64,000 bases of DNA, taken from an uncultured Spirochaetia bacterium. GTDB lineage: Bacteria > Oederibacteriota > PGYV01 > Palsa-1178. Made by a program: the position numbers and the translations under genes. Shown here in pieces: positions 1 to 64,000 of this stretch (within the stretch, counting starts at the first letter, position 1; each line of letters begins with the position of its first letter). Where the stretch lies: contig CAZMGF010000001.1 in assembly GCA_964565765.1 (NCBI GenBank), positions 43,283-107,282 on the forward strand, given 5' to 3'. The notes under the pieces were generated by a model. That model was not told the origin of the DNA. It did no database searches and saw only the letters and a program-made list of their open reading frames with translations.

Positions 1-270
1 GCGGATGGTTGTGATAAGCGCGTCCTTTAGCGGGCCGGCAAGAAAAAATGTGGCGCAGGCGAGCAGGAAAAGCAGAAAGGCAAAAGCCTGCGGGAAGTGC
101 ACCAGTATGGGATGTATATGAAAGCCAAGCAGCATGCGCCTTTTTTCTGATACCGGGTCAATAAACGGCTCAAACATCTTTGCCGGCACTCCGCACGCCG
201 GGCATTTGTCGTGTAATTTACCGGCTTCCATCACAAATCCGCACGATTTGCATTTTACAAGTTCAGCCAT
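1..270 (-). CDS. Membrane protein with N-terminal Cys-X2-Cys...Cys-X2-Cys zinc-ribbon (rubredoxin-like) followed by hydrophobic segment; partial, 3' end runs off the window
   Basis: Reverse-complement translation MAELVKCKSCGFVMEAGKLHDKCPACGVPAKMFEPFIDPVSEKRRMLLGFHIHPILVHFPQAFAFLLFLLACATFF...; GGAGGG RBS 8 nt upstream of ATG (rc of 268-270). Confidence 0.45.
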   Translation of the reverse strand, partial: MAELVKCKSCGFVMEAGKLHDKCPACGVPAKMFEPFIDPVSEKRRMLLGFHIHPILVHFPQAFAFLLFLLACATFFLAGPLKDALITTIR

Positions 271-436
271 TTTTCGCCCTCCATAATTTATAGTATTAAT
301 AATATTAGGATATATTATAAAAGTCAAGAAGTTTGATGCCTGCCTTTAAAACGGCCCCTTTTCTTACTTGGACTTGAAAAAACCGGCCTGATATACTATT
401 ATATACACATATTATTTCAACATGTTGGAGGTAAAA

Positions 437-1774
437 ATGGACGCAGTAATCCTCGCCAGGATCCAGTTCGCTTTGACCATCGGGTTCCATTTCCTTTTCC
501 CCGCGATGACGCTGGGCACGGGGCTCATTATCCTTATCAGCGAAACCATTTATATAATAAAGAAGGACGAGGATTATAAAAGAATAACAGATTTTCTCGC
601 GAGGCTTCTGGGCGTGATATTCGTGGTAGGCGCCGCCAGCGGCATTACCATGGAGTTTTCCTTCGGCAACAACTGGTCGCAGTACGCCAGGGCAGTGGGC
701 GACATATTCGGGCCGATTCTGGCTGTCGAAGGCGTTGTGGCATTTTTCCTTGAGTCTGTTTTTATCGGCGTGCTTGTATTCGGACGGGGCCGTGTATCAA
801 AAGGGCTCTACTGGATATCGGCTCTGCTGGTTTTCCTGGGCAGCCACCTTTCAGGGTTCTGGATAATTGTCGCGAATTCATGGATGCAGACGCCGGCGGG
901 ATTCGACCCGGCCATATACGCCCAGACGGGAAAAATAGTCCTCTCGGATTTCGGGGCCGCTGTTTTTAACCCCTCCACACTGCCCAGGTTCATGCACACC
1001 ATAATGGCCTCATGGATGACCTGCTCGATAATGGTCACAGGTATAGGCGCTTATTATGTATTAATAGGAAAATTCGGGGATACGGCAAAAAAAATGTTAA
1101 AGTTCGGCATTATACTCTTTGCGATAACGCCTCTGCTCCAGCTTGTAACGGGCCACATCCACGCAGTACAGGTTTTAAACACGCAGCCGGTGAAAGGGGC
1201 CGCGCTTGAGGGGCTATTTGAAACGAAATCCGGTGTGCCCATATATGGAGCCGGATGGGTTGATGTAAACAACAAAAAGACAACGGGCATCGCGATACCG
1301 GACGGACTTTCTTTTCTTTATAACTTCCATCTTGATTCCACCATAAAGGGGTTAAACGAGTTTCCAAAAGAGAACTGGCCGAATGTAAATTTTATATTCC
1401 AGACTTACCACCTGATGGTGGCAATCGGAATATTATCAATAGGCGTCGGGCTTTTCGGCGCCTGGCTGCTTTACAGGAAAAAACTTTATGAAACAAAATG
1501 GTTCCTTTTCCTGCTGCCGTTCATGATACCGCTGCCGCATATCGCCCATGAAAGCGGGTGGATATCGGCCGAAGTGGGCCGCCAGCCATGGATAATTTAC
1601 AACATGATGAGGACACACGACGCCGCTTCAGTTGTGGTCGGAGCGGGGCAGATATTATTTTCGCTCATCATGTTCGCCGCAATTTACACAATGCTCGCCG
1701 TAATATTTCTTTCCGTGGCCATGAAAATAATAAAAAAGGGATTTGATTCCCCGGCGGCGGAGGCCAAGATATGA
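437..1774 (+). CDS. cydA: Cytochrome bd ubiquinol oxidase subunit I
   Basis: MDAVILARIQFALTIGFHFLFPAMTLGTG... typical CydA N-terminus, about 445 aa, multi-TM; GGAGGT RBS at 427-432; overlaps the next gene by 4 nt. Confidence 0.9.
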   Translation: MDAVILARIQFALTIGFHFLFPAMTLGTGLIILISETIYIIKKDEDYKRITDFLARLLGVIFVVGAASGITMEFSFGNNWSQYARAVGDIFGPILAVEGVVAFFLESVFIGVLVFGRGRVSKGLYWISALLVFLGSHLSGFWIIVANSWMQTPAGFDPAIYAQTGKIVLSDFGAAVFNPSTLPRFMHTIMASWMTCSIMVTGIGAYYVLIGKFGDTAKKMLKFGIILFAITPLLQLVTGHIHAVQVLNTQPVKGAALEGLFETKSGVPIYGAGWVDVNNKKTTGIAIPDGLSFLYNFHLDSTIKGLNEFPKENWPNVNFIFQTYHLMVAIGILSIGVGLFGAWLLYRKKLYETKWFLFLLPFMIPLPHIAHESGWISAEVGRQPWIIYNMMRTHDAASVVVGAGQILFSLIMFAAIYTMLAVIFLSVAMKIIKKGFDSPAAEAKI

Positions 1775-2775
1775 CACTTGCAAACCTGCAGGAGCTCTGG
1801 TTCGCGCTTGTATGCGTGCTTTTTGCCGGATATTCAATACTGGACGGATTTGACCTGGGGCTGGGAGCGCTGCTGCCCCTGCTCGGGAAAAAGAAAGAGG
1901 AAAAGGATATATTAATAGCATCAATAGGGCCGGTCTGGGACGGGAACGAGGTATGGCTCATCACCGGCGGCGGGGCGCTTTTCGCGGCTTTTCCGCAGGC
2001 GTACGCAACCGCATTCTCGGGATTTTATATTGCCATGATGCTGGTGCTGTTCTCATTAATATTCAGGGCCGTTTCCATGGAGTTCCGCAGCCATGACACC
2101 GCACGCGCGGGATTCTGGGAAGCCTCTTTTACCACCGGCAGTTTTTTTGCGGCGCTGTTATTCGGTGTTGCGCTTGGAAATGTTGTATTCGGCGTGCCCC
2201 TTGATTCTAAAATGGAATATACGGGTGATTTCTTTACCCTCCTGCGCCCCATGCCGCTGTTATTCGGCGTAACAGGGCTTGCTGCGGTTTTGGCCCAGGG
2301 GGCATCTTATGCGGCCATGAAAACTGAAAACAAAATACGTGAAAGGGCCTTTGGCCTGCTCGAAACCATACTGCCTTTTTATTTTGTGCTTGCGCTGCTT
2401 TACATGGCGCTGGTAAATATTTTTATAAAAAATGTAATGACGTCGCCTCTGTTCATTGCCGGTGCTGTAATTTCAATCGCGGCCTTAACGGCCGCCATGT
2501 ATGCAAGGGAAAAACAAAAAGAAAGAATCCTTTTCGCCTCCACTTCCACGGCCCTGCTGGGGCTCTGGGCAATAACGGCGGCGGCGCACTATCCAAACCT
2601 TATAAAGGCCTCAAATGACGCGGCCCTTTCAATTACCACAGGCAACGCCTCAACTTCACTGCACACCCTTACGCTCATGTCATGGATAGCCATAATCGGC
2701 ATGCCGGTGGTGCTGGCATATACCATTTTTGTTTACAGTATATTCAAAGGCAAGGCAAAGGCTCTAAAATATTAG
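1771..2775 (+). CDS. cydB: Cytochrome bd ubiquinol oxidase subunit II
   Basis: MTLANLQELWFALVCVLFAGYSILDGFDLGLGALLPLLGK... CydB signature; translationally coupled to cydA (ATGA overlap). Confidence 0.9.
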   Translation: MTLANLQELWFALVCVLFAGYSILDGFDLGLGALLPLLGKKKEEKDILIASIGPVWDGNEVWLITGGGALFAAFPQAYATAFSGFYIAMMLVLFSLIFRAVSMEFRSHDTARAGFWEASFTTGSFFAALLFGVALGNVVFGVPLDSKMEYTGDFFTLLRPMPLLFGVTGLAAVLAQGASYAAMKTENKIRERAFGLLETILPFYFVLALLYMALVNIFIKNVMTSPLFIAGAVISIAALTAAMYAREKQKERILFASTSTALLGLWAITAAAHYPNLIKASNDAALSITTGNASTSLHTLTLMSWIAIIGMPVVLAYTIFVYSIFKGKAKALKY

Positions 2776-2830
2776 GAAATTAAAAAATGCGCGGGCTGGA
2801 TAAAGCCCGGCTTTAAGAAATGGGGATGAG

Positions 2831-4744
2831 ATGAAAAAAGTTATTTTAGCGGTATTATTAATATTCACGGCGCGGCTTGTCCTTGCGCAACAGGGAGGCG
2901 CCTTTGTCGGAGCGGGCGGAGACGAACCCGCAAGCGTAGATACCGGCGCTGTAATGACCGGCGATGAGGACGAGGATATACAGACAGGTTTGAATGAATA
3001 CGCGCAGATTTCCACTGTGTTTAAGGGCGGCGCGCTTTCAGGAGGCGCGGTAACCGCGGCTGACCTTCTGGGAGATGTGCCGGGAATATATTTCAGCAAG
3101 GCTTCGATAATGGCCGCCGGAAACGGGCAGTTCTCGCCGCAGGTAATTAATATCAGGGGATTCGGCAGCGCTCCGTACGCTAATATACTCACCGTGGTTG
3201 ACGGAAGGCCGCAGTCAATGTCAATGTGGATGCACCCGCTGCTTGATACCATGACCCTTGACTGCGTTGAATCAATGGAAGTCATACAGGGGCCCTCGGG
3301 AGTATTATACGGGAACCAGGCAACAGGCGGAGTGATTGATATAACCACAAAAAAACGTGATGTCGAAGGCTCTTCATATGAAATGGGAGCCATGGAAGGC
3401 ACCCACTTTACACAGGATTATTTTTTTAACGGCTTATTCAAGGCGGAAGAGATAGATTCTTCCTTTACGGCGGGTTACAATACCACGGGCGGCGAGAGGC
3501 CAAATTCGGATTCATATACCGAGGACGGGCATGCCCATGTGGGATATAAATTTGAGGAGGATCTTTCCGCGGCTGTGAACGGTGATTATTCTTATATAAG
3601 GTCATTCAATCCAGGGCCCGACTTTGCGCCCTACTGGCCCAGGGAAGCCGAGGCGCTTGAGGCGATTCATCGCGACGGCGATTTCAGGATAAATTATAAG
3701 CTCACCGATTATACGGGCTCAACAATGTTTTATACGGATTCCGGGTCCAACAGGTTCCTGGGAAACGCCACACCGTCAGCTGTAACGCCGGGAGCCTTTG
3801 ATTTTACAATTCCGGGAGAGTACGACCAGTATGAAAATCACGGCATACGTGTGGCCAATGAATGGATAATATTTCCCGGGAATTCCACAAAAGCCGGCAT
3901 TGACTGGCAGTATACAGGGACATTTTATGAAAATTATCCGGCAGTTTCATCCACTGCTGTTAATGTCGGAACCTATGAGGACAATTACGCGCCGTATTTT
4001 CTTATCAGCCAGGCCGTGGGGATATTCGGGGTATCCGGCGGGTTAAGGATGGCTTATTCCAGCAAATGGGGGTTTGTGCCAATCCCGCAGGCGGGCCTGA
4101 AACTTTCTATTTTTGACCAGCAGACAATTTATGTGAATGTTTCCAGGGGGTATTCAACCCCGGCGGCCGGACAGATGGTATTTGCCAACTTTGAGTCACT
4201 TACACCGGAAAGTTTCTGGCAGTACGAAGCCGGCCTCACCCAGACCTTAAATGAAAATCTTACATTCACACTTTCCTGCTATCAGATTGAGGCCGAAAAC
4301 ATGCTGCAGGTTGACCCCATGGACGACACGCTGATGAATTCCGGCTCCATGCTTGAGCGGTGCGCGTCCGCTTCTGTTGATTACAGGGCTTTCGGCTTCC
4401 TTGACACAGGAGCGTCGGCGGCATACCTTGACCCGCGTGATAAGACGGCGCGGCTGGCGCTTTTTTCCGGAAAGGGATACATAAAGGCGGATATAACAAA
4501 GGAGTATGAATTTAAGATTTCTGCTGATTTTGCCAAAGACAGATATGACGCCGATGATTTCGGGACAAAGCTCGGAGATTACGCGGTTGTAAACGCCTCG
4601 CTGGATTATAAAACAAAGCTTTTTGATTCCGAGACAAAATTTTATCTCAACGCGGTAAATCTGCTCAACACAAAATATTACGTTATTTCAGGTTATCCGG
4701 GCGAAGGCTTCAACCTGATGTGCGGAATGACCCTGAAGATATAA
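2831..4744 (+). CDS. TonB-dependent receptor-like outer-membrane beta-barrel protein (plug domain plus barrel)
   Basis: Signal peptide MKKVILAVLLIFTARLVLAQ; plug-domain motifs NIRGFGSAPYANILTVVDGRP and VIQGPSGVLYGNQATGGVIDITTKK; C-terminal aromatic terminus typical of OM barrels. Confidence 0.7.
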   Translation: MKKVILAVLLIFTARLVLAQQGGAFVGAGGDEPASVDTGAVMTGDEDEDIQTGLNEYAQISTVFKGGALSGGAVTAADLLGDVPGIYFSKASIMAAGNGQFSPQVINIRGFGSAPYANILTVVDGRPQSMSMWMHPLLDTMTLDCVESMEVIQGPSGVLYGNQATGGVIDITTKKRDVEGSSYEMGAMEGTHFTQDYFFNGLFKAEEIDSSFTAGYNTTGGERPNSDSYTEDGHAHVGYKFEEDLSAAVNGDYSYIRSFNPGPDFAPYWPREAEALEAIHRDGDFRINYKLTDYTGSTMFYTDSGSNRFLGNATPSAVTPGAFDFTIPGEYDQYENHGIRVANEWIIFPGNSTKAGIDWQYTGTFYENYPAVSSTAVNVGTYEDNYAPYFLISQAVGIFGVSGGLRMAYSSKWGFVPIPQAGLKLSIFDQQTIYVNVSRGYSTPAAGQMVFANFESLTPESFWQYEAGLTQTLNENLTFTLSCYQIEAENMLQVDPMDDTLMNSGSMLERCASASVDYRAFGFLDTGASAAYLDPRDKTARLALFSGKGYIKADITKEYEFKISADFAKDRYDADDFGTKLGDYAVVNASLDYKTKLFDSETKFYLNAVNLLNTKYYVISGYPGEGFNLMCGMTLKI

Positions 4745-4826
4745 TAAACGCGCAATAAATTTCAAAATGGATTTGTTTTTATTTTTATGGTATATTGTAT
4801 TGGAGGGAGTTTATACAGGAGTTTAA

Positions 4827-6377
4827 ATGAAAAAGATAGCGGCAATAATAATTTGTCTTGCGCTTTTGCAAATATTTACGGAAAATTCCGCGGCTAACGT
4901 TATAAATATACAGAATAATAATATAGGCTTAAATTTTGCCGATGATACATTTGGGTTTAATATGGGAACCAGCTATCTTTACAGCGTGCCTTCCGAACCG
5001 CTTACATTTGATTATCCCGGCACGTCGGAATTGCTTGACCCGCTATGCTTATCCACAACTCATTCAGTAATAAATGTGGACGGCAATTTATATGATTTTT
5101 ATGATTGCCCTGTAGTAGGTACTGTGACAAGCGGTTCCAATTATGTTTCCGGAACAAAACAGGCGGCCGGGGGAGACATACAGGTTAATTTAATGATGAG
5201 TCTGGTCAATAATCCTGCTATAAATTCGCCGGTAGATACGGTAAAAATTAAATACACCCTTACTAATTATTCGGCTGTGGCACACACAGTGGGAGTAAGG
5301 CTGGAATTAGACACAAAGGTTTTGGATCAGGACGGCGCTATTATTTCAACGGATAACGGCATTACAACATTGGCAACCACAACGGCCTGGTACAAATCCC
5401 TAGGACAGATACCGGCAAACTGGTGGGATTTTAACTCCAGCCCTTATTCGATTCCGCCGCCGGAGCTTGTCGGAAGAGGATATACATATAATAATCCTTA
5501 CGACGAAGCCGCAACAATGCCGGATATTATGGAAGTGGCGAATTGGGAAATGGTAAACGGAGACGCACAGTGGTCCGGAGAAACTATAGGCGACGGTCTT
5601 TCAGGACCTGATGACAGCGCTGTTGTATTCTGGTGGTGCAATGGTGATGGGGATCTTTCTTCGGGATTTACATTAAATCCGGGGGCTTCAATTTCATTTG
5701 TTACCTATTACGGGCTTAATGAGCAGGCGCTTCTTACCACACCGACAATTACCCCCACATATTCGCAGACATTCACAAGAACCCCGACTTTCACGATTAC
5801 CCGGACACCTACCATCACTTCGACATGGACAGGCACTTTTACCTTTACGCCTTCATTCACGCAAACATACACACCGACAATAACAAATACATTTACAAAC
5901 TCGCCGACATTTACAATTACCGCGACTGTTACCCCTACATCGACGGAAACGCCCACTTTTACAATTACCAATACATTCACGGTTACACCGACTGTAACGC
6001 CGACTTATACCGTAACAGAAACATTTACCCAGACACCTACACCAACAATAACCCCGACCTTTACCCCTACGCCGCCGCCTTTCAGGCTCATAGGCAAGGG
6101 CAATTTTCCAAACCCTTTTGTGAGCGACACATATCTGGTTTACTGGCTTTCAACTCCGGCGCAGACGGTCAAGCTTATGGTATACACCGTTTCCGGTGAA
6201 AAAGTTTTCTGGGACGACACCCTCACGGGGACTGCCGGTTATAATTCATACCACTGGACCGGCGTAAACAGGGCGCTGAAGCCCATCGCGTCAGGGGTTT
6301 TTATTTACAGGATAGACGCTTATGACGACAACGGCAACCACGCTGATGTAATTCAGAAGCTTGTCTGCGTAAAATAA
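4827..6377 (+). CDS. Secreted protein: N-terminal domain of unknown function, Thr/Pro-repeat linker, C-terminal Por/T9SS-like sorting domain
   Basis: Signal peptide MKKIAAIIICLALLQIF; about 110 aa of T-P-T/F-T repeats; C-terminus FPNPFVSDTYLVYWLS...MVYTVSGEKVFWDD shared with CDS 47779-51516 and 54297-57275. Confidence 0.6.
   Translation: MKKIAAIIICLALLQIFTENSAANVINIQNNNIGLNFADDTFGFNMGTSYLYSVPSEPLTFDYPGTSELLDPLCLSTTHSVINVDGNLYDFYDCPVVGTVTSGSNYVSGTKQAAGGDIQVNLMMSLVNNPAINSPVDTVKIKYTLTNYSAVAHTVGVRLELDTKVLDQDGAIISTDNGITTLATTTAWYKSLGQIPANWWDFNSSPYSIPPPELVGRGYTYNNPYDEAATMPDIMEVANWEMVNGDAQWSGETIGDGLSGPDDSAVVFWWCNGDGDLSSGFTLNPGASISFVTYYGLNEQALLTTPTITPTYSQTFTRTPTFTITRTPTITSTWTGTFTFTPSFTQTYTPTITNTFTNSPTFTITATVTPTSTETPTFTITNTFTVTPTVTPTYTVTETFTQTPTPTITPTFTPTPPPFRLIGKGNFPNPFVSDTYLVYWLSTPAQTVKLMVYTVSGEKVFWDDTLTGTAGYNSYHWTGVNRALKPIASGVFIYRIDAYDDNGNHADVIQKLVCVK
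5740..6075 (+). repeat. Low-complexity ACN-CCN-ACN (Thr/Pro) coding repeat, linker region
   Basis: Protein TPTFTITRTPTITSTWTGTFTFTPSFTQTYTPTITNTFTNSPTFTITATVTPTSTETPTFTITNT...; creates the spurious antisense VGV-rich ORF 5708-5980. Confidence 0.8.
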
Positions 6378-6440
6378 TAATCCATAATCCCGTCCATAAT
6401 ACATCTTTAAGAATGGCCAGAAATATGATAAATTATCCCT

Positions 6441-8393
6441 ATGATATTTATCCTGATCGCCGCCGCAGCTATTATAAACATTATTTTAGGGGTGCTTGCC
6501 CTCGTTAAAGGCAGGAACCGCCTGAATTTATCCTTTTCAATAATTTCATTTCTGCTTGCGGCGTGGAACATCTGCGTGGTTTTCTGGAACGGCTATAATA
6601 TGCCTGTCTTTTCAAGGATAAATTTCCTTTTTGTAACTTTCGTCCCTCCGGCCGCCCTCTTTTTTGTAAAATGCCTTTTTGAAGGGGAAAACACATCCGT
6701 AATGGACGGCATGCTTAAAGTTTATATGACGCTGGCCATTTCAGGGATGGTATTTACCATCTCAACATTTTTCTCAAAAACCCTCTTTGATATTTATATG
6801 CTTTACCAGGTGCGTTTTGCCATATTCATGTATGAGTGCCTAACGCTTCTTGGGGCATTTGGAGCCCTTATATACCGCTATATGCACATTAAATTTAAGC
6901 AGGAGAAAATTAAAATACGGTACGTGATAATGGCGTTTTTTATAATTTTTCTGGGAGGCATGCTTGATTTCATGGGCGGCCTGAAAATGCACAACCTGGA
7001 ATACATGGGAAACATAAGCAATGTGGCATACGCCGCCATTATTTTTTTTGCCATATTCCGCTTAAGGCTGCTTGACGCAGGGGTAATTTTTAAAAATTTC
7101 CTGGCCTACACGCTGGTGGCGGTTGTACTTGGCTCGGTTTATGCCGCCCTTGCGCTGGCCCTGAATGACAAGCCCATCGCAATGACAGCGGCGATGCTGA
7201 TAGTGAGCCTGCCTTCGGTTTATTTCCTTAAATACCTGCACGGCTACGCCGAACTTTTTGTCCGGAAAATAAGCGGGGTGCCGGCGACTGACGGGGCCAG
7301 GGCGGCATTCAACATTATAAAATCAACGCAGGCCGGAGAGGGAGAAAAAGTCAGGCGGATACTAATGCTTATAAGGGATTTTTGTGAGATGGACACGGCG
7401 ATATATTCCGCCGCCGGCGCCTATTATCTGCTCGCATGGGAAACTGAAAATAGCGGATTCGCAAGGGTCATGGACGCCCAGGACTGCCCGGAAAAAATAG
7501 TAATAAGGTATGAGGCAAAAAGCGGAAAGGAAAAAGAACTGCTGGATAAATTCGGGGCCTCTATTATAGCCCCGCTGAAATACGGTTCACAGGCGGCAGG
7601 CATCCTGGCCGGAAGGAAACAGACGTCGGACATTTCATTCAACCAGGATGAGATTGAGCTCATCAGCGACATGTGCGAAACAGCTGCTTTTTATATCAAG
7701 GCCCACAACCTGAACCAGAGGGTGATTGAAGAAGAAAATATGAAACGCGTGGCCATGATGGCGCGCCAGATGGCGCACGAGATTAAGAACCCGCTCGCCG
7801 CGCTATGGGGGGCCGCCCAGCTGCTTGAGGGGAAAAGCGCTGCGGACATTGAAAATACCGGCATAATAAGGGAGGAGATTACCCGCCTGACTGCCATGCT
7901 TGATTCATGGAAGGATTTTTCCGGCGAACTGAAACTTAACCCTTCAGAATTCAACATTGTAAAACTTGCGGCCGATGTGGTCAAACTTATAAAATTCCAG
8001 GGCATAGTCGCTGATATAGTCCTTAACGCGCACCAGGAAAATATCACTGTAAGTGCAGACGCTGATAAGATAAAACAGGTACTGCTTAACATCATATTGA
8101 ACGCCGCCCAGGCATCCGGGGAAGGCCCGTCGCCTTCCATAAAAATAGATGCGGCCCAAAAGAACGGGTTTGCCGAGATCAAGGTGCGCGACAACGGCCG
8201 CGGGATAGTCCCGGAGGTCATGGAAAAAATAAGGCAGCCCCTTTTTACCACAAAACCCAGGGGGTCGGGGCTCGGGCTGGCGGTTTCTGACAGAATACTA
8301 AAAGCGCACGGCGGCAGCATGATAATACAGAGCGACGGCAACAGCTACACGGAAGTTACCGTGGCCCTTTCAACGGCTGACGCGGCGTTATAA
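6441..8393 (+). CDS. Sensor histidine kinase (membrane-anchored; HisKA plus HATPase_c), partner of the downstream sigma54-type response regulator
   Basis: N-terminal multi-TM region; H-box MAHEIKNPLAAL; C-terminal GRGIVPE...GSGLGLAVS ATPase motifs. Confidence 0.8.
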   Translation: MIFILIAAAAIINIILGVLALVKGRNRLNLSFSIISFLLAAWNICVVFWNGYNMPVFSRINFLFVTFVPPAALFFVKCLFEGENTSVMDGMLKVYMTLAISGMVFTISTFFSKTLFDIYMLYQVRFAIFMYECLTLLGAFGALIYRYMHIKFKQEKIKIRYVIMAFFIIFLGGMLDFMGGLKMHNLEYMGNISNVAYAAIIFFAIFRLRLLDAGVIFKNFLAYTLVAVVLGSVYAALALALNDKPIAMTAAMLIVSLPSVYFLKYLHGYAELFVRKISGVPATDGARAAFNIIKSTQAGEGEKVRRILMLIRDFCEMDTAIYSAAGAYYLLAWETENSGFARVMDAQDCPEKIVIRYEAKSGKEKELLDKFGASIIAPLKYGSQAAGILAGRKQTSDISFNQDEIELISDMCETAAFYIKAHNLNQRVIEEENMKRVAMMARQMAHEIKNPLAALWGAAQLLEGKSAADIENTGIIREEITRLTAMLDSWKDFSGELKLNPSEFNIVKLAADVVKLIKFQGIVADIVLNAHQENITVSADADKIKQVLLNIILNAAQASGEGPSPSIKIDAAQKNGFAEIKVRDNGRGIVPEVMEKIRQPLFTTKPRGSGLGLAVSDRILKAHGGSMIIQSDGNSYTEVTVALSTADAAL

Positions 8394-8419
8394 TTAAAAA
8401 TAGTTAATAGGGAGACAAG

Positions 8420-9754
8420 ATGGCTAAAATACTTATTGCCGACGATGAGGAAAATATAAGGAAAGTATTAAAAGGGCTCCTTGCTAAAAACGGTTACACC
8501 GACGTGCTTCAGGCCCAGGACGGACTCAAGGCCCTGGAAATATTCCAGGATGAGAATATAGACCTGGTAATTTCCGACGTTAATATGCCGGTGATGGACG
8601 GCCTTGAATTTTTTTCAAGGATAAGGGAGAGCGGCGTCCCTTTTATAGTGCTTACGGCTTACGGCACAATTGAGACGGCGGTAAACGCGGTAAAAAGCGG
8701 TGTGTATGATTTTCTGCCGAAACCTTTTGACGAGCAGAACCTTGTTGATACGGTAAAAAAGGCGCTAAAAGAGAGCGGCCGCAGGGATACGGCCGCGGCT
8801 TCCGGGTCAATTGAGGAGATATTTTTTTCATCTTCCCATCCAGACATACTCAAAATAAAGCACATGCTTTCAAGGGTTATTAATACCAGGGCGGGTATAC
8901 TTATATGCGGGGAGACAGGCACCGGAAAGGGTGTGCTGGCCGGGATTATTCACGGGCTCAGCGTCGATAAGGCAAGCCCCTTCATAAAGGTCAACTGCGC
9001 GGCCATTCCGCAGGGGCTCATTGAATCCGAACTTTTTGGTTATGTAAAAGGGGCATTTACAGGGGCGGCCATTGACAAACCGGGAAAATTCGAACTGGCG
9101 GATAAGGGTACTATTTTTCTCGATGAAATAGGGGAATTGAGCCCAGAGATACAGGCCAAGCTGCTTTCTGTCATACAGGAAAAAGAGCTTACCAGGCTCG
9201 GGGATGTCAGGGTAAAAAAGGTCGACGCGCGGGTAATAGCCGCGACCAACATTGATATCAAGGCGGCCATAGAGGAGAAAAAATTCAGGGAGGACCTGTA
9301 TTACAGGCTCAACATTGTTGAATTCACACTTCCTCCGTTAAGGGAAAGATCCGCCGATATTCCCGCGCTTGTAAATTATTTTGCGGGGAAATATGCCGCG
9401 GAATTCGGTACGCAGATAAAGGAATTTGACGGCGCGGCGTTTGCAAGGCTGAAGTCATATCAATGGCCCGGCAACGTCAGGGAGCTTGAAAATATAATAC
9501 AGAAGGTATCCATAATGGAAAGTGAAACCCTGATCACAGCCGAAGCCCTGGGCGCTTATCTGAAAAGCGGGGTTTCCGGTGAAACCGCAGCAACCATGTT
9601 CGAGGCGGGCAGGGAGGAAAAGGCAAAAAAAGAAATTGAGCTTATAAAGGACGCGCTTGCCAGGACGCAGAACAACAAGACAAAGGCATCGGAGCTGCTC
9701 GGGATATCGCGCAGGACCCTTTTATACAGGCTCAAAGAATACTCGATGGAATAG
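8420..9754 (+). CDS. Sigma-54-dependent response regulator (NtrC/AtoC family: REC, AAA+ sigma54 activator, Fis-type HTH)
   Basis: KILIADDEENIRKVL REC domain; Walker A GETGTGKG; GAFTGA motif in ESELFGYVKGAFTGA; C-terminal HTH SELLGISRRTLLYRLKEY. Confidence 0.9.
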   Translation: MAKILIADDEENIRKVLKGLLAKNGYTDVLQAQDGLKALEIFQDENIDLVISDVNMPVMDGLEFFSRIRESGVPFIVLTAYGTIETAVNAVKSGVYDFLPKPFDEQNLVDTVKKALKESGRRDTAAASGSIEEIFFSSSHPDILKIKHMLSRVINTRAGILICGETGTGKGVLAGIIHGLSVDKASPFIKVNCAAIPQGLIESELFGYVKGAFTGAAIDKPGKFELADKGTIFLDEIGELSPEIQAKLLSVIQEKELTRLGDVRVKKVDARVIAATNIDIKAAIEEKKFREDLYYRLNIVEFTLPPLRERSADIPALVNYFAGKYAAEFGTQIKEFDGAAFARLKSYQWPGNVRELENIIQKVSIMESETLITAEALGAYLKSGVSGETAATMFEAGREEKAKKEIELIKDALARTQNNKTKASELLGISRRTLLYRLKEYSME

Positions 9755-9827
9755 TCTTATTGACTTTACGGGCAGGGGCGTATAAAATCAATCAACAGCA
9801 TGAATTGTATATTATAAGGAGGATTGG

Positions 9828-11138
9828 TTGAATTCATCAGTTAAAACAGCAATAATAATCTTTTCAGGCGCGGCCATTATCGCGGCCGCCGCGATTTTTT
9901 CCGGAAATAACGGCGTCTTTATAACCATACTTGCCGCCGTGGTTGCGGCATTATTGATGTTTCTTGCCATATATTTCACCGTGGCACGCTCTGCTGATAT
10001 TCTGGAAAAATCACTCAGGCGTTTAAGTACAGGGGAAGCATCCGGCAGCGCGTTAAAACAAGGCGGCGGGGCCCTTAAAGAAATGGCCGCGTATATTGAC
10101 AGGGCCGCCGCGGCGGCTGAGAGCCTCGGAGAAGGATCAATACCGGCGGGATTTAAGGGGCTTTCAAAAGAAGACAGGCTCGGAAGGGCCATTGAAAAAA
10201 TAACCGCGTATATGGCCGGTATAACCGCGGCCGCCAATGAACTTGCGGCGGGAAATTTTTCAATCACCTATTCACCCGTATCTGAAAAGGATCTAACGGG
10301 CTCCGCGTTCGGATCCATAATAGATAATTTAAAACCCTTAATTAATAATATCAAGGGGCAATCCAACGCGCTATCTTCATCTTCCGAAGTTTTTGTGTCC
10401 ATCGCGGACCAGCTAAAGTCCACCGCCATGCAGCTTTCCGAAACGATGGCGCACATTTCGGGGGCCACGGCGCAGTCGGCGAGCGATTCGCAGGACGCGG
10501 CAAAATCCGCCCTCAACGCGAATCAGGCCTCAAAAAAGGGGATGGAACTGATGGGAAAAATGCTCGCTTCCATGTCGTTTATAAGAAAGGATATGGAAAT
10601 GTCGGTAAAGCAGGTGACCGAGCTGGCAGTATATTCGGACCGCATCAACCAGATGCTGGAGGTAATAAGGGCCGTATCAGAGGAGACAAAACTGCTTTCA
10701 TTTAACGCGGCGATAGAAGCCGCACGCGCAGGCGAGCAGGGGCGCGGTTTTGCCATTGTCGCGGAAGAGATAAGGAAGCTCTCGGACAACAGCGCCGAGG
10801 AGCTTAAAAAGATATCGGTTATAATAAGGGATATCAGGACGCATATGACCACGCTTGTGGACAATATAACCAGGGAAGCGGTCCAGATAAAGGAAGGGGC
10901 CGAAATACTAGAGCAGTCCAACGCGATGTTTTCGGAAATAGCCGGAGCCGTGGACATGGCCACCACAAAAGTGGAATCCATCGCCGCCTCATCAGAGGAG
11001 ATAGCAGCCTCTGCCGAGGAATCAGCCGCGTCATCACAGGAGCAGACCGCGTCGGTAGAGGAATTTTCCGCCGCGGGTACCGAGCTTGAAACCGCCGCGA
11101 AAATACTAAAGGAAACCGCGGAAAAATTCAGGGTATAA
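9828..11138 (+). CDS. Methyl-accepting chemotaxis protein
   Basis: Highly conserved MCP signalling domain [32 protein letters not shown]; N-terminal TM; TTG start 7 nt after AGGAGG. Confidence 0.85.
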
Positions 11139-11157
11139 AACGAACGGAGAAAATCAG

Positions 11158-11808
11158 GTGCCAAACAAGACCCTTGCGGAAATGAAAGAAGTTTATGTAA
11201 AGCAGCGCGCGGCCATAGAGAGGGCCATTAAAAGTTACAGGGCCAAATGGGAAAAAGGCACCGAAGAAGAAGTGCTTGCCGAGATGCTTTTCTGCATTTT
11301 AACCCCCCAGTCCAAGGCAAAAGGATGCTGGTCATGCATGGAATCCATAATAAAAAAGAGGCTGCTCAAATCCGGCAGTGAAAAACAGATACTTGCAGAA
11401 CTTAAATATCCCCGTTTCAAATATAAAAAAGCAAAATATTTCGTGGAAGCGCGCGGAAAATTCATGGACAAGGGCAGGGTCACCATAAAAAAAATTATGT
11501 CCGGCTTTGACGATCCCATAAAAATGCGCGACTGGTTCCATGAAAACATAAAGGGCTACGGCCTCAAGGAAGCCTCTCACTTCCTGCGCAATGTTGGTTT
11601 CGGGGCGGATATTGCAATACTTGACCGCCACATCCTGCGCAACCTTAAAAAACTCGGGGTTATCAGTGAAATACCCGCGCATATATCGGAAAAACTCTAC
11701 CATGAGATAGAGGAAAAGATGAAAGCTTTTGCTAAAAAAATGAAAATCCCAATGGAGGCCCTGGACCTTATATTATGGGCCAAGGAAACCGGAGAGGTCT
11801 TCAAATAA
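11158..11808 (+). CDS. ogg: Ogg2-type (archaeal-type) 8-oxoguanine DNA glycosylase / AP lyase, HhH-GPD superfamily
   Basis: About 216 aa; LFCILTPQSKAK...IKGYGLKEASHFLRNVGFGADIAILDRHILRNLKKLG helix-hairpin-helix region with catalytic Lys/Asp spacing typical of small Ogg2 proteins; GTG start. Confidence 0.6.
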   Translation: MPNKTLAEMKEVYVKQRAAIERAIKSYRAKWEKGTEEEVLAEMLFCILTPQSKAKGCWSCMESIIKKRLLKSGSEKQILAELKYPRFKYKKAKYFVEARGKFMDKGRVTIKKIMSGFDDPIKMRDWFHENIKGYGLKEASHFLRNVGFGADIAILDRHILRNLKKLGVISEIPAHISEKLYHEIEEKMKAFAKKMKIPMEALDLILWAKETGEVFK

Positions 11809-13631
11809 TGGAAAACAATCCGTATTCATATTTTTTAACATCAAGGTCGGCAAAACAATGGAAACGCATGGGAGCCAGGAGAAGGGCCGGCGTGCTGGCC
11901 CCGCTTTTTTCCCTCTATTCGGAAGAAAGCTGCGGCATGGGAGAGTTCCCGGATATAAAACTTCTCGTTGACTGGTGTGTCAAATGCGGCATTTCAATAA
12001 TACAGCTGCTGCCGCTTAATGATTCGGGATTTGATTTTGCCCCGTATTCCGCCCAGTCAACTTTTGCCCTGGACCCCATGTACCTGCGCCTTGAATGCGG
12101 CGCCGGCCATGGCTCAAAGGATTGCGCCGGGGAAATTGAACGGCTGAAAAAAGCATGCCCGGCCGGGGCCAAAAGGGTGGATTACAGGCTGAAAAAAATG
12201 AAGCTCTCCACCCTGGGAAAAATTTTTACATCGTTTGCCGTATCGGAAGAATTTGAAAAATTCTGCCTTGATAACAGCTTCTGGCTTGACGATTACGCTG
12301 CATTTAAGGTGTTAAAGGATATGAATTCCATGAAGTCGTGGGAAGAGTGGGAAGAAAAATACAGGCGCAGGGATAAAGCCGCGCTGAAAGAACTGGCTAT
12401 CGGCCATGAAAAAGAAATAAAATTTCAGAAATGGCTCCAGTATCTGATATGGGCGCAGCTTTCCGAAGCTAAAAATTACGCCAATTCAAAGGGAGTTTTT
12501 TTGCAGGGCGACCTTCCATTTCTTGTGGCACGCGATTCCGCTGACGTATGGGCAAACCAGGAGTATTTCAACCTTGATGTATCATCCGGCGCGCCGCCTG
12601 ACATGTATTTCGCGAAAGGGCAACGCTGGGGAATGCCTACATATAACTGGGAAAAGATAGAAAAAAACGGATATGATTATATAAAAGAAAAAATAAAGTT
12701 CGCAGGAAATTTTTATGATATGTTCCGCATTGATCATTTTGTGGGATTATTCAGGCTGTGGACGATAAAACTAACCGAGCCTGAAAATACCTACGGCTTA
12801 AACGGGAAATTCGACCCCGGGGACAAAGATAAGTGGAAACAGCACGGCCAGAAAATACTCGACGCCATGACAGCAGACACCCTTATGCTTCCGTGCGCCG
12901 AGGACCTCGGCGTGGTGCCGGAGTGTTCATATGAGACACTTAAAGAGTATGCCATACCGGGAATGGATGTCCAGAGGTGGGCGCGCGACTGGGGAAATAC
13001 ATATGATTTTAAGGACGCGGATAAATACAGGGAAAATTCGATTGCCGTAATATCCAGCCACGACATGTCGCCGCTGGCAATGTGGTGGGAGCAGGAAGCC
13101 GCCACTGTCGACGCCATGCTTGTGGACAAATACTGCGAAGAATACGGATTTTCAAGGGATAATGTAATTGCCGGGCTCTTTGACACGCATATTTCAACAA
13201 AGACTAGGCTGCGCTGGCTGTCAGGCGTTACTTCGCCGGAAGAGGTACTGCGCAGGCTGGGAAAAAACAGGGACCAGGCGTGGATGTTCTATGACATGCA
13301 CAGGGAATCTTTTTATGAAAAAGAAAAGTTCTGGAATTATATCGGGCTCCAGGGGCAGCCAAAGGCCCAGGCAGAACCGTACTTTATAAAGGCGGCAATT
13401 GAAAAGGCCTCCTCATCAAGGTCGATATTCGCGATACAGCTTATACAGGACTGGCTCTCGCTGGGTTCATATTTTGACAACTGGGACCGTACGGATATGC
13501 GCACCAACACGCCGGGAACCATAATGGACAAAAACTGGTCAATAGTAATGCCGCTTCCACTCGAGGCAATGGGTTCAATGTCGATAAACAAGGAAATACT
13601 GAAGATTAATAAGGAGTCGGGAAGGATTTAA
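11809..13631 (+). CDS. malQ: 4-alpha-glucanotransferase (amylomaltase, GH77)
   Basis: LPLNDSGFDFAPYSAQSTFALDPMYL...; catalytic-region motif MLPCAEDLGVVPE; ATG at 11809 abuts the stop of the upstream gene. Confidence 0.8.
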
Positions 13632-13641
13632 ATACAAACAG

Positions 13642-13965
13642 CTATAACGCGTGATGGAAACTTATTTCCGGCTTATATCCCATGCTTTTTGCGATCCTGC
13701 TTATAGTTTTTGCGGTTATATTTCTCTGCCCGTTTTCAATTTCGCAAATCTCCTGCTGATTAATATTGGCCTTTATTGCCAGGGCCCGCTGGGAAAGTTT
13801 TGCTTTGTGGCGGAGTTTTGAAAGGGATTCCGCGATTTCAAGCATAAACAATTCTTCTTCTACCCCTTTTTTAAAAGCCGGGTTTTTCATTGATTTTTTT
13901 ACTTTTGCCGAATTAAAAAAGACTTCACCTGGCTGTACGGCATTCTTTGTTTTTGAGTTTTTCAT
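13642..13965 (-). CDS. higA: HTH XRE-family antitoxin (HigA-like)
   Basis: LSQRALAIKANINQQEICEIENGQRNITAKTISRIAKSMGY helix-turn-helix; 4-nt overlap with the upstream toxin gene. Confidence 0.7.
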   Translation of the reverse strand: MKNSKTKNAVQPGEVFFNSAKVKKSMKNPAFKKGVEEELFMLEIAESLSKLRHKAKLSQRALAIKANINQQEICEIENGQRNITAKTISRIAKSMGYKPEISFHHAL

Positions 13966-14345
13966 TTTAGCTTTTCTCCATTTTTATTTATTCTCAAGCA
14001 GTAATCCCTGTATCTATCTTCGGCGATCTTGATATCGCCGGCAGGTGTCTTCGGCGTATCTTTTTCAATAGCGTGCAAGAACAAAGCCCTTTTGCCGGGA
14101 AGCCAGGCATATAAAATCCGGATCAGGATCCTTGGGGTACGGATTTTAAGCTCAAAGATTTTGCCCCTTACCTGCTCGGAAAACATCCGGCTGATTCTTG
14201 GCCCGTCTTTTTGTAATTTTAAGATGCATGCAATTATTTTCTTTCTGTCAGTATCGGTCCGCTGGGCGCTATAAATAAAGTCTTCAACGGGCTTTAATCC
14301 GGAACAGGCTACATAATTAATAGCTGTATATTCGTAATCACCCAC
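13962..14345 (-). CDS. higB: Type II toxin, HigB/Gp49 (RelE/ParE superfamily, PF05973-like)
   Basis: KIFELKIRTPRILIRILYAWLPGKRALFLHAIEKDTPKTPAGDIKIAEDRYRDY matches the Gp49/HigB core; toxin-upstream-of-HTH-antitoxin order characteristic of higBA. Confidence 0.7.
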   Translation of the reverse strand: MGDYEYTAINYVACSGLKPVEDFIYSAQRTDTDRKKIIACILKLQKDGPRISRMFSEQVRGKIFELKIRTPRILIRILYAWLPGKRALFLHAIEKDTPKTPAGDIKIAEDRYRDYCLRINKNGEKLK

Positions 14346-14377
14346 GCAACTTACCCCATAACCTCTTGTCCAGCATA

Positions 14378-14406
14378 ATTATATCTGACAAGTTATAAAT
14401 TGTCAA
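14378..14406 (-). promoter_or_regulatory. Consensus sigma70 promoter (TTGACA-17-TATAAT) for higBA with overlapping inverted repeat TTGACAA-N8-TTGTCAG (candidate HigA operator)
   Basis: rc of 14378-14406 reads TTGACAatttataacttgtcagaTATAAT; about 30 nt upstream of the higB ATG. Confidence 0.5.
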
Positions 14407-14609
14407 GAATTATGTATAAAAGGCTTGGTCACATAATCTAAATTAACAGTATATGCTTTGCAGGCTTATTATCCAGGCCGAATGGAAAACAGCAGAAAAG
14501 AAAATAGCGGTTATTCGCTGATTTTAAATAGATAAATACAGCGTTTAATGATAAAATTACTTATGACAAAAAAACACTAAAAAAAGTGTAAAATTTAATA
14601 AATAAAGGG

Positions 14610-14638
14610 TTGAAATTACTTTTTAATAAATGTAAAAT
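14610..14638 (+). promoter_or_regulatory. Sigma70-type promoter TTGAAA-17-TAAAAT upstream of mgtA, giving a 5' leader of about 170 nt
   Basis: ttgaaattactttttaataaatgtaaaat; the leader contains several hairpins (e.g. acttctttttaaaagaagt at 14777-14796). Confidence 0.4.
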
Positions 14639-14811
14639 AGATTTACAAATAATACTGACGCAATGACGCGAAAAGACGGGGCGGCAGCGTTTCTTCGGAC
14701 TTCGAAGAAGACGAAGTAACGCCGCAATCCCTTCAAGATCCAGACGCAACGCGCTGAAAAATAAGCCAAAAACTAACTTCTTTTTAAAAGAAGTACGCCA
14801 GGGGTGTTTCT

Positions 14812-17439
14812 ATGGCTCAGACAAAGGATCTTAAGGCAAAAGTTCAGCAGCCGCAGCAGATTAAATCAAGCGGGAAATCACAGATTTACGATTTTGACCC
14901 TTCCACTTCCACTGCGGAGCTGATTTTTGAAAAAATGGAGACCAGCGACAAGGGGCTCTCCGACAAGGAAGCAAAAAAGAGGCTCGCTGATTACGGCTAT
15001 AATGAGCCTCCCAGAAAAAAGGAAAAATCAATAGCCTTCCAGATATTATCCAAATTTTTTGAACCCCTCATAATAGTCCTTATGATAATAGGCGCGCTGT
15101 CGCTCTTTTTCGGCGACATTCCCAGCGCCGTGATAGTTTTTGCCCTTACCATCCTGAGCGTAGTCATGGGTTTTACCCAGGAATACCGCGCCTCCAAAGA
15201 GGTGGAAAAACTCATGGAAATGGTAAAGACCACCACCACTGTTTACAGGAACGGCAAACCCAAGGAAATCAATATAAGGGAAATAATACCGGGAGACATC
15301 GTGGACCTTTACGCAGGCGACATGATACCCGCCGACCTGCGCATCATTTCATGCAAGGACCTCTTCATAAACCAGGCTACCCTTACGGGTGAGTCCATAC
15401 CTGTTGAAAAAAACCCGAAACCCAGCGAAAAAAAGACAACGGCAATATCGGATATGCCAAATATCGCGTTTATGGGCTCTTCTGTGGTTTCAGGCACAGG
15501 GCTCGGGGTTGCCGTAAAGACAGGCGTTTATACCCAGTTCGGAGAGCTCTCAAAGCGTCTCTCCACAATGCAGGTGGAGACAAGTTTTGACAAAGGAGTA
15601 AGGGCCTTTACATACACGATGATAAGGGTCATGGTTGTAATGGTCATTATAATATTCGCCATAAACTGGTTCTTCAAGCATAACCTTGTCGAGGCCCTGA
15701 TGTTTTCACTGGCGGTCGCGGTCGGCCTGACGCCTGAGATGCTGCCTCTTATCAACACAATAACCCTTTCAATGGGCGCCTCACAGATGTCAAAAAAGAA
15801 AGTAATAGTAAAAAGGCTCAATTCAATACAGAATTTCGGGGCCATGGATATTCTCTGCACTGATAAGACGGGGACGCTGACCATGGACAGGGTCGTCCTT
15901 GAAAAATACTGCGATGTAATGAGGCAGGAGGACAAGGAAGTCCTGAAGTTCGCCTGCGTAAACAGCTATTACCAGACGGGGCTGAAAAACATCCTGGACA
16001 GGGCCATTTTAAAATATATCAACAAGCAGGAAGGGTTTGACATAACCAATTTCAAGAAAATAGACGAGATGCCCTTTGATTTTTCGCGCAGGATAATGTC
16101 TGTGGTTGTTGATATGGAAGGAAAGACAAGGCTAATTGCCAAGGGCGCGCCCGAGGAGATATTCAAGCGCTGTAAGCAATATGAGCTTGACGGCGAAAAA
16201 ATAGACATGGAATATCTTGTGCTTGCCGACTTAAAGGAGGAATATGAGCGCCTCTCGGCAGACGGCTTCAGGGTGCTGGCCCTTGCTTACAGGGATTTTG
16301 AGGACAAAAAAACCGAGTTTACACGCGATGATGAGAGCGACCTTATATTAAAGGGTTATGTAGCCTTCCTTGACCCGCCAAAAGCCACGGCAGAGCGCAC
16401 AATAAAGGCCCTGAAAAAATACGGCGTTTCAATGAAAGTTCTGACAGGGGACAACGACCTGGTCACGAAAAAGATATGCAGCGAGGTCGGCCTTGACGTT
16501 ACCGGCATGATAACCGGTGATATGATGGAAAAAATGAGCGACGAGCAGATAAAGGCGGTAGTTGATAAGACCACTGTATTCGCAAGGCTCTCACCGGTAC
16601 AGAAAGAAAAGGTAATACACGCCCTTCACAACAACGGCCACATAGTAGGGTTCATGGGCGACGGGATAAACGACGCGCTCGCCCTGAAGGCCGCGGATGT
16701 TGGCATATCAGTAAACAACGCAGTGGACATCGCGAAAGAATCAGCGGACATAATATTGCTTGAAAAAAGCCTCATGGTCCTCGAGGACGGCGTCATTGAG
16801 GGAAGAAAGACCTTCGGGAATATAACAAAGTATATAAAGATGGCGGCTTCGTCAAATTTCGGCAACATGATATCAATGACAGGCGCCAGCCTTTTCCTGC
16901 CTTTCCTGCCCATGACCCCGATTCAGGTTCTTATGAATAATTTTTTATATGACCTTTCACAGACGGCAATTCCAACGGATGAGGTGGATGAGGAATATAT
17001 AAAAATACCGCGGCCGTGGAACGTGGCCTCGATACAGAAATTCATGTTTTTTATAGGGCCCATATCATCAATATTTGATTTTATGACATTTGCCGTTATG
17101 ATATTTGTATTTAAATGCACCGGGCTCGGCGCGTCGCTGGATCTTTTCCATACTGGCTGGTTCGTTGAATCACTTGTCACACAGACAGTGGTAATTTATG
17201 TCATCCGCACCACCAAAATGCCGATAGCCCAGTCCAGCCCCAGCAAACTTCTCATTTTTACTTCGCTAGTGATAATCGCGATAGGGATAGCGCTGCCGTT
17301 TACTCCGGCGGCGCAGTGGTTCGGGTTTGTAAAGGTATCGGCAAAATATTTCCTGATACTTGAGGGAATGCTCGCGGCGTATGTTTTCCTTGTCTACCAC
17401 GGACAGCAGTTTTTCATCAAAAAGTTCGGCACGGATTAA
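14812..17439 (+). CDS. mgtA: Magnesium-importing P-type ATPase
   Basis: 875 aa; phosphorylation motif DKTGTLT; hinge MGDGINDALALKAADVGIS; N-terminal cytoplasmic extension typical of MgtA/MgtB. Confidence 0.85.
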   Translation: MAQTKDLKAKVQQPQQIKSSGKSQIYDFDPSTSTAELIFEKMETSDKGLSDKEAKKRLADYGYNEPPRKKEKSIAFQILSKFFEPLIIVLMIIGALSLFFGDIPSAVIVFALTILSVVMGFTQEYRASKEVEKLMEMVKTTTTVYRNGKPKEINIREIIPGDIVDLYAGDMIPADLRIISCKDLFINQATLTGESIPVEKNPKPSEKKTTAISDMPNIAFMGSSVVSGTGLGVAVKTGVYTQFGELSKRLSTMQVETSFDKGVRAFTYTMIRVMVVMVIIIFAINWFFKHNLVEALMFSLAVAVGLTPEMLPLINTITLSMGASQMSKKKVIVKRLNSIQNFGAMDILCTDKTGTLTMDRVVLEKYCDVMRQEDKEVLKFACVNSYYQTGLKNILDRAILKYINKQEGFDITNFKKIDEMPFDFSRRIMSVVVDMEGKTRLIAKGAPEEIFKRCKQYELDGEKIDMEYLVLADLKEEYERLSADGFRVLALAYRDFEDKKTEFTRDDESDLILKGYVAFLDPPKATAERTIKALKKYGVSMKVLTGDNDLVTKKICSEVGLDVTGMITGDMMEKMSDEQIKAVVDKTTVFARLSPVQKEKVIHALHNNGHIVGFMGDGINDALALKAADVGISVNNAVDIAKESADIILLEKSLMVLEDGVIEGRKTFGNITKYIKMAASSNFGNMISMTGASLFLPFLPMTPIQVLMNNFLYDLSQTAIPTDEVDEEYIKIPRPWNVASIQKFMFFIGPISSIFDFMTFAVMIFVFKCTGLGASLDLFHTGWFVESLVTQTVVIYVIRTTKMPIAQSSPSKLLIFTSLVIIAIGIALPFTPAAQWFGFVKVSAKYFLILEGMLAAYVFLVYHGQQFFIKKFGTD

Positions 17440-17495
17440 AAGCAACAGGCGCTTTTATGCTTGTAATCATATAACCTATATACTATTATATCCAC

Positions 17496-19223
17496 ATGCT
17501 TAAACTTATAAAACTGCTGAAACCTTATACCGGGACTATAATCTTCATAGCCGTCTTGTTCCTTACCCAGGCAATGATAGATTTGTCGCTTCCCACATTC
17601 ATGGCGGAAATCGTGGACCACGGCATCGTCAAGGGCGATCTTCCTTATATATATAAGACGGGGTTCATTATGATATCCATCGCCCTGCTCGGGGTTCTCT
17701 GCGCCCTGACAGCGGGTTTTTTCTCCTCAAGGACCTCCCTTGGGTTTTCAATGAAATTAAGGAACATGATATTCACAAAAACCCAGGCTTTCTCCCTTAA
17801 TGAATACGACAAAATCGGCTCTGCCTCGCTAATTACAAGGGCGACAAATGATGTGGCGCAGGTGCAGCAGGCACTAATTATAATGCTCTCCATGATGATG
17901 CGGGCGCCCCTTATGTGCGTCGGCGGCCTTATTATGGCCATATCCAGGGACAGGGAACTCTCCCTTGTCTTCGCGGTAGCTGTGCCGGCTCTCGGCCTGA
18001 TTATATATTTTGTGCAAAAAAACGCGATCCCCCTTTTTATAGCCATGCAGAAAAAACTGGACAGGCTCAACCTTGTTATAAGGGAAAAACTCACGGGCAT
18101 AAGGGAAGTGCGCGCCTTTGATATGATCGCGCATGAAGAGAAAAAATTTGACAAAGCCAACGCAGACCTAAACAGCACCGCGCTTTCGCTCGCCAATCTT
18201 ATGGCTTTTATAATGCCCGCAATGATGGCGGCCATGAACTTTACAATGATCGCAATTGTCTGGTTCGGCGGGCTGCGCCTTTCATCCGGTAAAATGCATT
18301 TCGGCGACATCCTGGCTTTCATACAGTATGTAAATCTTATTTTATTCGCCCTTATGATGGTTTCTATGCTCTTCATTCTTATCCCGCGCGCCGAGGTTTC
18401 CGCGGGCCGCATCAATGAAATCCTTGAAACGAAACCCACAATTGAGGATCCTGTAAACCCGGCAACGCCCTCCGGAAGAAAGGGATATATTGAATTTAAG
18501 AATGTATCCTTCACGTACAAGGGGGCGCGGCAGAAGGCTCTTAACGGTATTTCTTTTTCAGCCGGGCCTGGAGAAGTTACGGCAATAATCGGCGGAACAG
18601 GTTCGGGAAAATCAACCCTTGTTAATCTCATACCCCGTTTTTACGATGTTGAAGAGGGTGAAATACTTGTTGATTCTGTCGATGTAAGGGATTACCCGCA
18701 GGCAGCGCTCAGGCCGATAATTGGTTATGTGGCGCAAAAAGCAATGCTTTTTACCGGCACAGTTGCCGACAATCTCAGGTTTGGAAATGAAAACGCGCCC
18801 ATGGAAGATATTATAAAGGCGGCAAAAACAGCCCAGGCGCACTCTTTTATTGAGGCCATGCCTGAGGGATATAATTCTCTACTGGCCCAGGCCGGTAAAA
18901 ACCTCTCAGGAGGGCAGAAACAGCGCCTCTGTATAGCCCGGGCCATAGTGATAAAACCGGAAATATATATTTTTGACGACAGTTTCTCGGCCCTTGATTT
19001 CAGGACGGATGCAGACTTAAGAGCGGAGCTAAAAAAAGAACTCAAAGATTCCACTGTGATAATTGTGGCGCAGAGGGTGACCACAATAATGGACGCCGAC
19101 AGGATAATAGTGCTTGACGACGGCAAAGTCGCGGGAATGGGAAAGCATAAGGAACTTTTCGCGTCATGCGGGGTGTACCGCGAGATTGTACTTTCGCAGG
19201 TTTCGCCGGAGGAGGTCCAATGA
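17496..19223 (+). CDS. ABC transporter permease/ATP-binding protein (exporter half-transporter, heterodimer subunit 1)
   Basis: N-terminal 6-TM domain, Walker A GGTGSGKST, signature LSGGQKQRLCIARA, Walker B IYIFDD. Confidence 0.85.
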   Translation: MLKLIKLLKPYTGTIIFIAVLFLTQAMIDLSLPTFMAEIVDHGIVKGDLPYIYKTGFIMISIALLGVLCALTAGFFSSRTSLGFSMKLRNMIFTKTQAFSLNEYDKIGSASLITRATNDVAQVQQALIIMLSMMMRAPLMCVGGLIMAISRDRELSLVFAVAVPALGLIIYFVQKNAIPLFIAMQKKLDRLNLVIREKLTGIREVRAFDMIAHEEKKFDKANADLNSTALSLANLMAFIMPAMMAAMNFTMIAIVWFGGLRLSSGKMHFGDILAFIQYVNLILFALMMVSMLFILIPRAEVSAGRINEILETKPTIEDPVNPATPSGRKGYIEFKNVSFTYKGARQKALNGISFSAGPGEVTAIIGGTGSGKSTLVNLIPRFYDVEEGEILVDSVDVRDYPQAALRPIIGYVAQKAMLFTGTVADNLRFGNENAPMEDIIKAAKTAQAHSFIEAMPEGYNSLLAQAGKNLSGGQKQRLCIARAIVIKPEIYIFDDSFSALDFRTDADLRAELKKELKDSTVIIVAQRVTTIMDADRIIVLDDGKVAGMGKHKELFASCGVYREIVLSQVSPEEVQ

Positions 19224-21109
19224 GCGCAAACGAAGAACGCGAACGGCAGCAGCCTCCACCCCAGATGCGCATGGGCGCGATGTTCGGCGGCGGCGGGCCA
19301 AGGGGCGGCGGCCATATGCGCGCTATAGGCAGGCCGGTAGAAAAGGCGAAAAATTTTAAGGGAACGGTAAAAAGGCTGGCGGCTTTTTTAAAACCATACA
19401 CCATACCGCTGGCTTTAACTGCGCTGCTGATAGTTATTTCCAGCGTTATCGCGGCAGCGTCGCCGAAGATACTCGGCCTGGCAATTACCAGCATGTTCAA
19501 ATCTTTCACGGCAAAAAGCGCGCCTGATTACGGCTACGTGCTGCGCATCCTGGGCGGGCTCGGGCTGCTTTACATTATAAGTTCTGTTATTACATATTTT
19601 ACGCAGCGGACGCTTGCCAGGACGGCGCAGAGGACCGCCTATACAATGCGCAGGCAGCTTGATGAAAAACTGTCGAAACTCCCCCTTAAATATTTTGACA
19701 CCAAAACCCGCGGGGAAATAATGAGCCGCGTGACAAACGACGTGGACAATATCAATAACGCCATGCAGCAGGGGATGTCACAGCTCATCGGCTCCGTAAT
19801 AGGCATAATTGGCGCGGTTGTAATGATGCTTATAATAAGCCCGCTGCTCACCCTTATAACAATCATAACCCTGCCTTTATCCTTCGGTGTGACGATGTTT
19901 ATAGCGAAAAATTCGCAGAAATATTTCGCCGCACAGCAGAAATCGCTCGGCGAGCTTAACGGCCATATTGAGGAGATGTTCACGGGCCACAGGATAGTAA
20001 AGGCATTCGGATATGAGAAAAAATCCATAGAAAGGTTCGGCGAGATAAATACCAGGCTCTTTAATTCCGGCTGGAAGTCGCAGTTCATTTCCGGATTTAT
20101 TTTTCCGGTCATGAATTTTATCAACAACCTGGGCTATGTGGCGGTCTGCGTCGCCGGCGGCATATTTGTCGTGAAAAAGACTATAGAAATAGGGGATGTA
20201 CAGGCGTTTATCCAGTACATAAGGATGTTCACCCAGCCCGTGGCCCAGTCGGCCAGCGTGATTAACATGCTCCAGTCGGCCGTGGCATCGGCCGAGAGGA
20301 TATTTGAGGTGCTTGACGAAACTGAGGAAACATCTGAAACAGAAGCTGCAGTTCCGGCCAAAAAAACAGAGGGCAGGGTCATATTTGATAATGTAAAGTT
20401 CGGTTACACTCCGGAAAAAATATTGTTTGAGTCCCTTTCACTTAATGTGGAGCCAGGGCATACAATCGCAATAGTAGGGCCGACGGGGGCCGGCAAGACA
20501 ACCCTTGTAAATCTGCTGATGCGTTTTTATGAGATTACAGGCGGCGCCATAAGCGTGGACGGCGTTGACACGCGTAATTTAAAGCGGGGGAATTTAAGGC
20601 GCATGTTCGGCATGGTGCTTCAGGACACGTGGCTCTTCTCCGGGACAATACGGGATAACATAGCCTACGCCAGGCCCGGGGCCGCTGATGAGGAAATATT
20701 CAGGGCGGCAAAGGCGGCGCGCGCGGACCATTTCATAAACGCGCTCCCCGGCGGATATGCCACTGTATTAAACGAGGACGCCTCCAATATTTCACAGGGT
20801 GAAAAACAGCTTATAACAATAGCGCGGGCCGTTCTTGCGGACCCGTCAATGCTTATTCTGGACGAGGCCACTAGCAGCGTTGACACCAGGACAGAGGTAC
20901 AGATACAGCACGCAATGAAGGAACTCATGAAAGAGAGAACCTCTTTTGTAATAGCGCACAGGCTTTCAACCATTAAGGACGCGGAGATGATACTTGTCAT
21001 GAATGAAGGGGCGATAGTGGAGAAGGGGACGCACGAGGGGCTCATAAAAGCAGGCGGTTTCTATTCACAGCTTTACCGCGCGCAGTTCACAGCCGGAGAA
21101 ACAGCTTAA
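19220..21109 (+). CDS. ABC transporter permease/ATP-binding protein (exporter half-transporter, heterodimer subunit 2)
   Basis: ATGA start/stop overlap with the upstream gene; Walker A GPTGAGKTT, signature ISQGEKQLITIARA, Walker B ILDEATS; Gly/Arg-rich N-terminal extension. Confidence 0.8.
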   Translation: MSANEERERQQPPPQMRMGAMFGGGGPRGGGHMRAIGRPVEKAKNFKGTVKRLAAFLKPYTIPLALTALLIVISSVIAAASPKILGLAITSMFKSFTAKSAPDYGYVLRILGGLGLLYIISSVITYFTQRTLARTAQRTAYTMRRQLDEKLSKLPLKYFDTKTRGEIMSRVTNDVDNINNAMQQGMSQLIGSVIGIIGAVVMMLIISPLLTLITIITLPLSFGVTMFIAKNSQKYFAAQQKSLGELNGHIEEMFTGHRIVKAFGYEKKSIERFGEINTRLFNSGWKSQFISGFIFPVMNFINNLGYVAVCVAGGIFVVKKTIEIGDVQAFIQYIRMFTQPVAQSASVINMLQSAVASAERIFEVLDETEETSETEAAVPAKKTEGRVIFDNVKFGYTPEKILFESLSLNVEPGHTIAIVGPTGAGKTTLVNLLMRFYEITGGAISVDGVDTRNLKRGNLRRMFGMVLQDTWLFSGTIRDNIAYARPGAADEEIFRAAKAARADHFINALPGGYATVLNEDASNISQGEKQLITIARAVLADPSMLILDEATSSVDTRTEVQIQHAMKELMKERTSFVIAHRLSTIKDAEMILVMNEGAIVEKGTHEGLIKAGGFYSQLYRAQFTAGETA

Positions 21110-21116
21110 AGGAACA

Positions 21117-21520
21117 TTAAAAAAATTCCGTAGAGCCGCTGCTTTCTGCGGCTAAAACATGGTTTGCGGACATATGAGCCTTTTTTCGGGTAGCTGCGGC
21201 TAAATTTAAAAGATGGCCGCAGGGCCCTCCAAAAGTCTCATATGTCCGCAACCTGAAAATTTCCGTCCTCCAAAAAGTCCCTCTTGCCATATTTTACGCA
21301 TTTTTTTGTAGGGGCGGCCTCATATGGCCGCCCGGCATGGATTTTTGTTTGATATGGCAGGCGGGTATTTTTTTCGCCAATCGAGCAGCTCTTCGGCGGT
21401 GCAGGATGACACAGTAAAAGTTTTATTAAAGCTTCCCGCCCCTTAATTTACACATAAATGTATTATTTAACGATTGGTAAAAAAATCCCCGCCTGCCATA
21501 TTTTAACTAAACCATACATC
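21117..21520. repeat. Composite intergenic repeat cluster: REP-like GTAG-hairpins plus two nested inverted-repeat pairs (copy A of the family also at 42063-42300 and 44840-45105)
   Basis: cGTAGagccgctgctttctgcggct (21130-21155); perfect 13-bp IR gcggacatatgag/ctcatatgtccgc (21166-21178 / 21237-21249); tGTAGgggcggcc-tcatat-ggccgccc hairpin (21307-21333); IR atggcaggcggg/cccgcctgccat (21354-21365 / 21488-21499). Confidence 0.7.
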
Positions 21521-21523
21521 TAT

Positions 21524-21552
21524 TTGCGCCTGCGTCTGTTTTCTGTTATAAT
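21524..21552 (+). promoter_or_regulatory. Sigma70-type promoter TTGCGC-17-TATAAT for the alpha/beta hydrolase gene
   Basis: ttgcgcctgcgtctgttttctgttataat; implies a transcript start beyond the first in-frame ATG (21556), supporting ATG 21592 as the start. Confidence 0.4.
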
Positions 21553-21591
21553 CAAATGACGGTACAAAATAATTTTTTATCGGGGGCAAAG

Positions 21592-22398
21592 ATGCTTATA
21601 TCAAAGGACTCAATCCACTTCAGGAAATGGCCCGTTAAAAATCCAAAAGCTGTCTTGCTTGCCGTTCACGGCATGGGGGCCCATTCACAGCGCTGGGAAG
21701 AGATGGCAAAATTCTTTAAGGCAAAAAAAGTGGCGGTTTACGCCATAGAACTGCGTGGCTACGGGGACCTGAGGCAGGTGCCGGGCCATGTTGAAAGTAT
21801 GGATCTTTATATAAAGGATATCGGCATCCTTAAAAATATCATTAAGAAGGAAAACCCTTCTTCTCCTGTATTTATCATCGGCGAATCAATGGGGGCCGTA
21901 ATTTCACACATGACGGCGCAGGAATTTGACGGGGATTATAAAGGGTTGATAGAGGTCTCGCCTGTTTATCAGGACGTAATGGATATAAGCCTTGCAAAAA
22001 GAGGGGCAATAGCTTTTACTGCGATGTTTAATCCTTCAAAACCAATTGATATGCCCTTTACCGCTGAAATGATTTCCAGGGACCCGGTGGTGGTGAAAAA
22101 ATTAAACAAGGACCCGCGTGAAATCAGGGTGGCCTCTGCAGGGCTGCTGCTTAACATCCTCATGTACCAGATAAAGATAGGCGCCGGGCTTGACAAATTG
22201 AAAACACCATCCCTCTTCCTTCTTGCTGGAAGCGACAAACTCGGGGATGTTAAGTTTACAATGAAAATGTTCGCTAAAATGAAAAACGACAAGGAAATGC
22301 GGGTTTATAAGGATTCTTTCCACGCCCTCACCATAGACAAAAACAGGAAAGAGGTCTTTGGCGACCTTTTTTCATGGCTGATAAAAAAAATAAAATAG
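21592..22398 (+). CDS. Alpha/beta-fold hydrolase (lysophospholipase / monoacylglycerol-lipase-like)
   Basis: HGMGAHSQRW...; nucleophile elbow GESMGAVI (GXSXG); GGGGG RBS-like run 8 nt upstream of ATG 21592. Confidence 0.65.
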   Translation: MLISKDSIHFRKWPVKNPKAVLLAVHGMGAHSQRWEEMAKFFKAKKVAVYAIELRGYGDLRQVPGHVESMDLYIKDIGILKNIIKKENPSSPVFIIGESMGAVISHMTAQEFDGDYKGLIEVSPVYQDVMDISLAKRGAIAFTAMFNPSKPIDMPFTAEMISRDPVVVKKLNKDPREIRVASAGLLLNILMYQIKIGAGLDKLKTPSLFLLAGSDKLGDVKFTMKMFAKMKNDKEMRVYKDSFHALTIDKNRKEVFGDLFSWLIKKIK

Positions 22399-22402
22399 TT
22401 TT

Positions 22403-22810
22403 CTATTTTTTCTTCTGCTGCTGTATTTTTTTTCTTATTTCCATGCGCTCAAAGACATCTTCTACTTTTTTCAGCAGCTTTGTCGGGGAGAAGGGCTTGG
22501 TTATGTAATCAAACCCGCCTATCTTTAACCCCTCTTCCACATCGGCAAGCGCGGTCCTTGCGCTCAAAAAAATGACAGGCGGATGCGACGGCGGCCTTTT
22601 TGCGCGCAGCGCTTTTACCGCCTCAAAGCCGTCCATTTCCGGCATCATTACATCCATTATGACAAGGTCGGGTTCCTGCGCGTCTATTGCTTTTAGCGCC
22701 TCTTTTCCTGTTCTTGCCGTGATTACCAGGTAAGTGTCGTCAAGCGTTTCCTTGACTGCCGCTAAAATGTTCGGTTCGTCATCCACTGCCAGAATCTTTT
22801 TTCTGTCCAT
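22403..22810 (-). CDS. Stand-alone response-regulator receiver (CheY-like REC) protein
   Basis: KILAVDDEPNILAAVKETL...DLVIMDVMMPEMDGFEAVKALR with conserved D-D...D...K positions; no output domain. Confidence 0.75.
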   Translation of the reverse strand: MDRKKILAVDDEPNILAAVKETLDDTYLVITARTGKEALKAIDAQEPDLVIMDVMMPEMDGFEAVKALRAKRPPSHPPVIFLSARTALADVEEGLKIGGFDYITKPFSPTKLLKKVEDVFERMEIRKKIQQQKKK

Positions 22811-22812
22811 CT

Positions 22813-23181
22813 TTAATTTCCTCCTTTGATTGACCTGCTTGCCAGAATGTTTATTCCGCTTCCAAGTATGTTTTCTGATATGACCTGATTTATGGCCACG
22901 GGAGCCTTTATCCTTACCGCGCGCAGCAGCCCTGCTATTTCCATTACCTTATCTTTCGGGACGGGCTTCTCGCTCCAGACCGGGCAGAGCGGAAGAGATC
23001 CTCCATCGACCGTTATTGTGGTGGTGATTGTGCGCCTTGGATCGGTAATCTCGTCTTTCGCGTAATCAAGCCCCAGCTTGCAGGAATTGCCTGTAATGCT
23101 TGTGATGGCGCCGTGGCCGTCAAGTGTGGTGGTCAGCTCACACCCCTGGGGGCAGCGGATGCATATAAATTTACGCTCCAT
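22813..23181 (-). CDS. DUF1667 domain protein (Cys-rich; accessory subunit of the anaerobic-type glycerol-3-phosphate dehydrogenase cluster)
   Basis: MERKFICIRCPQGCELTTTLDGHGAITSITGNSCKLGLDYAKDEI; AGGAGG-like RBS; immediately follows the two flavoprotein genes, as in Thermotoga-type glycerol operons. Confidence 0.6.
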   Translation of the reverse strand: MERKFICIRCPQGCELTTTLDGHGAITSITGNSCKLGLDYAKDEITDPRRTITTTITVDGGSLPLCPVWSEKPVPKDKVMEIAGLLRAVRIKAPVAINQVISENILGSGINILASRSIKGGN

Positions 23182-23183
23182 TT

Positions 23184-24476
23184 TCAGACTTCCGCCTTTA
23201 CATTGTTTTTTACCACGCTCACTGTCAAATCTTTGCACTCTTTTGACAATTTTTTGGACAATTCGTTCCAGTTTATTTTCAGGGTTATCATCTCCGCGGG
23301 CCTGGCATATTTTTCCATGTGTGAGTAAACAGCGTTACCGTTATCCGTGATATTTATTGAAATTTTTTCTGAAAATTCCCTTGAAACACGCAGCTCCACA
23401 AAAACAGGGTTGGCTGAGCCGTACACACTTGATATTTTCTGCGGAATTACGGAACGCACGCCATCTCCGGGAATAATGTTTACGGTATCCGGCGCTTCAG
23501 GCGCTCCGGCAGCGAAATGGGCCGCGCTTATTCCGGCAGCTGAACCGGCCGCCGAGACATAATCCACCAGGTCGTAAATGGTGACCACATTTCCGGCAGC
23601 GAATATGCCGGCCACGTTTGTGGACATCTTTTCGTCAACGACCGGCCCGAGTGTAAGCGGGTCAAGGGCGACGCCTGCTTTTCTGGAAAGTTCATTCTCC
23701 GGAATCAGGCCGACTGAAAGCAGCAGTGTATCACAGGTGATTATTTTTTCAGTGCCCGCCACAGGAACAAGGGATTCATCCACTTTTACTGTCTCCACAG
23801 CCTCTACCCTTTTTTTGCCTATAATGCGTTTTATCGTGGTGGAAAGCTCAAGTGGAATATTAAAATCATTGAGGCACTGCACGTAATTGCGCCTTAAGCC
23901 GGTAAGGTAGGGGAGGAGTTCAACCACCTTTATTACATTTGCCCCCTCGATTGTGAGCCTCCTGGCCATTATCATGCCGATATCACCGGAGCCAAGTATT
24001 ACAAAATTTTTGCCCGGCATATAACCCTCTATATTTACGAGCCGCTGAACCATGCCCGCTGTATAAACACCGGCGGGCCTTTCTCCGGGAATCCTTATCT
24101 GCGCGCGTGTGCGCTCCCTGCAGCCCATGGCGAGCACCACAGCCCGCGCGTAAAGCTCTATAAATCCGTCGGAGCTGTTTGCGGCGTATATTTTTCTCTC
24201 CGGCGTGAGGTCCAGTACCATTGTGTCAAAAAGCATTTCTATTTCTAGCCCCTTCGCCTCATCTATGAAATTCGAGGCGTATGCCGGGCCCGGCAGATCC
24301 TTTTTAAATATGACCGAGCCGAAGCCGTTGTGTATACACTGGAGCAGTATTCCCCCCGGTTCGTTGTTGCGCTCTATTATAAGGACATCCTTTGCCCCTG
24401 TTTTTTTTGCTTCTATGGCGGCTGCCAGGCCCGCGGGCCCCGCGCCTATTACTATGACGTCATAATTATTTTTCAT
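23184..24476 (-). CDS. FAD/NAD(P)-binding pyridine nucleotide-disulfide-family oxidoreductase
   Basis: YDVIVIGAGPAGLAAAIEAKKTG dinucleotide-binding fold at the N-terminus; second Rossmann motif VILGSGDIGMIMA. Confidence 0.7.
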   Translation of the reverse strand: MKNNYDVIVIGAGPAGLAAAIEAKKTGAKDVLIIERNNEPGGILLQCIHNGFGSVIFKKDLPGPAYASNFIDEAKGLEIEMLFDTMVLDLTPERKIYAANSSDGFIELYARAVVLAMGCRERTRAQIRIPGERPAGVYTAGMVQRLVNIEGYMPGKNFVILGSGDIGMIMARRLTIEGANVIKVVELLPYLTGLRRNYVQCLNDFNIPLELSTTIKRIIGKKRVEAVETVKVDESLVPVAGTEKIITCDTLLLSVGLIPENELSRKAGVALDPLTLGPVVDEKMSTNVAGIFAAGNVVTIYDLVDYVSAAGSAAGISAAHFAAGAPEAPDTVNIIPGDGVRSVIPQKISSVYGSANPVFVELRVSREFSEKISINITDNGNAVYSHMEKYARPAEMITLKINWNELSKKLSKECKDLTVSVVKNNVKAEV

Positions 24477-25933
24477 GACAGGGGAACTTCCTTTGTCTTC
24501 CTGAAAACAAGTTCGCTGCCTTTGCCTTTTTTTGTAACGGCTGTTTCGGGGATGTTAAGCTCCCTGGCCATTATCTGCATTACGCGCGGGTAATCAAATG
24601 CCCCCTGGCAGCGGCCGGTGCCAAGCCAGGTCCTGCGTTTTATCCCGTCATATGTGCGCGCGGGAACGGGAGAGCGCATTGCGTCTATTATTTCACCTTC
24701 TGTTATTTCCTCACAGCGGCACACAATCCTGCCGTAAGACGGATTTTTACTTACAAGTTCAGCTTTATCTTTTAATGAAAGGGTGTGGAAATGGGGAGTA
24801 TGCCTGCGCACGGGGTTCCACTCGTTTTTTTCCTTTAAATTTGCCCCTGCTTCATCAAGCAGGCTTATGGCTTTAAGGGCAATTGCCGGGGCAGAGGCAA
24901 AACCCGGGGATTCTATGCCGCATATATTCAGGAGCCCTTTTATCTCTTTTGGAGCCTCTATAATAAAATCACGCGCGCCGTTTCCTGAGGCCCTTATGCC
25001 GGCATAAACCGCTATTACGTTCTTCGGGTCAATAGAAGGGACAAGTTTTTTCGCACCGTTTATGACTTCGTCGAGCCCCGCTGAAGTTGTGGCGGAGTCC
25101 TCCTTATTTTCACATGACTCATTATTGGGGCCGATCATTACATTGCCGTGGGTTGTGGTGGAGACAAGTATGCCCTTGCCTTTTTCCGTGGGAACGGGGA
25201 AGAGGACGTTATTTATTGAAAGTTTCATCGGGTCAAAAATAAGATAGGAACCCTTGCGCGGGGTTATCGCGAAATTTTCCATTGTGGAGGCCTTATGCGC
25301 CACAGAGTCGCTGTATATGCCTGCTGAATTTATTGCCCATTTGCAGAAAAAATCACCGCGGTTTGTTTTAACCCCCGTTATCCGGCCGTTATTGGTTATA
25401 AAATCCGTGAACTCCGTTTCAAAAAGGTAATCCACACCGTTTGCCACGGCGTTTTCCGCCGCCGCAAGCACTGCGCCGAAAGGGTCAATCACCGCCGCGG
25501 AAGGGGCCCAGAGCGCCCCTGATGCCGCCGGATTTATAAGGGGCTCGCGTGTCATAAACTCATCACGGGAAAGTATCTTCAATCCGGGAATGGAATTGGC
25601 TATGCCCTGTTCATATAATACACGAAGCCTGGGAAGCTCTTCACTGCCGATTGCCACCACATAGCTGCCGCTGCTTTTAAATGAAATGCCGAGTTCCGGA
25701 GCAAGGGTGTGCCAGATTTTATTGCCTGCGGAATTCATTGCGGCCTTTGTGGTCCCGGGAGCGGGGTCATATCCGGCGTGTATGATGGCGGAATTGGCTG
25801 AGCTCGGGTTCATGCCTACATCAGCCTCTTTCTCAATGACGAGCATGCTGATATCATATTTTGAGAGATACCTGGCAGTAAGGGAACCCACTATACCGGA
25901 GCCGATAATTATTATGTCGTATCTATTTTTCAT
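24473..25933 (-). CDS. FAD-dependent glycerol-3-phosphate dehydrogenase-like oxidoreductase (DAO family) with C-terminal BFD-like [2Fe-2S]-binding domain
   Basis: YDIIIIGSGIVGSLTARYLS FAD-binding motif; C-terminal CRCEEITEGEIIDAMR...GTGRCQG BFD-like cysteine pattern. Confidence 0.7.
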   Translation of the reverse strand: MKNRYDIIIIGSGIVGSLTARYLSKYDISMLVIEKEADVGMNPSSANSAIIHAGYDPAPGTTKAAMNSAGNKIWHTLAPELGISFKSSGSYVVAIGSEELPRLRVLYEQGIANSIPGLKILSRDEFMTREPLINPAASGALWAPSAAVIDPFGAVLAAAENAVANGVDYLFETEFTDFITNNGRITGVKTNRGDFFCKWAINSAGIYSDSVAHKASTMENFAITPRKGSYLIFDPMKLSINNVLFPVPTEKGKGILVSTTTHGNVMIGPNNESCENKEDSATTSAGLDEVINGAKKLVPSIDPKNVIAVYAGIRASGNGARDFIIEAPKEIKGLLNICGIESPGFASAPAIALKAISLLDEAGANLKEKNEWNPVRRHTPHFHTLSLKDKAELVSKNPSYGRIVCRCEEITEGEIIDAMRSPVPARTYDGIKRRTWLGTGRCQGAFDYPRVMQIMARELNIPETAVTKKGKGSELVFRKTKEVPLS

Positions 25934-25948
25934 ATTGCTCCCGTGATT

Positions 25949-27454
25949 TTATTCTTCCCATCCGATTGAACGTGTTACTGCCTTTTTCCATCCTGAAAAA
26001 TACTTTGCCCGCTTTTCAGCGGCCATTGACGGCTTCCATTCATTTGACAGGGTCCAGTTTTGTTTAAGCTCATCCGTCGATTTCCAGAAACCTGCCGCAA
26101 GCCCCGCGGCATACGCCGCGCCCAGCGCGGTTGTCTCAGCAACTTTTGGATTTATGACATTTACACCAAGCATATCCGCCTGGAACTGCATTAAAAGAGC
26201 GCTTGCGGTCATACCGCCGTCAACTTTTAATCCGGAAAGTTTTATTCCTGAATCTTTTGACATTGCCTCAAATAGGTCGCGCGCCTGGTAAGCCGTTGCT
26301 TCCAGCGCGGCACGTGCTATTTGCGGGGCGCCTGTAAAGTGGGTCATTCCTATTATAAGGCCGCGCGCATCGGAGCGCCAGTATGGGGCAAAGAGGCCGG
26401 AAAACGCGGGCACGAAATAGACTCCGCCGTTATCCTCGGATTGCGCGGCAAGCTCGTTTATTTCAGGGGCCGTTTTTATCAGCCTTAATTTATCACGCAC
26501 CCACTGGACAAGCGAACCGGCAATGGCGACAGAGCCTTCCAGCGCATAAACCGCCGGAGCCGCGCCTATTTTATAAGCTACGGTTGTTAAAAGTCCGTTC
26601 CTTGATATCACGGGCTTTGTACCGGTGTTCATGAGCAGGAAACATCCTGTTCCATAGGTGTTTTTTGCCTCACCCGGGGAAAAACACGCCTGTCCGAAGA
26701 GCGCGGCCTGCTGGTCGCCAAGGTCCGCCATAACAGGTATTTCACCTTCGAAAGGCCCATCTTTTTTTGTCATACCGTATGACGCGGGGTCGCTTGACGG
26801 CCTGATTTCGGGGAGCATTGAACCCGGCACGCCGAATATCTTCATCATTTTTTTATCCCACTGAAGGGTTTTCAGGTCCATAAGCATTGTGCGCGATGCG
26901 TTCGTCGGATCCGTAATGTGGCGGCCGCCGGTTAAGTTCCATATTATCCATGAATCCATATTGCCGAATATGGCGCTGCCGTCCAGGGCGGATTTTTTTA
27001 CGGCAGGAACATTATCAAGGAGCCATTTTAATTTCGGCCCGGAAAAATATGTGGCCAGAGGAAGCCCTGTGGATTTCTGAAAACGGCGCATGCCGCCGCT
27101 TTTTGTGAGCTTGTTACATATTGATGCCGTGCGCAAATCCTGCCACACAATGGCGTTGTAAAGCGGTTTTCCGGTGTTTTTATCCCAGACAACCGTTGTT
27201 TCACGCTGGTTTGTGACGCCGATGGAGCATATTTCCTCCGGCTTAATTGAGGATTTTGAAAGGGTTTGTTTTATGCATTCAATTACATTTTCCCATATTT
27301 CAACCGCGTCGTGTTCCACATATCCGGCCTGCGGGTAGATTTGCTTGTGCTCCAACTGGTGCGAGGCGATGGGTTCCCCGGAATGGTTGAAAATTATAAA
27401 ACGCGAGCTTGTGGTGCCCTGGTCTATTGCGCCTGCGTATTTTTTCTCGGCCAT
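25949..27454 (-). CDS. glpK: Glycerol kinase
   Basis: [27 protein letters not shown]... canonical GlpK N-terminus, about 500 aa; GGAGGT RBS 4 nt upstream; longer ORF start 27511 rejected. Confidence 0.9.
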
Positions 27455-27482
27455 GATTACCTCCGGATATCGTCGTGATATT

Positions 27483-27511
27483 ATTAAACAGTATTTTATA
27501 TTGATTGTCAA
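27483..27511 (-). promoter_or_regulatory. Sigma70-type promoter (rc: TTGACA-17-TTTAAT) for the glpK operon
   Basis: rc of 27483-27511 = TTGACAatcaatataaaatactgTTTAAT. Confidence 0.35.
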
Positions 27512-27540
27512 TTGGGAAGAAATCCGCCGCCCTTATGGGG

Positions 27541-28530
27541 CTACTGGATTTTTATTGTTACATTAAGGTTATTGCCGGACGCGGATATTGCGGAGGAGTT
27601 TTCTGAAAGAAGGCCGCCGAAGACGCTTACCCTGTTCTTGCCGTTTCTTTTGGCATAATACAGGCAGTTGTCCGCGTTTTTGATTATTTCCTGGCAGCTT
27701 TTTATCCCTTTGCTCCATGCAACCAGGCCGAAGCTGGCGGTCACCCGTATATTTATTCCGTTATAATTAAAGTCAGTCTCTTCAAGGGACATCCTCAGGC
27801 GCTCGGCCATATAAAGAGAGGAATTAGTGTCGGAGTAAGGGACTATTATTATGAATTCGTCACCGCCAAAGCGCCCGACAATGGAAATGTTCCTTGATTT
27901 TTCAATGAATAGCCTGGCCGCACTTTTAAGAATCATGTCGCCGCATATATGGCCATAGGTGTCGTTTATGCCCTTAAAGTTGTCAATATCAACAAGAATA
28001 AGAGTGAACGGGGCGTTCGTCCTGTCGGCAATGTCAATATACTGGATAAGTTTTTTATCCACGTAGGCCCTGTTATAAACTCCGGTCAAAAAATCTATTT
28101 TCATTTTTTCTTCCAGGTCCCTGTGGCTTATTTCCAGAATTTCAAACTGTTCACGGAGTATATTGTTTATTTCCCTGTGGGTTATCATGCCGACAAGCCT
28201 GTTGTTGCTGACAACAGGAAGCCTGTTTATAAGGTTTATCTGCATGATGTCGTTGGCTGAAACAACATCAAGCCCGGGGTCCACTGAAATAAAATCTCTT
28301 TTCATGATATTATCCGCTATCATTTCAAGGTATTTTACGGGCTCTTTTATTATGCATTCAAAAATGTCGCTGCGCGCGGCTATGCCAAGGGGCTTCATTT
28401 CGTCATTAACTATAACCACCGCGCCAACGTCAAACTTTAAAAGTTTTTTGATCAGCTCTGTGATACTTTCGGACGGGCCGGCTGTGACTGTATCTTTTGA
28501 CATAATGTCCATTACTTTAAGGCCGTTCAT
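27541..28530 (-). CDS. Diguanylate cyclase: tandem CBS domains plus GGDEF domain
   Basis: N-terminal CBS pair (MDIMSKDTVTAGPSESI..., DIMQINLINRLPVV); active-site RFGGDEFIII; start at MNGLKV (rc ATG 28528-28530). Confidence 0.85.
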   Translation of the reverse strand: MNGLKVMDIMSKDTVTAGPSESITELIKKLLKFDVGAVVIVNDEMKPLGIAARSDIFECIIKEPVKYLEMIADNIMKRDFISVDPGLDVVSANDIMQINLINRLPVVSNNRLVGMITHREINNILREQFEILEISHRDLEEKMKIDFLTGVYNRAYVDKKLIQYIDIADRTNAPFTLILVDIDNFKGINDTYGHICGDMILKSAARLFIEKSRNISIVGRFGGDEFIIIVPYSDTNSSLYMAERLRMSLEETDFNYNGINIRVTASFGLVAWSKGIKSCQEIIKNADNCLYYAKRNGKNRVSVFGGLLSENSSAISASGNNLNVTIKIQ

Positions 28531-28723
28531 GTTGCATCTCCACATATCACAGAATTATGCGTAATAATTATTGCAATGAAAATTTAATTTTTCATTAATT
28601 GGGTGTTAATTTTAAGGTAATATGATTTTGACGGCGGTTGAGGCAAGAATCCGTATTAACTTGACAAAAACGCGGTGCGGGAATAATATTTTTAAAATAA
28701 CGGAAAAAGGAGCGGCTGCTGAT

Positions 28724-29584
28724 ATGATAAAAATTCATTCTGATTTATGCAGAGGCTGCGGTGAATGCATTTCGGTCTGTCACGAAAGGTGCATGCGCCT
28801 TGTTGATAAAAAAATAGATATTAATTATGAACGTTGCAGTACATGCGGGCAATGCGCCGCAATTTGCCCGGAGAGGGCGCTCTGGTGGAATGACAGCAGG
28901 CCGGAAATTTTTGATACGTCGTTGCGGCCCGGCAGGGAACAGGTTGAGGAACTTTTAATGGAACGCAGGACAAACAGGCATTTTACCCCTGAAAAACCGC
29001 CGAAGGATTTAATAGAAGAAATCATTAATATGGGAGCTTATGCCCCGACGCATAATTTTCGCATGCGCAGTATAGCGGTAGATGATGAGGCCCTGATAGA
29101 TATTATAGACGCCGAGCTGTTTAAAAAGACTAAAACCGTTTATGAAACATTTTTTAGGCCGCCTATAATAAAATGGCTCATACAATTTATGCCTGAACCG
29201 GTAAAAAAAGAGTTTTTTAAGGCGGAGCCAAAGCTTGAGGCTTCCATTAAAGCCGGAAAGGGATATATATTAAGGCCGCCGGTTATTATCTACATTATAG
29301 GGGATAAACGGACGCCCTTAAGCCTGGAAAGTGCGCAGTATTCTATTTATAACATTGACCTTTACGCCAGGGCGAACGGCCTGGGGTTCAGAAACCTCAC
29401 CGGAAATAATATGTTTTTGAACGGCGGCGGGAGAATCAGAAAAATTCTGGGAATAAAAAAGAGCGAATCAATATTCGCGGCCGGAGCGCTGGGGTTTGTG
29501 TCAAGAAATTTCAGGAATAAAGTAACCGGAAAAAAACTTCCCGTCAGCTGGTCCGCCGCGGATCCGCACTTTAACGGCAAATAA
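28724..29584 (+). CDS. Ferredoxin-nitroreductase fusion: two 4Fe-4S cluster motifs followed by a nitroreductase-family (NADH/flavin oxidoreductase-like) domain
   Basis: CRGCGECISVCHERC and CSTCGQCAAICPERA CxxCxxCxxxCP motifs; downstream nitroreductase-like fold (RRTNRHFTPEKP...); RBS AAGGAG 8 nt upstream of ATG 28724. Confidence 0.6.
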   Translation: MIKIHSDLCRGCGECISVCHERCMRLVDKKIDINYERCSTCGQCAAICPERALWWNDSRPEIFDTSLRPGREQVEELLMERRTNRHFTPEKPPKDLIEEIINMGAYAPTHNFRMRSIAVDDEALIDIIDAELFKKTKTVYETFFRPPIIKWLIQFMPEPVKKEFFKAEPKLEASIKAGKGYILRPPVIIYIIGDKRTPLSLESAQYSIYNIDLYARANGLGFRNLTGNNMFLNGGGRIRKILGIKKSESIFAAGALGFVSRNFRNKVTGKKLPVSWSAADPHFNGK

Positions 29585-29636
29585 CGTACTGCTGTAAAGC
29601 AGGAGCCCTGCCCTTATACATGGCTGAAAATACCAC

Positions 29637-29673
29637 TTGACAAACTTAAACTATATTTGTATATTTGAATATA
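29637..29673 (+). promoter_or_regulatory. Sigma70 promoter TTGACA-17-TATATT for the ars operon, with a perfect inverted repeat TATATT-tg-AATATA overlapping the -10 (candidate ArsR operator)
   Basis: ttgacaaacttaaactatatttgTATATTtgAATATA; about 25 nt upstream of the arsR GTG. Confidence 0.5.
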
Positions 29674-29696
29674 TAAATATACTTAGGAGGTGCGCC

Positions 29697-30095
29697 GTGA
29701 AAGAAACAGTTAATATGCTTAAGGCGCTCGGGGATGAAACCAGGCTGAGAATTTACATGCTTCTGTCTGAAAAAGGGGAGCTTTGTGTCTGCGATATAAC
29801 CAGCATTATTGAAATAACACAGACGCATGCTTCCAGAAGCCTTGGAGTATTGAAAAACGCAGGGCTTGTGAAGGACAGAAGAGACGGCCTCTGGATGCAT
29901 TATTCCATAATTAAAGAAGGCATCAGTGAGGCTGTAATGTCATTTGTCGGGGAAATATCCAGGGGAAATGAAACATTGAAAAACGATATAAAAAAATCAA
30001 AAATTGTACTTAAGAAAAACGCCGGGTGCTGTAAAAAATATTGCAAACAGGAAAAGCTGGCTTTAAAGGAGAATTTAATTGGAAACACAAATTAA
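29697..30095 (+). CDS. arsR: ArsR/SmtB-family metalloregulator
   Basis: [30 protein letters not shown] with the metal-binding ELCVCD motif in the HTH region; AGGAGG 6 nt upstream of GTG 29697. Confidence 0.8.
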
Positions 30096-31131
30096 AAAAC
30101 TGTCATTTATCGACAGGTTCCTGACACTGTGGATATTCCTGGCAATCGGGGCCGGAATTGCGATTGGTTATTTTTGGCCGCAAGCCACAGGATTTATCAG
30201 CGGCTTTAACATAGGAACGACTTCCATACCAATAGCCATAGGCCTGATAATAATGATGTATCCACCACTTGCAAAGGTAAAATATGAAAAAATGAGCGAA
30301 GTATTTCACAATAAAAAACTGCTCACCCTTGCCCTGGTACAGAACTGGCTGACCGGACCGGTTTTGATGTTCGGCCTCGCTGTTTTATTTCTGCGGAACT
30401 ATCCGGAATATATGATAGGGGTAATACTTGTAGGGCTGGCAAGGTGCATTGCAATGGTTATCATCTGGAACGATCTTGCCGGCGGCGACAGGGAACTCGG
30501 CGTCGGGCTTGTGGCATTTAACGCCGTCGCCCAGATGCTTTTCTATGCCGTATACATATGGTTTTTCATCACATTTTTATTGAATGTTCTGGGGCTTACA
30601 AAAGGGATTCACATATCAATTTCCATATGGGAATCCGCCAAAACCGTTCTTATTTACCTGGGCATTCCATTTTTTGCCGGGATGGCTACAAGATATATAC
30701 TGCAAAAGGCAAAGGGAAACGAATGGTATGAAAAACGTTTTATACCAAAAATCAGCCCGCTGACACTTGTGGCGCTGCTTTTTACCATAGTGGTAATGTT
30801 TTCATTAAAAGGGGGATATATAATTAAAAAACCCCTCGATGTCGTGATAGTGGCGGTTCCGATGATTTTGTATTTTGTATTAATGTGGTTTGTTACATTT
30901 TTTATTGCCGGGGCGCTGGGAGCGGATTATAAACAGAGAGTGGCGGTTTCTTTTACCGCGGCAAGCAATGATTTTGAACTCGCCATTGCTGTTGCAATAG
31001 GGATATTCGGTATAAGTTCGGGGCAGGCTTTCGCCGCTGTAATTGGGCCGCTTGTCGAAGTGCCCGTGATGATACTGCTTGTTAACGCGGCAGCGGGATT
31101 AAAAGCTGTTTTTAAGGAGGCGGAAAAATGA
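30079..31131 (+). CDS. acr3: Arsenite efflux transporter, ACR3 family
   Basis: [28 protein letters not shown]... typical ACR3 N-terminus; 10 TM; overlaps arsR and arsC. Confidence 0.85.
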
Positions 31132-31550
31132 TCAAAGTATTGTTTGTATGTATTCATAACAGCGCCAGGAGCCAGATGGCCGAGGCGTATCTCAACAAGT
31201 TCGCCGGCGACAGGTTTGCCGCGGAAAGCGCGGGCATTGAGCCCGGAACGCTGAATCCTCTTGTTGTCAAAAGCATGATGCAGGATGGCATTGATATTTC
31301 AGGCAATAAAACCAAATCAGTTTTTGACTTCTATAAGCAGGGCAGGATATTTGATTATGTGATAACGGTATGCGACAAAGAAGCCGCGGAACGCTGCCCG
31401 TTATTTATAGGTGTTACGCAAAGGCTGCACTGGTCGTTCCCGGATCCTTCGAAACTTGAGGGAAGTGAAGGGGAAAAACTGGAGAAAATATCAGGAATCA
31501 GGGACGCGATAAAATCGCAGATATTGGAATGGGTAAAGACCATAAAATAG
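31128..31550 (+). CDS. arsC: Arsenate reductase, LMW-PTP (thioredoxin-coupled) type
   Basis: [20 protein letters not shown] (CX5R P-loop); internal Cys pair for the disulfide cascade. Confidence 0.85.
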
Positions 31551-31575
31551 TTAAACTGGAATATTTTAATAAAAA

Positions 31576-31604
31576 GGGCCCCGGCTGACCAGGGCCCCTT
31601 TGTT
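31576..31604 (+). terminator. Rho-independent terminator after arsC
   Basis: aaaaagGGCCCCGGctgaCCAGGGCCCctttgttg. Confidence 0.5.
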
Positions 31605-31683
31605 GCCGCAATCAATGTATATAATTCAGGTTTTACCGGCGCCGGCCGTCAAACGGCTTGTTAAAAACACCGTTTAATTGTTA

Positions 31684-31836
31684 AATACAAGGCGCAGGTA
31701 CCGCCTGAAATATTCCAGTTCTTTCTTTTCATCCTCATCCAGGAACCTCTTAGGATCATCGCTGTCTTCTATTGTGAAAATAGTATCCTCGTCATAAAGG
31801 CTCAAAGGGTAATCATTTATAAACATATATCACCTC
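31684..31836 (-). CDS. Small acidic hypothetical protein (50 aa), below the ORF-track threshold
   Basis: MFINDYPLSLYDEDTIFTIEDSDDPKRFLDEDEKKELEYFRRYLRLVFNN; GAGGTG RBS 5 nt upstream; uncertain. Confidence 0.25.
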
Positions 31837-31990
31837 ACACAGGTTTCTTGCATCAAATATAACAGCCGCAGCGTAATTTTCGGTTAATTTTGTGTGATAT
31901 GAATGTTAATTGGGGGGGGAAATTATGGAACAATTATGCCGTTTAGACCGTCAAATTTTACGAAGGTATAAAACCCTTTTGGAGGTTTCT

Positions 31991-33100
31991 ATGAAAAAAA
32001 CTATCTTAATTGGCCCTCTTTTTTTAACGGTTATCGCGTTGATGCTGGTTCAGGGGTGCGGCAATTATAACCCCGGCCATCCATACCAGCATCAGTCTCC
32101 GGCATGGAACACACTTGGAAACGCCGGATTTTCAAACGGCGCCGCGTCGAATATTTCATTTCAGGTTTATAACGGGACCCCTTACGCGGCATATCAGGAC
32201 GGAGCGTCCGGGCCGGAAACTGTAATGGCGTTTAACGGCAACGGCTGGGTGAACGTGGGTACTGCCGGATTTTCAGGAAGTACGGCATCTTATTCATCTT
32301 TGCAGGGTTATAACGGCGAACCGTATGTGGCATATGAAGACGCTGGAAATACAAATTTTGCAACGGTAATGGTATATGGCAGCAGCGGATGGCAGCCGCT
32401 TGGCGCTGAAGGATTTTCTCCCGGCCCGGTTTCATTCACATCAATGCAGATATATCAGGGGACGCAATATGTGGCATTTTCTGACGGTCTCAATCTTAAC
32501 AAGGCAACAATGATGGGATACAGCAACAATGCGTGGGGGCTTATAGGCACGGCAGGATTCTCTGCCGGAGCGGCAAATTACCTTGCTCTGCAGGTTGACA
32601 GGGGAACGGCATATGTTGCTTTCTCCGATGGCAATGCGTCAAATAAGGCGACGGTAATGAAATATGACGGTTCAGCATGGGAAGTTGTAGGAAACGCGGG
32701 TTTCTCAGCTGGAGCCGCGAACTATATTTCACTTCAGATATCACACGGAACGCCTTACGTTGCATATCAGGATGTCCAGAATGGAAACAAAGCGACTGTC
32801 ATGAAATTTAACGGAATAAGCTGGGTTGACGCCGGCCCGGCGGATTTTTCCACGGGAGAGGCTGACTGGGTTTCACTGCAGGTTTATGAGGGCACTCCAT
32901 TTGTGGCTTACGTGGACGGCAATCCAGGAGCGGCAACTGTAATGGTACTAAATGGAAACACATGGCAGGCCGTGGGCAACGCTGATTTTTCCGCCGGCCA
33001 CGCGCTTTATACATGCCTGCAGGTTTACAATGGCACCCCTTTCGTGGCATACTCGGATGCGTCCCAGGCAGGCAGGCTAACAGTAAAAGTATTTGAATAA
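31991..33100 (+). CDS. Lipoprotein composed of 8 tandem repeats of about 45 aa (GNAGFSxGxAxxxSLQVYxGTPYVAYxD...ATVMxFNGxxW)
   Basis: Lipobox LMLVQGCGN after signal peptide MKKTILIGPLFLTVIA; eight recognisable repeat units through the mature protein; GGAGGT RBS. Confidence 0.7.
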   Translation: MKKTILIGPLFLTVIALMLVQGCGNYNPGHPYQHQSPAWNTLGNAGFSNGAASNISFQVYNGTPYAAYQDGASGPETVMAFNGNGWVNVGTAGFSGSTASYSSLQGYNGEPYVAYEDAGNTNFATVMVYGSSGWQPLGAEGFSPGPVSFTSMQIYQGTQYVAFSDGLNLNKATMMGYSNNAWGLIGTAGFSAGAANYLALQVDRGTAYVAFSDGNASNKATVMKYDGSAWEVVGNAGFSAGAANYISLQISHGTPYVAYQDVQNGNKATVMKFNGISWVDAGPADFSTGEADWVSLQVYEGTPFVAYVDGNPGAATVMVLNGNTWQAVGNADFSAGHALYTCLQVYNGTPFVAYSDASQAGRLTVKVFE

Positions 33101-33114
33101 AATTTTTGGTTCAT

Positions 33115-33143
33115 TTGCATTTTTGCGCCATGGCTGATATAAT
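33115..33143 (+). promoter_or_regulatory. Sigma70 promoter TTGCAT-17-TATAAT upstream of the DUF2461 gene
   Basis: ttgcatttttgcgccatggctgaTATAAT. Confidence 0.4.
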
Positions 33144-33174
33144 GTGCTGAAAATAAAAAGTACAGGAGCCGCAT

Positions 33175-33855
33175 ATGGCCGAAAATGAATTTAAGGGATA
33201 CCCGAAAAAGGCCGTGGAATTTTTCAGGGGAATAAAGGAAAACAACAATAAGGCATGGTTTGAGTCCCATAAAGAGGATTATATAAAGTACTGCGTGAAA
33301 CCCACCTGGGACCTTATAAACGCGCTTACCGATACCGCCCGCAAAATTGACCCTCTTTTCCAGACCGACCCTTCAAAAATGATATCAAGGATATACAGGG
33401 ATGTCAGGTTTTCACGGGATAAATCACCCTATAAAACACGGCTCTGGTTCTCATTTAAACGTCCGGGAGCACAGTGGCAGGACGCGCCGGGATATTATTT
33501 TGAAATAGCGCATGATTCCTACGGTTTCGGCATGGGTATGTACGACCCGTCAAAAGAGGTCATTCAAAATTTTCGCAAGGCAATCACAGACCGGCCCGCG
33601 GAATTCTTCAGGGCAATATCTTTTTTTAACTCAAAAAACAATATTTTCATGCTCGGCGGTGAAAGCTACAAACGCCCTCCAAAAGAAAAAGTTGATAAAA
33701 AACTGCTCAAATGGTACATGATGAAAAATCTATATTTTTATTATGAAAAGCCCGTTGACAATCTGCTTTTCAGCCCGCGCCTGGCTGATGAGACCGCGAG
33801 GGGATATAAAATACTGGCGCCGTTTTACAGCTATTTATGGAAAATTAAAGATTAA
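33175..33855 (+). CDS. DUF2461 (TIGR02453) family protein
   Basis: KGYPKKAVEFFRGIKENNNKAWFESHKEDY matches the characteristic N-terminal FL..L..NN.EWFE..K..Y pattern. Confidence 0.6.
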   Translation: MAENEFKGYPKKAVEFFRGIKENNNKAWFESHKEDYIKYCVKPTWDLINALTDTARKIDPLFQTDPSKMISRIYRDVRFSRDKSPYKTRLWFSFKRPGAQWQDAPGYYFEIAHDSYGFGMGMYDPSKEVIQNFRKAITDRPAEFFRAISFFNSKNNIFMLGGESYKRPPKEKVDKKLLKWYMMKNLYFYYEKPVDNLLFSPRLADETARGYKILAPFYSYLWKIKD

Positions 33856-33933
33856 AAAATAGTGGCGGCGGCCTTGCCTGTAATGGTAAAATATGTATGT
33901 TCTTCGATTTGTGAATATATAACAGGAGGAAAA

Positions 33934-35370
33934 GTGAGAAGGTTTTTGTTCCTTGTAATTCCATTGATTTTTTTTCCGGTTATAATACATCCATCCACCA
34001 GCGCACCGGTTGACCCGGCTGTGAAAAAGTACATTGATGCCGGAATAGAAAAGTATAATTCAGGGGATCTCGCCGGCGCCATAGAAAATTGCGGCAGGGC
34101 AATAGCCGCCGACCCGAAATGCGCCGCCGCATACAACAACCGCGGACTTTATGAAGACGCCGCGGGCGATACAGCCGCGGCGATAATGGATCTTGATAAA
34201 GCTGTTGAACTCTCTCCCGGGCTTGCCGAGGCATATTTTAACCGCGGCAACGCAAGGTCAAAATCCGGCGATAAAGCAGGCTCAATAAGTGATTTTGACA
34301 CGGCCATAAGCCTTAATCCCGGATATGTGAAGGCATACAATAACCGCGGCAACGTAAAAAATTTCCTTGGAAACCACGAAGGCGCCATAGTGGATTACAA
34401 TAAGGCCATAATGCTTGACCCGAAATACGCGGAAGCCTACAACAACCGCGGTAGCGTTGAGGACGAAATCGGGGAGCACGCCCGGGCCGTGCAGGACTGC
34501 GGCAGGGCAATAGACCTCAAGCCTGATTTTGCCGTGGCATACAACAACCGCGGAAAGGCCAAAAACAGGGCCGGTGACAGGGCGGGGGCAATGGAAGATT
34601 TTAACAGGGCTATCGAGCTTGCGCCGAAACTGACCGTGGCTTATGTAAACAGGGGCATAACCAGGTACCAGGCAGGTGACAAAAAAGGGGCGATTGAGGA
34701 CCTTAATATGGCGGGCAGCCTGGGCAACAGCGCGGCATATGAAGCCGCAAAAAAAATAGAGGCGAATACCGCCCCCGGCCAGGCTGAAAACAAAACCACG
34801 GATGATAACATAAAAAAGGCCGAGGATTACAACAAGCTCGGGGAAGCGGCCGACTACGCAGGGAACAGCAGGGATGCCATTGAATATTTCAGCATGGCAA
34901 TTGAATTAAACCCCGGATACGCGCTGGCATACAACAACCGCGGCTGCGTAAAAGACGATACGGGCGACCATGAAGGCGCGATAAAGGACTGCGGAAAGGC
35001 AATTGAGCTTGACCCGAAAAACGCGGTTGCGTATTATGACCGCGGCCTTGCCAGGACCAATGCCGGCGACTACAAAGGTGCGGCAGGCGATTACAGCGCC
35101 GCAATCGGTCTTAACCCGAAATATGAGCAGGCATACAACAACCTTGGAGCGGTAAAATATATTCTTGAAGACTATAAAGGGGCCATAGCCGATTTTGACA
35201 CACTCATAGGGCTCAACGCGGGATATGCTCCGGCATATTACAACCGCGGCCGCGCAAAATATAAACTTGGAATGTATGACGGGGCCATTGAGGACCTTAA
35301 TAAAGCCGGAGAGCTGGGGTATAAGCAGGCATATAAGGAAATAAAAAAAATAGAGAATAAAAGCATATGA
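33934..35370 (+). CDS. Secreted tetratricopeptide-repeat (TPR) protein
   Basis: About 11 consecutive 34-aa TPR units (AxAYNNRGxxK..GDxxGAIxDxxKAIxLxP); N-terminal hydrophobic signal; GTG start after AGGAGG. Confidence 0.7.
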   Translation: MRRFLFLVIPLIFFPVIIHPSTSAPVDPAVKKYIDAGIEKYNSGDLAGAIENCGRAIAADPKCAAAYNNRGLYEDAAGDTAAAIMDLDKAVELSPGLAEAYFNRGNARSKSGDKAGSISDFDTAISLNPGYVKAYNNRGNVKNFLGNHEGAIVDYNKAIMLDPKYAEAYNNRGSVEDEIGEHARAVQDCGRAIDLKPDFAVAYNNRGKAKNRAGDRAGAMEDFNRAIELAPKLTVAYVNRGITRYQAGDKKGAIEDLNMAGSLGNSAAYEAAKKIEANTAPGQAENKTTDDNIKKAEDYNKLGEAADYAGNSRDAIEYFSMAIELNPGYALAYNNRGCVKDDTGDHEGAIKDCGKAIELDPKNAVAYYDRGLARTNAGDYKGAAGDYSAAIGLNPKYEQAYNNLGAVKYILEDYKGAIADFDTLIGLNAGYAPAYYNRGRAKYKLGMYDGAIEDLNKAGELGYKQAYKEIKKIENKSI

Positions 35371-35385
35371 TCGGCGGGATTGCTT

Positions 35386-35745
35386 ATGTCAACTGACAGG
35401 GGATTCGCCGATTTTGTAATTGACCAGCTTCATGACGCGGGTATAATAACGGCAAAGAAGATGTTCGGTGAATACGGGATATATATGGATTCTTTAATAA
35501 TAGGGTTTGCGTGCGATAACCGGCTCTTTATAAAACCAACGGACGCTGGCAGGGAATATATCGAGGGCTCAGGCTGGCTGACACAGGCGCCGCCATACCC
35601 CGGCGCAAAGCTTTATTATCTTATTGAAGACAGGCTTGACGACAGGGACTGGATATGCGGCCTGGCAAGGGCCACTTACGTCGGACTTATTAAAAATAAA
35701 AAAAGCATTAGCAGTTTAAAACTTAGAAAAAAACACAGGGGTTAA
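35386..35745 (+). CDS. TfoX N-terminal-domain protein
   Basis: FADFVIDQLHDAGIITAKKMFGEYGIYMDSLIIGFACDNRLFIKPTD...KLYYLIEDRLDDRDWICGLARATY matches the TfoX_N fold pattern (MFGG-YG-Y-DG-FA...D-L-K). Confidence 0.55.
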   Translation: MSTDRGFADFVIDQLHDAGIITAKKMFGEYGIYMDSLIIGFACDNRLFIKPTDAGREYIEGSGWLTQAPPYPGAKLYYLIEDRLDDRDWICGLARATYVGLIKNKKSISSLKLRKKHRG

Positions 35746-35750
35746 ACGCG

Positions 35751-35900
35751 ATGGCTGACCAGGAACAGAATTACTGCTCGGTGTGCGGCAAGGAAGTAAG
35801 CGCGGACGAGGACTTGTGCAAGGCCTGCCGGATTAATTTCGGCGACGAGATGGAGGAAAAAGAAAGACAGAAAGGCAAGAGGAAAAAAGAAAAAAATTAG
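35751..35900 (+). CDS. Small zinc-ribbon protein (49 aa), below the ORF-track threshold
   Basis: MADQEQNYCSVCGKEVSADEDLCKACRINFGDEMEEKERQKGKRKKEKN: CxxC...CxxC plus lysine-rich tail; followed by hairpin agcgcttgtgcgct-gctttt. Confidence 0.35.
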   Translation: MADQEQNYCSVCGKEVSADEDLCKACRINFGDEMEEKERQKGKRKKEKN

Positions 35901-35940
35901 CGCTTGTGCGCTGCTTTTAAGGGAAAGAGAGTGAGCAGGC

Positions 35941-37233
35941 TTGAACAAACAATTATCAGCCGTGCGCCTGTTATCGCCGTTTATATTAATGTGCGCACAG
36001 GCTCTTTATGCCGGAAGCGCCGCCGAGCCCGTTCCAACGTGCGCTGCGATTACAAAAACCATTGATGTGAGCGCGCCGGTTATTTTGAACAAAACAAAGG
36101 GAGAGGAAATAATTTCCTTTATTGAAACCCGTGACAGCGGTTTTATTTTCATCGGGCGGTCGGGAGTGATGAAAAACGGGCAGAAAAACATTTACGTTTT
36201 AAGAGCCGGCCCTGACGGCCGGCCGGAGTGGGAAAAATATTTCGGCCAGAACGAAATGATATCCGAAGCCGCCTGTATAATTGAAACCGACGGCGGTTAC
36301 ATTATTTCAGGCGGAATCAACAGGCACCCTTTTATAATCAAAATCGACAAGTCAGGCGGCTTTCTCTGGGATAAAGTTTATTTTGATGATGCTTACGGCG
36401 GCTTTATCAGGTCAATTGCTGAAAATAGCGCCGGTGAAATATTTGCGGCGGGATATATTCAGGAAAATGAAAACGCGCCGAAATCCATACTCTTAATGAA
36501 GGTCAAGGAAAGCGGCGGGGAACTTATTCGCTCGCAGGTTTACGCGGGAAAAGGCGGCCGCGCCGCCGGGGCCTATAAAATAGCCGGCAGCTCTGATGGC
36601 TGCGAAGTTTCAGGATATTCATGGTCAAACGCTGTTTTGTTCAGTGTCGACGGAGCCCTGGATGTAAAAAACGCGCTCAGCCTGAACACGGATAATAAAT
36701 TTGAGGAAATTTCCATTGAAAAACAGGTGAAAGGTTCTGATATAAAAGCTGAAAATTCCGGCGATACGGGGGATAAAAAAGTTCAGGGCGCCGCGATATT
36801 TTCGGATTTTTATGACGGGGGCAACGGCATAAACGCCATGTTCTATAATTTTTTTAATGCCGGCTGCAGGCATTGCGTTATATGCCGCGCCGGTTCGGAT
36901 CCTTATACAGCAGGCGGCGGGCTCTGCAGTACGCTGGACGCAGTTTCGCTGGCGCAAAAAGATGACAGCCGGTTTTATATAATTACGGAAAACAGTATAG
37001 CGGCCTTTGACAATAATTCCGGATTTTATGATTACAGGTCGGGAGCGTCCATTTCCGCCGGAAAATATAAGGCGGAGTTTTCCAGGGGCGTTGTAACAAA
37101 TGACGGCAATCTTGCGGTGCTGGGAAATATTACCTACCCGGAGACAGTCTCCGATTCGGGAATGACCTTTAAAACCTCAAAAACACTGGCCTTCTTCACA
37201 AAATTAACCCCGGATATGAAGAAAATCTGGTAA
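35941..37233 (+). CDS. Secreted hypothetical protein with beta-propeller-like repeats
   Basis: Signal peptide then recurring GGYIISGG / DGRPEW / GEIFAAGY blades; no recognisable catalytic motif. Confidence 0.5.
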   Translation: MNKQLSAVRLLSPFILMCAQALYAGSAAEPVPTCAAITKTIDVSAPVILNKTKGEEIISFIETRDSGFIFIGRSGVMKNGQKNIYVLRAGPDGRPEWEKYFGQNEMISEAACIIETDGGYIISGGINRHPFIIKIDKSGGFLWDKVYFDDAYGGFIRSIAENSAGEIFAAGYIQENENAPKSILLMKVKESGGELIRSQVYAGKGGRAAGAYKIAGSSDGCEVSGYSWSNAVLFSVDGALDVKNALSLNTDNKFEEISIEKQVKGSDIKAENSGDTGDKKVQGAAIFSDFYDGGNGINAMFYNFFNAGCRHCVICRAGSDPYTAGGGLCSTLDAVSLAQKDDSRFYIITENSIAAFDNNSGFYDYRSGASISAGKYKAEFSRGVVTNDGNLAVLGNITYPETVSDSGMTFKTSKTLAFFTKLTPDMKKIW

Positions 37234-37342
37234 AACCGAAAAATGGAAAAACAGCAAAAATAATTGCATTGACAATTGCCAGCTTCTTAATATAATGTGG
37301 TTTAATAAGGGTTCAAAAACAAAAATATTTAAGGGGGATGCT

Positions 37343-38131
37343 ATGTCTGTTCATAAGTACAAATTCGGATGCGTTAAAGACCTGCGCGACGGGCGTGATT
37401 ATCTAATGAGGCCCTATCTTCCCGCTGTAACCCTGCCGGATAAACTTGATTACACTTCAAAAATGACGCCGGTGCGCGACCAGGGTGATGAGGGGACATG
37501 CGTGGCTTTTTCAACCGTGGCCGGCATGAAAGAATACCAGGAACAGCTTGACTGGAAAAAGTACATGAAACTCTCTCCGCGGTTTGTGTACAGCGAATGC
37601 AAAAAGCAGGACGGCCATCCCGAAGAAGAAGGGACGCAGATACGCGTGGCGATGAAAGTGTTGGCGCAAAACGGGGTATGCGAAGAGCGGTTCTGGCCCT
37701 ACGCGCCGCACCAGACAGATAAGCCCGGGGCGGGAGCGGCCGCGGATGCCAAAAAATTCAGGGAGCTCTCATACGCGAGGGTGCTTAACCTTTATGAAAT
37801 AAAACTGACGCTCGCCTCAAAAGGGCCGTGCGTGATTGGTATAGAATGTTTTTCCGGAATAATGAAGACAAAAACAGGAAAAGTGCCCATGCCGCCGCCG
37901 TCCGAGCAGACGCTCGGCGGCCACGCTATATGCGTTGCAGGGTATGACGAGAAGGCAAAACTTGTAAAGTTCAAGAATTCCTGGTCAGAGGCGTGGGGAG
38001 ACAAAGGTTACGGTTATTTGCCGTACGCCTACATAGACAAATATATGACAGACGCCTGGTCAGCGGTTGATATAAAAGACGCGCCGCCGCTGACAATAAA
38101 CGACGTGTTAAAGTACGGAACAAAAAAATAA
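37343..38131 (+). CDS. Papain-like (C1 family) cysteine peptidase, apparently without signal peptide or pro-region
   Basis: QGDEGTCVAFS (Cys nucleophile), GGHAICVAGYD (His), NSWSEAWGDKGYGY (Asn/Trp oxyanion region) in papain order. Confidence 0.6.
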   Translation: MSVHKYKFGCVKDLRDGRDYLMRPYLPAVTLPDKLDYTSKMTPVRDQGDEGTCVAFSTVAGMKEYQEQLDWKKYMKLSPRFVYSECKKQDGHPEEEGTQIRVAMKVLAQNGVCEERFWPYAPHQTDKPGAGAAADAKKFRELSYARVLNLYEIKLTLASKGPCVIGIECFSGIMKTKTGKVPMPPPSEQTLGGHAICVAGYDEKAKLVKFKNSWSEAWGDKGYGYLPYAYIDKYMTDAWSAVDIKDAPPLTINDVLKYGTKK

Positions 38132-38177
38132 TTAATAGTTTCTTGTAGGGGCCGCCCCGCGTTTTTATTATTATAAG

Positions 38178-38206
38178 TTGACAATTCGGCCGTAATCCAT
38201 AATAAT
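38178..38206 (+). promoter_or_regulatory. Sigma70-type promoter TTGACA-17-AATAAT upstream of the ABC-F leader
   Basis: ttgacaattcggccgtaatccatAATAAT. Confidence 0.35.
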
Positions 38207-38254
38207 TACACCATAAAGAAATAAAGTACGATTACCCTATAAAAGGCAGAATTT

Positions 38255-38319
38255 ATGACGATCACAGCGAGAATTACTATTCCGCTTAAAGAGCGGAATT
38301 ATTTTTTTAAGGGGGCGAC
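38255..38319 (+). promoter_or_regulatory. Candidate translational/transcriptional attenuator: 26-codon uORF (MTITARITIPLKERNYFFKGATCSR) spanning a terminator-like hairpin CCGCTtaaagAGCGG plus T7 run immediately before the ABC-F RBS
   Basis: uORF ATG 38255; hairpin 38282-38296; T-run 38302-38308; uORF overlaps the ABC-F start codon. Confidence 0.4.
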
Positions 38320-40125
38320 ATGCTCCAGATAAACGACCTTACCCTTTCTTTCAGCGGGCAGGAGCTGCTTTCAGACGTCAGTTTCAATATCCACAGCAAC
38401 GAGCGTATCGGGCTTGTCGGCCGCAACGGCTCGGGAAAAACTTCGCTTTTCAAGCTGATTACTGGAGAACTTCATCCTGACAGCGGCCGTATAATGATAC
38501 CCAAGAATTATACAATTGGATATTTGAAACAGCACCTGACTTTCACCGAGGCTACCGTGCTTCAGGAGGCGTGCCTGGGGCTTAGGGATGAGGAACGCGC
38601 GCAGGTATGGAAAGCGGAAAAGATGCTCTCGGGGCTAGGTTTTACGGAAACTGAAATGGAAAGATCACCGGCCTCTTTTTCCGGCGGGTTTCAGGTCAGG
38701 CTGAACCTGGCAAAGGTGTTGCTGGCCGAACCGCACCTGCTGCTACTGGACGAACCCACAAATTACCTTGATATCATATCCATACGCTGGCTCGCAAAAT
38801 TTCTCCAGAGGAGGGAAAACGAGCTGATGCTGATAACACACGACCGCGAATTCATGAATTCCGTCACCACGCATACCATGGCCATACACAGGCAGAAAAT
38901 AAAAAAGATCGAGGGCGACACCTCGAAACTTTTCAACCAGATAGCCTCCGAAGAGGAGGTCTATGAGCTCACCAGGCAGCGCGAGGAAAAAATAAGGAAG
39001 GAAGCCGAGGATTTTATAAACCGCTTCCGTGCCCAGGCCACGCGCGCCAGCATGGTGCAGTCGCGCATAAAGGCCCTGGACAAGATGGACAAAAAAAGCG
39101 AATTAAACAGGATAGCCGAGCTCGGCTTTAAGTTCAATTTTAAGGAGTTTGAGGCAAAAATGCCGCTGCGCGTGCAGAATCTTTCATTCGGATACACGAA
39201 AGAGAGGACGCTCATAAAAGACTTTTCGATAGACGTGGGGATAAATGACAGGATATGCGTCATAGGAAAGAACGGCAAGGGAAAATCAACCCTGCTGAAA
39301 CTTTTTGTGGAGGAACTAACCCCGGAAACAGGAACAGTAAAAATGCATCCGGAGGCGTCCACAGGTTATTTCGGCCAGACAAACATTGAAAGGCTCGACA
39401 CTTCCAATACGGTCGAAAGGGAATTCATGAAGGTAAGGCCGGACATGAAATACACCGATATACGCAGGACCTGCGGCGCAATGATGTTCCCCGGGGACGC
39501 GGCGTTAAAGGAGATATCCGTGCTTTCCGGCGGTGAAAAATCAAGGGTTTCCCTGGGCAAGATACTTTTAAACCCCGCCAATATACTTTTGCTTGACGAG
39601 CCGACAAACCACCTTGACATAGAATCGTGCGATTCCATGATAGTGGCCCTTGATGAGTTTCCTGGAGCGGTTATCATAGTTACGCACAGCGAAATGTTCC
39701 TCCACCACCTTGCCAACAGGCTGATAGTTTTTAACGAGGACAAGGTGACGGTTTTTGAGGGCACATACCAGGACTTTCTGGACAGGGTTGGCTGGGAAGA
39801 AGAAACAAAAAAACCGAAAAAAGAAAAGCCCGTGGAAAACCGCGTTGAAAGCGAAAAACAGGACCCTGTTAAAAATATAAAGAAAATGAAAAAATCGATC
39901 GCGCAGAAAATAGCGCAGACGGAAAAGTCCATTGATGAGGCCGAGAAAGCCTTTGAGGAAGTAAATCATAAACTTGTCGAGGCATATTCGAAACCGCGGG
40001 ATCCGGCAATCCAGGAACTTGAAATTGAGAGCCGCAGGCAGCAGCTCAGGATCGACAAGGGGTATGAGGACCTGGAAAGATTTATAAAGGAAATGGACGC
40101 GCTTGAGGGCGTAAAAGAGCAGTAA
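38320..40125 (+). CDS. ABC-F family ATPase (two ABC domains, interdomain linker, C-terminal coiled-coil; Uup/EttA/ARE-like)
   Basis: Walker A GRNGSGKTS and GKNGKGKST; signatures FSGGFQVRLNLA and LSGGEKSRVSLG; no TM domain; Lys/Glu-rich C-terminal extension. Confidence 0.85.
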   Translation: MLQINDLTLSFSGQELLSDVSFNIHSNERIGLVGRNGSGKTSLFKLITGELHPDSGRIMIPKNYTIGYLKQHLTFTEATVLQEACLGLRDEERAQVWKAEKMLSGLGFTETEMERSPASFSGGFQVRLNLAKVLLAEPHLLLLDEPTNYLDIISIRWLAKFLQRRENELMLITHDREFMNSVTTHTMAIHRQKIKKIEGDTSKLFNQIASEEEVYELTRQREEKIRKEAEDFINRFRAQATRASMVQSRIKALDKMDKKSELNRIAELGFKFNFKEFEAKMPLRVQNLSFGYTKERTLIKDFSIDVGINDRICVIGKNGKGKSTLLKLFVEELTPETGTVKMHPEASTGYFGQTNIERLDTSNTVEREFMKVRPDMKYTDIRRTCGAMMFPGDAALKEISVLSGGEKSRVSLGKILLNPANILLLDEPTNHLDIESCDSMIVALDEFPGAVIIVTHSEMFLHHLANRLIVFNEDKVTVFEGTYQDFLDRVGWEEETKKPKKEKPVENRVESEKQDPVKNIKKMKKSIAQKIAQTEKSIDEAEKAFEEVNHKLVEAYSKPRDPAIQELEIESRRQQLRIDKGYEDLERFIKEMDALEGVKEQ

Positions 40126-40137
40126 AAGACGGACGGC

Positions 40138-40166
40138 TTGACTTTGATAAAAAATGAATGTATACT
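40138..40166 (+). promoter_or_regulatory. Consensus sigma70 promoter TTGACT-17-TATACT upstream of mtgA
   Basis: ttgactttgataaaaaatgaatgTATACT. Confidence 0.5.
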
Positions 40167-40257
40167 TGGACTATCGCAATACCCTGTATTAAAAGGGATC
40201 CAAACGCGCGCCGGGGTTTAAAAACCCGGCAACTTACTTAAGACGAGGCTTATAAAA

Positions 40258-40971
40258 ATGCGCTTTCTATCCAGACTATCGGCACTTCTCATGTTAACAT
40301 CCGCGTTTCTTCTGCTTTCAGCCGGCATTACCCTTATGTTTGTGCCCGACCTTGACGGGGTGGAAAAGGGATTTTTCATAAAGGTAAGTTCCAACGGCAG
40401 GCTCAAAAAAAGGTTTGTGTCCCCGCATTCGGAAAATTTTGTAAAAGCATCCGACCTCCCGCGCTATGTGTACGGCGCAATAATTACATCCGAAGACGAG
40501 GATTTTTACAGCCATAACGGGGTGAGCATGTCTGAAATTCTCGATGCGGCGCGCTATGACATCAGCCACGCGACACTGAAATGCGGCGGTTCCACAATAA
40601 CGCAGCAGCTTGTGAAAAACATTTATCTCTCAGGGGAAAAAAACATCGGGAGAAAGATAGTTGAGGCAGCCACGGCCCTGTTGCTTGAAAAAAAACTTAC
40701 AAAAAAGCAGATACTCAACTATTACATTAATATAATAGAGTTCGGCGACGGCATATACGGCATAAGGCAGGCGTCAGAGGCCTATTTTAACAAGCCGCCG
40801 GAAGCATTAACCCCGAAAGAAGCCGCCATGCTGGCGGTTGTAATGCCAAGGCCCAGGTCCAGGGGAATGGCGCTCTATGACCGGAAAAACAGGGAGTTCC
40901 AGAAAAAAAGGGTGGCCAATCTTTTGTACAGGATGAAGCAGAACGGGTATCTAAAAGAGGGCGGGGCCTAA
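40258..40971 (+). CDS. mtgA: Monofunctional biosynthetic peptidoglycan transglycosylase (GT51)
   Basis: N-terminal TM; ITSEDEDFYSHNGV, GGSTITQQLVKN and RKIVEAATALLLEKKLTKKQILNYYINIIEFG GT51 motifs. Confidence 0.85.
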   Translation: MRFLSRLSALLMLTSAFLLLSAGITLMFVPDLDGVEKGFFIKVSSNGRLKKRFVSPHSENFVKASDLPRYVYGAIITSEDEDFYSHNGVSMSEILDAARYDISHATLKCGGSTITQQLVKNIYLSGEKNIGRKIVEAATALLLEKKLTKKQILNYYINIIEFGDGIYGIRQASEAYFNKPPEALTPKEAAMLAVVMPRPRSRGMALYDRKNREFQKKRVANLLYRMKQNGYLKEGGA

Positions 40972-41081
40972 ATTCCGCGTGTAAACAAAAATCATCTTTC
41001 AGGCGTCCAATAATTATGGTTCAAAAGAACAGGATTTTGGGGTATAATGAACCCTATCAAAGACGTTATAAGGAGATGAAA

Positions 41082-42062
41082 ATGACCAGCCGCAAAATTA
41101 TTTTCCTGCAATTTATCCTCACACTTTTATTTTTAGCTTTTAATTCCCATGTTTTGGCCCAGAATTCGGGTTCCGGGTCCGACAACGCCGATTATTCCAT
41201 CGCTTACATAAATGATTTTGACGGCGATTGTAATATTTTGAGGGCCGGAACCACACAGAGAGAAGATGTAAACGAGTTATATACACCGCTGTATAAGGGA
41301 GACACGGTGGAAACCGGGCCGTCATCCAAAGCGGAAATAGTTTTTGACGATGAGACCATTGTAAAACTTGACGAGAGCAGCTCAATTGCCATAGCGGATA
41401 TCAACAGGGACAAATACAAAAAGACCCTGCTTGACGTAATACAGGGGTGTGTTTTTCTTATTGTTAAAAAGCTGGAGCCCGGTGATGAATTTCAGATAAA
41501 GACAAAAATGGCCATAGCGGCCGTTAAAGGCACTGAATTTGCCGTACAGGCAGGCATCACGGGCGGCGATGACCATGTGGCGGTTTATGACGGCAGGGTA
41601 AGGGTAGCCTCAATGGATAACAACGGGAATGAAAAAGAAAATACATTTGTCGATAAAAACAATGAAACAGTAATATCCGGACATGAAAGGCGGCTGATCA
41701 GGCGCTCCGGCTTAAGCGACAGGTTCGCAAGCAGAAGGGCCGAGCTAAGCGACCTGCGCGCCAGGATTATGGCAATGCGCGAACTCAAGAGGAACGGAAA
41801 AATCAGGGAATTTAAATATAACAGAAGGCTGGAGCATATCCAGAAAATGAAACAGCTCAGGAACAACCCGGCAGTTTATAATAAAATGGACCGGATGCAT
41901 AAGGCAAGGATAGAAAAGATTATAAAACGCGAAGACATGTACAAGGCTGCGATTAAGAGAAGAAATGATGAGGTCAAACAGAATCAACAGGGCGGCGATA
42001 ATGACCACGGCCGCGACCAGGACCAGGATCAGAAGGACAAGCACCGCGGCTGGCACCTGTAA
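41082..42062 (+). CDS. Secreted FecR-domain protein with a highly charged Lys/Arg/Asp/Glu-rich C-terminal tail
   Basis: Signal peptide; FecR-like region FQIKTKMAIAAVKGTEFAVQAG; C-terminal about 120 aa low-complexity ...KRNGKIREFKYNRRLEHIQKMKQLRN...GGDNDHGRDQDQDQKDKHRGWHL. Confidence 0.5.
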   Translation: MTSRKIIFLQFILTLLFLAFNSHVLAQNSGSGSDNADYSIAYINDFDGDCNILRAGTTQREDVNELYTPLYKGDTVETGPSSKAEIVFDDETIVKLDESSSIAIADINRDKYKKTLLDVIQGCVFLIVKKLEPGDEFQIKTKMAIAAVKGTEFAVQAGITGGDDHVAVYDGRVRVASMDNNGNEKENTFVDKNNETVISGHERRLIRRSGLSDRFASRRAELSDLRARIMAMRELKRNGKIREFKYNRRLEHIQKMKQLRNNPAVYNKMDRMHKARIEKIIKREDMYKAAIKRRNDEVKQNQQGGDNDHGRDQDQDQKDKHRGWHL

Positions 42063-42300
42063 CTGCGCTTAAATTTAGGGGCGGCCCGGTTTTTAATAAG
42101 TAGAGCCGCTGCTTGCTGCGGCTAAAACATGGCAGGCGGGCCTTTTTTCCGGCCGTCCGTCAACTGGACACACTTGAGGTATTCCGGAAGAAAAACCGGA
42201 AGTATTATTATAGTTTTACCTTTGCGATATTTACACGGGCCTTATTGTTGACGGAACGTCCTCCAAAAAGTTCCGCCTGCCATATTTAGCGCGTTTCTTC
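42063..42300 (+). repeat. Intergenic repeat copy B (about 230 bp) with REP-like GTAG-hairpin and 11-12-bp terminal inverted repeats atggcaggcgg / ccgcctgccat
   Basis: aGTAGagccgctgcttgctgcggct (42100-42125); IR arms 42129-42140 and 42283-42293; about 85% identical to copy C (44884-45070). Confidence 0.75.
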
Positions 42301-42485
42301 TTACTGCCTCTCAGCGCAGCATTAAAAAAAACAACAGCCGGTTAAAACCGGCTTTTTGCTTTTATAGTGAAAAAATAACTGGTGGAAATATTTTCTGTTG
42401 ACCCGGGGCTTTGACGGGGGTAATATATGCATTATTGCCGCAGTATATCAGGCCGGCTTTATTTTATTATATTAAGGAGGGGAAT

Positions 42486-43040
42486 GTGGAAAACAATATC
42501 AAGCAGATTGCCGAGAGAATCAGGACCTTAAGGGAAATCGATGGTGAATCAATAGAGTCGGCAGCAAAGGCTCTGGGCGTAAAGAAAGAGGAATACGAAG
42601 GCTATGAAAGCGGAAAATCAGACATACCGGTGAGTTTTTTGTATGAAATAGCCGGCCGCTACAAAGTGGAACTTACAGCCCTTTTGACCGGCGGCGAGCC
42701 GCATATGAACACCTTTTCCATAGTAAGGAAAGGTTCGGCTCCCAAAGTCGAGAGGTCAAAGGAATACTCCTACCAGGACCTGGCCTATAATTTTAAGCAT
42801 AAGAAAATGGAGATATTTGAGGTTACTGCAGGGCCAAAACCCGGTGATGTTGCCGGCCATTACAACGCGCACCCGGGCCAGGAATTCAATTACTGCCTTG
42901 AAGGTGAGATAAAAATATTCATCGGAAAAAATGAAATGATACTTAAAACCGGGGATTCTATTTATTTTGATTCTGGAATACCGCACGCAATGGTTTCATT
43001 AAACAATAAACCCGCTAAATTTTTAGCGGTCATATTATAG
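42486..43040 (+). CDS. XRE-family HTH plus cupin-domain transcriptional regulator
   Basis: N-terminal [28 protein letters not shown]; C-terminal cupin fold ([21 protein letters not shown]...GIPHAMVS); GTG start 6 nt after AGGAGGGG. Confidence 0.65.
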
Positions 43041-43050
43041 GAGGGTGGAA

Positions 43051-44730
43051 ATGGCCGAAAACAACGCTAAGGGGACGGACCTGCTTGACATATACGCTCC
43101 CGGGCAGTTTTCTTCATACGAGGATTTTTATAAAAATTTTAAGGTAAACATACCGGAAAATTTTAATTTTGGCTTTGATGTTGTGGATGCCATGGCAGAA
43201 AAAGCGCCGGAACAGCCGGCCGTTGTATGGTGCGATGATAAAGGCTCGGAAAAGAAATTTAATTTCAGGGAAATTATGGAAAACTCCAACAGGGCGGCTA
43301 ACGCCCTGAAAAAGCTCGGAATAAAAAAGGGCGATGTGGTAATGCTGATTTTGAAGCGCAGGTATGAGTTCTGGTTCATATCCGTGGCGCTGCACAAGAT
43401 AGGCGCCGCCTGCATTCCGGCCACGCATCTGCTCACTGTAAAGGACCTTAAATACCGCAACAACGCCGCGGGAATAAAAATGATAATCAGCGTGGGCGAA
43501 AATACAATTATGGACGCCATTGATGAGTCACAGAAAGAATCAAAGACGCTTACGATAAAGAGCTGCATCGGCACTGACAGGCCGGGCTGGGTGAATATGT
43601 CAAAGGCAATTGAGGCTGAAAGTCCGTTGTTTTCAAGGCCCGCCGGCGCTGAAGCGACTGTGAACAGCGATATTTTTCTCCTCTATTTTACTTCGGGAAC
43701 CACAGGAATGCCCAAGATGGTGCGCCATAATTATATGTACCCGCTCGGCCATATAATAACCGCAAAATACTGGCAGCGCGTCCAGGCAGGCGGGCTCCAT
43801 TTTACCGTGGCCGACACGGGCTGGGCAAAAGCGGCCTGGGGGAAGATTTACGGGCAGTGGATATGCGGCTCGGCCGTTATGGTATACGATTATGACAGGT
43901 TTGTTCCAAAAGAAATGTGCAATGTGCTGGCGAAATATTCTGTGACCACATTCTGCGCGCCGCCCACAATATTCAGGTACCTTATAAAAGAGGACCTTTC
44001 GCAGTATGATTTTTCCGGCTTGAAGTACTGCATTACAGCGGGAGAGCCGTTAAACCCCGAAGTTTACAGCCAGTTTCTCAAAATGACAGGCCATAAGCTC
44101 CATGAAGGTTTCGGCCAGACCGAGTGCACCGTGGCAGTGGCGACATATCCGTGGATGGACCCGAAACCGGGCTCCATGGGAAGGCCGGCGCCGGGATATG
44201 ACATTGACCTTTTTGATGAGAATGGAAAACCAGTGGAGACGGGTGAAGAGGGGCAGATAGTGATTAAAACCGACAAGAGCAAGCCGGTTGGAATGTTCGA
44301 CGGATATTACCGCGATGACCAGCTTACAAAAAGGGCATGGCATGACGGCGCTTATTATACGGGCGATGTGGCCTACCGTGACGGCGACGGATATTACTGG
44401 TTTGTCGGAAGGGCAGACGACTGCTTTAAAAGTTCGGGTTACAGGATAGGGCCATTTGAGATTGAGAGCGCGCTTCTGGAACACCCGGCGGTGCTTGAGT
44501 GCGCGGTTACAGGCGTGCCCGACCCTGACAGGGGGCTGGCTGTAAAGGCTACTGTGGTCCTTACTAAAAATTACACAGCGTCAGACGCTCTGGTAAAAGA
44601 ACTGCAGGAGCATGTTAAAAAGGTGACGGCGCCTTACAAATATCCGCGCATAATAGAGTTTGTAAAGGAGCTGCCGAAGACTATAAGCGGCAAGATAAGA
44701 AGGATAGAGATAAGGGGCGAAAACAAATAA
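43051..44730 (+). CDS. AMP-dependent synthetase/ligase (medium-chain acyl-CoA synthetase-like)
   Basis: AMP-binding motif [15 protein letters not shown]; YGQTE and [13 protein letters not shown] motifs; C-terminal [10 protein letters not shown]. Confidence 0.85.
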
Positions 44731-44768
44731 CCGGCCCGGGTATATACAAAATAAAAAAGGCGCGGGAA

Positions 44769-44795
44769 AACCGCGCCTTTTTTATTGAAGAATTA
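44769..44795 (+). terminator. Rho-independent terminator after the acyl-CoA ligase gene
   Basis: GGCGCGGgaaaaCCGCGCCtttttta. Confidence 0.7.
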
Positions 44796-44839
44796 ATGCA
44801 ATAAAAAAAGGGTTAAAACGTCTATAGTATTGTAGAAGA

Positions 44840-45105
44840 AAACGAGTAGGGGCCGCCCCATGTGGCGGCCCCGGTAGAAACTGTAGAGCCGCTGCTTACT
44901 GCGGCTAAAACATGGCAGGCAGGCCTTTTTTTTGGTCGTCCGTCAACCGGACACACTCGAGGTATGTCGATAGAAAAAGCCGAAAGTGTTATTATAGTTT
45001 TACCTTTGCGATATTTACGCAGGCCTTATTGTTGACGTCCGGCACAAAAAAAAGTTCCGCCTGCCATATTTAACGCTGTAGGGGCCGCATTATATGGCGT
45101 CCCAA
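44840..45105 (+). repeat. Intergenic repeat copy C (about 230 bp), direct repeat of copy B; flanked by two REP-like GTAG-hairpins
   Basis: aGTAGgggccgcc-ccatgt-ggcggcccc (44845-44872); gGTAGaaactGTAGagccgctgcttactgcggct; IR arms 44911-44922 / 45057-45067; tGTAGgggccgcattatatggcgtccc (45077-45103). Confidence 0.75.
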
Positions 45106-45162
45106 AATATGGCACGCAGCGTTCCGGCACTGTTAATTAACAAACATAAAAAAGGCAGGACA

Positions 45163-45690
45163 ATGGAAAAAGCGTTATCAACGGGCGTGACAGGTTTTTT
45201 TTCCAGAGAATACGGCAAGATGGTGAATTTTATCAGGAAACGGCTGAACGACTCTTCCTACCGTGACGCCGAGGATATTGTACAGGACGTTATGGTGAAA
45301 ATATTTGAATCTGCCGATATAAATGTGCCGCTTGAAAAATTATCGGCTTATATATATACGTCGCTGCGAAATAAGATTGTGGATTCTATTAGGGCCAGAA
45401 AAGGAGCCCTGGCGCTCGATGAAATATCAGAAAAAGAGGAATTTTCCCTCACAAAAATGGTGGCCGGAGCGGACAAGGACCTTGAGAACAGGGAATTCAC
45501 CGGCGTGCTGTATGAGGCCATAGAGTCGCTTGGCGAGGACGAACGTGAAATAGTTGTGCTTACGGAATTTGAGGATATTTCTTTCAGGGAACTTTCCGAA
45601 GAGTGGGGTGAACCTATAGGCACCCTGCTTTCAAGAAAGGCCCGGGCAATGGAAAAGATCAGGGAAACATTAAAAAAAGGAGGTGTTTGA
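45163..45690 (+). CDS. RNA polymerase ECF-type sigma-70 factor
   Basis: Region 2 YRDAEDIVQDVMVKIF and region 4 FRELSEEWGEPIGTLLSRKARAMEKI; about 175 aa from ATG 45163 (longer ORF start lies inside the repeat). Confidence 0.7.
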   Translation: MEKALSTGVTGFFSREYGKMVNFIRKRLNDSSYRDAEDIVQDVMVKIFESADINVPLEKLSAYIYTSLRNKIVDSIRARKGALALDEISEKEEFSLTKMVAGADKDLENREFTGVLYEAIESLGEDEREIVVLTEFEDISFRELSEEWGEPIGTLLSRKARAMEKIRETLKKGGV

Positions 45691-45691
45691 A

Positions 45692-46123
45692 ATGGAACAC
45701 AATGGCATGGAAGGGCGCGGCTGCGAGCATGGGCATGACTGGCCGGCTTTGAGGATCCTTAAGGTTGTGGGAATGGTAATCGGCGGGCTTTTTATTGCCG
45801 TGGTTTTCGGGTTCCTGTTCGGATATTTTGTAATGAAGCTCTGGAACTGGCTTATGCCTGATATTTTCGGACTGAAAACAATAGGTTACTGGCAGGCTTT
45901 CGGCATAGTGGTGCTGGCAAAAATGCTCTTCGGCGGATCTCACGGATCCCATTACAAGCATCATGGCGACAAATGGCGCCGCAGGCCATGGAGGCACATG
46001 CACGGCGGGGAATGGGCGCCGGGCGGGGATTATTCCAACTGGAAATATTACGAGGATTACTGGAAGAGCGAGGGAAAAGCCGCTTACGAGGCTTACCTTG
46101 AGAGGATAAAAGGGAACAAATAG
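45692..46123 (+). CDS. Two-TM membrane protein with His/Trp/Arg-rich cytoplasmic tail, translationally coupled to the ECF sigma gene (candidate anti-sigma or metal-sensing partner)
   Basis: AAGGAGG 7 nt upstream of ATG that follows the sigma stop by 1 nt; GSHGSHYKHHGDKWRRRPWRHMHGGEW tail. Confidence 0.5.
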   Translation: MEHNGMEGRGCEHGHDWPALRILKVVGMVIGGLFIAVVFGFLFGYFVMKLWNWLMPDIFGLKTIGYWQAFGIVVLAKMLFGGSHGSHYKHHGDKWRRRPWRHMHGGEWAPGGDYSNWKYYEDYWKSEGKAAYEAYLERIKGNK

Positions 46124-46149
46124 CCGTAAAAACAAGGAAACCGCAAAAA

Positions 46150-46176
46150 GCCGGGGCCAAAACCCCGGCTTTTTTA
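46150..46176 (+). terminator. Rho-independent terminator
   Basis: GCCGGGGCcaaaaCCCCGGCttttttatttg. Confidence 0.7.
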
Positions 46177-46177
46177 T

Positions 46178-46206
46178 TTGTATTTATCGCCCCTTTTGTT
46201 TATAAT
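46178..46206 (+). promoter_or_regulatory. Sigma70 promoter TTGTAT-17-TATAAT for the lipoprotein gene
   Basis: ttgtatttatcgccccttttgttTATAAT. Confidence 0.4.
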
Positions 46207-46247
46207 TAAATATCTTAAATGGAACAAAAAAAGAAACAGGGATAAAA

Positions 46248-47072
46248 ATGAAAAAACTCGCTCTGGTCATAGCCGCAGGATTTCTGCTGGTTTCATGTTC
46301 GAGCCGCCACAATCCGGCGGTTTCCCCTTTTTCGCCGGCATATTACACAAACACCGGAAAAATAAAGAGCTCTACCGTTACAACATATATCATATCTTCG
46401 ACAACCGCCGGGACATATTATTATGACTCCTCCGGAAATATTCAGAGAATAGACAACACAGTGTCTTCAATCCCTTCAGGGTCCGTTTTTTACCAGTATA
46501 CCGGTTCCGGCATGGTATCCTTTATAGGCAATCCGCAGTGCGTGACCCAGAACGGCAATGAATCTTTTTCGTATGACTCCTCAAACAGGCTCAGTGTGAT
46601 GAATTTCACGGCCACATACACGACAACATCCAATGATGTTCAGACGCTGAATTACGGGGGCGACGGCTATGTGGATACTATAAATGAGACGCAGAACGGG
46701 GCCACGGCATGCTACAGGGTGATAACAAGGGACGCTTATGGTTTTATAAACAGAGAGGATATTTACCCGAACCCTTCCTCCACTACGGAATTCGGTTATA
46801 TAACTTTTACGCGGGACGACGCCGACAAGATTGTTACTGAAAATATATTCATCGGTGCGGTTAATATGCTTACTGTATCCGCTGTTTATGATACGTCCGG
46901 ATTTATTTCACAACTGAATTATTCGGTTGGCGGGTTGCCGGTCATAAGCCAGAGCTTTGTGACCCAGAGCGGGCCGTTTGCGGCAGCGGGCTTAAACGGA
47001 TATTATTATACTGATAAGGACCTTTTCGGCCTTGCACACGATACGGTAAACGCGGGAAGCGCCGGGCAATAA
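46248..47072 (+). CDS. Ser/Thr/Tyr-rich lipoprotein of unknown function
   Basis: MKKLALVIAAGFLLVSCSS lipobox; no recognisable domain. Confidence 0.55.
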   Translation: MKKLALVIAAGFLLVSCSSRHNPAVSPFSPAYYTNTGKIKSSTVTTYIISSTTAGTYYYDSSGNIQRIDNTVSSIPSGSVFYQYTGSGMVSFIGNPQCVTQNGNESFSYDSSNRLSVMNFTATYTTTSNDVQTLNYGGDGYVDTINETQNGATACYRVITRDAYGFINREDIYPNPSSTTEFGYITFTRDDADKIVTENIFIGAVNMLTVSAVYDTSGFISQLNYSVGGLPVISQSFVTQSGPFAAAGLNGYYYTDKDLFGLAHDTVNAGSAGQ

Positions 47073-47102
47073 AAAATTACAAAAACGGACAAAGGAAAAA
47101 AC

Positions 47103-47131
47103 TTGACTTTATAGTATACAAAGTGTATAAT
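47103..47131 (+). promoter_or_regulatory. Consensus sigma70 promoter TTGACT-17-TATAAT
   Basis: ttgactttatagtatacaaagtgTATAAT, about 85 nt upstream of ATG 47217. Confidence 0.5.
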
Positions 47132-47216
47132 ATAATCGAAATGAAACATACAGCACGAGCCGCGGCCTGGAGTGGGCGCGGTAATTTATTCCCGGTAAAA
47201 AAATGAGGGGGATTTT

Positions 47217-47492
47217 ATGGAACAGAACGAAGCGGTATTTTCAAAAGCAGTAAACGCAGGGAAGAAAAAGTATTATCTTGATGTAAAGAAAGCCAGGAAT
47301 AATTCGATGTACCTCAGCATAAGAGAAGTAGCTTTTGGCGATGAGGCAGGCGGAGGCAATCCGAGAAAAGTTATAATTTTTTCGGACGCCATCAGGGAAT
47401 TCGCCGCGGCTTTTGACGAGGCCAAAAAATTCGTGCCGGCAAAGGAAAAGGAAGCCGCGGTAAAACAAAAAGAGGCGGCACAGGCAGTTTAA
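47217..47492 (+). CDS. DUF3276 (bacterial PurA-like, nucleic-acid-binding) small protein
   Basis: FSKAVNAGKKKYYLDVKKARNNSMYLSIREV resembles the PUR-repeat-like core of DUF3276 (AG-R-YFFDVK...YL-ITE); Lys/Glu/Ala-rich tail. Confidence 0.45.
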   Translation: MEQNEAVFSKAVNAGKKKYYLDVKKARNNSMYLSIREVAFGDEAGGGNPRKVIIFSDAIREFAAAFDEAKKFVPAKEKEAAVKQKEAAQAV

Positions 47493-47520
47493 AATACAGC
47501 TAAAAACAACTTTTAAAAAA

Positions 47521-47556
47521 GGGCGGCAGGCCGGGAACTGCCGCCCCTTTTTTTTA
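47521..47556 (+). terminator. Rho-independent terminator
   Basis: GGGCGGCAGgccgggaaCTGCCGCCCctttttttt. Confidence 0.75.
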
Positions 47557-47698
47557 TAGAACAAGAGCTTGCAGAAAGGAGATAGGAGAGAGGAGATGGC
47601 AAAAATCACCGCGTTTTCCCGTAAAAACTTCCGCAGTGAACCGGTTTTAAGCAATTGGCTATTTTTCACATTATTTTAAGCAACAAAGGCATATAAAA

Positions 47699-47728
47699 TT
47701 TGTCAAAAATATGGAGCTGTGATATACT
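47699..47728 (+). promoter_or_regulatory. Sigma70-type promoter TTGTCA-18-TATACT upstream of the GH8 gene; the element AACGTTAAAACGGTTAAAT (rc of 47742-47760) lies between -10 and RBS
   Basis: ttgtcaaaaatatggagctgtgaTATACT; downstream tttaaccgttttaacgtt. Confidence 0.35.
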
Positions 47729-47778
47729 TTTAATGTAGAATTTAACCGTTTTAACGTTCGCCCAGGAGATTGCGGCAT

Positions 47779-50700
47779 ATGAAAAGGAATTCCATTTTTT
47801 TATCTTCTATAATAGTTTTCATTCTTATAATTATTTCTTTTTCATTTTCAGATACCTGCAATTTTCCTTTCCCGCAGAACATAAACTATCCATACGGCAT
47901 CAAGCCAAATAATTTTACAAACGCGCAGATGGACCAGCACTGCCTGGACTGGTTCAATAAGTGGAAGGCATATTACGTCACCCAGAATAACTGCACCGGC
48001 AGTGAGTGGCGAGTACAGAGGACGGTTACGGGCAACGGCATAACCAACGGCTGTTACGGTTTCGCGACAGCTCCGGCCGAGAACGATACGGTCAGCGAAG
48101 CGATAGGGTATGGAATGGTAATCATGGTTTTCATGTCATCCGCAACCAACAACACACAGCAGTATTTTAACGGTTTTTATACCTACTACAAGGATCACCT
48201 GGACGGCGCCGGTCTCATGAACTGGCAGATACCATACTGCAACAGCGGCGGCTCGGCCACTGATGCCGATGAGGATGTTGCATTTGCGCTGCTGGCAGCT
48301 GACAAGCAGTGGGGTTCGGCGGGAGCAATCAATTACAAGAGCGAGGCAAATACTATAATTGGAAGGATACTTTCAAATGAGATAACCGCCGCCAACGACA
48401 TAAGGCCCGGCGACGGCTGGGACGGGGCGAATATCTCATATTTTGCCCCTTATGAATACAGGATGTTCGGGGATTATACCGGAACTTCACAATGGTATTC
48501 TGTGGCTTCGCATACCTACCAGACAATTGTAAATTATTACTCCAGCAATTCCCAGACGGTCAATGCCGCTCTCGGTATGGATACCGGCCTGATGCCAAAC
48601 TGGTGCAATTACGACGGGACCACATGGAGCCCGGGGGCATGGTCCATGGACCCAAACTCATGGTGGTGGGACGCTATCCGCCACGCGTGGAGGCAGAGCT
48701 ATGATTACCTGCTTTACGGCACCATGAACAGTCCGCTGGCCTACAGCAACAACAACAAAATATCCACATTTTTCCAGACAAAATATAACGGCGACGCCAC
48801 AAAAATACTTTCCCATTATACCCTCGACGGCACTGAAACACAGTACAACAGGGGGGACAGGACGCCTGATCTTGGCACAGAGGATGTAAGGAACCTGCCG
48901 GGCCCGGAGGGCGCGGTCGCGATTTCGGCCATGGTTGAAGGCGACCAGAACTGGCTGAATGAATGCTATTATGACCTGGTAACAATGGACGCCGGCACCG
49001 GCTCTGGAGGTCTTACAAACACCGGCGTGTTATGGGGAACGGATTATTTCTGCGACATATTGAAGATGCAGTATTTACTTATTCTTACGGGCAATATGCC
49101 AAATCCTATGGGAAACTATCCCACGCCAACTCCCACAAACACATGGAACGTATTGACCCCGACCCCGACCCCGTCGCCTACGCCGATAAGAGGGATGTTT
49201 GATGATTTTGAGACCGGAAATATAATCAATCTTGACACATCGGCAGGAGGCCAGACAGCTTTTACTTCGGTGGTGAATACAACAAACAGGCCGGCGGCAT
49301 TAACAGGCGGAGGTTTGCGTGACCTACAAATAACCTCTACTGCCAATGGCTGGGGGGCTTATGGAGAGGACTCACCATACACAGGGGGGCTCGGATATCT
49401 TGATGAAACAGGAGCGACAGCACTGTCATTCTACATTTATCCGACAGTGGCGCTCTCGGGAAATTTCTTTGTGAAACTTGTCGAGGCAACGGCCAACGGC
49501 GCTGATGGTGAAACATATTCAAACAGGATAACTGAAAGCACAAATTCAGCCCCGGCAAATACATGGACAAAGATAACTATCGCCATCACCAATACTTCCG
49601 TCTTCAGCAGGGACCAGTATAATACGGTTAACGGGGACGGTGTACTTGATTTGAGCGGTATCAAGAGTTTCTATTTACAGGTTGACAGCGCCCCGAACGC
49701 GACCATATATATAGACAATATACAGTTCACCGGGAATTTTCCGACGGTTACGCCGACTTCCACTGTGACAAAAACAAGGACGCCCAACGGGACGCCGACC
49801 AACAGCCCTACAATCACAGTGACCGCGACAAATACCCTTTATTATTCACCGACAATTACACCGACATGGAGCTCAACGCAGACAAATACTCCTTATATAA
49901 GCCCCACTATAACGCAGACTTCGACCATTACTCCGACTTTTACCCTGACGCCTTACATTCCTTTCGGGGTTTTTGACGATTTTGAGACAGGGGTATTTAA
50001 AAATTTAAATACAACTGATACCGGAGGCGGATCGACGGTTGCGGTTACCAACGTGACCACAACGGTTCATGCCGGCACTCATTCAATGCAGGTTGTAACA
50101 ACCGGAACAGCAGGATGGGCCGTTGTTACAATTGATTCGCCTTATGACGGCGGACTGGGTTACCGTAATTTTACCGGGGCAACCGCGCTTAATTTCTGGA
50201 TAGACGCGCCGGCCGGCACCGTATTGTTCGTAAAGGTTGTCGAGACGAACGGGCAGCAGTGGTCGGATAGGAACGTACCTATTACTGTTCCGGCCTCGGG
50301 TTGGCAGGATATAAATGTTGCGCTATCTTCGCTTACTGTGGACCAGTATTCACCCACCGGCGATGGGGACGACGTACTGGATCTAAACATTATTCAGAGC
50401 GTGACTTTTCAGTGGAACAATCCCGGAAATATGACCATGTATATAGATGACATAAAATTTACCGGCATGCCCACTCCTACAATGACGCAGACATCCACCA
50501 AAACAGCCACATTCACGCCCACCATGACTCCGAGCGCCACGGACACTCCGACGTTTACACTTACGCAGACCCCTGCATTTACAAAAACATATACGCCTTC
50601 AATTACGCCCACATATTCATTTACTGTACCGGCGACCATTACATTTACACAAACAGCAACGCCCACAACTACATTTACATACACCGGTACTCCGACATTT

Positions 50701-51516
50701 ACGGCCACTTCAACGCCGACATTCACATTTACCATGACAGTGACGCAGACAAGGACAGTATCGCCGACAATTACAATATCGCCCACGGGCACTCCGCCGA
50801 CGCAGACTGTAACGCCTACGGTAACTGCCACATCTTCTGCAACCCTGTCGGTCACGCCGAGTTTTACGCGGACATTTACAGGAACATTTACAATGACAGC
50901 CACGCCTTCATTTACCCCGACATATACGCAGACATCAACCGCGACATTTACCTTTACCCAGACGCTTTTCGTAACTCCGTCAATTACGCCGTCAGTAACG
51001 GCAACCATGACAGGCACGCCGCCAACCGCAACTTTTACTTCGACTGTAACGCAGACGGCCGCGAATACATATACTTTTACAATGACGTTTACCGGCACCG
51101 CAACCCAGACAATGACACCCACAATGACATTTACCTGTACTTTTACCCCGCAGGCGGTTCCAAGCGCGGTACTTACATTTACTGCCACTCCGACACTGAC
51201 GCCGGGCAATAACGGCGGGACAAAAACAGTTATTTTTCCAAATCCATACAATCCGGCCGCGGGCGGCAAGCTTGGAATAAGTTTTTATACTGAAGATACT
51301 TACAGTGAAATTCAATTCAAGGTATATACATGCTCATACAGGCTGGTATATTACGGGACACAGAGCGGAAGCTTCAAGGGGCAGACAGAAGCGGACATGG
51401 ATGCCGGCGGGTTTACAAAATTTGCCAATGGTGTATATTTTTATGCGGTGTCAGGGACAAATACCGGCGGACAGCAAAAAAAGTTTTCCACGGGAGTGCT
51501 TGATATTATTAAGTGA
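47779..51516 (+). CDS. Multidomain secreted glycoside hydrolase: GH8 catalytic domain, two tandem CBM-like beta-sandwich domains, three Thr/Pro linkers, C-terminal Por/T9SS-like sorting domain
   Basis: Signal peptide MKRNSIFLSSIIVFILII; GH8 signature ATDADEDVAFALLAADKQWG; duplicated about 160-aa module FDDFETG...GGLGY...IYIDNIQFTG (49195-49740, 49960-50460); C-terminus VIFPNPYNPAAGGKLGISFY... Confidence 0.75.
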   Translation: MKRNSIFLSSIIVFILIIISFSFSDTCNFPFPQNINYPYGIKPNNFTNAQMDQHCLDWFNKWKAYYVTQNNCTGSEWRVQRTVTGNGITNGCYGFATAPAENDTVSEAIGYGMVIMVFMSSATNNTQQYFNGFYTYYKDHLDGAGLMNWQIPYCNSGGSATDADEDVAFALLAADKQWGSAGAINYKSEANTIIGRILSNEITAANDIRPGDGWDGANISYFAPYEYRMFGDYTGTSQWYSVASHTYQTIVNYYSSNSQTVNAALGMDTGLMPNWCNYDGTTWSPGAWSMDPNSWWWDAIRHAWRQSYDYLLYGTMNSPLAYSNNNKISTFFQTKYNGDATKILSHYTLDGTETQYNRGDRTPDLGTEDVRNLPGPEGAVAISAMVEGDQNWLNECYYDLVTMDAGTGSGGLTNTGVLWGTDYFCDILKMQYLLILTGNMPNPMGNYPTPTPTNTWNVLTPTPTPSPTPIRGMFDDFETGNIINLDTSAGGQTAFTSVVNTTNRPAALTGGGLRDLQITSTANGWGAYGEDSPYTGGLGYLDETGATALSFYIYPTVALSGNFFVKLVEATANGADGETYSNRITESTNSAPANTWTKITIAITNTSVFSRDQYNTVNGDGVLDLSGIKSFYLQVDSAPNATIYIDNIQFTGNFPTVTPTSTVTKTRTPNGTPTNSPTITVTATNTLYYSPTITPTWSSTQTNTPYISPTITQTSTITPTFTLTPYIPFGVFDDFETGVFKNLNTTDTGGGSTVAVTNVTTTVHAGTHSMQVVTTGTAGWAVVTIDSPYDGGLGYRNFTGATALNFWIDAPAGTVLFVKVVETNGQQWSDRNVPITVPASGWQDINVALSSLTVDQYSPTGDGDDVLDLNIIQSVTFQWNNPGNMTMYIDDIKFTGMPTPTMTQTSTKTATFTPTMTPSATDTPTFTLTQTPAFTKTYTPSITPTYSFTVPATITFTQTATPTTTFTYTGTPTFTATSTPTFTFTMTVTQTRTVSPTITISPTGTPPTQTVTPTVTATSSATLSVTPSFTRTFTGTFTMTATPSFTPTYTQTSTATFTFTQTLFVTPSITPSVTATMTGTPPTATFTSTVTQTAANTYTFTMTFTGTATQTMTPTMTFTCTFTPQAVPSAVLTFTATPTLTPGNNGGTKTVIFPNPYNPAAGGKLGISFYTEDTYSEIQFKVYTCSYRLVYYGTQSGSFKGQTEADMDAGGFTKFANGVYFYAVSGTNTGGQQKKFSTGVLDIIK
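50460..51220 (+). repeat. About 760-bp Thr/Pro/Phe coding low-complexity repeat (linker), with shorter copies at 49080-49200 and 49730-49975
   Basis: PTPTMTQTSTKTATFTPTMTPSATDTPTFTLTQTPAFTKTYTPSITPTYSFTV...; antisense VGV-rich ORF 50409-51269 is a shadow of this repeat. Confidence 0.8.
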
Positions 51517-51536
51517 CCGGAAATTTTAGTATATAA

Positions 51537-54050
51537 CTATTTTAAGCCCGGAATGTCCGCGCCTGATGACAGCAGGGATATTTCAGAAAAAACCTGCGGT
51601 ACAATAAAAAAATTATCACAGACAATATAACGCGGGTTCCATAAAGGTGAAAACTCCTCTTTCGACTTCCTGAGAGACCGTCCATTCGAAAGTTTCAGGC
51701 CGTAATTGAATAATGCCGCCGCGGCGTGGTTTAATGCCGGCGTATAGGAATTAATCGCCGAAATATTCGAAGGAGCAAGGCCGAGGTTGAAAAACGCGAA
51801 ATGTTTTTCCTTGCCCCACAGGATAAGATTATATTTAAGAAACCGTTCAACGCCGTCAGGCGCGCTCCGCGAATACCTTATGATATCCATTCTGTATTCA
51901 CCATGTTCCGGGCCCGTAAAAATATCGGAGAAACAGACAGGCTGGCCGTTTCTGTCAAAAACACAGGCTATATGAAAATGCCTTAGATATTCCACGTCAA
52001 AATGGCCGATCAAAAATCCCGGTTCTTTTATTCCGTGATATTTAAGCCATTCATCCGATATTGAGGCTATTTTTTTATAAAAAGACGGCGGAGAGTTCCT
52101 TGGCATCATCCTGAATGAATATCCGGAGATCTCCAGTTTTTTTGTAAAGGATTTCAGAAGGCCTTCCACAGCGACTTCCCGGGGATAATATTCAAGGGCT
52201 ATACGGGCTTCGTCGCCTATTTTGTAAAAATTAAGGCCGGTATTTTTGTAAAAATGCAGGTTCTCGCCGGATACGTTAAAAAAAACACAGGAAGCGCCGT
52301 GCGAAAACGCGAGCCTGCGGAATTTCCAGATTAATTCCTCGAGCTCCACATACGGGCCGCATGGGTCGCCGAGCGCTATCCAGCGGCTGCCGCACCTGGC
52401 GTACATTAAAAAAGAGAGGCGGGACCATGAAAATAAAAGATTTTTGTCGCCGGAAAGGGCCAGCTGGGAGAGAGTGTCCGGAGAGTTAAACGCTATGGAG
52501 GCCGCGGTGTTTACATCATATTTTGTGGATGTATGGGGCGAAGGTTTGTATGGAATAAAAATATAGGCAATCATCCAGATTGCAAGCGCCGCGCCGGATG
52601 AGAAAAAAGAAAGCACGCCCTGTATATACGCCGCCTGGCCGCGGGCGGCCGGAGAAAGATACACAGCCAGCCCGCAAAGGCAGGCCGTTCCGGAGGCCGC
52701 ATAGAAAAATCCCGATGTCGGCATTTCGGTAAACGGCCCGCTTTTTCTGTAAAAATTTTTTCCGAAAGGCAGCATGAACAAAAGAATAAGGTAAAACGCC
52801 GAAGCGGCCTCGTATGAAAAACTGTTTATCATCAGCAGCGCGCCGCATGCCGCAAGCAGGCCCAGAGAAAGATTATATGAAGAATAAAGGTTCTTCTGCA
52901 GGCCGCGGGTGCACATTATAAGCCCTGCGCCGCATAACGAGAGAAGAACCGCAGAAAAAGGCTGCAGCAGGGGAGGCATTATTGATGAAACAACGCCGAA
53001 CCGCGGCATTATATAAGGAACGCAGGATATGAACATAGAGGCGGCACCGGCGGAAAAAATAAGGCATGAAAAGAAGTAACCCGGTGTGGAAGAAAGCAGG
53101 TCCTTTAACTCGCCTGCTTTCTTAAAAAAATTAGTGCGCGCATGGACCGCCTCGGCAGCGCCGTAAACTATATATGAGCAGGCCAGAGGCAGCAGATAAT
53201 ATATTATCCTGTAAACGACAAGGGCCCCGAGTATTTCCGGCCCGGATATGCCGGAAGATGAAAGCAACCAGACAGTTGAGGCTTCAAAAACACCGAGCCC
53301 GCCCGGGACATTGCTTATTATCGCAAGAAATTCAGAGGCCAAAAATACCGCTAAAAAAAAGACGAAACGCGAAGGATCAGCGGAAAAAAGAATGAAAAAC
53401 GCGGCGGCGGCTGATGCCCATTCTAAAACTGAAAACAATACCTGAAGGGCCACTGTCAGAAGGCCGGGCGGGTTAAGACTGTATCCAAAAGCCTTTATTT
53501 CCTTTTTTGAAAATCCGCCCCAGATGAGATACGCGGCAAGAAGGATGACGAACACAGCGGCTGAGGCCGCAAGCCCGGCGCCTGTCCTGCCGGTAAAAAA
53601 CAGGGAGCGGGACGGGAAAAAAATGAGGATGGAACTTAAGGCGCAGAAGCCGGTAAAGGAAGAGATTTCGCAGAAAGCAATAACTCTGGCGATTTCAGCG
53701 GCGGAAAAGCGCCAAAGTGAATAGAGCCTTAAACGGACGGCTGATGAGGACAAAAGCGAGAGTCCCAGGCTGTTTCCGAATGCGTTTGCGGCGAATGATA
53801 CCGCCGCCGCATTCCACAGGGATATTTTTTTTCCGGCATAACGCGCCGCCAGGAAATCATATGATGCCATTGACATGTAACTCAGGGCGGTAAAAAAGAG
53901 GGATAATATTATCCTTGGCGCGCTTATACCGGAAAAGGAAAAGGGAAAGCCGGAACTTTTTTTGAAATATCCCGCCAGAATGAAAAGTGAGGCAAAAAAC
54001 AGGATCCCCGTAAAAGCAGCCCCCAGCTGTCTTAACAGTTTGGTATTCAT
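51537..54050 (-). CDS. MprF-like aminoacyl-phosphatidylglycerol synthase/flippase (LPG-synthase TM domain plus DUF2156 C-terminal domain), putative
   Basis: 837 aa; about 14 predicted TM helices in the N-terminal 520 aa; soluble C-terminal domain with LFSWSRLSFLMYARCGSRWIALGDPCGP region reminiscent of DUF2156. Confidence 0.45.
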   Translation of the reverse strand: MNTKLLRQLGAAFTGILFFASLFILAGYFKKSSGFPFSFSGISAPRIILSLFFTALSYMSMASYDFLAARYAGKKISLWNAAAVSFAANAFGNSLGLSLLSSSAVRLRLYSLWRFSAAEIARVIAFCEISSFTGFCALSSILIFFPSRSLFFTGRTGAGLAASAAVFVILLAAYLIWGGFSKKEIKAFGYSLNPPGLLTVALQVLFSVLEWASAAAAFFILFSADPSRFVFFLAVFLASEFLAIISNVPGGLGVFEASTVWLLSSSGISGPEILGALVVYRIIYYLLPLACSYIVYGAAEAVHARTNFFKKAGELKDLLSSTPGYFFSCLIFSAGAASMFISCVPYIMPRFGVVSSIMPPLLQPFSAVLLSLCGAGLIMCTRGLQKNLYSSYNLSLGLLAACGALLMINSFSYEAASAFYLILLFMLPFGKNFYRKSGPFTEMPTSGFFYAASGTACLCGLAVYLSPAARGQAAYIQGVLSFFSSGAALAIWMIAYIFIPYKPSPHTSTKYDVNTAASIAFNSPDTLSQLALSGDKNLLFSWSRLSFLMYARCGSRWIALGDPCGPYVELEELIWKFRRLAFSHGASCVFFNVSGENLHFYKNTGLNFYKIGDEARIALEYYPREVAVEGLLKSFTKKLEISGYSFRMMPRNSPPSFYKKIASISDEWLKYHGIKEPGFLIGHFDVEYLRHFHIACVFDRNGQPVCFSDIFTGPEHGEYRMDIIRYSRSAPDGVERFLKYNLILWGKEKHFAFFNLGLAPSNISAINSYTPALNHAAAALFNYGLKLSNGRSLRKSKEEFSPLWNPRYIVCDNFFIVPQVFSEISLLSSGADIPGLK

Positions 54051-54189
54051 ATAATTATGATATATAAACAGGATTTATTATGCAACAGGAATTATTGCGT
54101 TTGGTTTAACCGGAAAAATTACAAATAAACACGCGGCAGTAAAACGGTTAAACGGTTAATTTTTACGTAAAAACAGGGTGTTTTATAGG

Positions 54190-54218
54190 TTGATATATAT
54201 GTCAAAAACTATTATTAT
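54190..54218 (+). promoter_or_regulatory. Sigma70-type promoter TTGATA-17-TATTAT upstream of the PL4-like gene, preceded at 54145-54160 by the direct repeat CGGTTAAACGGTTAAT
   Basis: ttgatatatatgtcaaaaactatTATTAT; aaaacggttaaacggttaattttt 30 nt upstream of -35. Confidence 0.35.
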
Positions 54219-54296
54219 TCTTTGATTTCTCCGCGTTATTTTTTTTGCGGAAAATACTGGAATAAAAAAAATCAATTGCATGGAGAAAGCAAGCCT

Positions 54297-57275
54297 ATGA
54301 GGCCGGGAAAATTATTGTTTATATCATTTTTTTGCGTGCTGCTTTTTCCGGCGGTTTTTTTAAGGGCCAATGTCGCCGGCGGCGGAACAGGCACCGGAGC
54401 GAACGTGACTGCGACACAGACAGGCAATAATGTGGTCCTGGCTAACGGCATAGTTTCTATTACAATAGACATCACCAATGGCAATATCACAAATTTTACC
54501 TATAAAGGCACGAACCTTATGGCAGGCGGCAACGGCGGTGGATATTTCTATATAGACGGCTCCGGCGGGCCCACACTGACGAATCCGGCTTACACCCTGA
54601 CGGTTAATCCGGCGGACAACGGCGGGAATCAGGCTGAAGTGGAGCTGCAGACGCTTGGCAGCCCCATGGATTGCACCCTTTATTACGACCTGCTACGCGG
54701 ACAGCAGGGTATCTACGACACTCTGGTACTGACACATGAAAATACATACGCAGACTACCCCGGAGCTGAACTGCGCACTAATATGTACGTAGGCTCAATG
54801 TTCGACTGGATATGCGTTAACCCTTACCGGTTCCGCCAGATGGCCTCGCCAAATGACACTTACATAGCCACTCCCGGAGCGCCCGCGGAAGTATTTGATT
54901 TCACCAGCGGTATTTATTCCGGCACCACGGGATGCAAATATTCCTACAGTCAGCCGCTTGGCCAGACGAACGCATACGGCTGGGCCTCAACCACATCAAA
55001 ATTTGGAATCTGGCAGACCTTCCCGAGCCATGAATATCTGGACGGCGGGCCCATGCACAGGGAACTAACCGCGCACCTTGGCAACACTCTGCTTGACATG
55101 TTCGGAGGCGGACACTACGGCTTCGGACTTTCCCAGGATCAGCCGGCCGGAACATTTGTTTCCAAGACCTTTGGCCCGGCTTTCATTTACGCCAACGAAT
55201 ACACGGGCACTGCCACTGATGTCAGCATATACGCGCAGGCTTTATTTACTGACGCTCAGGCGCAGGCCCAGGCAGAGCAATCTGCATGGCCCTACGCCTG
55301 GTTCAACCCGCAGCCGGAGGCGACGGGTTCCGGCACCACGGTTTCCGCATACCCGCAGGCTGCGGACAGGGCAACCGTAACAGGTACTTTTGCCATCAAC
55401 GACGCATATAATCCCGCGGCATCACCTGCGGGCATGTGGATAGGGTTGGCGCCGCTTGACGGCGGGGTGGATTTCCAGCAGCAGTATCTCACCTGCCAGT
55501 TCTGGGTACAGACCGGAGCCGGAGGCGCTTTTTCAATTCCAAACGTGCTGCCGGGAATTTATAATCTCTGGGCCTTCGGGCCTGGAGCGGCCGGCACCTT
55601 CGAACAGTCCAATATAACCGTGGCCGCGGGGCAAACCCTGAATCTTGGAGCAGTGACATGGGCTCCGCTGCGCCTCGGGCCGACTGTGTGGGAAATAGGC
55701 GTGCCGGACCGGAGCAGCGAAGAATTTAATAATGGAGAGCACGACGTGACCCCCTGGAGCGGCGTTCTGCCGCCATACGCAGGCGGCGCGCCATACAACA
55801 CTCCGGCGGTATGGTCCGCTTTTCTGGATTATGCAAACCAGTTCCCAAATGATGTCAGCTACACGGTCGGCGTAAGCAACTACGCCTCTGACTGGAATTA
55901 TTGCCAGCCTACCATACTAAATGCCGGCGGCACATACGTGGGAACCACATCAAAAATTTATTTCAATCTGGCAAAGGCGCCTGCGGCGGGAAATCAGGCG
56001 CGCCTGTATATAGCATTTGCGGCCGGCTACAGCGCGGCCTGCATACTAACCATTAACGGAGTTGTCCAGACTGCGCCGGTCACAGGATCCACAGACGGGG
56101 CCAACGCGGCAACCATAGCGAATTCAACCACGGGATTTTATGTGCCAAACTACAGCTTTGATACCATGGTGCGCCTGGGCACGGACGGGGCATGGGGAGA
56201 CGCATACCTTGATTTTCCCGGTACTAATCTTAAGGCGGGATGGAACGAAATTGATATAGGCCTGCGGCCGACCGGAGGGGCAGGCAACGGCAATGGTTTT
56301 GAATATGATTATATAAGGCTTGAGCTTCAGGGCTACGCCCAGCCGAGCCCTACTCCTTCTCCGCAGGGTACCGCTGCGGCGACATATTCGCGGACTGTAA
56401 CTCCTTCATATACGGGGACGCCGGCCAATACTTTTACCATGACTGCTTCCGCGACATCAACTTTAACAAGGACATCTTCATACACAGCCACGGAAACCGG
56501 GACATATACGCCTGCATTAACTGCGACCCGGACTTTAACTTTTTCAGCGACACCAACGCCGACCCCGGCAAATTCTGTGACTTTCACGGCAACACCGTCG
56601 CAGAGTGTTATTGCCACGGCGGCTTTCACGCAAACAACCACAGCTTCGGCCACATTTACGGCGGCGGAAACCGGGACAATGACAGCAACCACCGCTTATA
56701 TGCTGACTGAAACATTAACATCCACGCCTTCATATACATTTACAATAACTGTTACGAAGACAATTACCGGAACCGCAACTGGCACGGTTACTGCGACATA
56801 TTCCCGTACATCAACGGCTGTCATAACGACAACCTGGACAGCCATGCCGTCTTATACTGCAACCGCAGCAGCCACTATAACCCTGACGATAACCAGCCAG
56901 GCAACCCCTTCCGCTACATTGATTTATACGGCTGCTTCAACCCCTACAGCGGCGGAATCTCCGGTTCCTGAAAGCACGCCGGCTGAAGTAATTGTCTATC
57001 CTGATCCGTACGATCCGGAAAAAGGAAACCTGAATATCATGTACAGCCTTGCTGAACCGGAGTCTTCCGTGGAATTCAGGCTCTATACAAGGGGGTTCAG
57101 GCTTATAAGGCAGGAAAATCTGACCGCGGGCATTGCCGGAATAAAAACAGATAACGTCCCGGCGGATGTTTTTGACGGACTTTCAAACGGAATTTACATA
57201 TATGTGCTGATAATAAAGGGAGATGACGGAATGGAAAGGCCGGGGAAATTAAGGGAAATGATAATTTTAAGGTAA
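54297..57275 (+). CDS. Secreted rhamnogalacturonan-lyase (PL4)-like enzyme with Thr/Ala/Ser linker and C-terminal Por/T9SS-like sorting domain
   Basis: Signal peptide MRPGKLLFISFFCVLLFPAVF; N-terminal region IVSITIDITNGNITNFTYKGTNLMAGGNGGGYF...VWEIGVPDRSSEEFNNGEH reminiscent of RG-lyase beta-sandwich/CBM-like domains; C-terminus VIVYPDPYDPEKGNLNIMYS... shared with the two other CTD proteins. Confidence 0.5.
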   Translation: MRPGKLLFISFFCVLLFPAVFLRANVAGGGTGTGANVTATQTGNNVVLANGIVSITIDITNGNITNFTYKGTNLMAGGNGGGYFYIDGSGGPTLTNPAYTLTVNPADNGGNQAEVELQTLGSPMDCTLYYDLLRGQQGIYDTLVLTHENTYADYPGAELRTNMYVGSMFDWICVNPYRFRQMASPNDTYIATPGAPAEVFDFTSGIYSGTTGCKYSYSQPLGQTNAYGWASTTSKFGIWQTFPSHEYLDGGPMHRELTAHLGNTLLDMFGGGHYGFGLSQDQPAGTFVSKTFGPAFIYANEYTGTATDVSIYAQALFTDAQAQAQAEQSAWPYAWFNPQPEATGSGTTVSAYPQAADRATVTGTFAINDAYNPAASPAGMWIGLAPLDGGVDFQQQYLTCQFWVQTGAGGAFSIPNVLPGIYNLWAFGPGAAGTFEQSNITVAAGQTLNLGAVTWAPLRLGPTVWEIGVPDRSSEEFNNGEHDVTPWSGVLPPYAGGAPYNTPAVWSAFLDYANQFPNDVSYTVGVSNYASDWNYCQPTILNAGGTYVGTTSKIYFNLAKAPAAGNQARLYIAFAAGYSAACILTINGVVQTAPVTGSTDGANAATIANSTTGFYVPNYSFDTMVRLGTDGAWGDAYLDFPGTNLKAGWNEIDIGLRPTGGAGNGNGFEYDYIRLELQGYAQPSPTPSPQGTAAATYSRTVTPSYTGTPANTFTMTASATSTLTRTSSYTATETGTYTPALTATRTLTFSATPTPTPANSVTFTATPSQSVIATAAFTQTTTASATFTAAETGTMTATTAYMLTETLTSTPSYTFTITVTKTITGTATGTVTATYSRTSTAVITTTWTAMPSYTATAAATITLTITSQATPSATLIYTAASTPTAAESPVPESTPAEVIVYPDPYDPEKGNLNIMYSLAEPESSVEFRLYTRGFRLIRQENLTAGIAGIKTDNVPADVFDGLSNGIYIYVLIIKGDDGMERPGKLREMIILR
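56335..56995 (+). repeat. Thr/Ala/Ser/Pro low-complexity coding repeat (linker)
   Basis: SPTPSPQGTAAATYSRTVTPSYTGTPANTFTMTASATSTLTRTSSYTATETGTYTPALTATRTLTF... Confidence 0.75.
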
Positions 57276-57302
57276 AAATAAAAAAATAGCATAACCTTAT
57301 GA

Positions 57303-57331
57303 TTGATTAATCCGCGCAAGTGTTTTAGAAT
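57303..57331 (+). promoter_or_regulatory. Sigma70 promoter TTGATT-17-TAGAAT for the lacI-family regulator
   Basis: ttgattaatccgcgcaagtgtttTAGAAT followed by AAAAGGAG RBS. Confidence 0.4.
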
Positions 57332-57348
57332 GGCCAAAAGGAGAATTA

Positions 57349-58361
57349 TGAAGGCAATCACCATAAAAGACATCGGCAAAAAACTCGGCATTTCACACAC
57401 AACTGTTTCCCGCGCCATCAACGGCGACACGCGTATCAGCAAAGCCACACGCGACAGGGTCATGGCGGCGGTGGAAGAGATGGACTATTCCCCGAATCTT
57501 GCCGCGCGCGGCCTGGTAAAAGGGAAATCAAACACAATAGCTATCGTGACCCCTTCATATTTTGCCAATTTTTCAGTTGATGTAATGAGGGGCATTGAGC
57601 CTGAAATGATAAAAACCAAATATGACATCTGCTATTATACAACAAGCCGTTACACAACCATGGGAACACAGGGGATGGATGAACATATTTATGAAATGAT
57701 ATTGAACGAAAAAAGGGCCGACGCGGTAATTGTGATAAACGGTTCTCTGCAGGGGAGAAAGGATATAATTAAGCGTTACAGGGACGCGGGGATCCATCTG
57801 GTGTTTGTGGAGGGCAGGGATGACTGGGGGCACAGGGTCCATTATGACAACCAGAAGGCCGCGGCAATGGCTGTAAAGCATCTTGTGGAACGCGGAAGAA
57901 AAAAGATCGGGCTGCTTATAGGAAATTTTGACTGTGTTGAATCGATGATGGAAAGGCACGACGGGTTCAGAAAAGCCATGCAGGAATACGGCGGAAAACT
58001 CGAAAAAGAATCAGTATTCAGCTTTATTGAGGATTTCGGGGACGCTGTAAAAAATTCCCTTTATCATTTTATCAAACACAAGATAAACGCAGTATATGTC
58101 GGCACCGGCGATGAGGACGCGATAAGAATGATAAATGAGGCGAAAAAACTTGGCTTAAGGGTGCCTGAGGATATTGCGATAGTGGGGCAGGATGACATAA
58201 GGATGGCAGCGGTGGCCGGACTTACCACAATAAAGCAGCCCATAACCGAAATGGGACAAAAAGCCGTTGAAATGGCCGTTGCCGCCATTGAACAAAAAGA
58301 GCTCAAAAAAATGAGGGATGAGATATTTTATCCGGAATTAATTATAAGGAAGACAACATAA
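57349..58361 (+). CDS. LacI-family transcriptional regulator
   Basis: N-terminal HTH MKAITIKDIGKKLGISHTTVSRAINGDTRISKATRDRV; periplasmic-binding-protein-like sugar-binding core. Confidence 0.85.
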
Positions 58362-58427
58362 AAGATCCGGCCGCCTGGCAAAACCCTTTGCAATTATGAA
58401 GACCTGATATTTTTACAAAAAAAACGA

Positions 58428-58475
58428 TTGACCACAGAATAAAAATATTATACTATTTAGGTTAATCGGTTAATC
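58428..58475 (+). promoter_or_regulatory. Sigma70 promoter TTGACC-17-TACTAT followed immediately by the direct repeat GGTTAATCGGTTAATC (operator-like position)
   Basis: ttgaccacagaataaaaatattaTACTATttagGTTAATCGGTTAATC. Confidence 0.4.
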
Positions 58476-58499
58476 ATAATTTTTAGGGGGAATCCAAGA

Positions 58500-58859
58500 A
58501 TGGACGAATTAAAGAGAAAAGATACAAAAAGGCTGGCGGTTGAACGTGAAATCAAAATACTACAGGCTGCTGCCGCGCATGAATTATCCCCCAAAATGCC
58601 GGAAAAGGCATATATTAAAAATCTTTCGGGCGGCGGATTGTGCATTGTTTCCGACACGCTGATAAAAAAAGGCACTGTAATAGAGGCTGATGTCCTGCTC
58701 AGGACCCACGGCCTTGAAAAATTCAGGGCTTATATACTGGCGGTATGGAGCAGGGAGTCGGAGGAACCCGGATGTTTTGAGACCGGGATGCAGTTCCTTG
58801 GCATTAAGCAGGAAGCCTTTAACGGGCTTGAACACTATTTAAAACAGCACCTCAACTGA
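58500..58859 (+). CDS. PilZ-domain (c-di-GMP-binding-like) protein
   Basis: KRKDTKR...NLSGGGLCIVSD resembles the RxxxR ... D/NxSxGG PilZ signature; about 119 aa. Confidence 0.45.
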   Translation: MDELKRKDTKRLAVEREIKILQAAAAHELSPKMPEKAYIKNLSGGGLCIVSDTLIKKGTVIEADVLLRTHGLEKFRAYILAVWSRESEEPGCFETGMQFLGIKQEAFNGLEHYLKQHLN

Positions 58860-58941
58860 TATCCTTAAAGCGCGGTAAATAATCCTTTACCTTGGACTTT
58901 TTATATAGTATTATTATTTTTGTTTTAAAAATAAACTTTAA

Positions 58942-60252
<1,311 letters not shown>

Positions 60253-60299
60253 TTCATTACTTATTGGTTTTGGATTTTAAATTTTTACTTTAATAAAAA

Positions 60300-60327
60300 G
60301 GCCCCGGTTAACAGCCGGGGCTTTTTA
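60300..60327 (+). terminator. Rho-independent terminator after eno
   Basis: gGCCCCGGttaacagCCGGGGCtttttattt. Confidence 0.7.
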
Positions 60328-60425
60328 TTTACGGAAGTATAAAAAAATGTTTACCTTTAGGCGGGTTGTTGTATAATATTTTTCGGTTTTATTAATGACC
60401 GATATTGAAAAATATGGAGGCTTTT

Positions 60426-61178
60426 ATGTACAAAATAGTTTTGATCAGGCACGGCGAGAGCGTATGGAACAAGGAAAACAGGTTTACCGGATGGACGGAT
60501 GTGGATCTTTCCGAAAAAGGCGTTGAAGAGGCGAAAAAAGCCGGGCAGTATCTCAAGAAAGAAGGATTCTCATTTGACCTGGCCTATACTTCCGTATTAA
60601 AAAGAGCGATAAAGACCCTTTATACGGTTCAGGAGCAGATGGATCAGCTCTGGATACCGGTAATCAAGACATGGCGCCTGAATGAAAGGCATTATGGCGC
60701 TCTTCAGGGGCTTGACAAATCCGAGACTGCGGCAAAGCACGGCGAAGAGCAGGTAAAAATATGGCGCAGGGCATATGACATTGCGCCGCCGAAACTTGAG
60801 GCAAATGACGACAGGAACCCGGCAAAAGATCCCAGGTATAAGGGGTTGAAGCCAAACGAGCTTCCGCTGACAGAGTGCCTTAAGGACACCGTCGCAAGGG
60901 TGCTTCCTTACTGGAACAAGGAAATTGTGCCCAACATTAAAAAAGGCAAAAAAATTGTCATAGCCGCGCATGGAAATTCGCTGCGCGCCCTTGTTAAATA
61001 TCTGAGCAATATTTCGGACAATGACATCGTCAACCTGAATATCCCGACGGCAATGCCGATGGTATATGAGCTGGGAAATAATCTGAAGCCTGTAAAAGAT
61101 TATTATTACCTTGGCGACCCTGAAGAGGTAAAGAAAGCCATGGAAGCCGTGGCAAACCAGGGCAAGGCAAAAAAATAG
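60426..61178 (+). CDS. gpmA: 2,3-bisphosphoglycerate-dependent phosphoglycerate mutase
   Basis: [32 protein letters not shown] with the catalytic RHGE motif; about 250 aa. Confidence 0.9.
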
Positions 61179-61187
61179 GGGGAGGCA

Positions 61188-61736
61188 ATGCGTATGCATA
61201 TCTGGCCCGTTTTTTTGGGCGTCTTTTTTATTCTCGCGGGGTTAAATATAATTTTAAAGACATTTTTTAATTTTGATATTCCGTTCTTTAAGATAGCCAT
61301 AGGCCTGTTTATAATTTTTATAGGAATCAGGGTGATGTTTCCGTCAAAATGGCATGGTGATTTTAAACCTAAAGCCGACGGCCGTGCCACCATATTTTCG
61401 CAGCAGGAGATGGGAGGGGCGCTGGTGCCGCACGAGCACAGCATTGTCTTTGGCTCGGCGAAGATTGACCTGACAAAACTTGAAGTAAATGGAAGCGTTA
61501 AGATAAAAGTGGATACTGTTTTCGGGAGCACCGAGATAAAAATCGATCCGTCTAAACCCATGAAAATACACGGCAGCACCGCGTTTGGCGGGATAATACT
61601 GCCAAACGGGAATTCCACAGCTTTTGGAAGCGTGAATTACGAGACGGATTCCTATAAGGAAGGGCAGCCATTTATTTTACTTGAGGTTAATACTGTATTT
61701 GGCGGCACTGAAATCAATAAAGAACCTTTAAAATAA
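61188..61736 (+). CDS. Membrane protein of unknown function (two N-terminal TM helices plus beta-rich C-terminal domain)
   Basis: MRMHIWPVFLGVFFILAGLNIIL...; C-terminal repeated GS[TV]...FG[GS] strands; no confident family assignment. Confidence 0.45.
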   Translation: MRMHIWPVFLGVFFILAGLNIILKTFFNFDIPFFKIAIGLFIIFIGIRVMFPSKWHGDFKPKADGRATIFSQQEMGGALVPHEHSIVFGSAKIDLTKLEVNGSVKIKVDTVFGSTEIKIDPSKPMKIHGSTAFGGIILPNGNSTAFGSVNYETDSYKEGQPFILLEVNTVFGGTEINKEPLK

Positions 61737-61810
61737 AGAAAATAATGCAAAAGAACGATATTTTGTGTTTTTGTCCGGTTAATTAATAATAAAGAACGGC
61801 CTTTAATAAC

Positions 61811-61840
61811 TTGACATTTTTACAGCCGATTATGTATAAT
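61811..61840 (+). promoter_or_regulatory. Sigma70 promoter TTGACA-18-TATAAT (with TG extension); CGGTTAAT motif 30 nt upstream at 61779-61786
   Basis: ttgacatttttacagccgattatgTATAAT. Confidence 0.45.
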
Positions 61841-61910
61841 AAAACCGGGTTTACAAATGCGCGTTGAACTGGATTCTCATAACATAGACTCGATCAAGGA
61901 GGAATTAACG

Positions 61911-62234
61911 ATGGGAATGACTCAGCCGGAAGCAATTGCGGAAAGACTAAAGCAGGAAGCCAAGAGGTTATACGCCGGGGTTCTTATAAGGGTTTCTCTT
62001 GATGCTTATCCTAATGACGACGGAGCGGACATATACATCTACGCCCCGAGGAAATTTTCTGACATGCTGCTATCCAAACTAAAGGCGGCAAGGATACAGT
62101 TCCTGAAAAACACAAAAGTAAGCATTGATAAATTGAGGATTTTTATGGAAGATTCGGAGAATATGTCTCCGGAATTAAAACAGCGGCTTATGGCGGCGCA
62201 GGCTCCACAAGCGCCCCAGGCGCAGCAGAAGTAA
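61911..62234 (+). CDS. Hypothetical protein with Gln/Ala/Pro-rich C-terminus
   Basis: AAGGAGG 8 nt upstream of ATG 61911; MGMTQPEAIAERLKQEAKRLYAGVLIRVSLDAYPNDDG...AAQAPQAPQAQQK. Confidence 0.5.
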   Translation: MGMTQPEAIAERLKQEAKRLYAGVLIRVSLDAYPNDDGADIYIYAPRKFSDMLLSKLKAARIQFLKNTKVSIDKLRIFMEDSENMSPELKQRLMAAQAPQAPQAQQK

Positions 62235-62326
62235 TTTTTAAAGGGGAAAACTTTAAAAATTTTTACAAAACGTATGGCGGGATTAGTGTCCCCATACGTA
62301 TTCATCGTTTAAATAGCGGGAGAAGA

Positions 62327-63250
62327 ATGAAAAAGTTAAAAAGGGAAAAGCATGTAACTTTGATGGTCGTGCCCGACGACACCGGCAGGGTTTTAAGCAT
62401 AAAGCTTAACGCCCCGCTTTTCATGGGCCTGCTCGTGGTATGGCTTGTTTCCGTAATACTCTCCGCGTTTATAATCGTCAGGCATTCCAATTACAGGGCC
62501 ACTCTGGCATATGACAAATACCTCCAGCTCAAACACAGGGAATTTTCCAGGGAAATGGTCGAATCACGCGATACTGTAAAGCGCGTGGCTGAAATAGACA
62601 AACAGCTCCGCGACCTGCTGCAGTTAAGGAGCAGGGACGCGCTCATAAAATACACCGGATTCGGCGGGCCCTCCTACCTGGACACCAAACTCCTTGAAAA
62701 AAATGTAAAGGACGGGGACGAGGTAATTTCCAGAAAAGCATTTGACCTTGCCGTGCAGTATGTTGACGACCAGGCAAAGGGCAATGAACAGTCCTTTCAG
62801 GAAATCATAAGCTATATAACAGAGCAGAGGGCCAGACTTACGGCGGTGCCTTCGGGCTGGCCGATAAAAGGATGGATTACCGCGTCATTCGGCTCCAGGA
62901 TAGACCCTTTCACAGGGTCGCTTTCGTTCCACGCCGGGGTCGACATCGCCAACGATATAGGGACGCCGATAAAAGCCACCGCCGATGGAGTTGTTGTATT
63001 TGCTGAATTTGACGCCGGAGGATACGGCAATCTTGTCACCATCAATCACGGAAACGGGTATATGACAAAATACGGACACATGCTGAAATATATAGTTTCC
63101 CCGGGGCAGTATGTCAAAAAGGGACAGGTCATAGGATACCTGGGCAGCACAGGAAGGTCGACTGCGCCGCACCTTCATTATGAAGTAAGGCTCAACGGCG
63201 TGGCTGTAAACCCGGTCAAATACTTAAGCAGGGAAGTCGCGCTTAAGTAA
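62327..63250 (+). CDS. M23-family (LytM-domain) peptidoglycan endopeptidase with N-terminal TM anchor and coiled-coil
   Basis: HAGVDIANDIGTPIKATADGVVVFAE...GNLVTINHGNGYMTKYGHM...GSTGRSTAPHLHYEVRLNGVAVNP (HxxxD / HxH zinc ligands). Confidence 0.85.
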   Translation: MKKLKREKHVTLMVVPDDTGRVLSIKLNAPLFMGLLVVWLVSVILSAFIIVRHSNYRATLAYDKYLQLKHREFSREMVESRDTVKRVAEIDKQLRDLLQLRSRDALIKYTGFGGPSYLDTKLLEKNVKDGDEVISRKAFDLAVQYVDDQAKGNEQSFQEIISYITEQRARLTAVPSGWPIKGWITASFGSRIDPFTGSLSFHAGVDIANDIGTPIKATADGVVVFAEFDAGGYGNLVTINHGNGYMTKYGHMLKYIVSPGQYVKKGQVIGYLGSTGRSTAPHLHYEVRLNGVAVNPVKYLSREVALK

Positions 63251-63293
63251 TTAATTCCTGAAATTCAAAATAAAAAAAGACCAAGGAGATATT

Positions 63294-63653
63294 ATGATAT
63301 CCGCCGGACTTGAGACCATTATCGGGAAAAGCTGCGAAGTAAAAGGCGGCATTATTGCCAAGGGCGGAGTGCGCGTTGACGGAAAGGTGGAGGGCGGGGT
63401 GATTACCGAGGATTCCGTCATAATTGGGGAAAATGCCGTGGTAAAAGGGGACATTCACGGGACGCATGTTATTATAGCCGGAAGGGTCAACGGCGATGTT
63501 GTGGCCACAATAAAACTTGAAATACTTCATACCGGAAAATTATACGGGGATATAATAACCCCGCAGATAGCCATGGCCGAAGGCGTGGTGTTTGAAGGCA
63601 CCTGCGAAATGGAAAAGAATTTTCAGGAACCGGCAGCCGCCGCCAAGAAGTAA
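63294..63653 (+). CDS. Bactofilin (DUF583 polymer-forming cytoskeletal protein)
   Basis: Right-handed beta-helix repeats KGGIIAKGGVRVDGKVEGGVITEDSVIIGENAVVKGDIHGTHVIIAGRVNGDV; about 119 aa. Confidence 0.8.
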   Translation: MISAGLETIIGKSCEVKGGIIAKGGVRVDGKVEGGVITEDSVIIGENAVVKGDIHGTHVIIAGRVNGDVVATIKLEILHTGKLYGDIITPQIAMAEGVVFEGTCEMEKNFQEPAAAAKK

Positions 63654-63750
63654 CCCCCAAACCGCCCGGCCTAAAACCCGAGTTTTTAATACGCCTTGAT
63701 AAAGGCAAAATAATGAATTATAATTACCGCACGGTAAAAAATTCCTTTAA

Positions 63751-64000
<250 letters not shown>

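Follow-up and report, generated by a model that had tools for sequence, protein, structure and literature searches.

T9SS cargo of type A, represented by RgpB, mirolase and NucA from Bacteroidota, ends in a CTD with an Ig-like fold, in which a conserved Lys among the last residues is needed for secretion (PMC10202324). The type B CTD system combines its cargo with a PorP/SprF barrel and the peptidoglycan-binding PorE (PMC9143113; PMC10202324), and T9SS genes are reported to be confined to FCB phyla (PMC11285876). Many uncultured lineages use FlgD_ig (PF13860) as a C-terminal tail.

The DNA described here comes from an uncultured, plant-polymer-degrading bacterium of candidate phylum FCPU426/Goldbacteria, a lineage in which T9SS has not been described. 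FCPU426 and Goldbacteria reportedly have an unusual wealth of CBMs, cellulases and mannanases (PMC9765126), and members have been captured cellulose-bound, in a study that is silent on the route by which the enzymes reach the surface (PMC7031533). In a 64-kb window, by which we mean the whole stretch of DNA analysed, we find three proteins with related C-terminal tails. With reasonable though far from full confidence, we place these tails in the T9SS type A / FlgD_ig sorting-domain superfamily, as a branch that is divergent and specific to the lineage, and propose an export mechanism for the proteins that bear them.

Architecture of the three proteins

Three ORFs, CDS 4827-6377 (A), 47779-51516 (B) and 54297-57275 (C), were verified by sequence inspection and are laid out as follows.

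4827..4895, + strand: A, signal-peptide-like N-terminus (aa 1-23), with a KK n-region, a hydrophobic core and SAA ahead of residue 24
4896..5738, + strand: A, N-terminal cargo domain with no assigned function (aa 24-304), source name hypothetical protein
5739..6098, + strand: A, linker of (Thr-x)n type (aa 305-424), with T at 44% and x mainly P/F/I, from composition and period-2 alternation, with no DNA tandem repeat
6105..6377, + strand: A, C-terminal tail (aa 427-516 plus stop), probable FlgD_ig / type A CTD-like subtype from HMM scores and hhalign
47779..47850, + strand: B, signal-peptide-like N-terminus (aa 1-24), by sequence inspection
47851..49140, + strand: B, GH8 catalytic region (PF01270, E = 1.3e-20, aa 69-333), source name endo-1,4-beta-D-glucanase Y
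49141..49194, + strand: B, short Pro/Thr linker 1 (aa 455-472), from sequence composition
49195..49740, + strand: B, CBM11-like module 1 (Pfam CBM_11 in two stretches; 41% identity to module 2, E = 3e-29)
49741..49962, + strand: B, (Thr-x)n linker 2 (aa 655-728), from composition
49963..50463, + strand: B, CBM11-like module 2 (PF03425, best stretch aa 732-895, E = 2.8e-13)
50464..51222, + strand: B, (Thr-x)n linker 3 (aa 896-1148, 41% T), from composition
51226..51516, + strand: B, C-terminal tail (aa 1150-1245 plus stop), FCPU426-type subfamily
54297..54368, + strand: C, signal-peptide-like N-terminus (aa 1-24), by sequence inspection
54369..56348, + strand: C, PL4-type rhamnogalacturonan lyase region (PF14683, E = 1.5e-22; PF14686, E = 2.7e-17), source name rhamnogalacturonan endolyase
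56349..56981, + strand: C, linker of (Thr-x)n type (aa 685-895), with T at 35% and x mainly A/S/P, from composition
56985..57275, + strand: C, C-terminal tail (aa 897-992 plus stop), FCPU426-type subfamily (BLASTP to the B tail, E = 2e-13; family HMM 93.1 bits)

The ATG of B at 47779 yields the signal-peptide-like N-terminus MKRNSIFLSSIIVFILIIISFSFS and the ATG of C at 54297 yields MRPGKLLFISFFCVLLFPAVFLRA, while protein A begins with MKKIAAIIICLALLQIFTENSAA; all three were judged by eye. The JGI call likewise gives a product of 1245 aa for B, and the NCBI call gives C an identical start and a length of 992 aa. A is followed downstream by a histidine kinase gene, B by mprF on the opposite strand and C by lacI.

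A first-pass annotation had described a signal peptide, one or more T-rich linkers and a conserved tail in each of the three CDSs, an architecture that inspection, composition and alignment bear out, and had counted two of the three cargos as CAZymes, which Pfam confirms as GH8 (B) and PL4 (C). Its description of the proteins as paralogous applies to the tail alone: the homology is limited to that domain, the likeness of the linkers is compositional, and the cargos differ (GH8 with CBM11-like modules, PL4, and a domain of no family). The Pfam matches in C correspond to PL4 domains II/III, with weak matches to PF06045 and PF09284 at its N-terminus. The N-terminal ~300 aa of A match no Pfam or NCBIfam family, and a comparison with PDB sequences returned nothing meaningful (one marginal match, MxiI, E = 0.017); an AF2 single-sequence model of this cargo was unusable (pLDDT 32.6).

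Thr/Pro-rich interdomain linkers are familiar from bacterial cellulases and from T9SS-secreted glycanases (Cytophaga hutchinsonii, Fibrobacter succinogenes). The linkers studied here share with those their nature as long spacers, rich in hydroxy amino acids, that separate catalytic, CBM and sorting modules in glycanases that are secreted or at the surface. Their T content is 35-44% (A aa 305-424, B aa 655-728 and 896-1148, C aa 685-895), and adjacent TT occurs at 0-0.19 of expectation against 1.75-2.13 for T-x-T. This strict period 2 of Thr, kept over 120-253 residues in A, B and C, sets them apart from the known linkers, as does the x position, where bulky hydrophobic residues (F, I, Y, V) are frequent besides P, A or S. 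No DNA tandem repeats were found in the linkers, and a recent tandem duplication was rejected on that ground; a reading of the (Thr-x)n regions as membrane beta-barrel strands was rejected because Pro recurs every 4-10 residues. As the first-pass annotation proposed, these regions may be O-glycosylated.

Homology of the tails and their relation to sorting-domain models

The linkers are compositionally biased and produce shadow ORFs (that at 50409-51269, minus strand, is an artefact of B linker 3), so that the resemblance of the three Thr-rich proteins might itself be taken for chance or low complexity. We consider this explanation refuted and give it practically no credence. The tails (~90-96 aa) are not low-complexity, and a six-frame scan of the window places [FY]P[ND]P[FY] in the A, B and C ORFs only, at a fixed distance of 90-93 codons upstream of the stop. 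Tails B and C match by BLASTP at E = 2e-13, with 24% identity over 86 aa. BLASTP gives no significant match between tails A and B; the A tail aligns with the B/C family HMM at 22.0 bits (E = 6e-6, profile positions 4-94) and with the family by hhalign (95.8%, E = 7.8e-9, 84 columns). The alignments thus extend beyond the PNP motif, and the wider family that they open (561 representatives, below), together with an AF2 tail model of pLDDT 95, likewise speaks against an artefact. By sequence comparison, then, B and C are clearly homologous, and A joins them only at the profile level. Within the explanation that we favour, B and C would represent one tail subtype and A a more FlgD_ig-like one.

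The likeness to T9SS type A and FlgD_ig domains put forward in the first-pass annotation can be measured against curated cutoffs of 23 bits (TIGR04183), 27 (PF18962), 27 (FlgD_ig, PF13860) and 27 (CHU_C, PF13585). The A tail matches TIGR04183 (19.4 bits), FlgD_ig (17.6 bits) and CHU_C (14.1 bits), all below cutoff, and the C-terminal region of PorU at 29.5 bits; the isolated B tail reaches 17.9 bits with TIGR04183, 19.4 with PF18962 and 17.2 with CHU_C, again below cutoff. A Pfam/NCBIfam scan of full-length B and C returned no tail match, and all three window tails lie under the curated cutoffs of TIGR04183, PF18962 and FlgD_ig. Across the family, isolated tails match at E<=1 TIGR04183 in 57 of 73 cases (best 1.1e-6), PF18962 in 49 of 73 (best 1.7e-5) and FlgD_ig in 31 of 73 (best 1.3e-6); CHU_C is matched by 29 of 73, the PorU C-terminal region by 26 of 73 and PorZ by 9 of 73. 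The proposed resemblance is borne out in part, with the reservation that the window tails score below cutoff and that B and C at full length have no tail match. Taken together, these profile matches support a relationship of the window tails to the T9SS type A sorting domain and to the FlgD_ig domain.

In layout the tails follow the type A CTD closely. Each forms the very C-terminus of a protein that has a signal-peptide-like N-terminus (by eye), an arrangement like that of Sec-exported, mostly hydrolytic T9SS cargo, and has a PNP-type motif near its start and a G-x-Y strand. A basic residue (motif E) closes each tail, motifs A-E being matched by position rather than by structural residue alignment; the last residues, LVCVK in A, LDIIK in B and MIILR in C, all stand at the stop codon. 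The window tails depart from the type A CTD in their sub-cutoff scores and in their length (~96 aa against ~75). With FlgD_ig the A tail shares the pattern SG-x-V...W.G...G....SGVY; scores are below threshold here too, and the B/C subtype has FRLI in place of the W-x-G segment. As to type B CTDs (PF13585 CHU_C / TIGR04131), A and B score below cutoff and no PorP/SprF gene lies downstream of A, B or C. Anchoring of the PEP-CTERM, LPXTG or exosortase type was rejected, as the tails are folded beta domains without a terminal transmembrane helix.

A C-terminal tail family in candidate phyla

Word-indexed homologue searches with the tail profiles retrieved nothing at first and then six short fragments only, whereas an exhaustive search of 1.84 billion representatives retrieved 561 cluster representatives of the B/C tail family at E<=1e-3, of which 97 pass E<=1e-10. 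In 116 of 148 proteins the end of the domain is the C-terminus itself, in 143 of 148 it is no more than 4 residues away, and K or R is the last residue of 120 of 130 family tails. T makes up at least 25% of the 100 aa preceding the tail in 52 of 66 long proteins. The cargos are mostly hydrolases (GH5, seven times, GH9, GH44, GH30, GH26, GH18, GH8, GH16, S8 and M6 proteases) and include CBMs. The family consensus, YPNPYNP ... LANGxYYY ... SKxxxLIIL[KR], also has IYTxxFRLI; the motifs IYTxxFRLI, LANGxYYY and LIIL[KR] are its own and distinguish it from the T9SS type A CTD, although matches to the HMMs of the latter recur throughout the family. Orthologous cargos that are ~90% identical carry tails that are 30-57% identical.

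The tail is predicted by AF2 to form a compact Ig-like beta-sandwich of seven strands, as published for type A CTDs (PMC10202324, PMC11285876). Foldseek of the tail against the PDB returned generic Ig-like matches only, and searches of PDB sequences returned nothing or spurious antibody light chains. The likeness to T9SS CTDs might be one of shared beta-sandwich fold, the tail being an ordinary C-terminal Ig-like or FlgD_ig module of structural or adhesive function (for instance spacing, or binding to substrate or cell wall) with no part in sorting. A few family members (for example, P0002, P0009, P0100 and P0128) do contain 4-13 internal tandem copies of the tail profile, unlike a sorting signal, and the HMM scores under curated thresholds point the same way. 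Against this stand the placement of the domain to the residue at the C-terminus with its K/R end, its occurrence as a single copy per protein on unrelated cargos, best family matches to T9SS models and not to CBM or adhesin families, and the PorV homologues that neighbour it (below), so that we think an ordinary Ig module quite unlikely.

The family tails that could be named to a genome come from MAGs of FCPU426, Goldbacteria and Firestonebacteria and not, as the type A CTD does, from FCB phyla; by NCBI taxonomy labels FCPU426, Goldiibacteriota and Firestonebacteria are candidate phyla outside the FCB group, and the tail-carrying MAGs accordingly lie outside the known range of T9SS hosts. The closest loci, located by a genome scan with a three-sequence tail alignment, come from MAGs that bear the labels FCPU426, Goldiibacteriota, Firestonebacteria and 'uncultured Spirochaetia'. 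In the source annotations these proteins are called 'hypothetical' or carry the name of their catalytic domain alone. The comparison of scores with the cutoffs covered the window tails, and these fall under the curated T9SS models; genome surveys are therefore likely to overlook both this secretome and any T9SS-like pathway that these phyla may have. With a dedicated tail profile, the surface enzymes of these lineages could be listed, and it could be tested whether T9SS or a PorV-based relative reaches beyond the FCB superphylum.

PorV-like barrels and a proposed route to the cell surface

None of SprA/Sov, PorU, PorZ and GldK/L/M/N is encoded in the 64-kb window, and the annotated window genes agree with the first-pass annotation in containing no T9SS core gene; the window has no PorV-like gene either. 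Nor did SprA/Sov, PorU, PorZ or GldK/L/M/N families appear in ~150 kb of Pfam-annotated contexts (around seven PorV-like homologues and, in flanking metagenome contigs, at both window ends), a negative that, window and contexts together, extends over little of any one genome. A recurrent neighbour family lies beside the tail genes in 6 of 30 related loci. The four members scored against NF033709 (PorV/PorQ family; cutoff 90) match it over the whole model, with 99.6 (L014), 118.4 (L018), 120.1 (L028) and 118.7 bits (L031), below the equivalog cutoffs for PorV (250), PorQ (220) and PorV2 (325), and the sole PDB match of the barrel-family profile is F. johnsoniae PorV (6h3i_F, E = 1.2e-23). Judged by these profiles, the neighbouring barrels are members of the PorV/PorQ family; standing beside tail genes in relatives, they are also the sole machinery-like evidence. 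At loci L034 and L036, tail-bearing proteins are encoded on both sides of the barrel gene. At L027, L028, L031 and L047, the gene directly after that of a large protein, whose C-terminus is CHU_C- or FlgD_ig-like, encodes a PorV-like barrel-OmpA fusion, with OmpA alone or with FlgD_ig and TPR. The related loci thus carry the same modules as the type B CTD system, with the differences that their barrel fits the PorV/PorQ model and not PorP_SprF, that the modules are fused in one protein, and that the pair of cargo and barrel-OmpA is absent from the window. PorV-like barrels also adjoin MalK and GH94 genes, and their co-location with CAZymes could therefore mean uptake and not secretion.

Barrels of this kind could serve docking rather than T9SS export, with cargo leaving by T2SS or another translocon and the Ig-like tail binding PorV-like barrels non-covalently, some of them OmpA-tethered to peptidoglycan, for surface display in a non-FCB phylum. 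Several PorV-homologous paralogues adjoin tail-bearing genes, and the barrel-OmpA-TPR fusions directly after large cargo genes would suit such an arrangement, as would a lineage beyond the published range of T9SS and tails that vary on near-identical cargos, which fits co-evolution with variable partner barrels. T9SS core genes were likewise seen nowhere in the annotated contexts, which are nonetheless too small a part of any genome to establish core-gene absence. PorV in characterised systems acts with SprA (PMC10202324), and the kinship of the tail in sequence and fold is specifically to T9SS cargo CTDs; we accordingly hold docking without canonical T9SS to be rather unlikely.

Under the explanation that we favour, a divergent branch of the T9SS type A / FlgD_ig superfamily, Sec would export the pre-proteins through their N-terminal signal peptides, and the ~95-aa Ig-like tail would fold in the periplasm, displaying its PNP turn, LANGxYYY strand and terminal hydrophobic-K/R end with a free C-terminus. 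An outer-membrane pathway including PorV-homologous barrels would then recognise the tail and bring the cargo to the cell surface, where the tail would be cleaved or kept bound to the barrel. The 120-250-residue (Thr-x)n segments may act as extended, possibly O-glycosylated spacers that keep the catalytic and carbohydrate-binding modules off the membrane. More tentatively, FCPU426/Goldbacteria and Firestonebacteria may possibly run CTD-guided surface display outside FCB, in which multiple cognate PorV-homologous barrels, some of them OmpA-tethered to peptidoglycan, would read an Ig-like tail of ~96 aa that evolves fast and sits on a (Thr-x)n stalk. Such a pathway, whether a strongly divergent T9SS or one without the SprA/GldKLMN core, would in that case be how these cellulolytic bacteria equip their surface with glycanases.

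A search for PorU among the long family members gave matches to NF033707 for 3 of 45 (best 1e-45), perhaps the three repeat proteins with high FlgD_ig scores in the same scan, and these were set aside as no evidence of a sortase. Some PorV-like barrels also match Pfam UPF0164, a family from Treponema, a genus not known to have T9SS, and this counts against the favoured explanation. The conserved neighbours of the barrel-OmpA fusion, also considered and dismissed as candidates, are GatA and GatB, both of them housekeeping genes.

Three secreted proteins and their tails

[quoted passage not shown]

4827–6377 (+): A
47779–51516 (+): B, tail 51226–51516
54297–57275 (+): C, tail 56985–57275

The observation is confirmed and its interpretation partly supported. 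All three ORFs exist in the window as annotated; starts at 47779 (B) and 54297 (C) give N-termini resembling signal peptides, and identical products are called there by JGI (B) and NCBI (C). In a six-frame scan of the window, [FY]P[ND]P[FY] is restricted to the reading frames of A, B and C, 90–93 codons upstream of each stop. The long Thr-rich linkers are likewise present in all three, with Thr in strict period-2 alternation (T-x-T at 1.75–2.13 times, adjacent TT at 0–0.19 times expectation), paired with P/F/I in A, P/F/A/S in B and A/S/P in C. A search of the linker regions for DNA tandem repeats found none, which argues for constraint by composition, not recent duplication. Two further ORFs within this (Thr-x)n coding DNA, a Val/Gly-rich 286-aa antisense frame in B (50409–51269, −) and a 124-aa ORF in a different frame of A (5825–6199, +), were rejected as genes, being shadow ORFs arising from ACN-rich DNA.

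Tails B and C align by BLASTP over 86 residues (E = 2e-13). BLASTP found no similarity between tails A and B; at the profile level, tail A matches the HMM of the B/C family over the full tail length (22.0 bits, E = 6e-6) and aligns with that family in hhalign (probability 95.8%, E = 7.8e-9). The tails therefore belong to one superfamily with two subtypes, B/C and A. Homology holds for the tails but not for the remainders, which are unrelated and comprise different cargos. Two cargos are carbohydrate-active enzymes, as first proposed: GH8 with two CBM11-like modules (41% identical to one another) in B, and a PL4 rhamnogalacturonan lyase in C. The N-terminal 280 residues of A have no family match and one marginal match among solved structures (MxiI, E = 0.017).

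The tail family and T9SS sorting domains

Searching 1.84 billion representatives with a profile built from tails B and C gave 561 proteins at E ≤ 1e-3, of which 97 reach E ≤ 1e-10. Among the best 150 matches, the domain ends at the exact C-terminus in 116 of 148 and at most four residues from it in 143 of 148; 120 of 130 terminate in K or R, and 52 of 66 long proteins have a Thr content of 25% or more in the 100 residues before the domain. The family consensus is xxxYPNPYNPxxGxLxIxF...IYTxxFRLI...AG...LANGxYYYxI...SKxxxLIIL[KR]. Prevailing cargo domains (45 long members) are GH5, GH9, GH44, GH30, GH26, GH18, GH8, GH16, S8/M6 proteases, CBMs and Kelch propellers; source annotations read 'hypothetical' or name the catalytic domain, nothing else. 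A few proteins of the representative library, such as P0002, P0009, P0100 and P0128, contain 4–13 internal tandem copies matching the tail profile, so the fold serves as a repeat module too, besides a terminal signal; P0100 and P0128 belonged to the protein set that yielded three very strong FlgD_ig matches.

Isolated family tails match the type A CTD models TIGR04183 (57/73, best 1.1e-6) and PF18962 (49/73), as well as FlgD_ig (31/73), CHU_C (29/73), the C-terminal region of the PorU model (26/73) and PorZ (9/73). The proposed resemblance therefore stands for the family, but all the window tails fall below curated cutoffs: A scores 19.4 with TIGR04183 (cutoff 23) and 17.6 with FlgD_ig (cutoff 27), B 17.9 with TIGR04183 (cutoff 23) and 19.4 with PF18962 (cutoff 27). 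Family models scanned against full-length B and C leave the tail unmatched. An AF2 model of the B tail, with the family alignment as input, reached pLDDT 95.2 and pTM 0.83; Foldseek against the PDB returned generic Ig-like matches only, with many FnIII and Ig domains at near-equal scores. A non-sorting Ig-like module is the less likely reading, and we think it improbable. The published type A CTD is itself a seven-stranded Ig-like sandwich bearing conserved motifs, in which a Lys among the last residues is required for secretion; PorV binds it and PorU cleaves it (PMC10202324). The tails match it as regards fold, position and a basic residue at the end. Most likely, and in our judgement probably, they are a variant of the T9SS-type CTD, divergent and specific to the lineage, on a (Thr-x)n stalk, which would guide Sec-exported cargo, glycanases included, to the cell surface by a pathway that would include PorV homologues.

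Lineage and tail divergence

Window proteins were found on JGI metagenome contigs and one NCBI contig of 114 kb. MAGs with the tail, in a scan taking one genome per species, bear the labels candidate division FCPU426, Candidatus Goldiibacteriota/Goldbacteria, Candidatus Firestonebacteria, 'uncultured Spirochaetia' and 'uncultured Endomicrobia'; Balneolales and Bacteroidetes gave weaker matches of canonical type. Two related loci, L004 and L006, share synteny with the window, mprF lying on the opposite strand between the genes for the GH8 and PL4 proteins; their catalytic regions are 80–91% identical to B and C, which places the window organism in the FCPU426/Goldbacteria lineage, known to degrade cellulose and to be CBM-rich (PMC7031533; PMC9765126). 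Tails of these ~90%-identical orthologous cargos share only 57% and 54% (B) and 30% (C) identity, and the C tail is nearer to tails on non-orthologous proteins (41–42%) than to that of its own orthologue. This suggests rapid divergence or tail swapping, the tails apparently changing or being exchanged much faster than the enzymes.

PorV-like barrels and gene neighbourhoods

The 64-kb window lacks T9SS genes, those of the core as first noted, and none was found in adjacent metagenome DNA. Of 30 related loci, 6 have a member of one and the same family in their flanks; the four members scored match the PorV/PorQ family model NF033709 over its whole length (99.6–120.1 bits, cutoff 90), and among all PDB sequences the profile of the recurrent family finds F. 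johnsoniae PorV only (E = 1.2e-23). Tail-bearing CAZymes flank the barrel gene in L034 and L036. Docking on a PorV barrel without a canonical T9SS would be the more novel reading; it is favoured by the absence of SprA, PorU and GldKLMN families from the annotated contexts of related loci, which cover a small part of any genome, and we regard it as unlikely. The FCPU426, Goldbacteria and Firestonebacteria phyla are not under the FCB group in NCBI taxonomy, and T9SS genes are stated to be absent beyond FCB phyla (PMC11285876). Whether the FCPU426/Goldbacteria phylum has a canonical T9SS core is the decisive question.

A conserved gene pair encodes a large protein whose C-terminus resembles CHU_C or FlgD_ig and, directly after it, an OmpA-fused barrel of the PorV/PorQ family:

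L027:2539–8238 (FCPU426)
L028:2785–8421 (FCPU426)
L031:3280–8424 (Firestonebacteria)
L047:1–11632 (metagenome contig)

At L028 and L031, FlgD_ig and TPR are further parts of the fusion, and the pair is located between pcrA and two further genes (gatA/gatB in L028). These are the same modules as in type B CTD cargo with PorP/SprF and PorE (PMC9143113).

At two other loci (L038:7531–13557, L046:7745–13490) a MalK-type ABC ATPase gene, bracketed by two PorV/UPF0164-like barrel genes, lies upstream of a GH94 cellobiose phosphorylase, a hint that some PorV-like barrels serve oligosaccharide uptake, not secretion. Some also match Pfam UPF0164, a family from Treponema, which is not known to have a T9SS.

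Other features of the window are as follows.

2831–4744, 6441–8393 and 8420–9754: CDSs neighbouring A
31910–33100 (+): lipoprotein-like ORF, ~8 tandem ~40-aa repeats (GFS.G.A.Y.SLQ...GTPYVAY.D)
41016–42062 and 45094–47072: region upstream of B with a FecR-like protein and the next three features
45094–45690: ECF-type sigma factor, 86% identical to its L004 counterpart
45683–46123: small ORF overlapping the sigma factor gene
46248–47072: lipoprotein-like ORF, 69% identical to its L004 counterpart
51537–54050 (−): MprF-like lysyl-phosphatidylglycerol synthase gene between B and C
58500–58860 region (L002:20722–21081): small PilZ-domain gene after the LacI regulator, downstream of C

A TonB-type receptor (Plug domain, 637 aa) lies 82 bp upstream of A, with a histidine kinase and a sigma-54 response regulator downstream; together with A these may form one substrate-sensing/uptake unit. 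The FecR-like protein, ECF-type sigma factor, small ORF and lipoprotein-like ORF upstream of B may be a regulatory module of the glycanase genes. The mprF placement is kept in L004 and L006 (65–72% identity). The sole family match of the repeat ORF at 31910–33100 is a weak one to the Rax2 beta-propeller. PilZ genes also stand directly upstream of a PorV-like gene in L036 and L037.

Follow-up and report, generated by a model that had tools for sequence, protein, structure and literature searches.

Among described enzymes, the closest to the one treated here is CelA of Clostridium (Acetivibrio) thermocellum (1CEM, 1KWF), a GH8 endoglucanase. Both CelA and the protein encoded in our window (the whole 64-kb stretch of DNA that was analysed) carry the catalytic Glu, the ATDADED block and the DA-R Asp, and both are secreted endoglucanases from anaerobic cellulose degraders, in the case of the window protein by prediction. 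CelA, however, is a cellulosome member with a dockerin and without a CBM of its own, whereas the window protein combines its GH8 domain, about 55 aa longer than the CelA catalytic domain, with two CBM11 modules, Thr-rich linkers totalling 348 aa and a beta-sandwich at the C-terminus. The described counterpart of its binding modules is CtCBM11 of C. thermocellum Lic26A-Cel5E (1V0A, 6R31, 2LRO), which belongs to the same Pfam family and is their best structural match (TM 0.73, 26% identity). CtCBM11 is attached to GH26/GH5 domains, whereas the window protein has two tandem, diverged copies on a GH8 domain.

The nearest GH8 domains outside the orthologues of full architecture belong to metagenomic proteins (P0025–P0036, 47–54% identity), only one of which (P0030, Chitinivibrionales bacterium) carries a taxon name. 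These proteins contain CBM_4_9 and/or Por_Secre_tail domains, and several share the order of catalytic domain, CBM and C-terminal tail; unlike the window protein, they are only ~520–680 aa long and lack long Thr-x stalks, and their tails, where present, pass the Pfam T9SS threshold. Two described organisms, 'Ca. Cellulosimonas argentiregionis' (Doud et al. 2020, PMC7031533) and HGW-Goldbacteria-1 (Hernsdorf et al. 2017, PMC5520028), belong to the same phylum-level lineage as the window. Goldbacteria genomes contain many GH5/8/9/44 genes, their most frequent CBM is CBM11 (24 copies), and Goldbacteria cells were captured on labelled cellulose; among their cellulases, three GH9 enzymes alone were proven active (PMC7031533). 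Both papers list counts per family; neither the GH8-CBM11x2 architecture nor the Thr-x stalks nor the C-terminal domain is described in them.

The gene and its candidate transcription signals

The reading frame is open on the forward strand from TTG 47770 or ATG 47779 through 51516. The ATG is the likely start, because AGGAG, a ribosome-binding site read from the sequence (47764–47768, + strand), lies 10 nt upstream and because public gene calls give the same product. The complete coding sequence (47779–51516, + strand) encodes 1245 aa plus a stop, and the ORF reported in the earlier note is real. An identical protein (P0001) is present in NCBI, JGI and ENA, with the JGI product name endo-1,4-beta-D-glucanase Y; the window protein is already public and probably an ordinary secreted plant-fibre-degrading enzyme, and its annotation is correct.

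A terminator-like hairpin with a T-run is located at the end of the upstream DUF3276 gene (47521–47546, + strand; 9-bp stem with 8 GC pairs, followed by CTTTTTTTT), suggesting that the GH8 gene is separate and forms its own transcription unit. Between the two lies a sigma-70-like promoter candidate (47700–47728, + strand) consisting of TTGTCA, a 17-nt spacer and TATACT, with TG preceding the -10 box; its 10 of 12 consensus positions are a consensus match alone and do not imply function.

Catalytic domain and binding modules

The GH8 catalytic domain (47851–49107, + strand; aa 25–443) is supported by Pfam and PDB searches. Pfam PF01270 matched aa 69–333 with 74.1 bits against a cut-off of 24 (E=1.3e-20), and a phmmer search of the PDB matched CelA (1cem) over aa 75–443 (E=8.9e-41, 143 bits), a near full-length alignment from which an (alpha/alpha)6 barrel fold can be inferred. 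The catalytic residues Glu107, Asp162 and Asp298 align with CelA Glu95, Asp152 and Asp278, in agreement with the GH8 call of the earlier note. The Glu107 column lies in a DTVSE-G-GYG block, and the row of 1kwf, an E95Q mutant, differs precisely there, which locates the catalytic Glu in DTVSE. Asp162 lies in ATDADEDVAFALLAADKQW (aa 160–178), and the GH8 signature string ATDADEDVAFALLAADKQWG, quoted in the earlier note, occurs in the ORF at aa 160–179. ATDADEDVAFALLAADKQW shows one conservative departure, Val in place of [IM], from the GH8 PROSITE block, which we take to be A-[ST]-D-[AG]-D-x2-[IM]-A... Asp298 lies in WWWDAIRHAWR, aligned to YKYDATRYGWR of CelA; an Asp278-type catalytic base is presumably the mark of the CelA-like GH8 subgroup. 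At the level of sequence, the alignments show a CelA-type GH8 domain, predicted to be inverting, in which the catalytic Glu and both Asp are present; two diverged CBM11 beta-sandwiches come after it.

Module a (49192–49737, + strand; aa 472–653) and module b (49960–50466, + strand; aa 728–896) are 42% identical (E=1e-30), far beyond chance, and FDDFETG, GGLGY, FVK(L/V)VE and (I/M)YID(N/D)I(Q/K)FTG were found in both, in line with the shared motifs of the earlier note. Pfam PF03425 matched the whole protein in two stretches with 50.7 bits against a cut-off of 27; taken singly, module b scored 33.0 bits and module a 26.1 bits, 0.9 bit under the cut-off. In the PDB, a profile built from 22 modules matched CtCBM11 (1v0a) over its full length (E=6.5e-8). 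The AF2 model of module b (pLDDT 95.7) was used in a Foldseek search, in which ranks 1–4 were all CtCBM11 (1v0a, 6r31, 6r3m, 2lro; E=3.8e-11 to 3.2e-9, TM 0.73–0.74), with other CBM-type sandwiches below them. The proposal of duplicated carbohydrate-binding beta-sandwiches is thus borne out, with CBM11 as the family.

We take the aromatic binding platform of CtCBM11 to be Tyr22, Tyr53 and Tyr129. In the module alignment, the Tyr129 column holds Tyr in 19 of the 22 modules, while Tyr22 is replaced by Thr and Tyr53 by Gly; Trp54, beside Tyr53, is invariant, and position 103 is aromatic throughout. The binding cleft has probably been remodelled and not lost. Since two of the three platform Tyr are replaced, the ligand specificity is uncertain and may differ from that of CtCBM11.

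Predicted signal peptide and C-terminal domain

The protein begins with a predicted Sec-type signal peptide read from the sequence (MKRNSIFLSSIIVFILIIISFSFS; 47779–47850, + strand; aa 1–24), with a basic n-region, a hydrophobic core and a small-x-small site. Cleavage is probable before DTCNFPFPQ, and orthologues keep (A/S)DTCN behind a variable hydrophobic leader. A TonB-dependent receptor plug domain encoded at 2831–4741 of the window was counted as support for a diderm envelope. Neither the signal peptide nor the C-terminal domain (aa 1143–1245) was mentioned in the earlier note.

The C-terminal domain (51205–51513, + strand; 103 aa, FPNPYNP...NGVYFY...DIIK) is a predicted beta-sandwich and a putative sorting or anchoring tag. 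Its AF2 model is all-beta (pLDDT 92.1), and the best TM-score among the matches listed was 0.68, to the C-terminal part of a PorU chain (6za2). A profile of the domain searched against the PDB gave the PorU C-terminus (E=0.008) and 8glj, a Por-secretion C-terminal sorting domain chain (E=0.097). The window domain itself stayed under the curated cut-offs of PF18962 (19.0 vs 27), TIGR04183 (17.6 vs 23) and CHU_C (17 vs 27), and the FlgD_ig profile (PF13860) gave no match to it. Among 19 family members, Por_Secre_tail (PF18962) was matched by 8 (best E 3.6e-4), CHU_C by 7 and FlgD_ig by 3 (best E 1.1e-4); one relative, P0224, passes PF13860 (30.6 bits vs 27). The best-scoring named relative was a 'FlgD immunoglobulin-like domain containing protein' with FlgD-Ig repeats from the Gram-positive Acetivibrio cellulolyticus, and hhalign found no similarity (probability 0.4%) to the tail of the related GH8 protein P0027, which is a bona fide T9SS tail. 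The domain resembles T9SS/FlgD-Ig sorting domains while staying under every curated cut-off.

At E<=1e-3 the profile recovered 11,958 representative proteins, and in many of them the domain occurs just once, at the very C-terminus. It ends unrelated secreted proteins, including GH26+CBM35 and GH30/59-like+Malectin enzymes, Kelch propellers and CBM96 proteins, and it occurs on a PL4-like lyase encoded at 54222–57275 of the window (E=5e-10). The window protein shares the layout of T9SS type A sorting, a terminal beta-sandwich of the ~80–100 aa class combined with a predicted Sec signal peptide; no component of the T9SS machinery (SprA/Sov, PorV, PorU, GldK-N) was found within the 64-kb window, and we found no paper naming Goldbacteria together with T9SS. 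The signal peptide and the sorting-like C-terminal domain matter because they would decide the enzyme's site of action.

Three linkers of different kinds

Linker 1 (49108–49191, + strand; 28 aa, 29% T, 29% P) is a true Pro/Thr box and fits the classical class of cellulase linkers, which are short (tens of aa) and made up chiefly of Pro with Thr/Ser. We assume it to be of the same type as the Pro/Thr-box linkers of bacterial cellulases such as Cellulomonas fimi CenA/Cex and, by analogy, presumably a flexible, possibly glycosylated hinge. Linker 2 (49738–49959, + strand; 74 aa, 38% T, 15% P) is as long in the window protein as in 4 of the 5 proteins compared with it, even where overall identity falls to 70% (no indel in P0002, P0003, P0005 or P0006; +6 aa in P0004 alone). 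Linker 3, or the stalk (50467–51204, + strand; 246 aa, 738 nt), fails to fit the Pro/Thr-box class: it is ~10 times longer than linker 1, only 12% of it is Pro, its Thr residues alternate with mostly hydrophobic ones, and it includes conserved islands. The linkers described in the earlier note are real, with a total of 348 aa or 1.04 kb rather than about 0.9 kb, but 'Thr/Pro' holds for linker 1 only (58% Pro+Thr).

Linker 3 is nearly uncharged (42% Thr, 5 charged residues), and the alternation of Thr with other residues is strict, with Thr co-occurring at i/i+2 at 0.34 vs 0.008 at i/i+1. The middle residue of TxT triplets belongs to the hydrophobic or aromatic class in 45% of cases (Phe 20%) and is Pro in only 13%. 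The span assigned to it previously (50460–51220) was nearly right, whereas the near-periodic ACN-CCN-ACN codon pattern was not; the actual pattern is ACN-NNN, with a period of 6 nt. Linker 3 includes two conserved islands, one with RTVSPTITISPTGTPPTQTVTPTV (island 1; 50737–50826, + strand) and one with SITPSVTATMTGTPPTATFTSTV (island 2; 50962–51051, + strand). The motif of island 1 recurs in 14 of 23 orthologues, and it or close variants are also found in unrelated secreted proteins with the same C-terminal domain, two of which (P0172 and P0241) have the full form.

Proposed function and alternative readings

The window protein is probably a modular endo-beta-1,4-glucanase that an uncultured diderm of the Goldbacteria/FCPU426 type exports by the Sec route, composed of a GH8 domain, two CBM11 modules, a stalk and a putative surface tag. 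In the proposed model, the CBM11 modules would hold the enzyme to non-crystalline beta-1,4 or mixed-linkage beta-glucan chains, and the short and medium Thr/Pro-rich linkers would let each of the three globular modules reach out independently. The uncharged Thr-x region of 246 aa may form a long, extended and probably O-glycosylated spacer, and the C-terminal beta-sandwich may serve as a tag for outer-membrane sorting and/or cell-surface anchoring. Such a spacer and tag together suggest that the enzyme would be displayed tens of nanometres off the cell surface instead of being released.

GH8 is a polyspecific family that also includes chitosanases, xylanases and lichenases, and the main substrate could be mixed-linkage beta-1,3-1,4-glucan (in a lichenase-like manner), chitosan or xylan instead of cellulose, a possibility that we regard as doubtful though worth retaining. 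It is consistent with the second-tier PDB matches, which are chitosanases/glucanases (5xd0, 1.8e-35; 7cju and 1v5c, ~5e-30), with the description of the characterised CBM11 as crystallised with mixed-linkage tetrasaccharides (6r31, 6r3m), and with the adjacent secreted enzyme, a pectin-type lyase, which suggests plant-wall matrix targets. By contrast, CelA, a cellulase, gives the longest and best match, the chitosanase alignments are confined to aa 30–353, and the base is of the Asp278 type, our presumed mark of the CelA-like subgroup; the capture of Goldbacteria cells with labelled cellulose (PMC7031533) likewise argues for cellulose.

Two other readings concern linker 3. The earlier note regarded it as a hotspot for slipped-strand expansion and contraction and for assembly errors; such a contingency region or artefact, with a length shifting fast between strains, would find some support in the indels between orthologues, most of which fall within linker 3 and ~80% of which are multiples of 2 aa and so keep the Thr-x register, and in the more distant relative L007, whose linker contains real tandem duplications of 114–150 nt (92% matches) in a stalk of ~730 aa. 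In the window gene, however, TRF found no substantial tandem array, only three tiny ones (scores <=52, <=2.5 copies). The longest exact DNA repeat is 11 nt, at or under expectation (codon shuffles 11.9+-1.5, synonymous shuffles 13.4+-1.7), direct-repeat families are a mere 60–73% identical, and Thr codons are mixed (ACA 40, ACG 27, ACT 18, ACC 18). Three assemblies agree on the gene base for base: a JGI contig and an ENA k141 contig, the latter from a different sample, show 0 mismatches and equal length. The near-identical variant P0110 has 1 substitution and equal length, and relative to the window protein linker 3 is free of indels in P0003 and P0004, so that close relatives show no length polymorphism. 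The net length of linker 3 is conserved at ~250–390 aa in orthologues down to 50% identity. Linker 3 is coded by non-repetitive DNA and changes slowly by small in-register indels, and the slippage or artefact reading, which we consider barely credible, is largely refuted. It is somewhat less improbable, but still unlikely, that the Thr-x region is structured and beta-rich, as an amphipathic strand stack or fibre adhering to cellulose, the outer membrane or neighbouring stalks. The strict period-2 alternation, the hydrophobic and aromatic x residues with almost no charge, and the conserved islands would fit such a structure, whereas one Pro per 8.7 residues on average, identity (50–69%) below that of the folded domains, frequent indels and a length ranging from ~250 to ~730 aa among relatives are typical of a linker, as in the extended-spacer model.

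A shared chassis in the host lineage

By sequence comparison, the arrangement of signal peptide, catalytic and binding modules, Thr-x stalk and C-terminal domain is a chassis shared by at least two other window proteins and by many different enzymes from related MAGs. The pairing of Thr-x stalk and C-terminal domain extends across the lineage. The orthologues come from MAGs, under the names Candidatus Goldiibacteriota or candidate division FCPU426; the orthologue in HGW-Goldbacteria-1 (P0014, PKL92875.1) is 53% identical and has the same architecture, and synteny around the gene is kept in the two closest MAGs.

Gene structure and domain organization of the GH8 protein

The GH8 gene is a single open reading frame on the plus strand (start at 47770 or 47779, end at 51516), and its translation gave a 1245-aa protein containing all of the sequence strings quoted in an earlier note on this DNA. 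A ribosome-binding site, AGGAG (47764–47768, plus strand), lies 10 nt 5′ of the ATG at 47779, with a candidate sigma-70-like promoter further upstream on the same strand (47700–47728). The upstream DUF3276 gene is closed by a strong plus-strand terminator hairpin (47521–47546), and the MprF-like gene on the 3′ side is convergent, ending 20 nt past the GH8 stop codon; from these signals, the GH8 gene looks monocistronic. A 286-aa minus-strand ORF (50409–51269), antisense to linker 3, was rejected as a gene, being a Val/Gly-rich shadow of the ACN-NNN periodicity.

The encoded protein consists of a signal peptide (aa 1–24), the GH8 catalytic domain (aa 25–443), linker 1 (aa 444–471), a first CBM11 module (CBM11a, aa 472–653), linker 2 (aa 654–727), a second CBM11 module (CBM11b, aa 728–896), linker 3 (aa 897–1142), and a C-terminal domain (aa 1143–1245). 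An NCBIfam scan of the whole protein returned no family. The N-terminus reads as a typical Sec signal peptide, a feature that the earlier note had left out; among orthologs the hydrophobic leader varies and the mature start, (A/S)DTCNFPFPQ, is conserved. Assignment as a lipoprotein was rejected, as the S-D-T preceding the Cys at aa 27 does not form a lipobox, and this Cys belongs to the conserved mature N-terminus, DTCNFPFPQ.

Catalytic domain and CBM11 modules

The earlier assignment of the catalytic domain to GH8 was borne out by Pfam (Glyco_hydro_8, 74.1 bits; cut-off 24) and by a phmmer search of the PDB, in which the best match was the Clostridium thermocellum GH8 endoglucanase CelA (1cem, E = 8.9e-41, aa 75–443), followed by glucanase 5xd0 (1.8e-35) and the chitosanases 7cju and 1v5c (about 5e-30), with xylanases and Rex8A matching much more weakly. 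The difference between 1cem and the E95Q mutant structure 1kwf falls exactly in the column of Glu107 of the GH8 protein, indicating that the proton donor is conserved. In the alignment, Asp162 pairs with CelA Asp152 and Asp298 with CelA Asp278, a position that we take to be the mark of the CelA-like GH8 subgroup. The match to CelA and these catalytic residues, including that at the Asp278 position, make endo-β-1,4-glucanase the most likely activity; GH8 is a polyspecific family, which weighs against a firm call.

The two modules that follow share 42% identity (E = 1e-30), and their earlier reading as duplicated carbohydrate-binding β-sandwiches held, with CBM11 now the family. Pfam assigned both to CBM_11; against the cut-off of 27 bits, CBM11a alone scored 26.1 (just below), CBM11b alone 33.0, and the whole protein 50.7. 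A profile built from 22 modules of the orthologs matched C. thermocellum CBM11 (CtCBM11; 1v0a and 2lro) over near full length, with E = 6.5e-8. The AlphaFold2 model of CBM11b was very confident (pLDDT 95.7), and its best four Foldseek matches in the PDB were all CtCBM11 (E = 3.8e-11, TM 0.73), followed by other CBM sandwiches, so that the best structural matches are carbohydrate-binding ones. Tyr22, Tyr53, and Tyr129 presumably form the CtCBM11 binding platform. In the corresponding columns of the modules only Tyr129 is conserved, Tyr22 being replaced by Thr and Tyr53 by Gly, with an invariant adjacent Trp. Judging from these substitutions, the ligand of the modules need not be that of CtCBM11.

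Linker 3 is encoded by non-repetitive DNA

The earlier note had described the linkers as Thr/Pro-rich, which is true of linker 1 (29% Pro, 29% Thr), the sole Pro/Thr box among the three, but not of linker 3. The latter, 246 aa encoded by nt 50467–51204, is a Thr-x stalk in which Thr makes up 42%, Pro 12%, and Phe 9%, only five residues are charged, and Thr stands at every second position (co-occurrence 0.34 at i/i+2 versus 0.008 at i/i+1). The x of its TxT triplets is Pro in 13% and a hydrophobic or aromatic residue in 45%.

This region had been proposed to be a hotspot for slipped-strand expansion and contraction and for assembly errors. The DNA is, however, non-repetitive: TRF found three tiny arrays with scores of 52 or less, direct-repeat families are 60–73% identical, all four Thr codons are used, and exact repeats reach 11 nt at most, compared with maxima of 11.9 ± 1.5 nt in codon-order shuffles and 13.4 ± 1.7 nt in protein-preserving synonymous shuffles. 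Furthermore, two contigs from different samples, one in JGI (sample 3300041809) and one in ENA (k141), carry the gene without a single base difference, and a variant with one substitution has the same length. The window gene thus bears no sign of a present-day hotspot or of an assembly problem, and the instability hypothesis is wrong.

The length comparison among strains that was suggested earlier showed no change in linker 3 between these closely related sequences. Indels among orthologs are concentrated there, mostly in multiples of 2 aa, yet the linker remains within about 250–390 aa in orthologs down to 50% identity. Linker 2 kept its length in four of five comparisons with the window protein, the one exception being the relative P0004, which differs by 6 aa. 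A more distant relative of 1603 aa is encoded on a 908-kb MAG contig (L007, 5977–10788), and in it a Malectin-like domain takes the place of the second CBM11, as also seen in P0013 (Pfam PF11721), a close relative of this protein. The Thr-rich stalk of the L007 protein, about 730 aa long, contains true tandem duplications of 114–150 nt with 92% matches in TRF, showing that stalk expansion by duplication does occur in the family, over long time scales. As the window gene shows, very long Thr-rich linkers can be encoded without repetitive DNA, and should not be flagged automatically as assembly problems.

Within the otherwise fast-evolving stalk are two conserved islands (nt 50737–50826 and 50962–51051 of the window) with the consensus T-I-S/T-P-T-H-S-V-S-P-T-I-T-x-S/T-x-T-G-T-P-P-T-x-T-x-T-P-T. 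The motif was present in 14 of 23 orthologs, and its full form, (H)S-V-S-P-T-I-T-x-x-x-T-G-T-P-P-T-x-T-x-T-P-T, recurred in the stalks of P0172 and P0241, two unrelated proteins that are likewise secreted and share the C-terminal domain; one of the two is named Goldbacteria. Partial or variant forms were found in the database proteins P0229, P0277, P0212, and P0218, and in the HGW-Goldbacteria-1 sub-clade the island differs, reading TITDTPPPGST. The motif was absent from both other Thr-linker proteins of the window.

C-terminal domain and a shared stalk-plus-tail chassis

The C-terminal 103 aa make up a domain of their own, which had not been recognized earlier. Its AlphaFold2 model is a confident all-β sandwich (pLDDT 92.1), and the Foldseek matches were mostly generic Ig-like sandwiches (NPC2, RhoGDI, and polysaccharide deacetylase domains, among others); the fold alone does not discriminate. 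The highest TM among the matches listed, 0.68, was to the C-terminal part of PorU (chain 6za2), and FlgD was also present. Profile scores fell below the cut-offs for Por_Secre_tail (19 bits; cut-off 27) and TIGR04183 (17.6; cut-off 23), as for CHU_C (17 bits), and among 19 family members Por_Secre_tail matched eight, CHU_C seven, and FlgD_ig three. Compared with the PDB, the domain profile gave E = 0.008 for the PorU C-terminus and E = 0.097 for chain 8glj, a Por-secretion C-terminal sorting domain. This sequence evidence for a likeness to T9SS C-terminal domains (CTDs) agrees, weakly, with the fold. When the profile was aligned by hhalign with the genuine T9SS tail of the related GH8 protein P0027, no similarity was found; for this reason, the label T9SS CTD was withheld, and we call the predicted structure a T9SS-CTD/FlgD-Ig-like C-terminal sandwich.

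With the domain alignment as query, a word-indexed search retrieved only seven short fragments; the counts given here come from an exhaustive HMMER scan that covered 1.84 billion representatives. It retrieved 11,958 proteins at E ≤ 1e-3, with 853 of them at E ≤ 1e-10. In many of the 11,958 the domain occurs as a single copy at the extreme C-terminus, and sampled carriers, Goldbacteria where a taxon was named, combine it with unrelated extracellular modules, including GH26 with CBM35, GH30/59-like with Malectin, Kelch propellers, and CBM96. Such behavior is that of a putative sorting or anchoring tag.

At least two other proteins of the window share this plan. A secreted PL4-like rhamnogalacturonan lyase of 1017 aa (54222–57275, plus strand), with fn3_3 and CBM-like domains, combines a Thr-, Ala-, and Ser-rich linker of about 220 aa with a tail that is homologous (E = 5e-10) to the C-terminal domain of the GH8 protein. 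In a secreted 516-aa protein (4827–6377, plus strand), about 110 aa of Thr-x linker are joined by a C-terminal sandwich resembling FlgD_ig (E = 0.0037), a tail related to that of the GH8 protein; its N-terminal 300 aa matched no Pfam family. The latter gene adjoins a TonB-dependent receptor gene (2831–4744), whose plug domain (2831–4741) implies that an outer membrane is present and has to be crossed by secreted enzymes.

One reading of these observations, which we regard as unlikely, is that the uncharged Thr-x stalk (250–730 aa), the conserved 'SPTITxTxTGTPPT' islands, and the sub-threshold C-terminal sandwich together constitute a Goldbacteria-specific cell-surface display system. Such a system would tether a repertoire for polysaccharide degradation comprising GH8, GH26, and GH30/59-like enzymes, a PL4-like lyase, and Kelch proteins; the islands would serve as processing or glycosylation sites, and the secretion or anchoring route would be a highly divergent T9SS or one that still awaits description. 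Goldbacteria have been grouped with Firestonebacteria and Elusimicrobia, and not with the Bacteroidota/FCB lineages where T9SS has been described (PMC7031533), and a literature search combining Goldbacteria and T9SS found no paper. The lineage-wide stalk-plus-tail chassis and its export route are the only part of this locus that may be worth further work, and bear on the wider question of how an uncultured, non-Bacteroidota cellulolytic lineage exports enzymes across its outer membrane and retains them at the surface, which the domain profile and conserved islands now make approachable.

Relatives and prior knowledge

An identical protein (P0001) is already deposited in NCBI, JGI, and ENA, under the JGI name endo-1,4-beta-D-glucanase Y, and full-architecture orthologs of 50–91% identity occur in MAGs that bear the name Candidatus Goldiibacteriota or candidate division FCPU426. 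Close orthologs are also encoded in the MAGs L004 and L008 (GH8-domain identities of 93% and 71%), labeled 'uncultured Spirochaetia bacterium', probably a taxonomic mislabel given the Goldbacteria or FCPU426 names of their relatives. Outside the full-architecture orthologs, the nearest GH8 domains (47–54% identity) belong to proteins of 520–680 aa, several with CBM_4_9 and/or a bona fide Por_Secre_tail, and the only one with a named taxon is from a Chitinivibrionales bacterium. Although its GH8 domain is just 31% identical, the 1122-aa ENA protein P0043 has the same overall layout, in which a GH8 domain is combined with CBM11 (called by Pfam), a second module of the FDDFE type (recognized by eye), about 250 aa of Ser/Thr/Pro linker, and a terminal sandwich, suggesting that the architecture is either old or convergent.

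Goldbacteria were previously reported to carry many GH5, GH8, GH9, and GH44 genes, with CBM11 as the dominant CBM (24 copies); activity was shown for three GH9 enzymes only, and linkers, C-terminal domains, and secretion were not discussed (Doud et al. 2020, PMC7031533). Hernsdorf et al. 2017 gave cellulase counts only (PMC5520028). The GH8 protein is a modular secreted glucanase of an already known kind, and its annotation is right; it has little significance as annotated, being a further modular endoglucanase from a phylum for which an abundance of GH8 and CBM11 has already been reported. Some practical value lies in its being a GH8-CBM11-CBM11 example that is clean, full-length, and independently re-assembled; no biochemical study of this architecture was found in the literature searched.

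Genome neighborhood

The order hypothetical lipoprotein, DUF3276, GH8, MprF, and PL4-like is kept in both closest MAGs, and the PL4-like lyase gene is followed by a LacI-family regulator (57303–58361). Upstream of the GH8 gene, a 274-aa protein (46248–47072, plus strand) with a lipoprotein-type leader (MKKLALVIAAGFLLVSC) matched no family in a Pfam search and has a syntenic counterpart in L004 with 69% identity. No tRNA genes were found in the 64-kb window and no Rfam families at the gathering threshold across positions 1–64000, and an exact-product look-up of the ORF at 11775–13628 returned no match on record. In the regions at about 45109–46123 and 41016–42062, an ECF-type sigma factor (Sigma70_r2/r4) precedes a small membrane protein, possibly its anti-sigma factor, and a FecR-domain protein is encoded a few kb 5′ of the GH8 gene. 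Cytochrome bd oxidase subunits I and II are encoded at 422–2775 (plus strand) in this lineage, described as an anaerobic fermenter, and the oxidase may have a role in oxygen detoxification.
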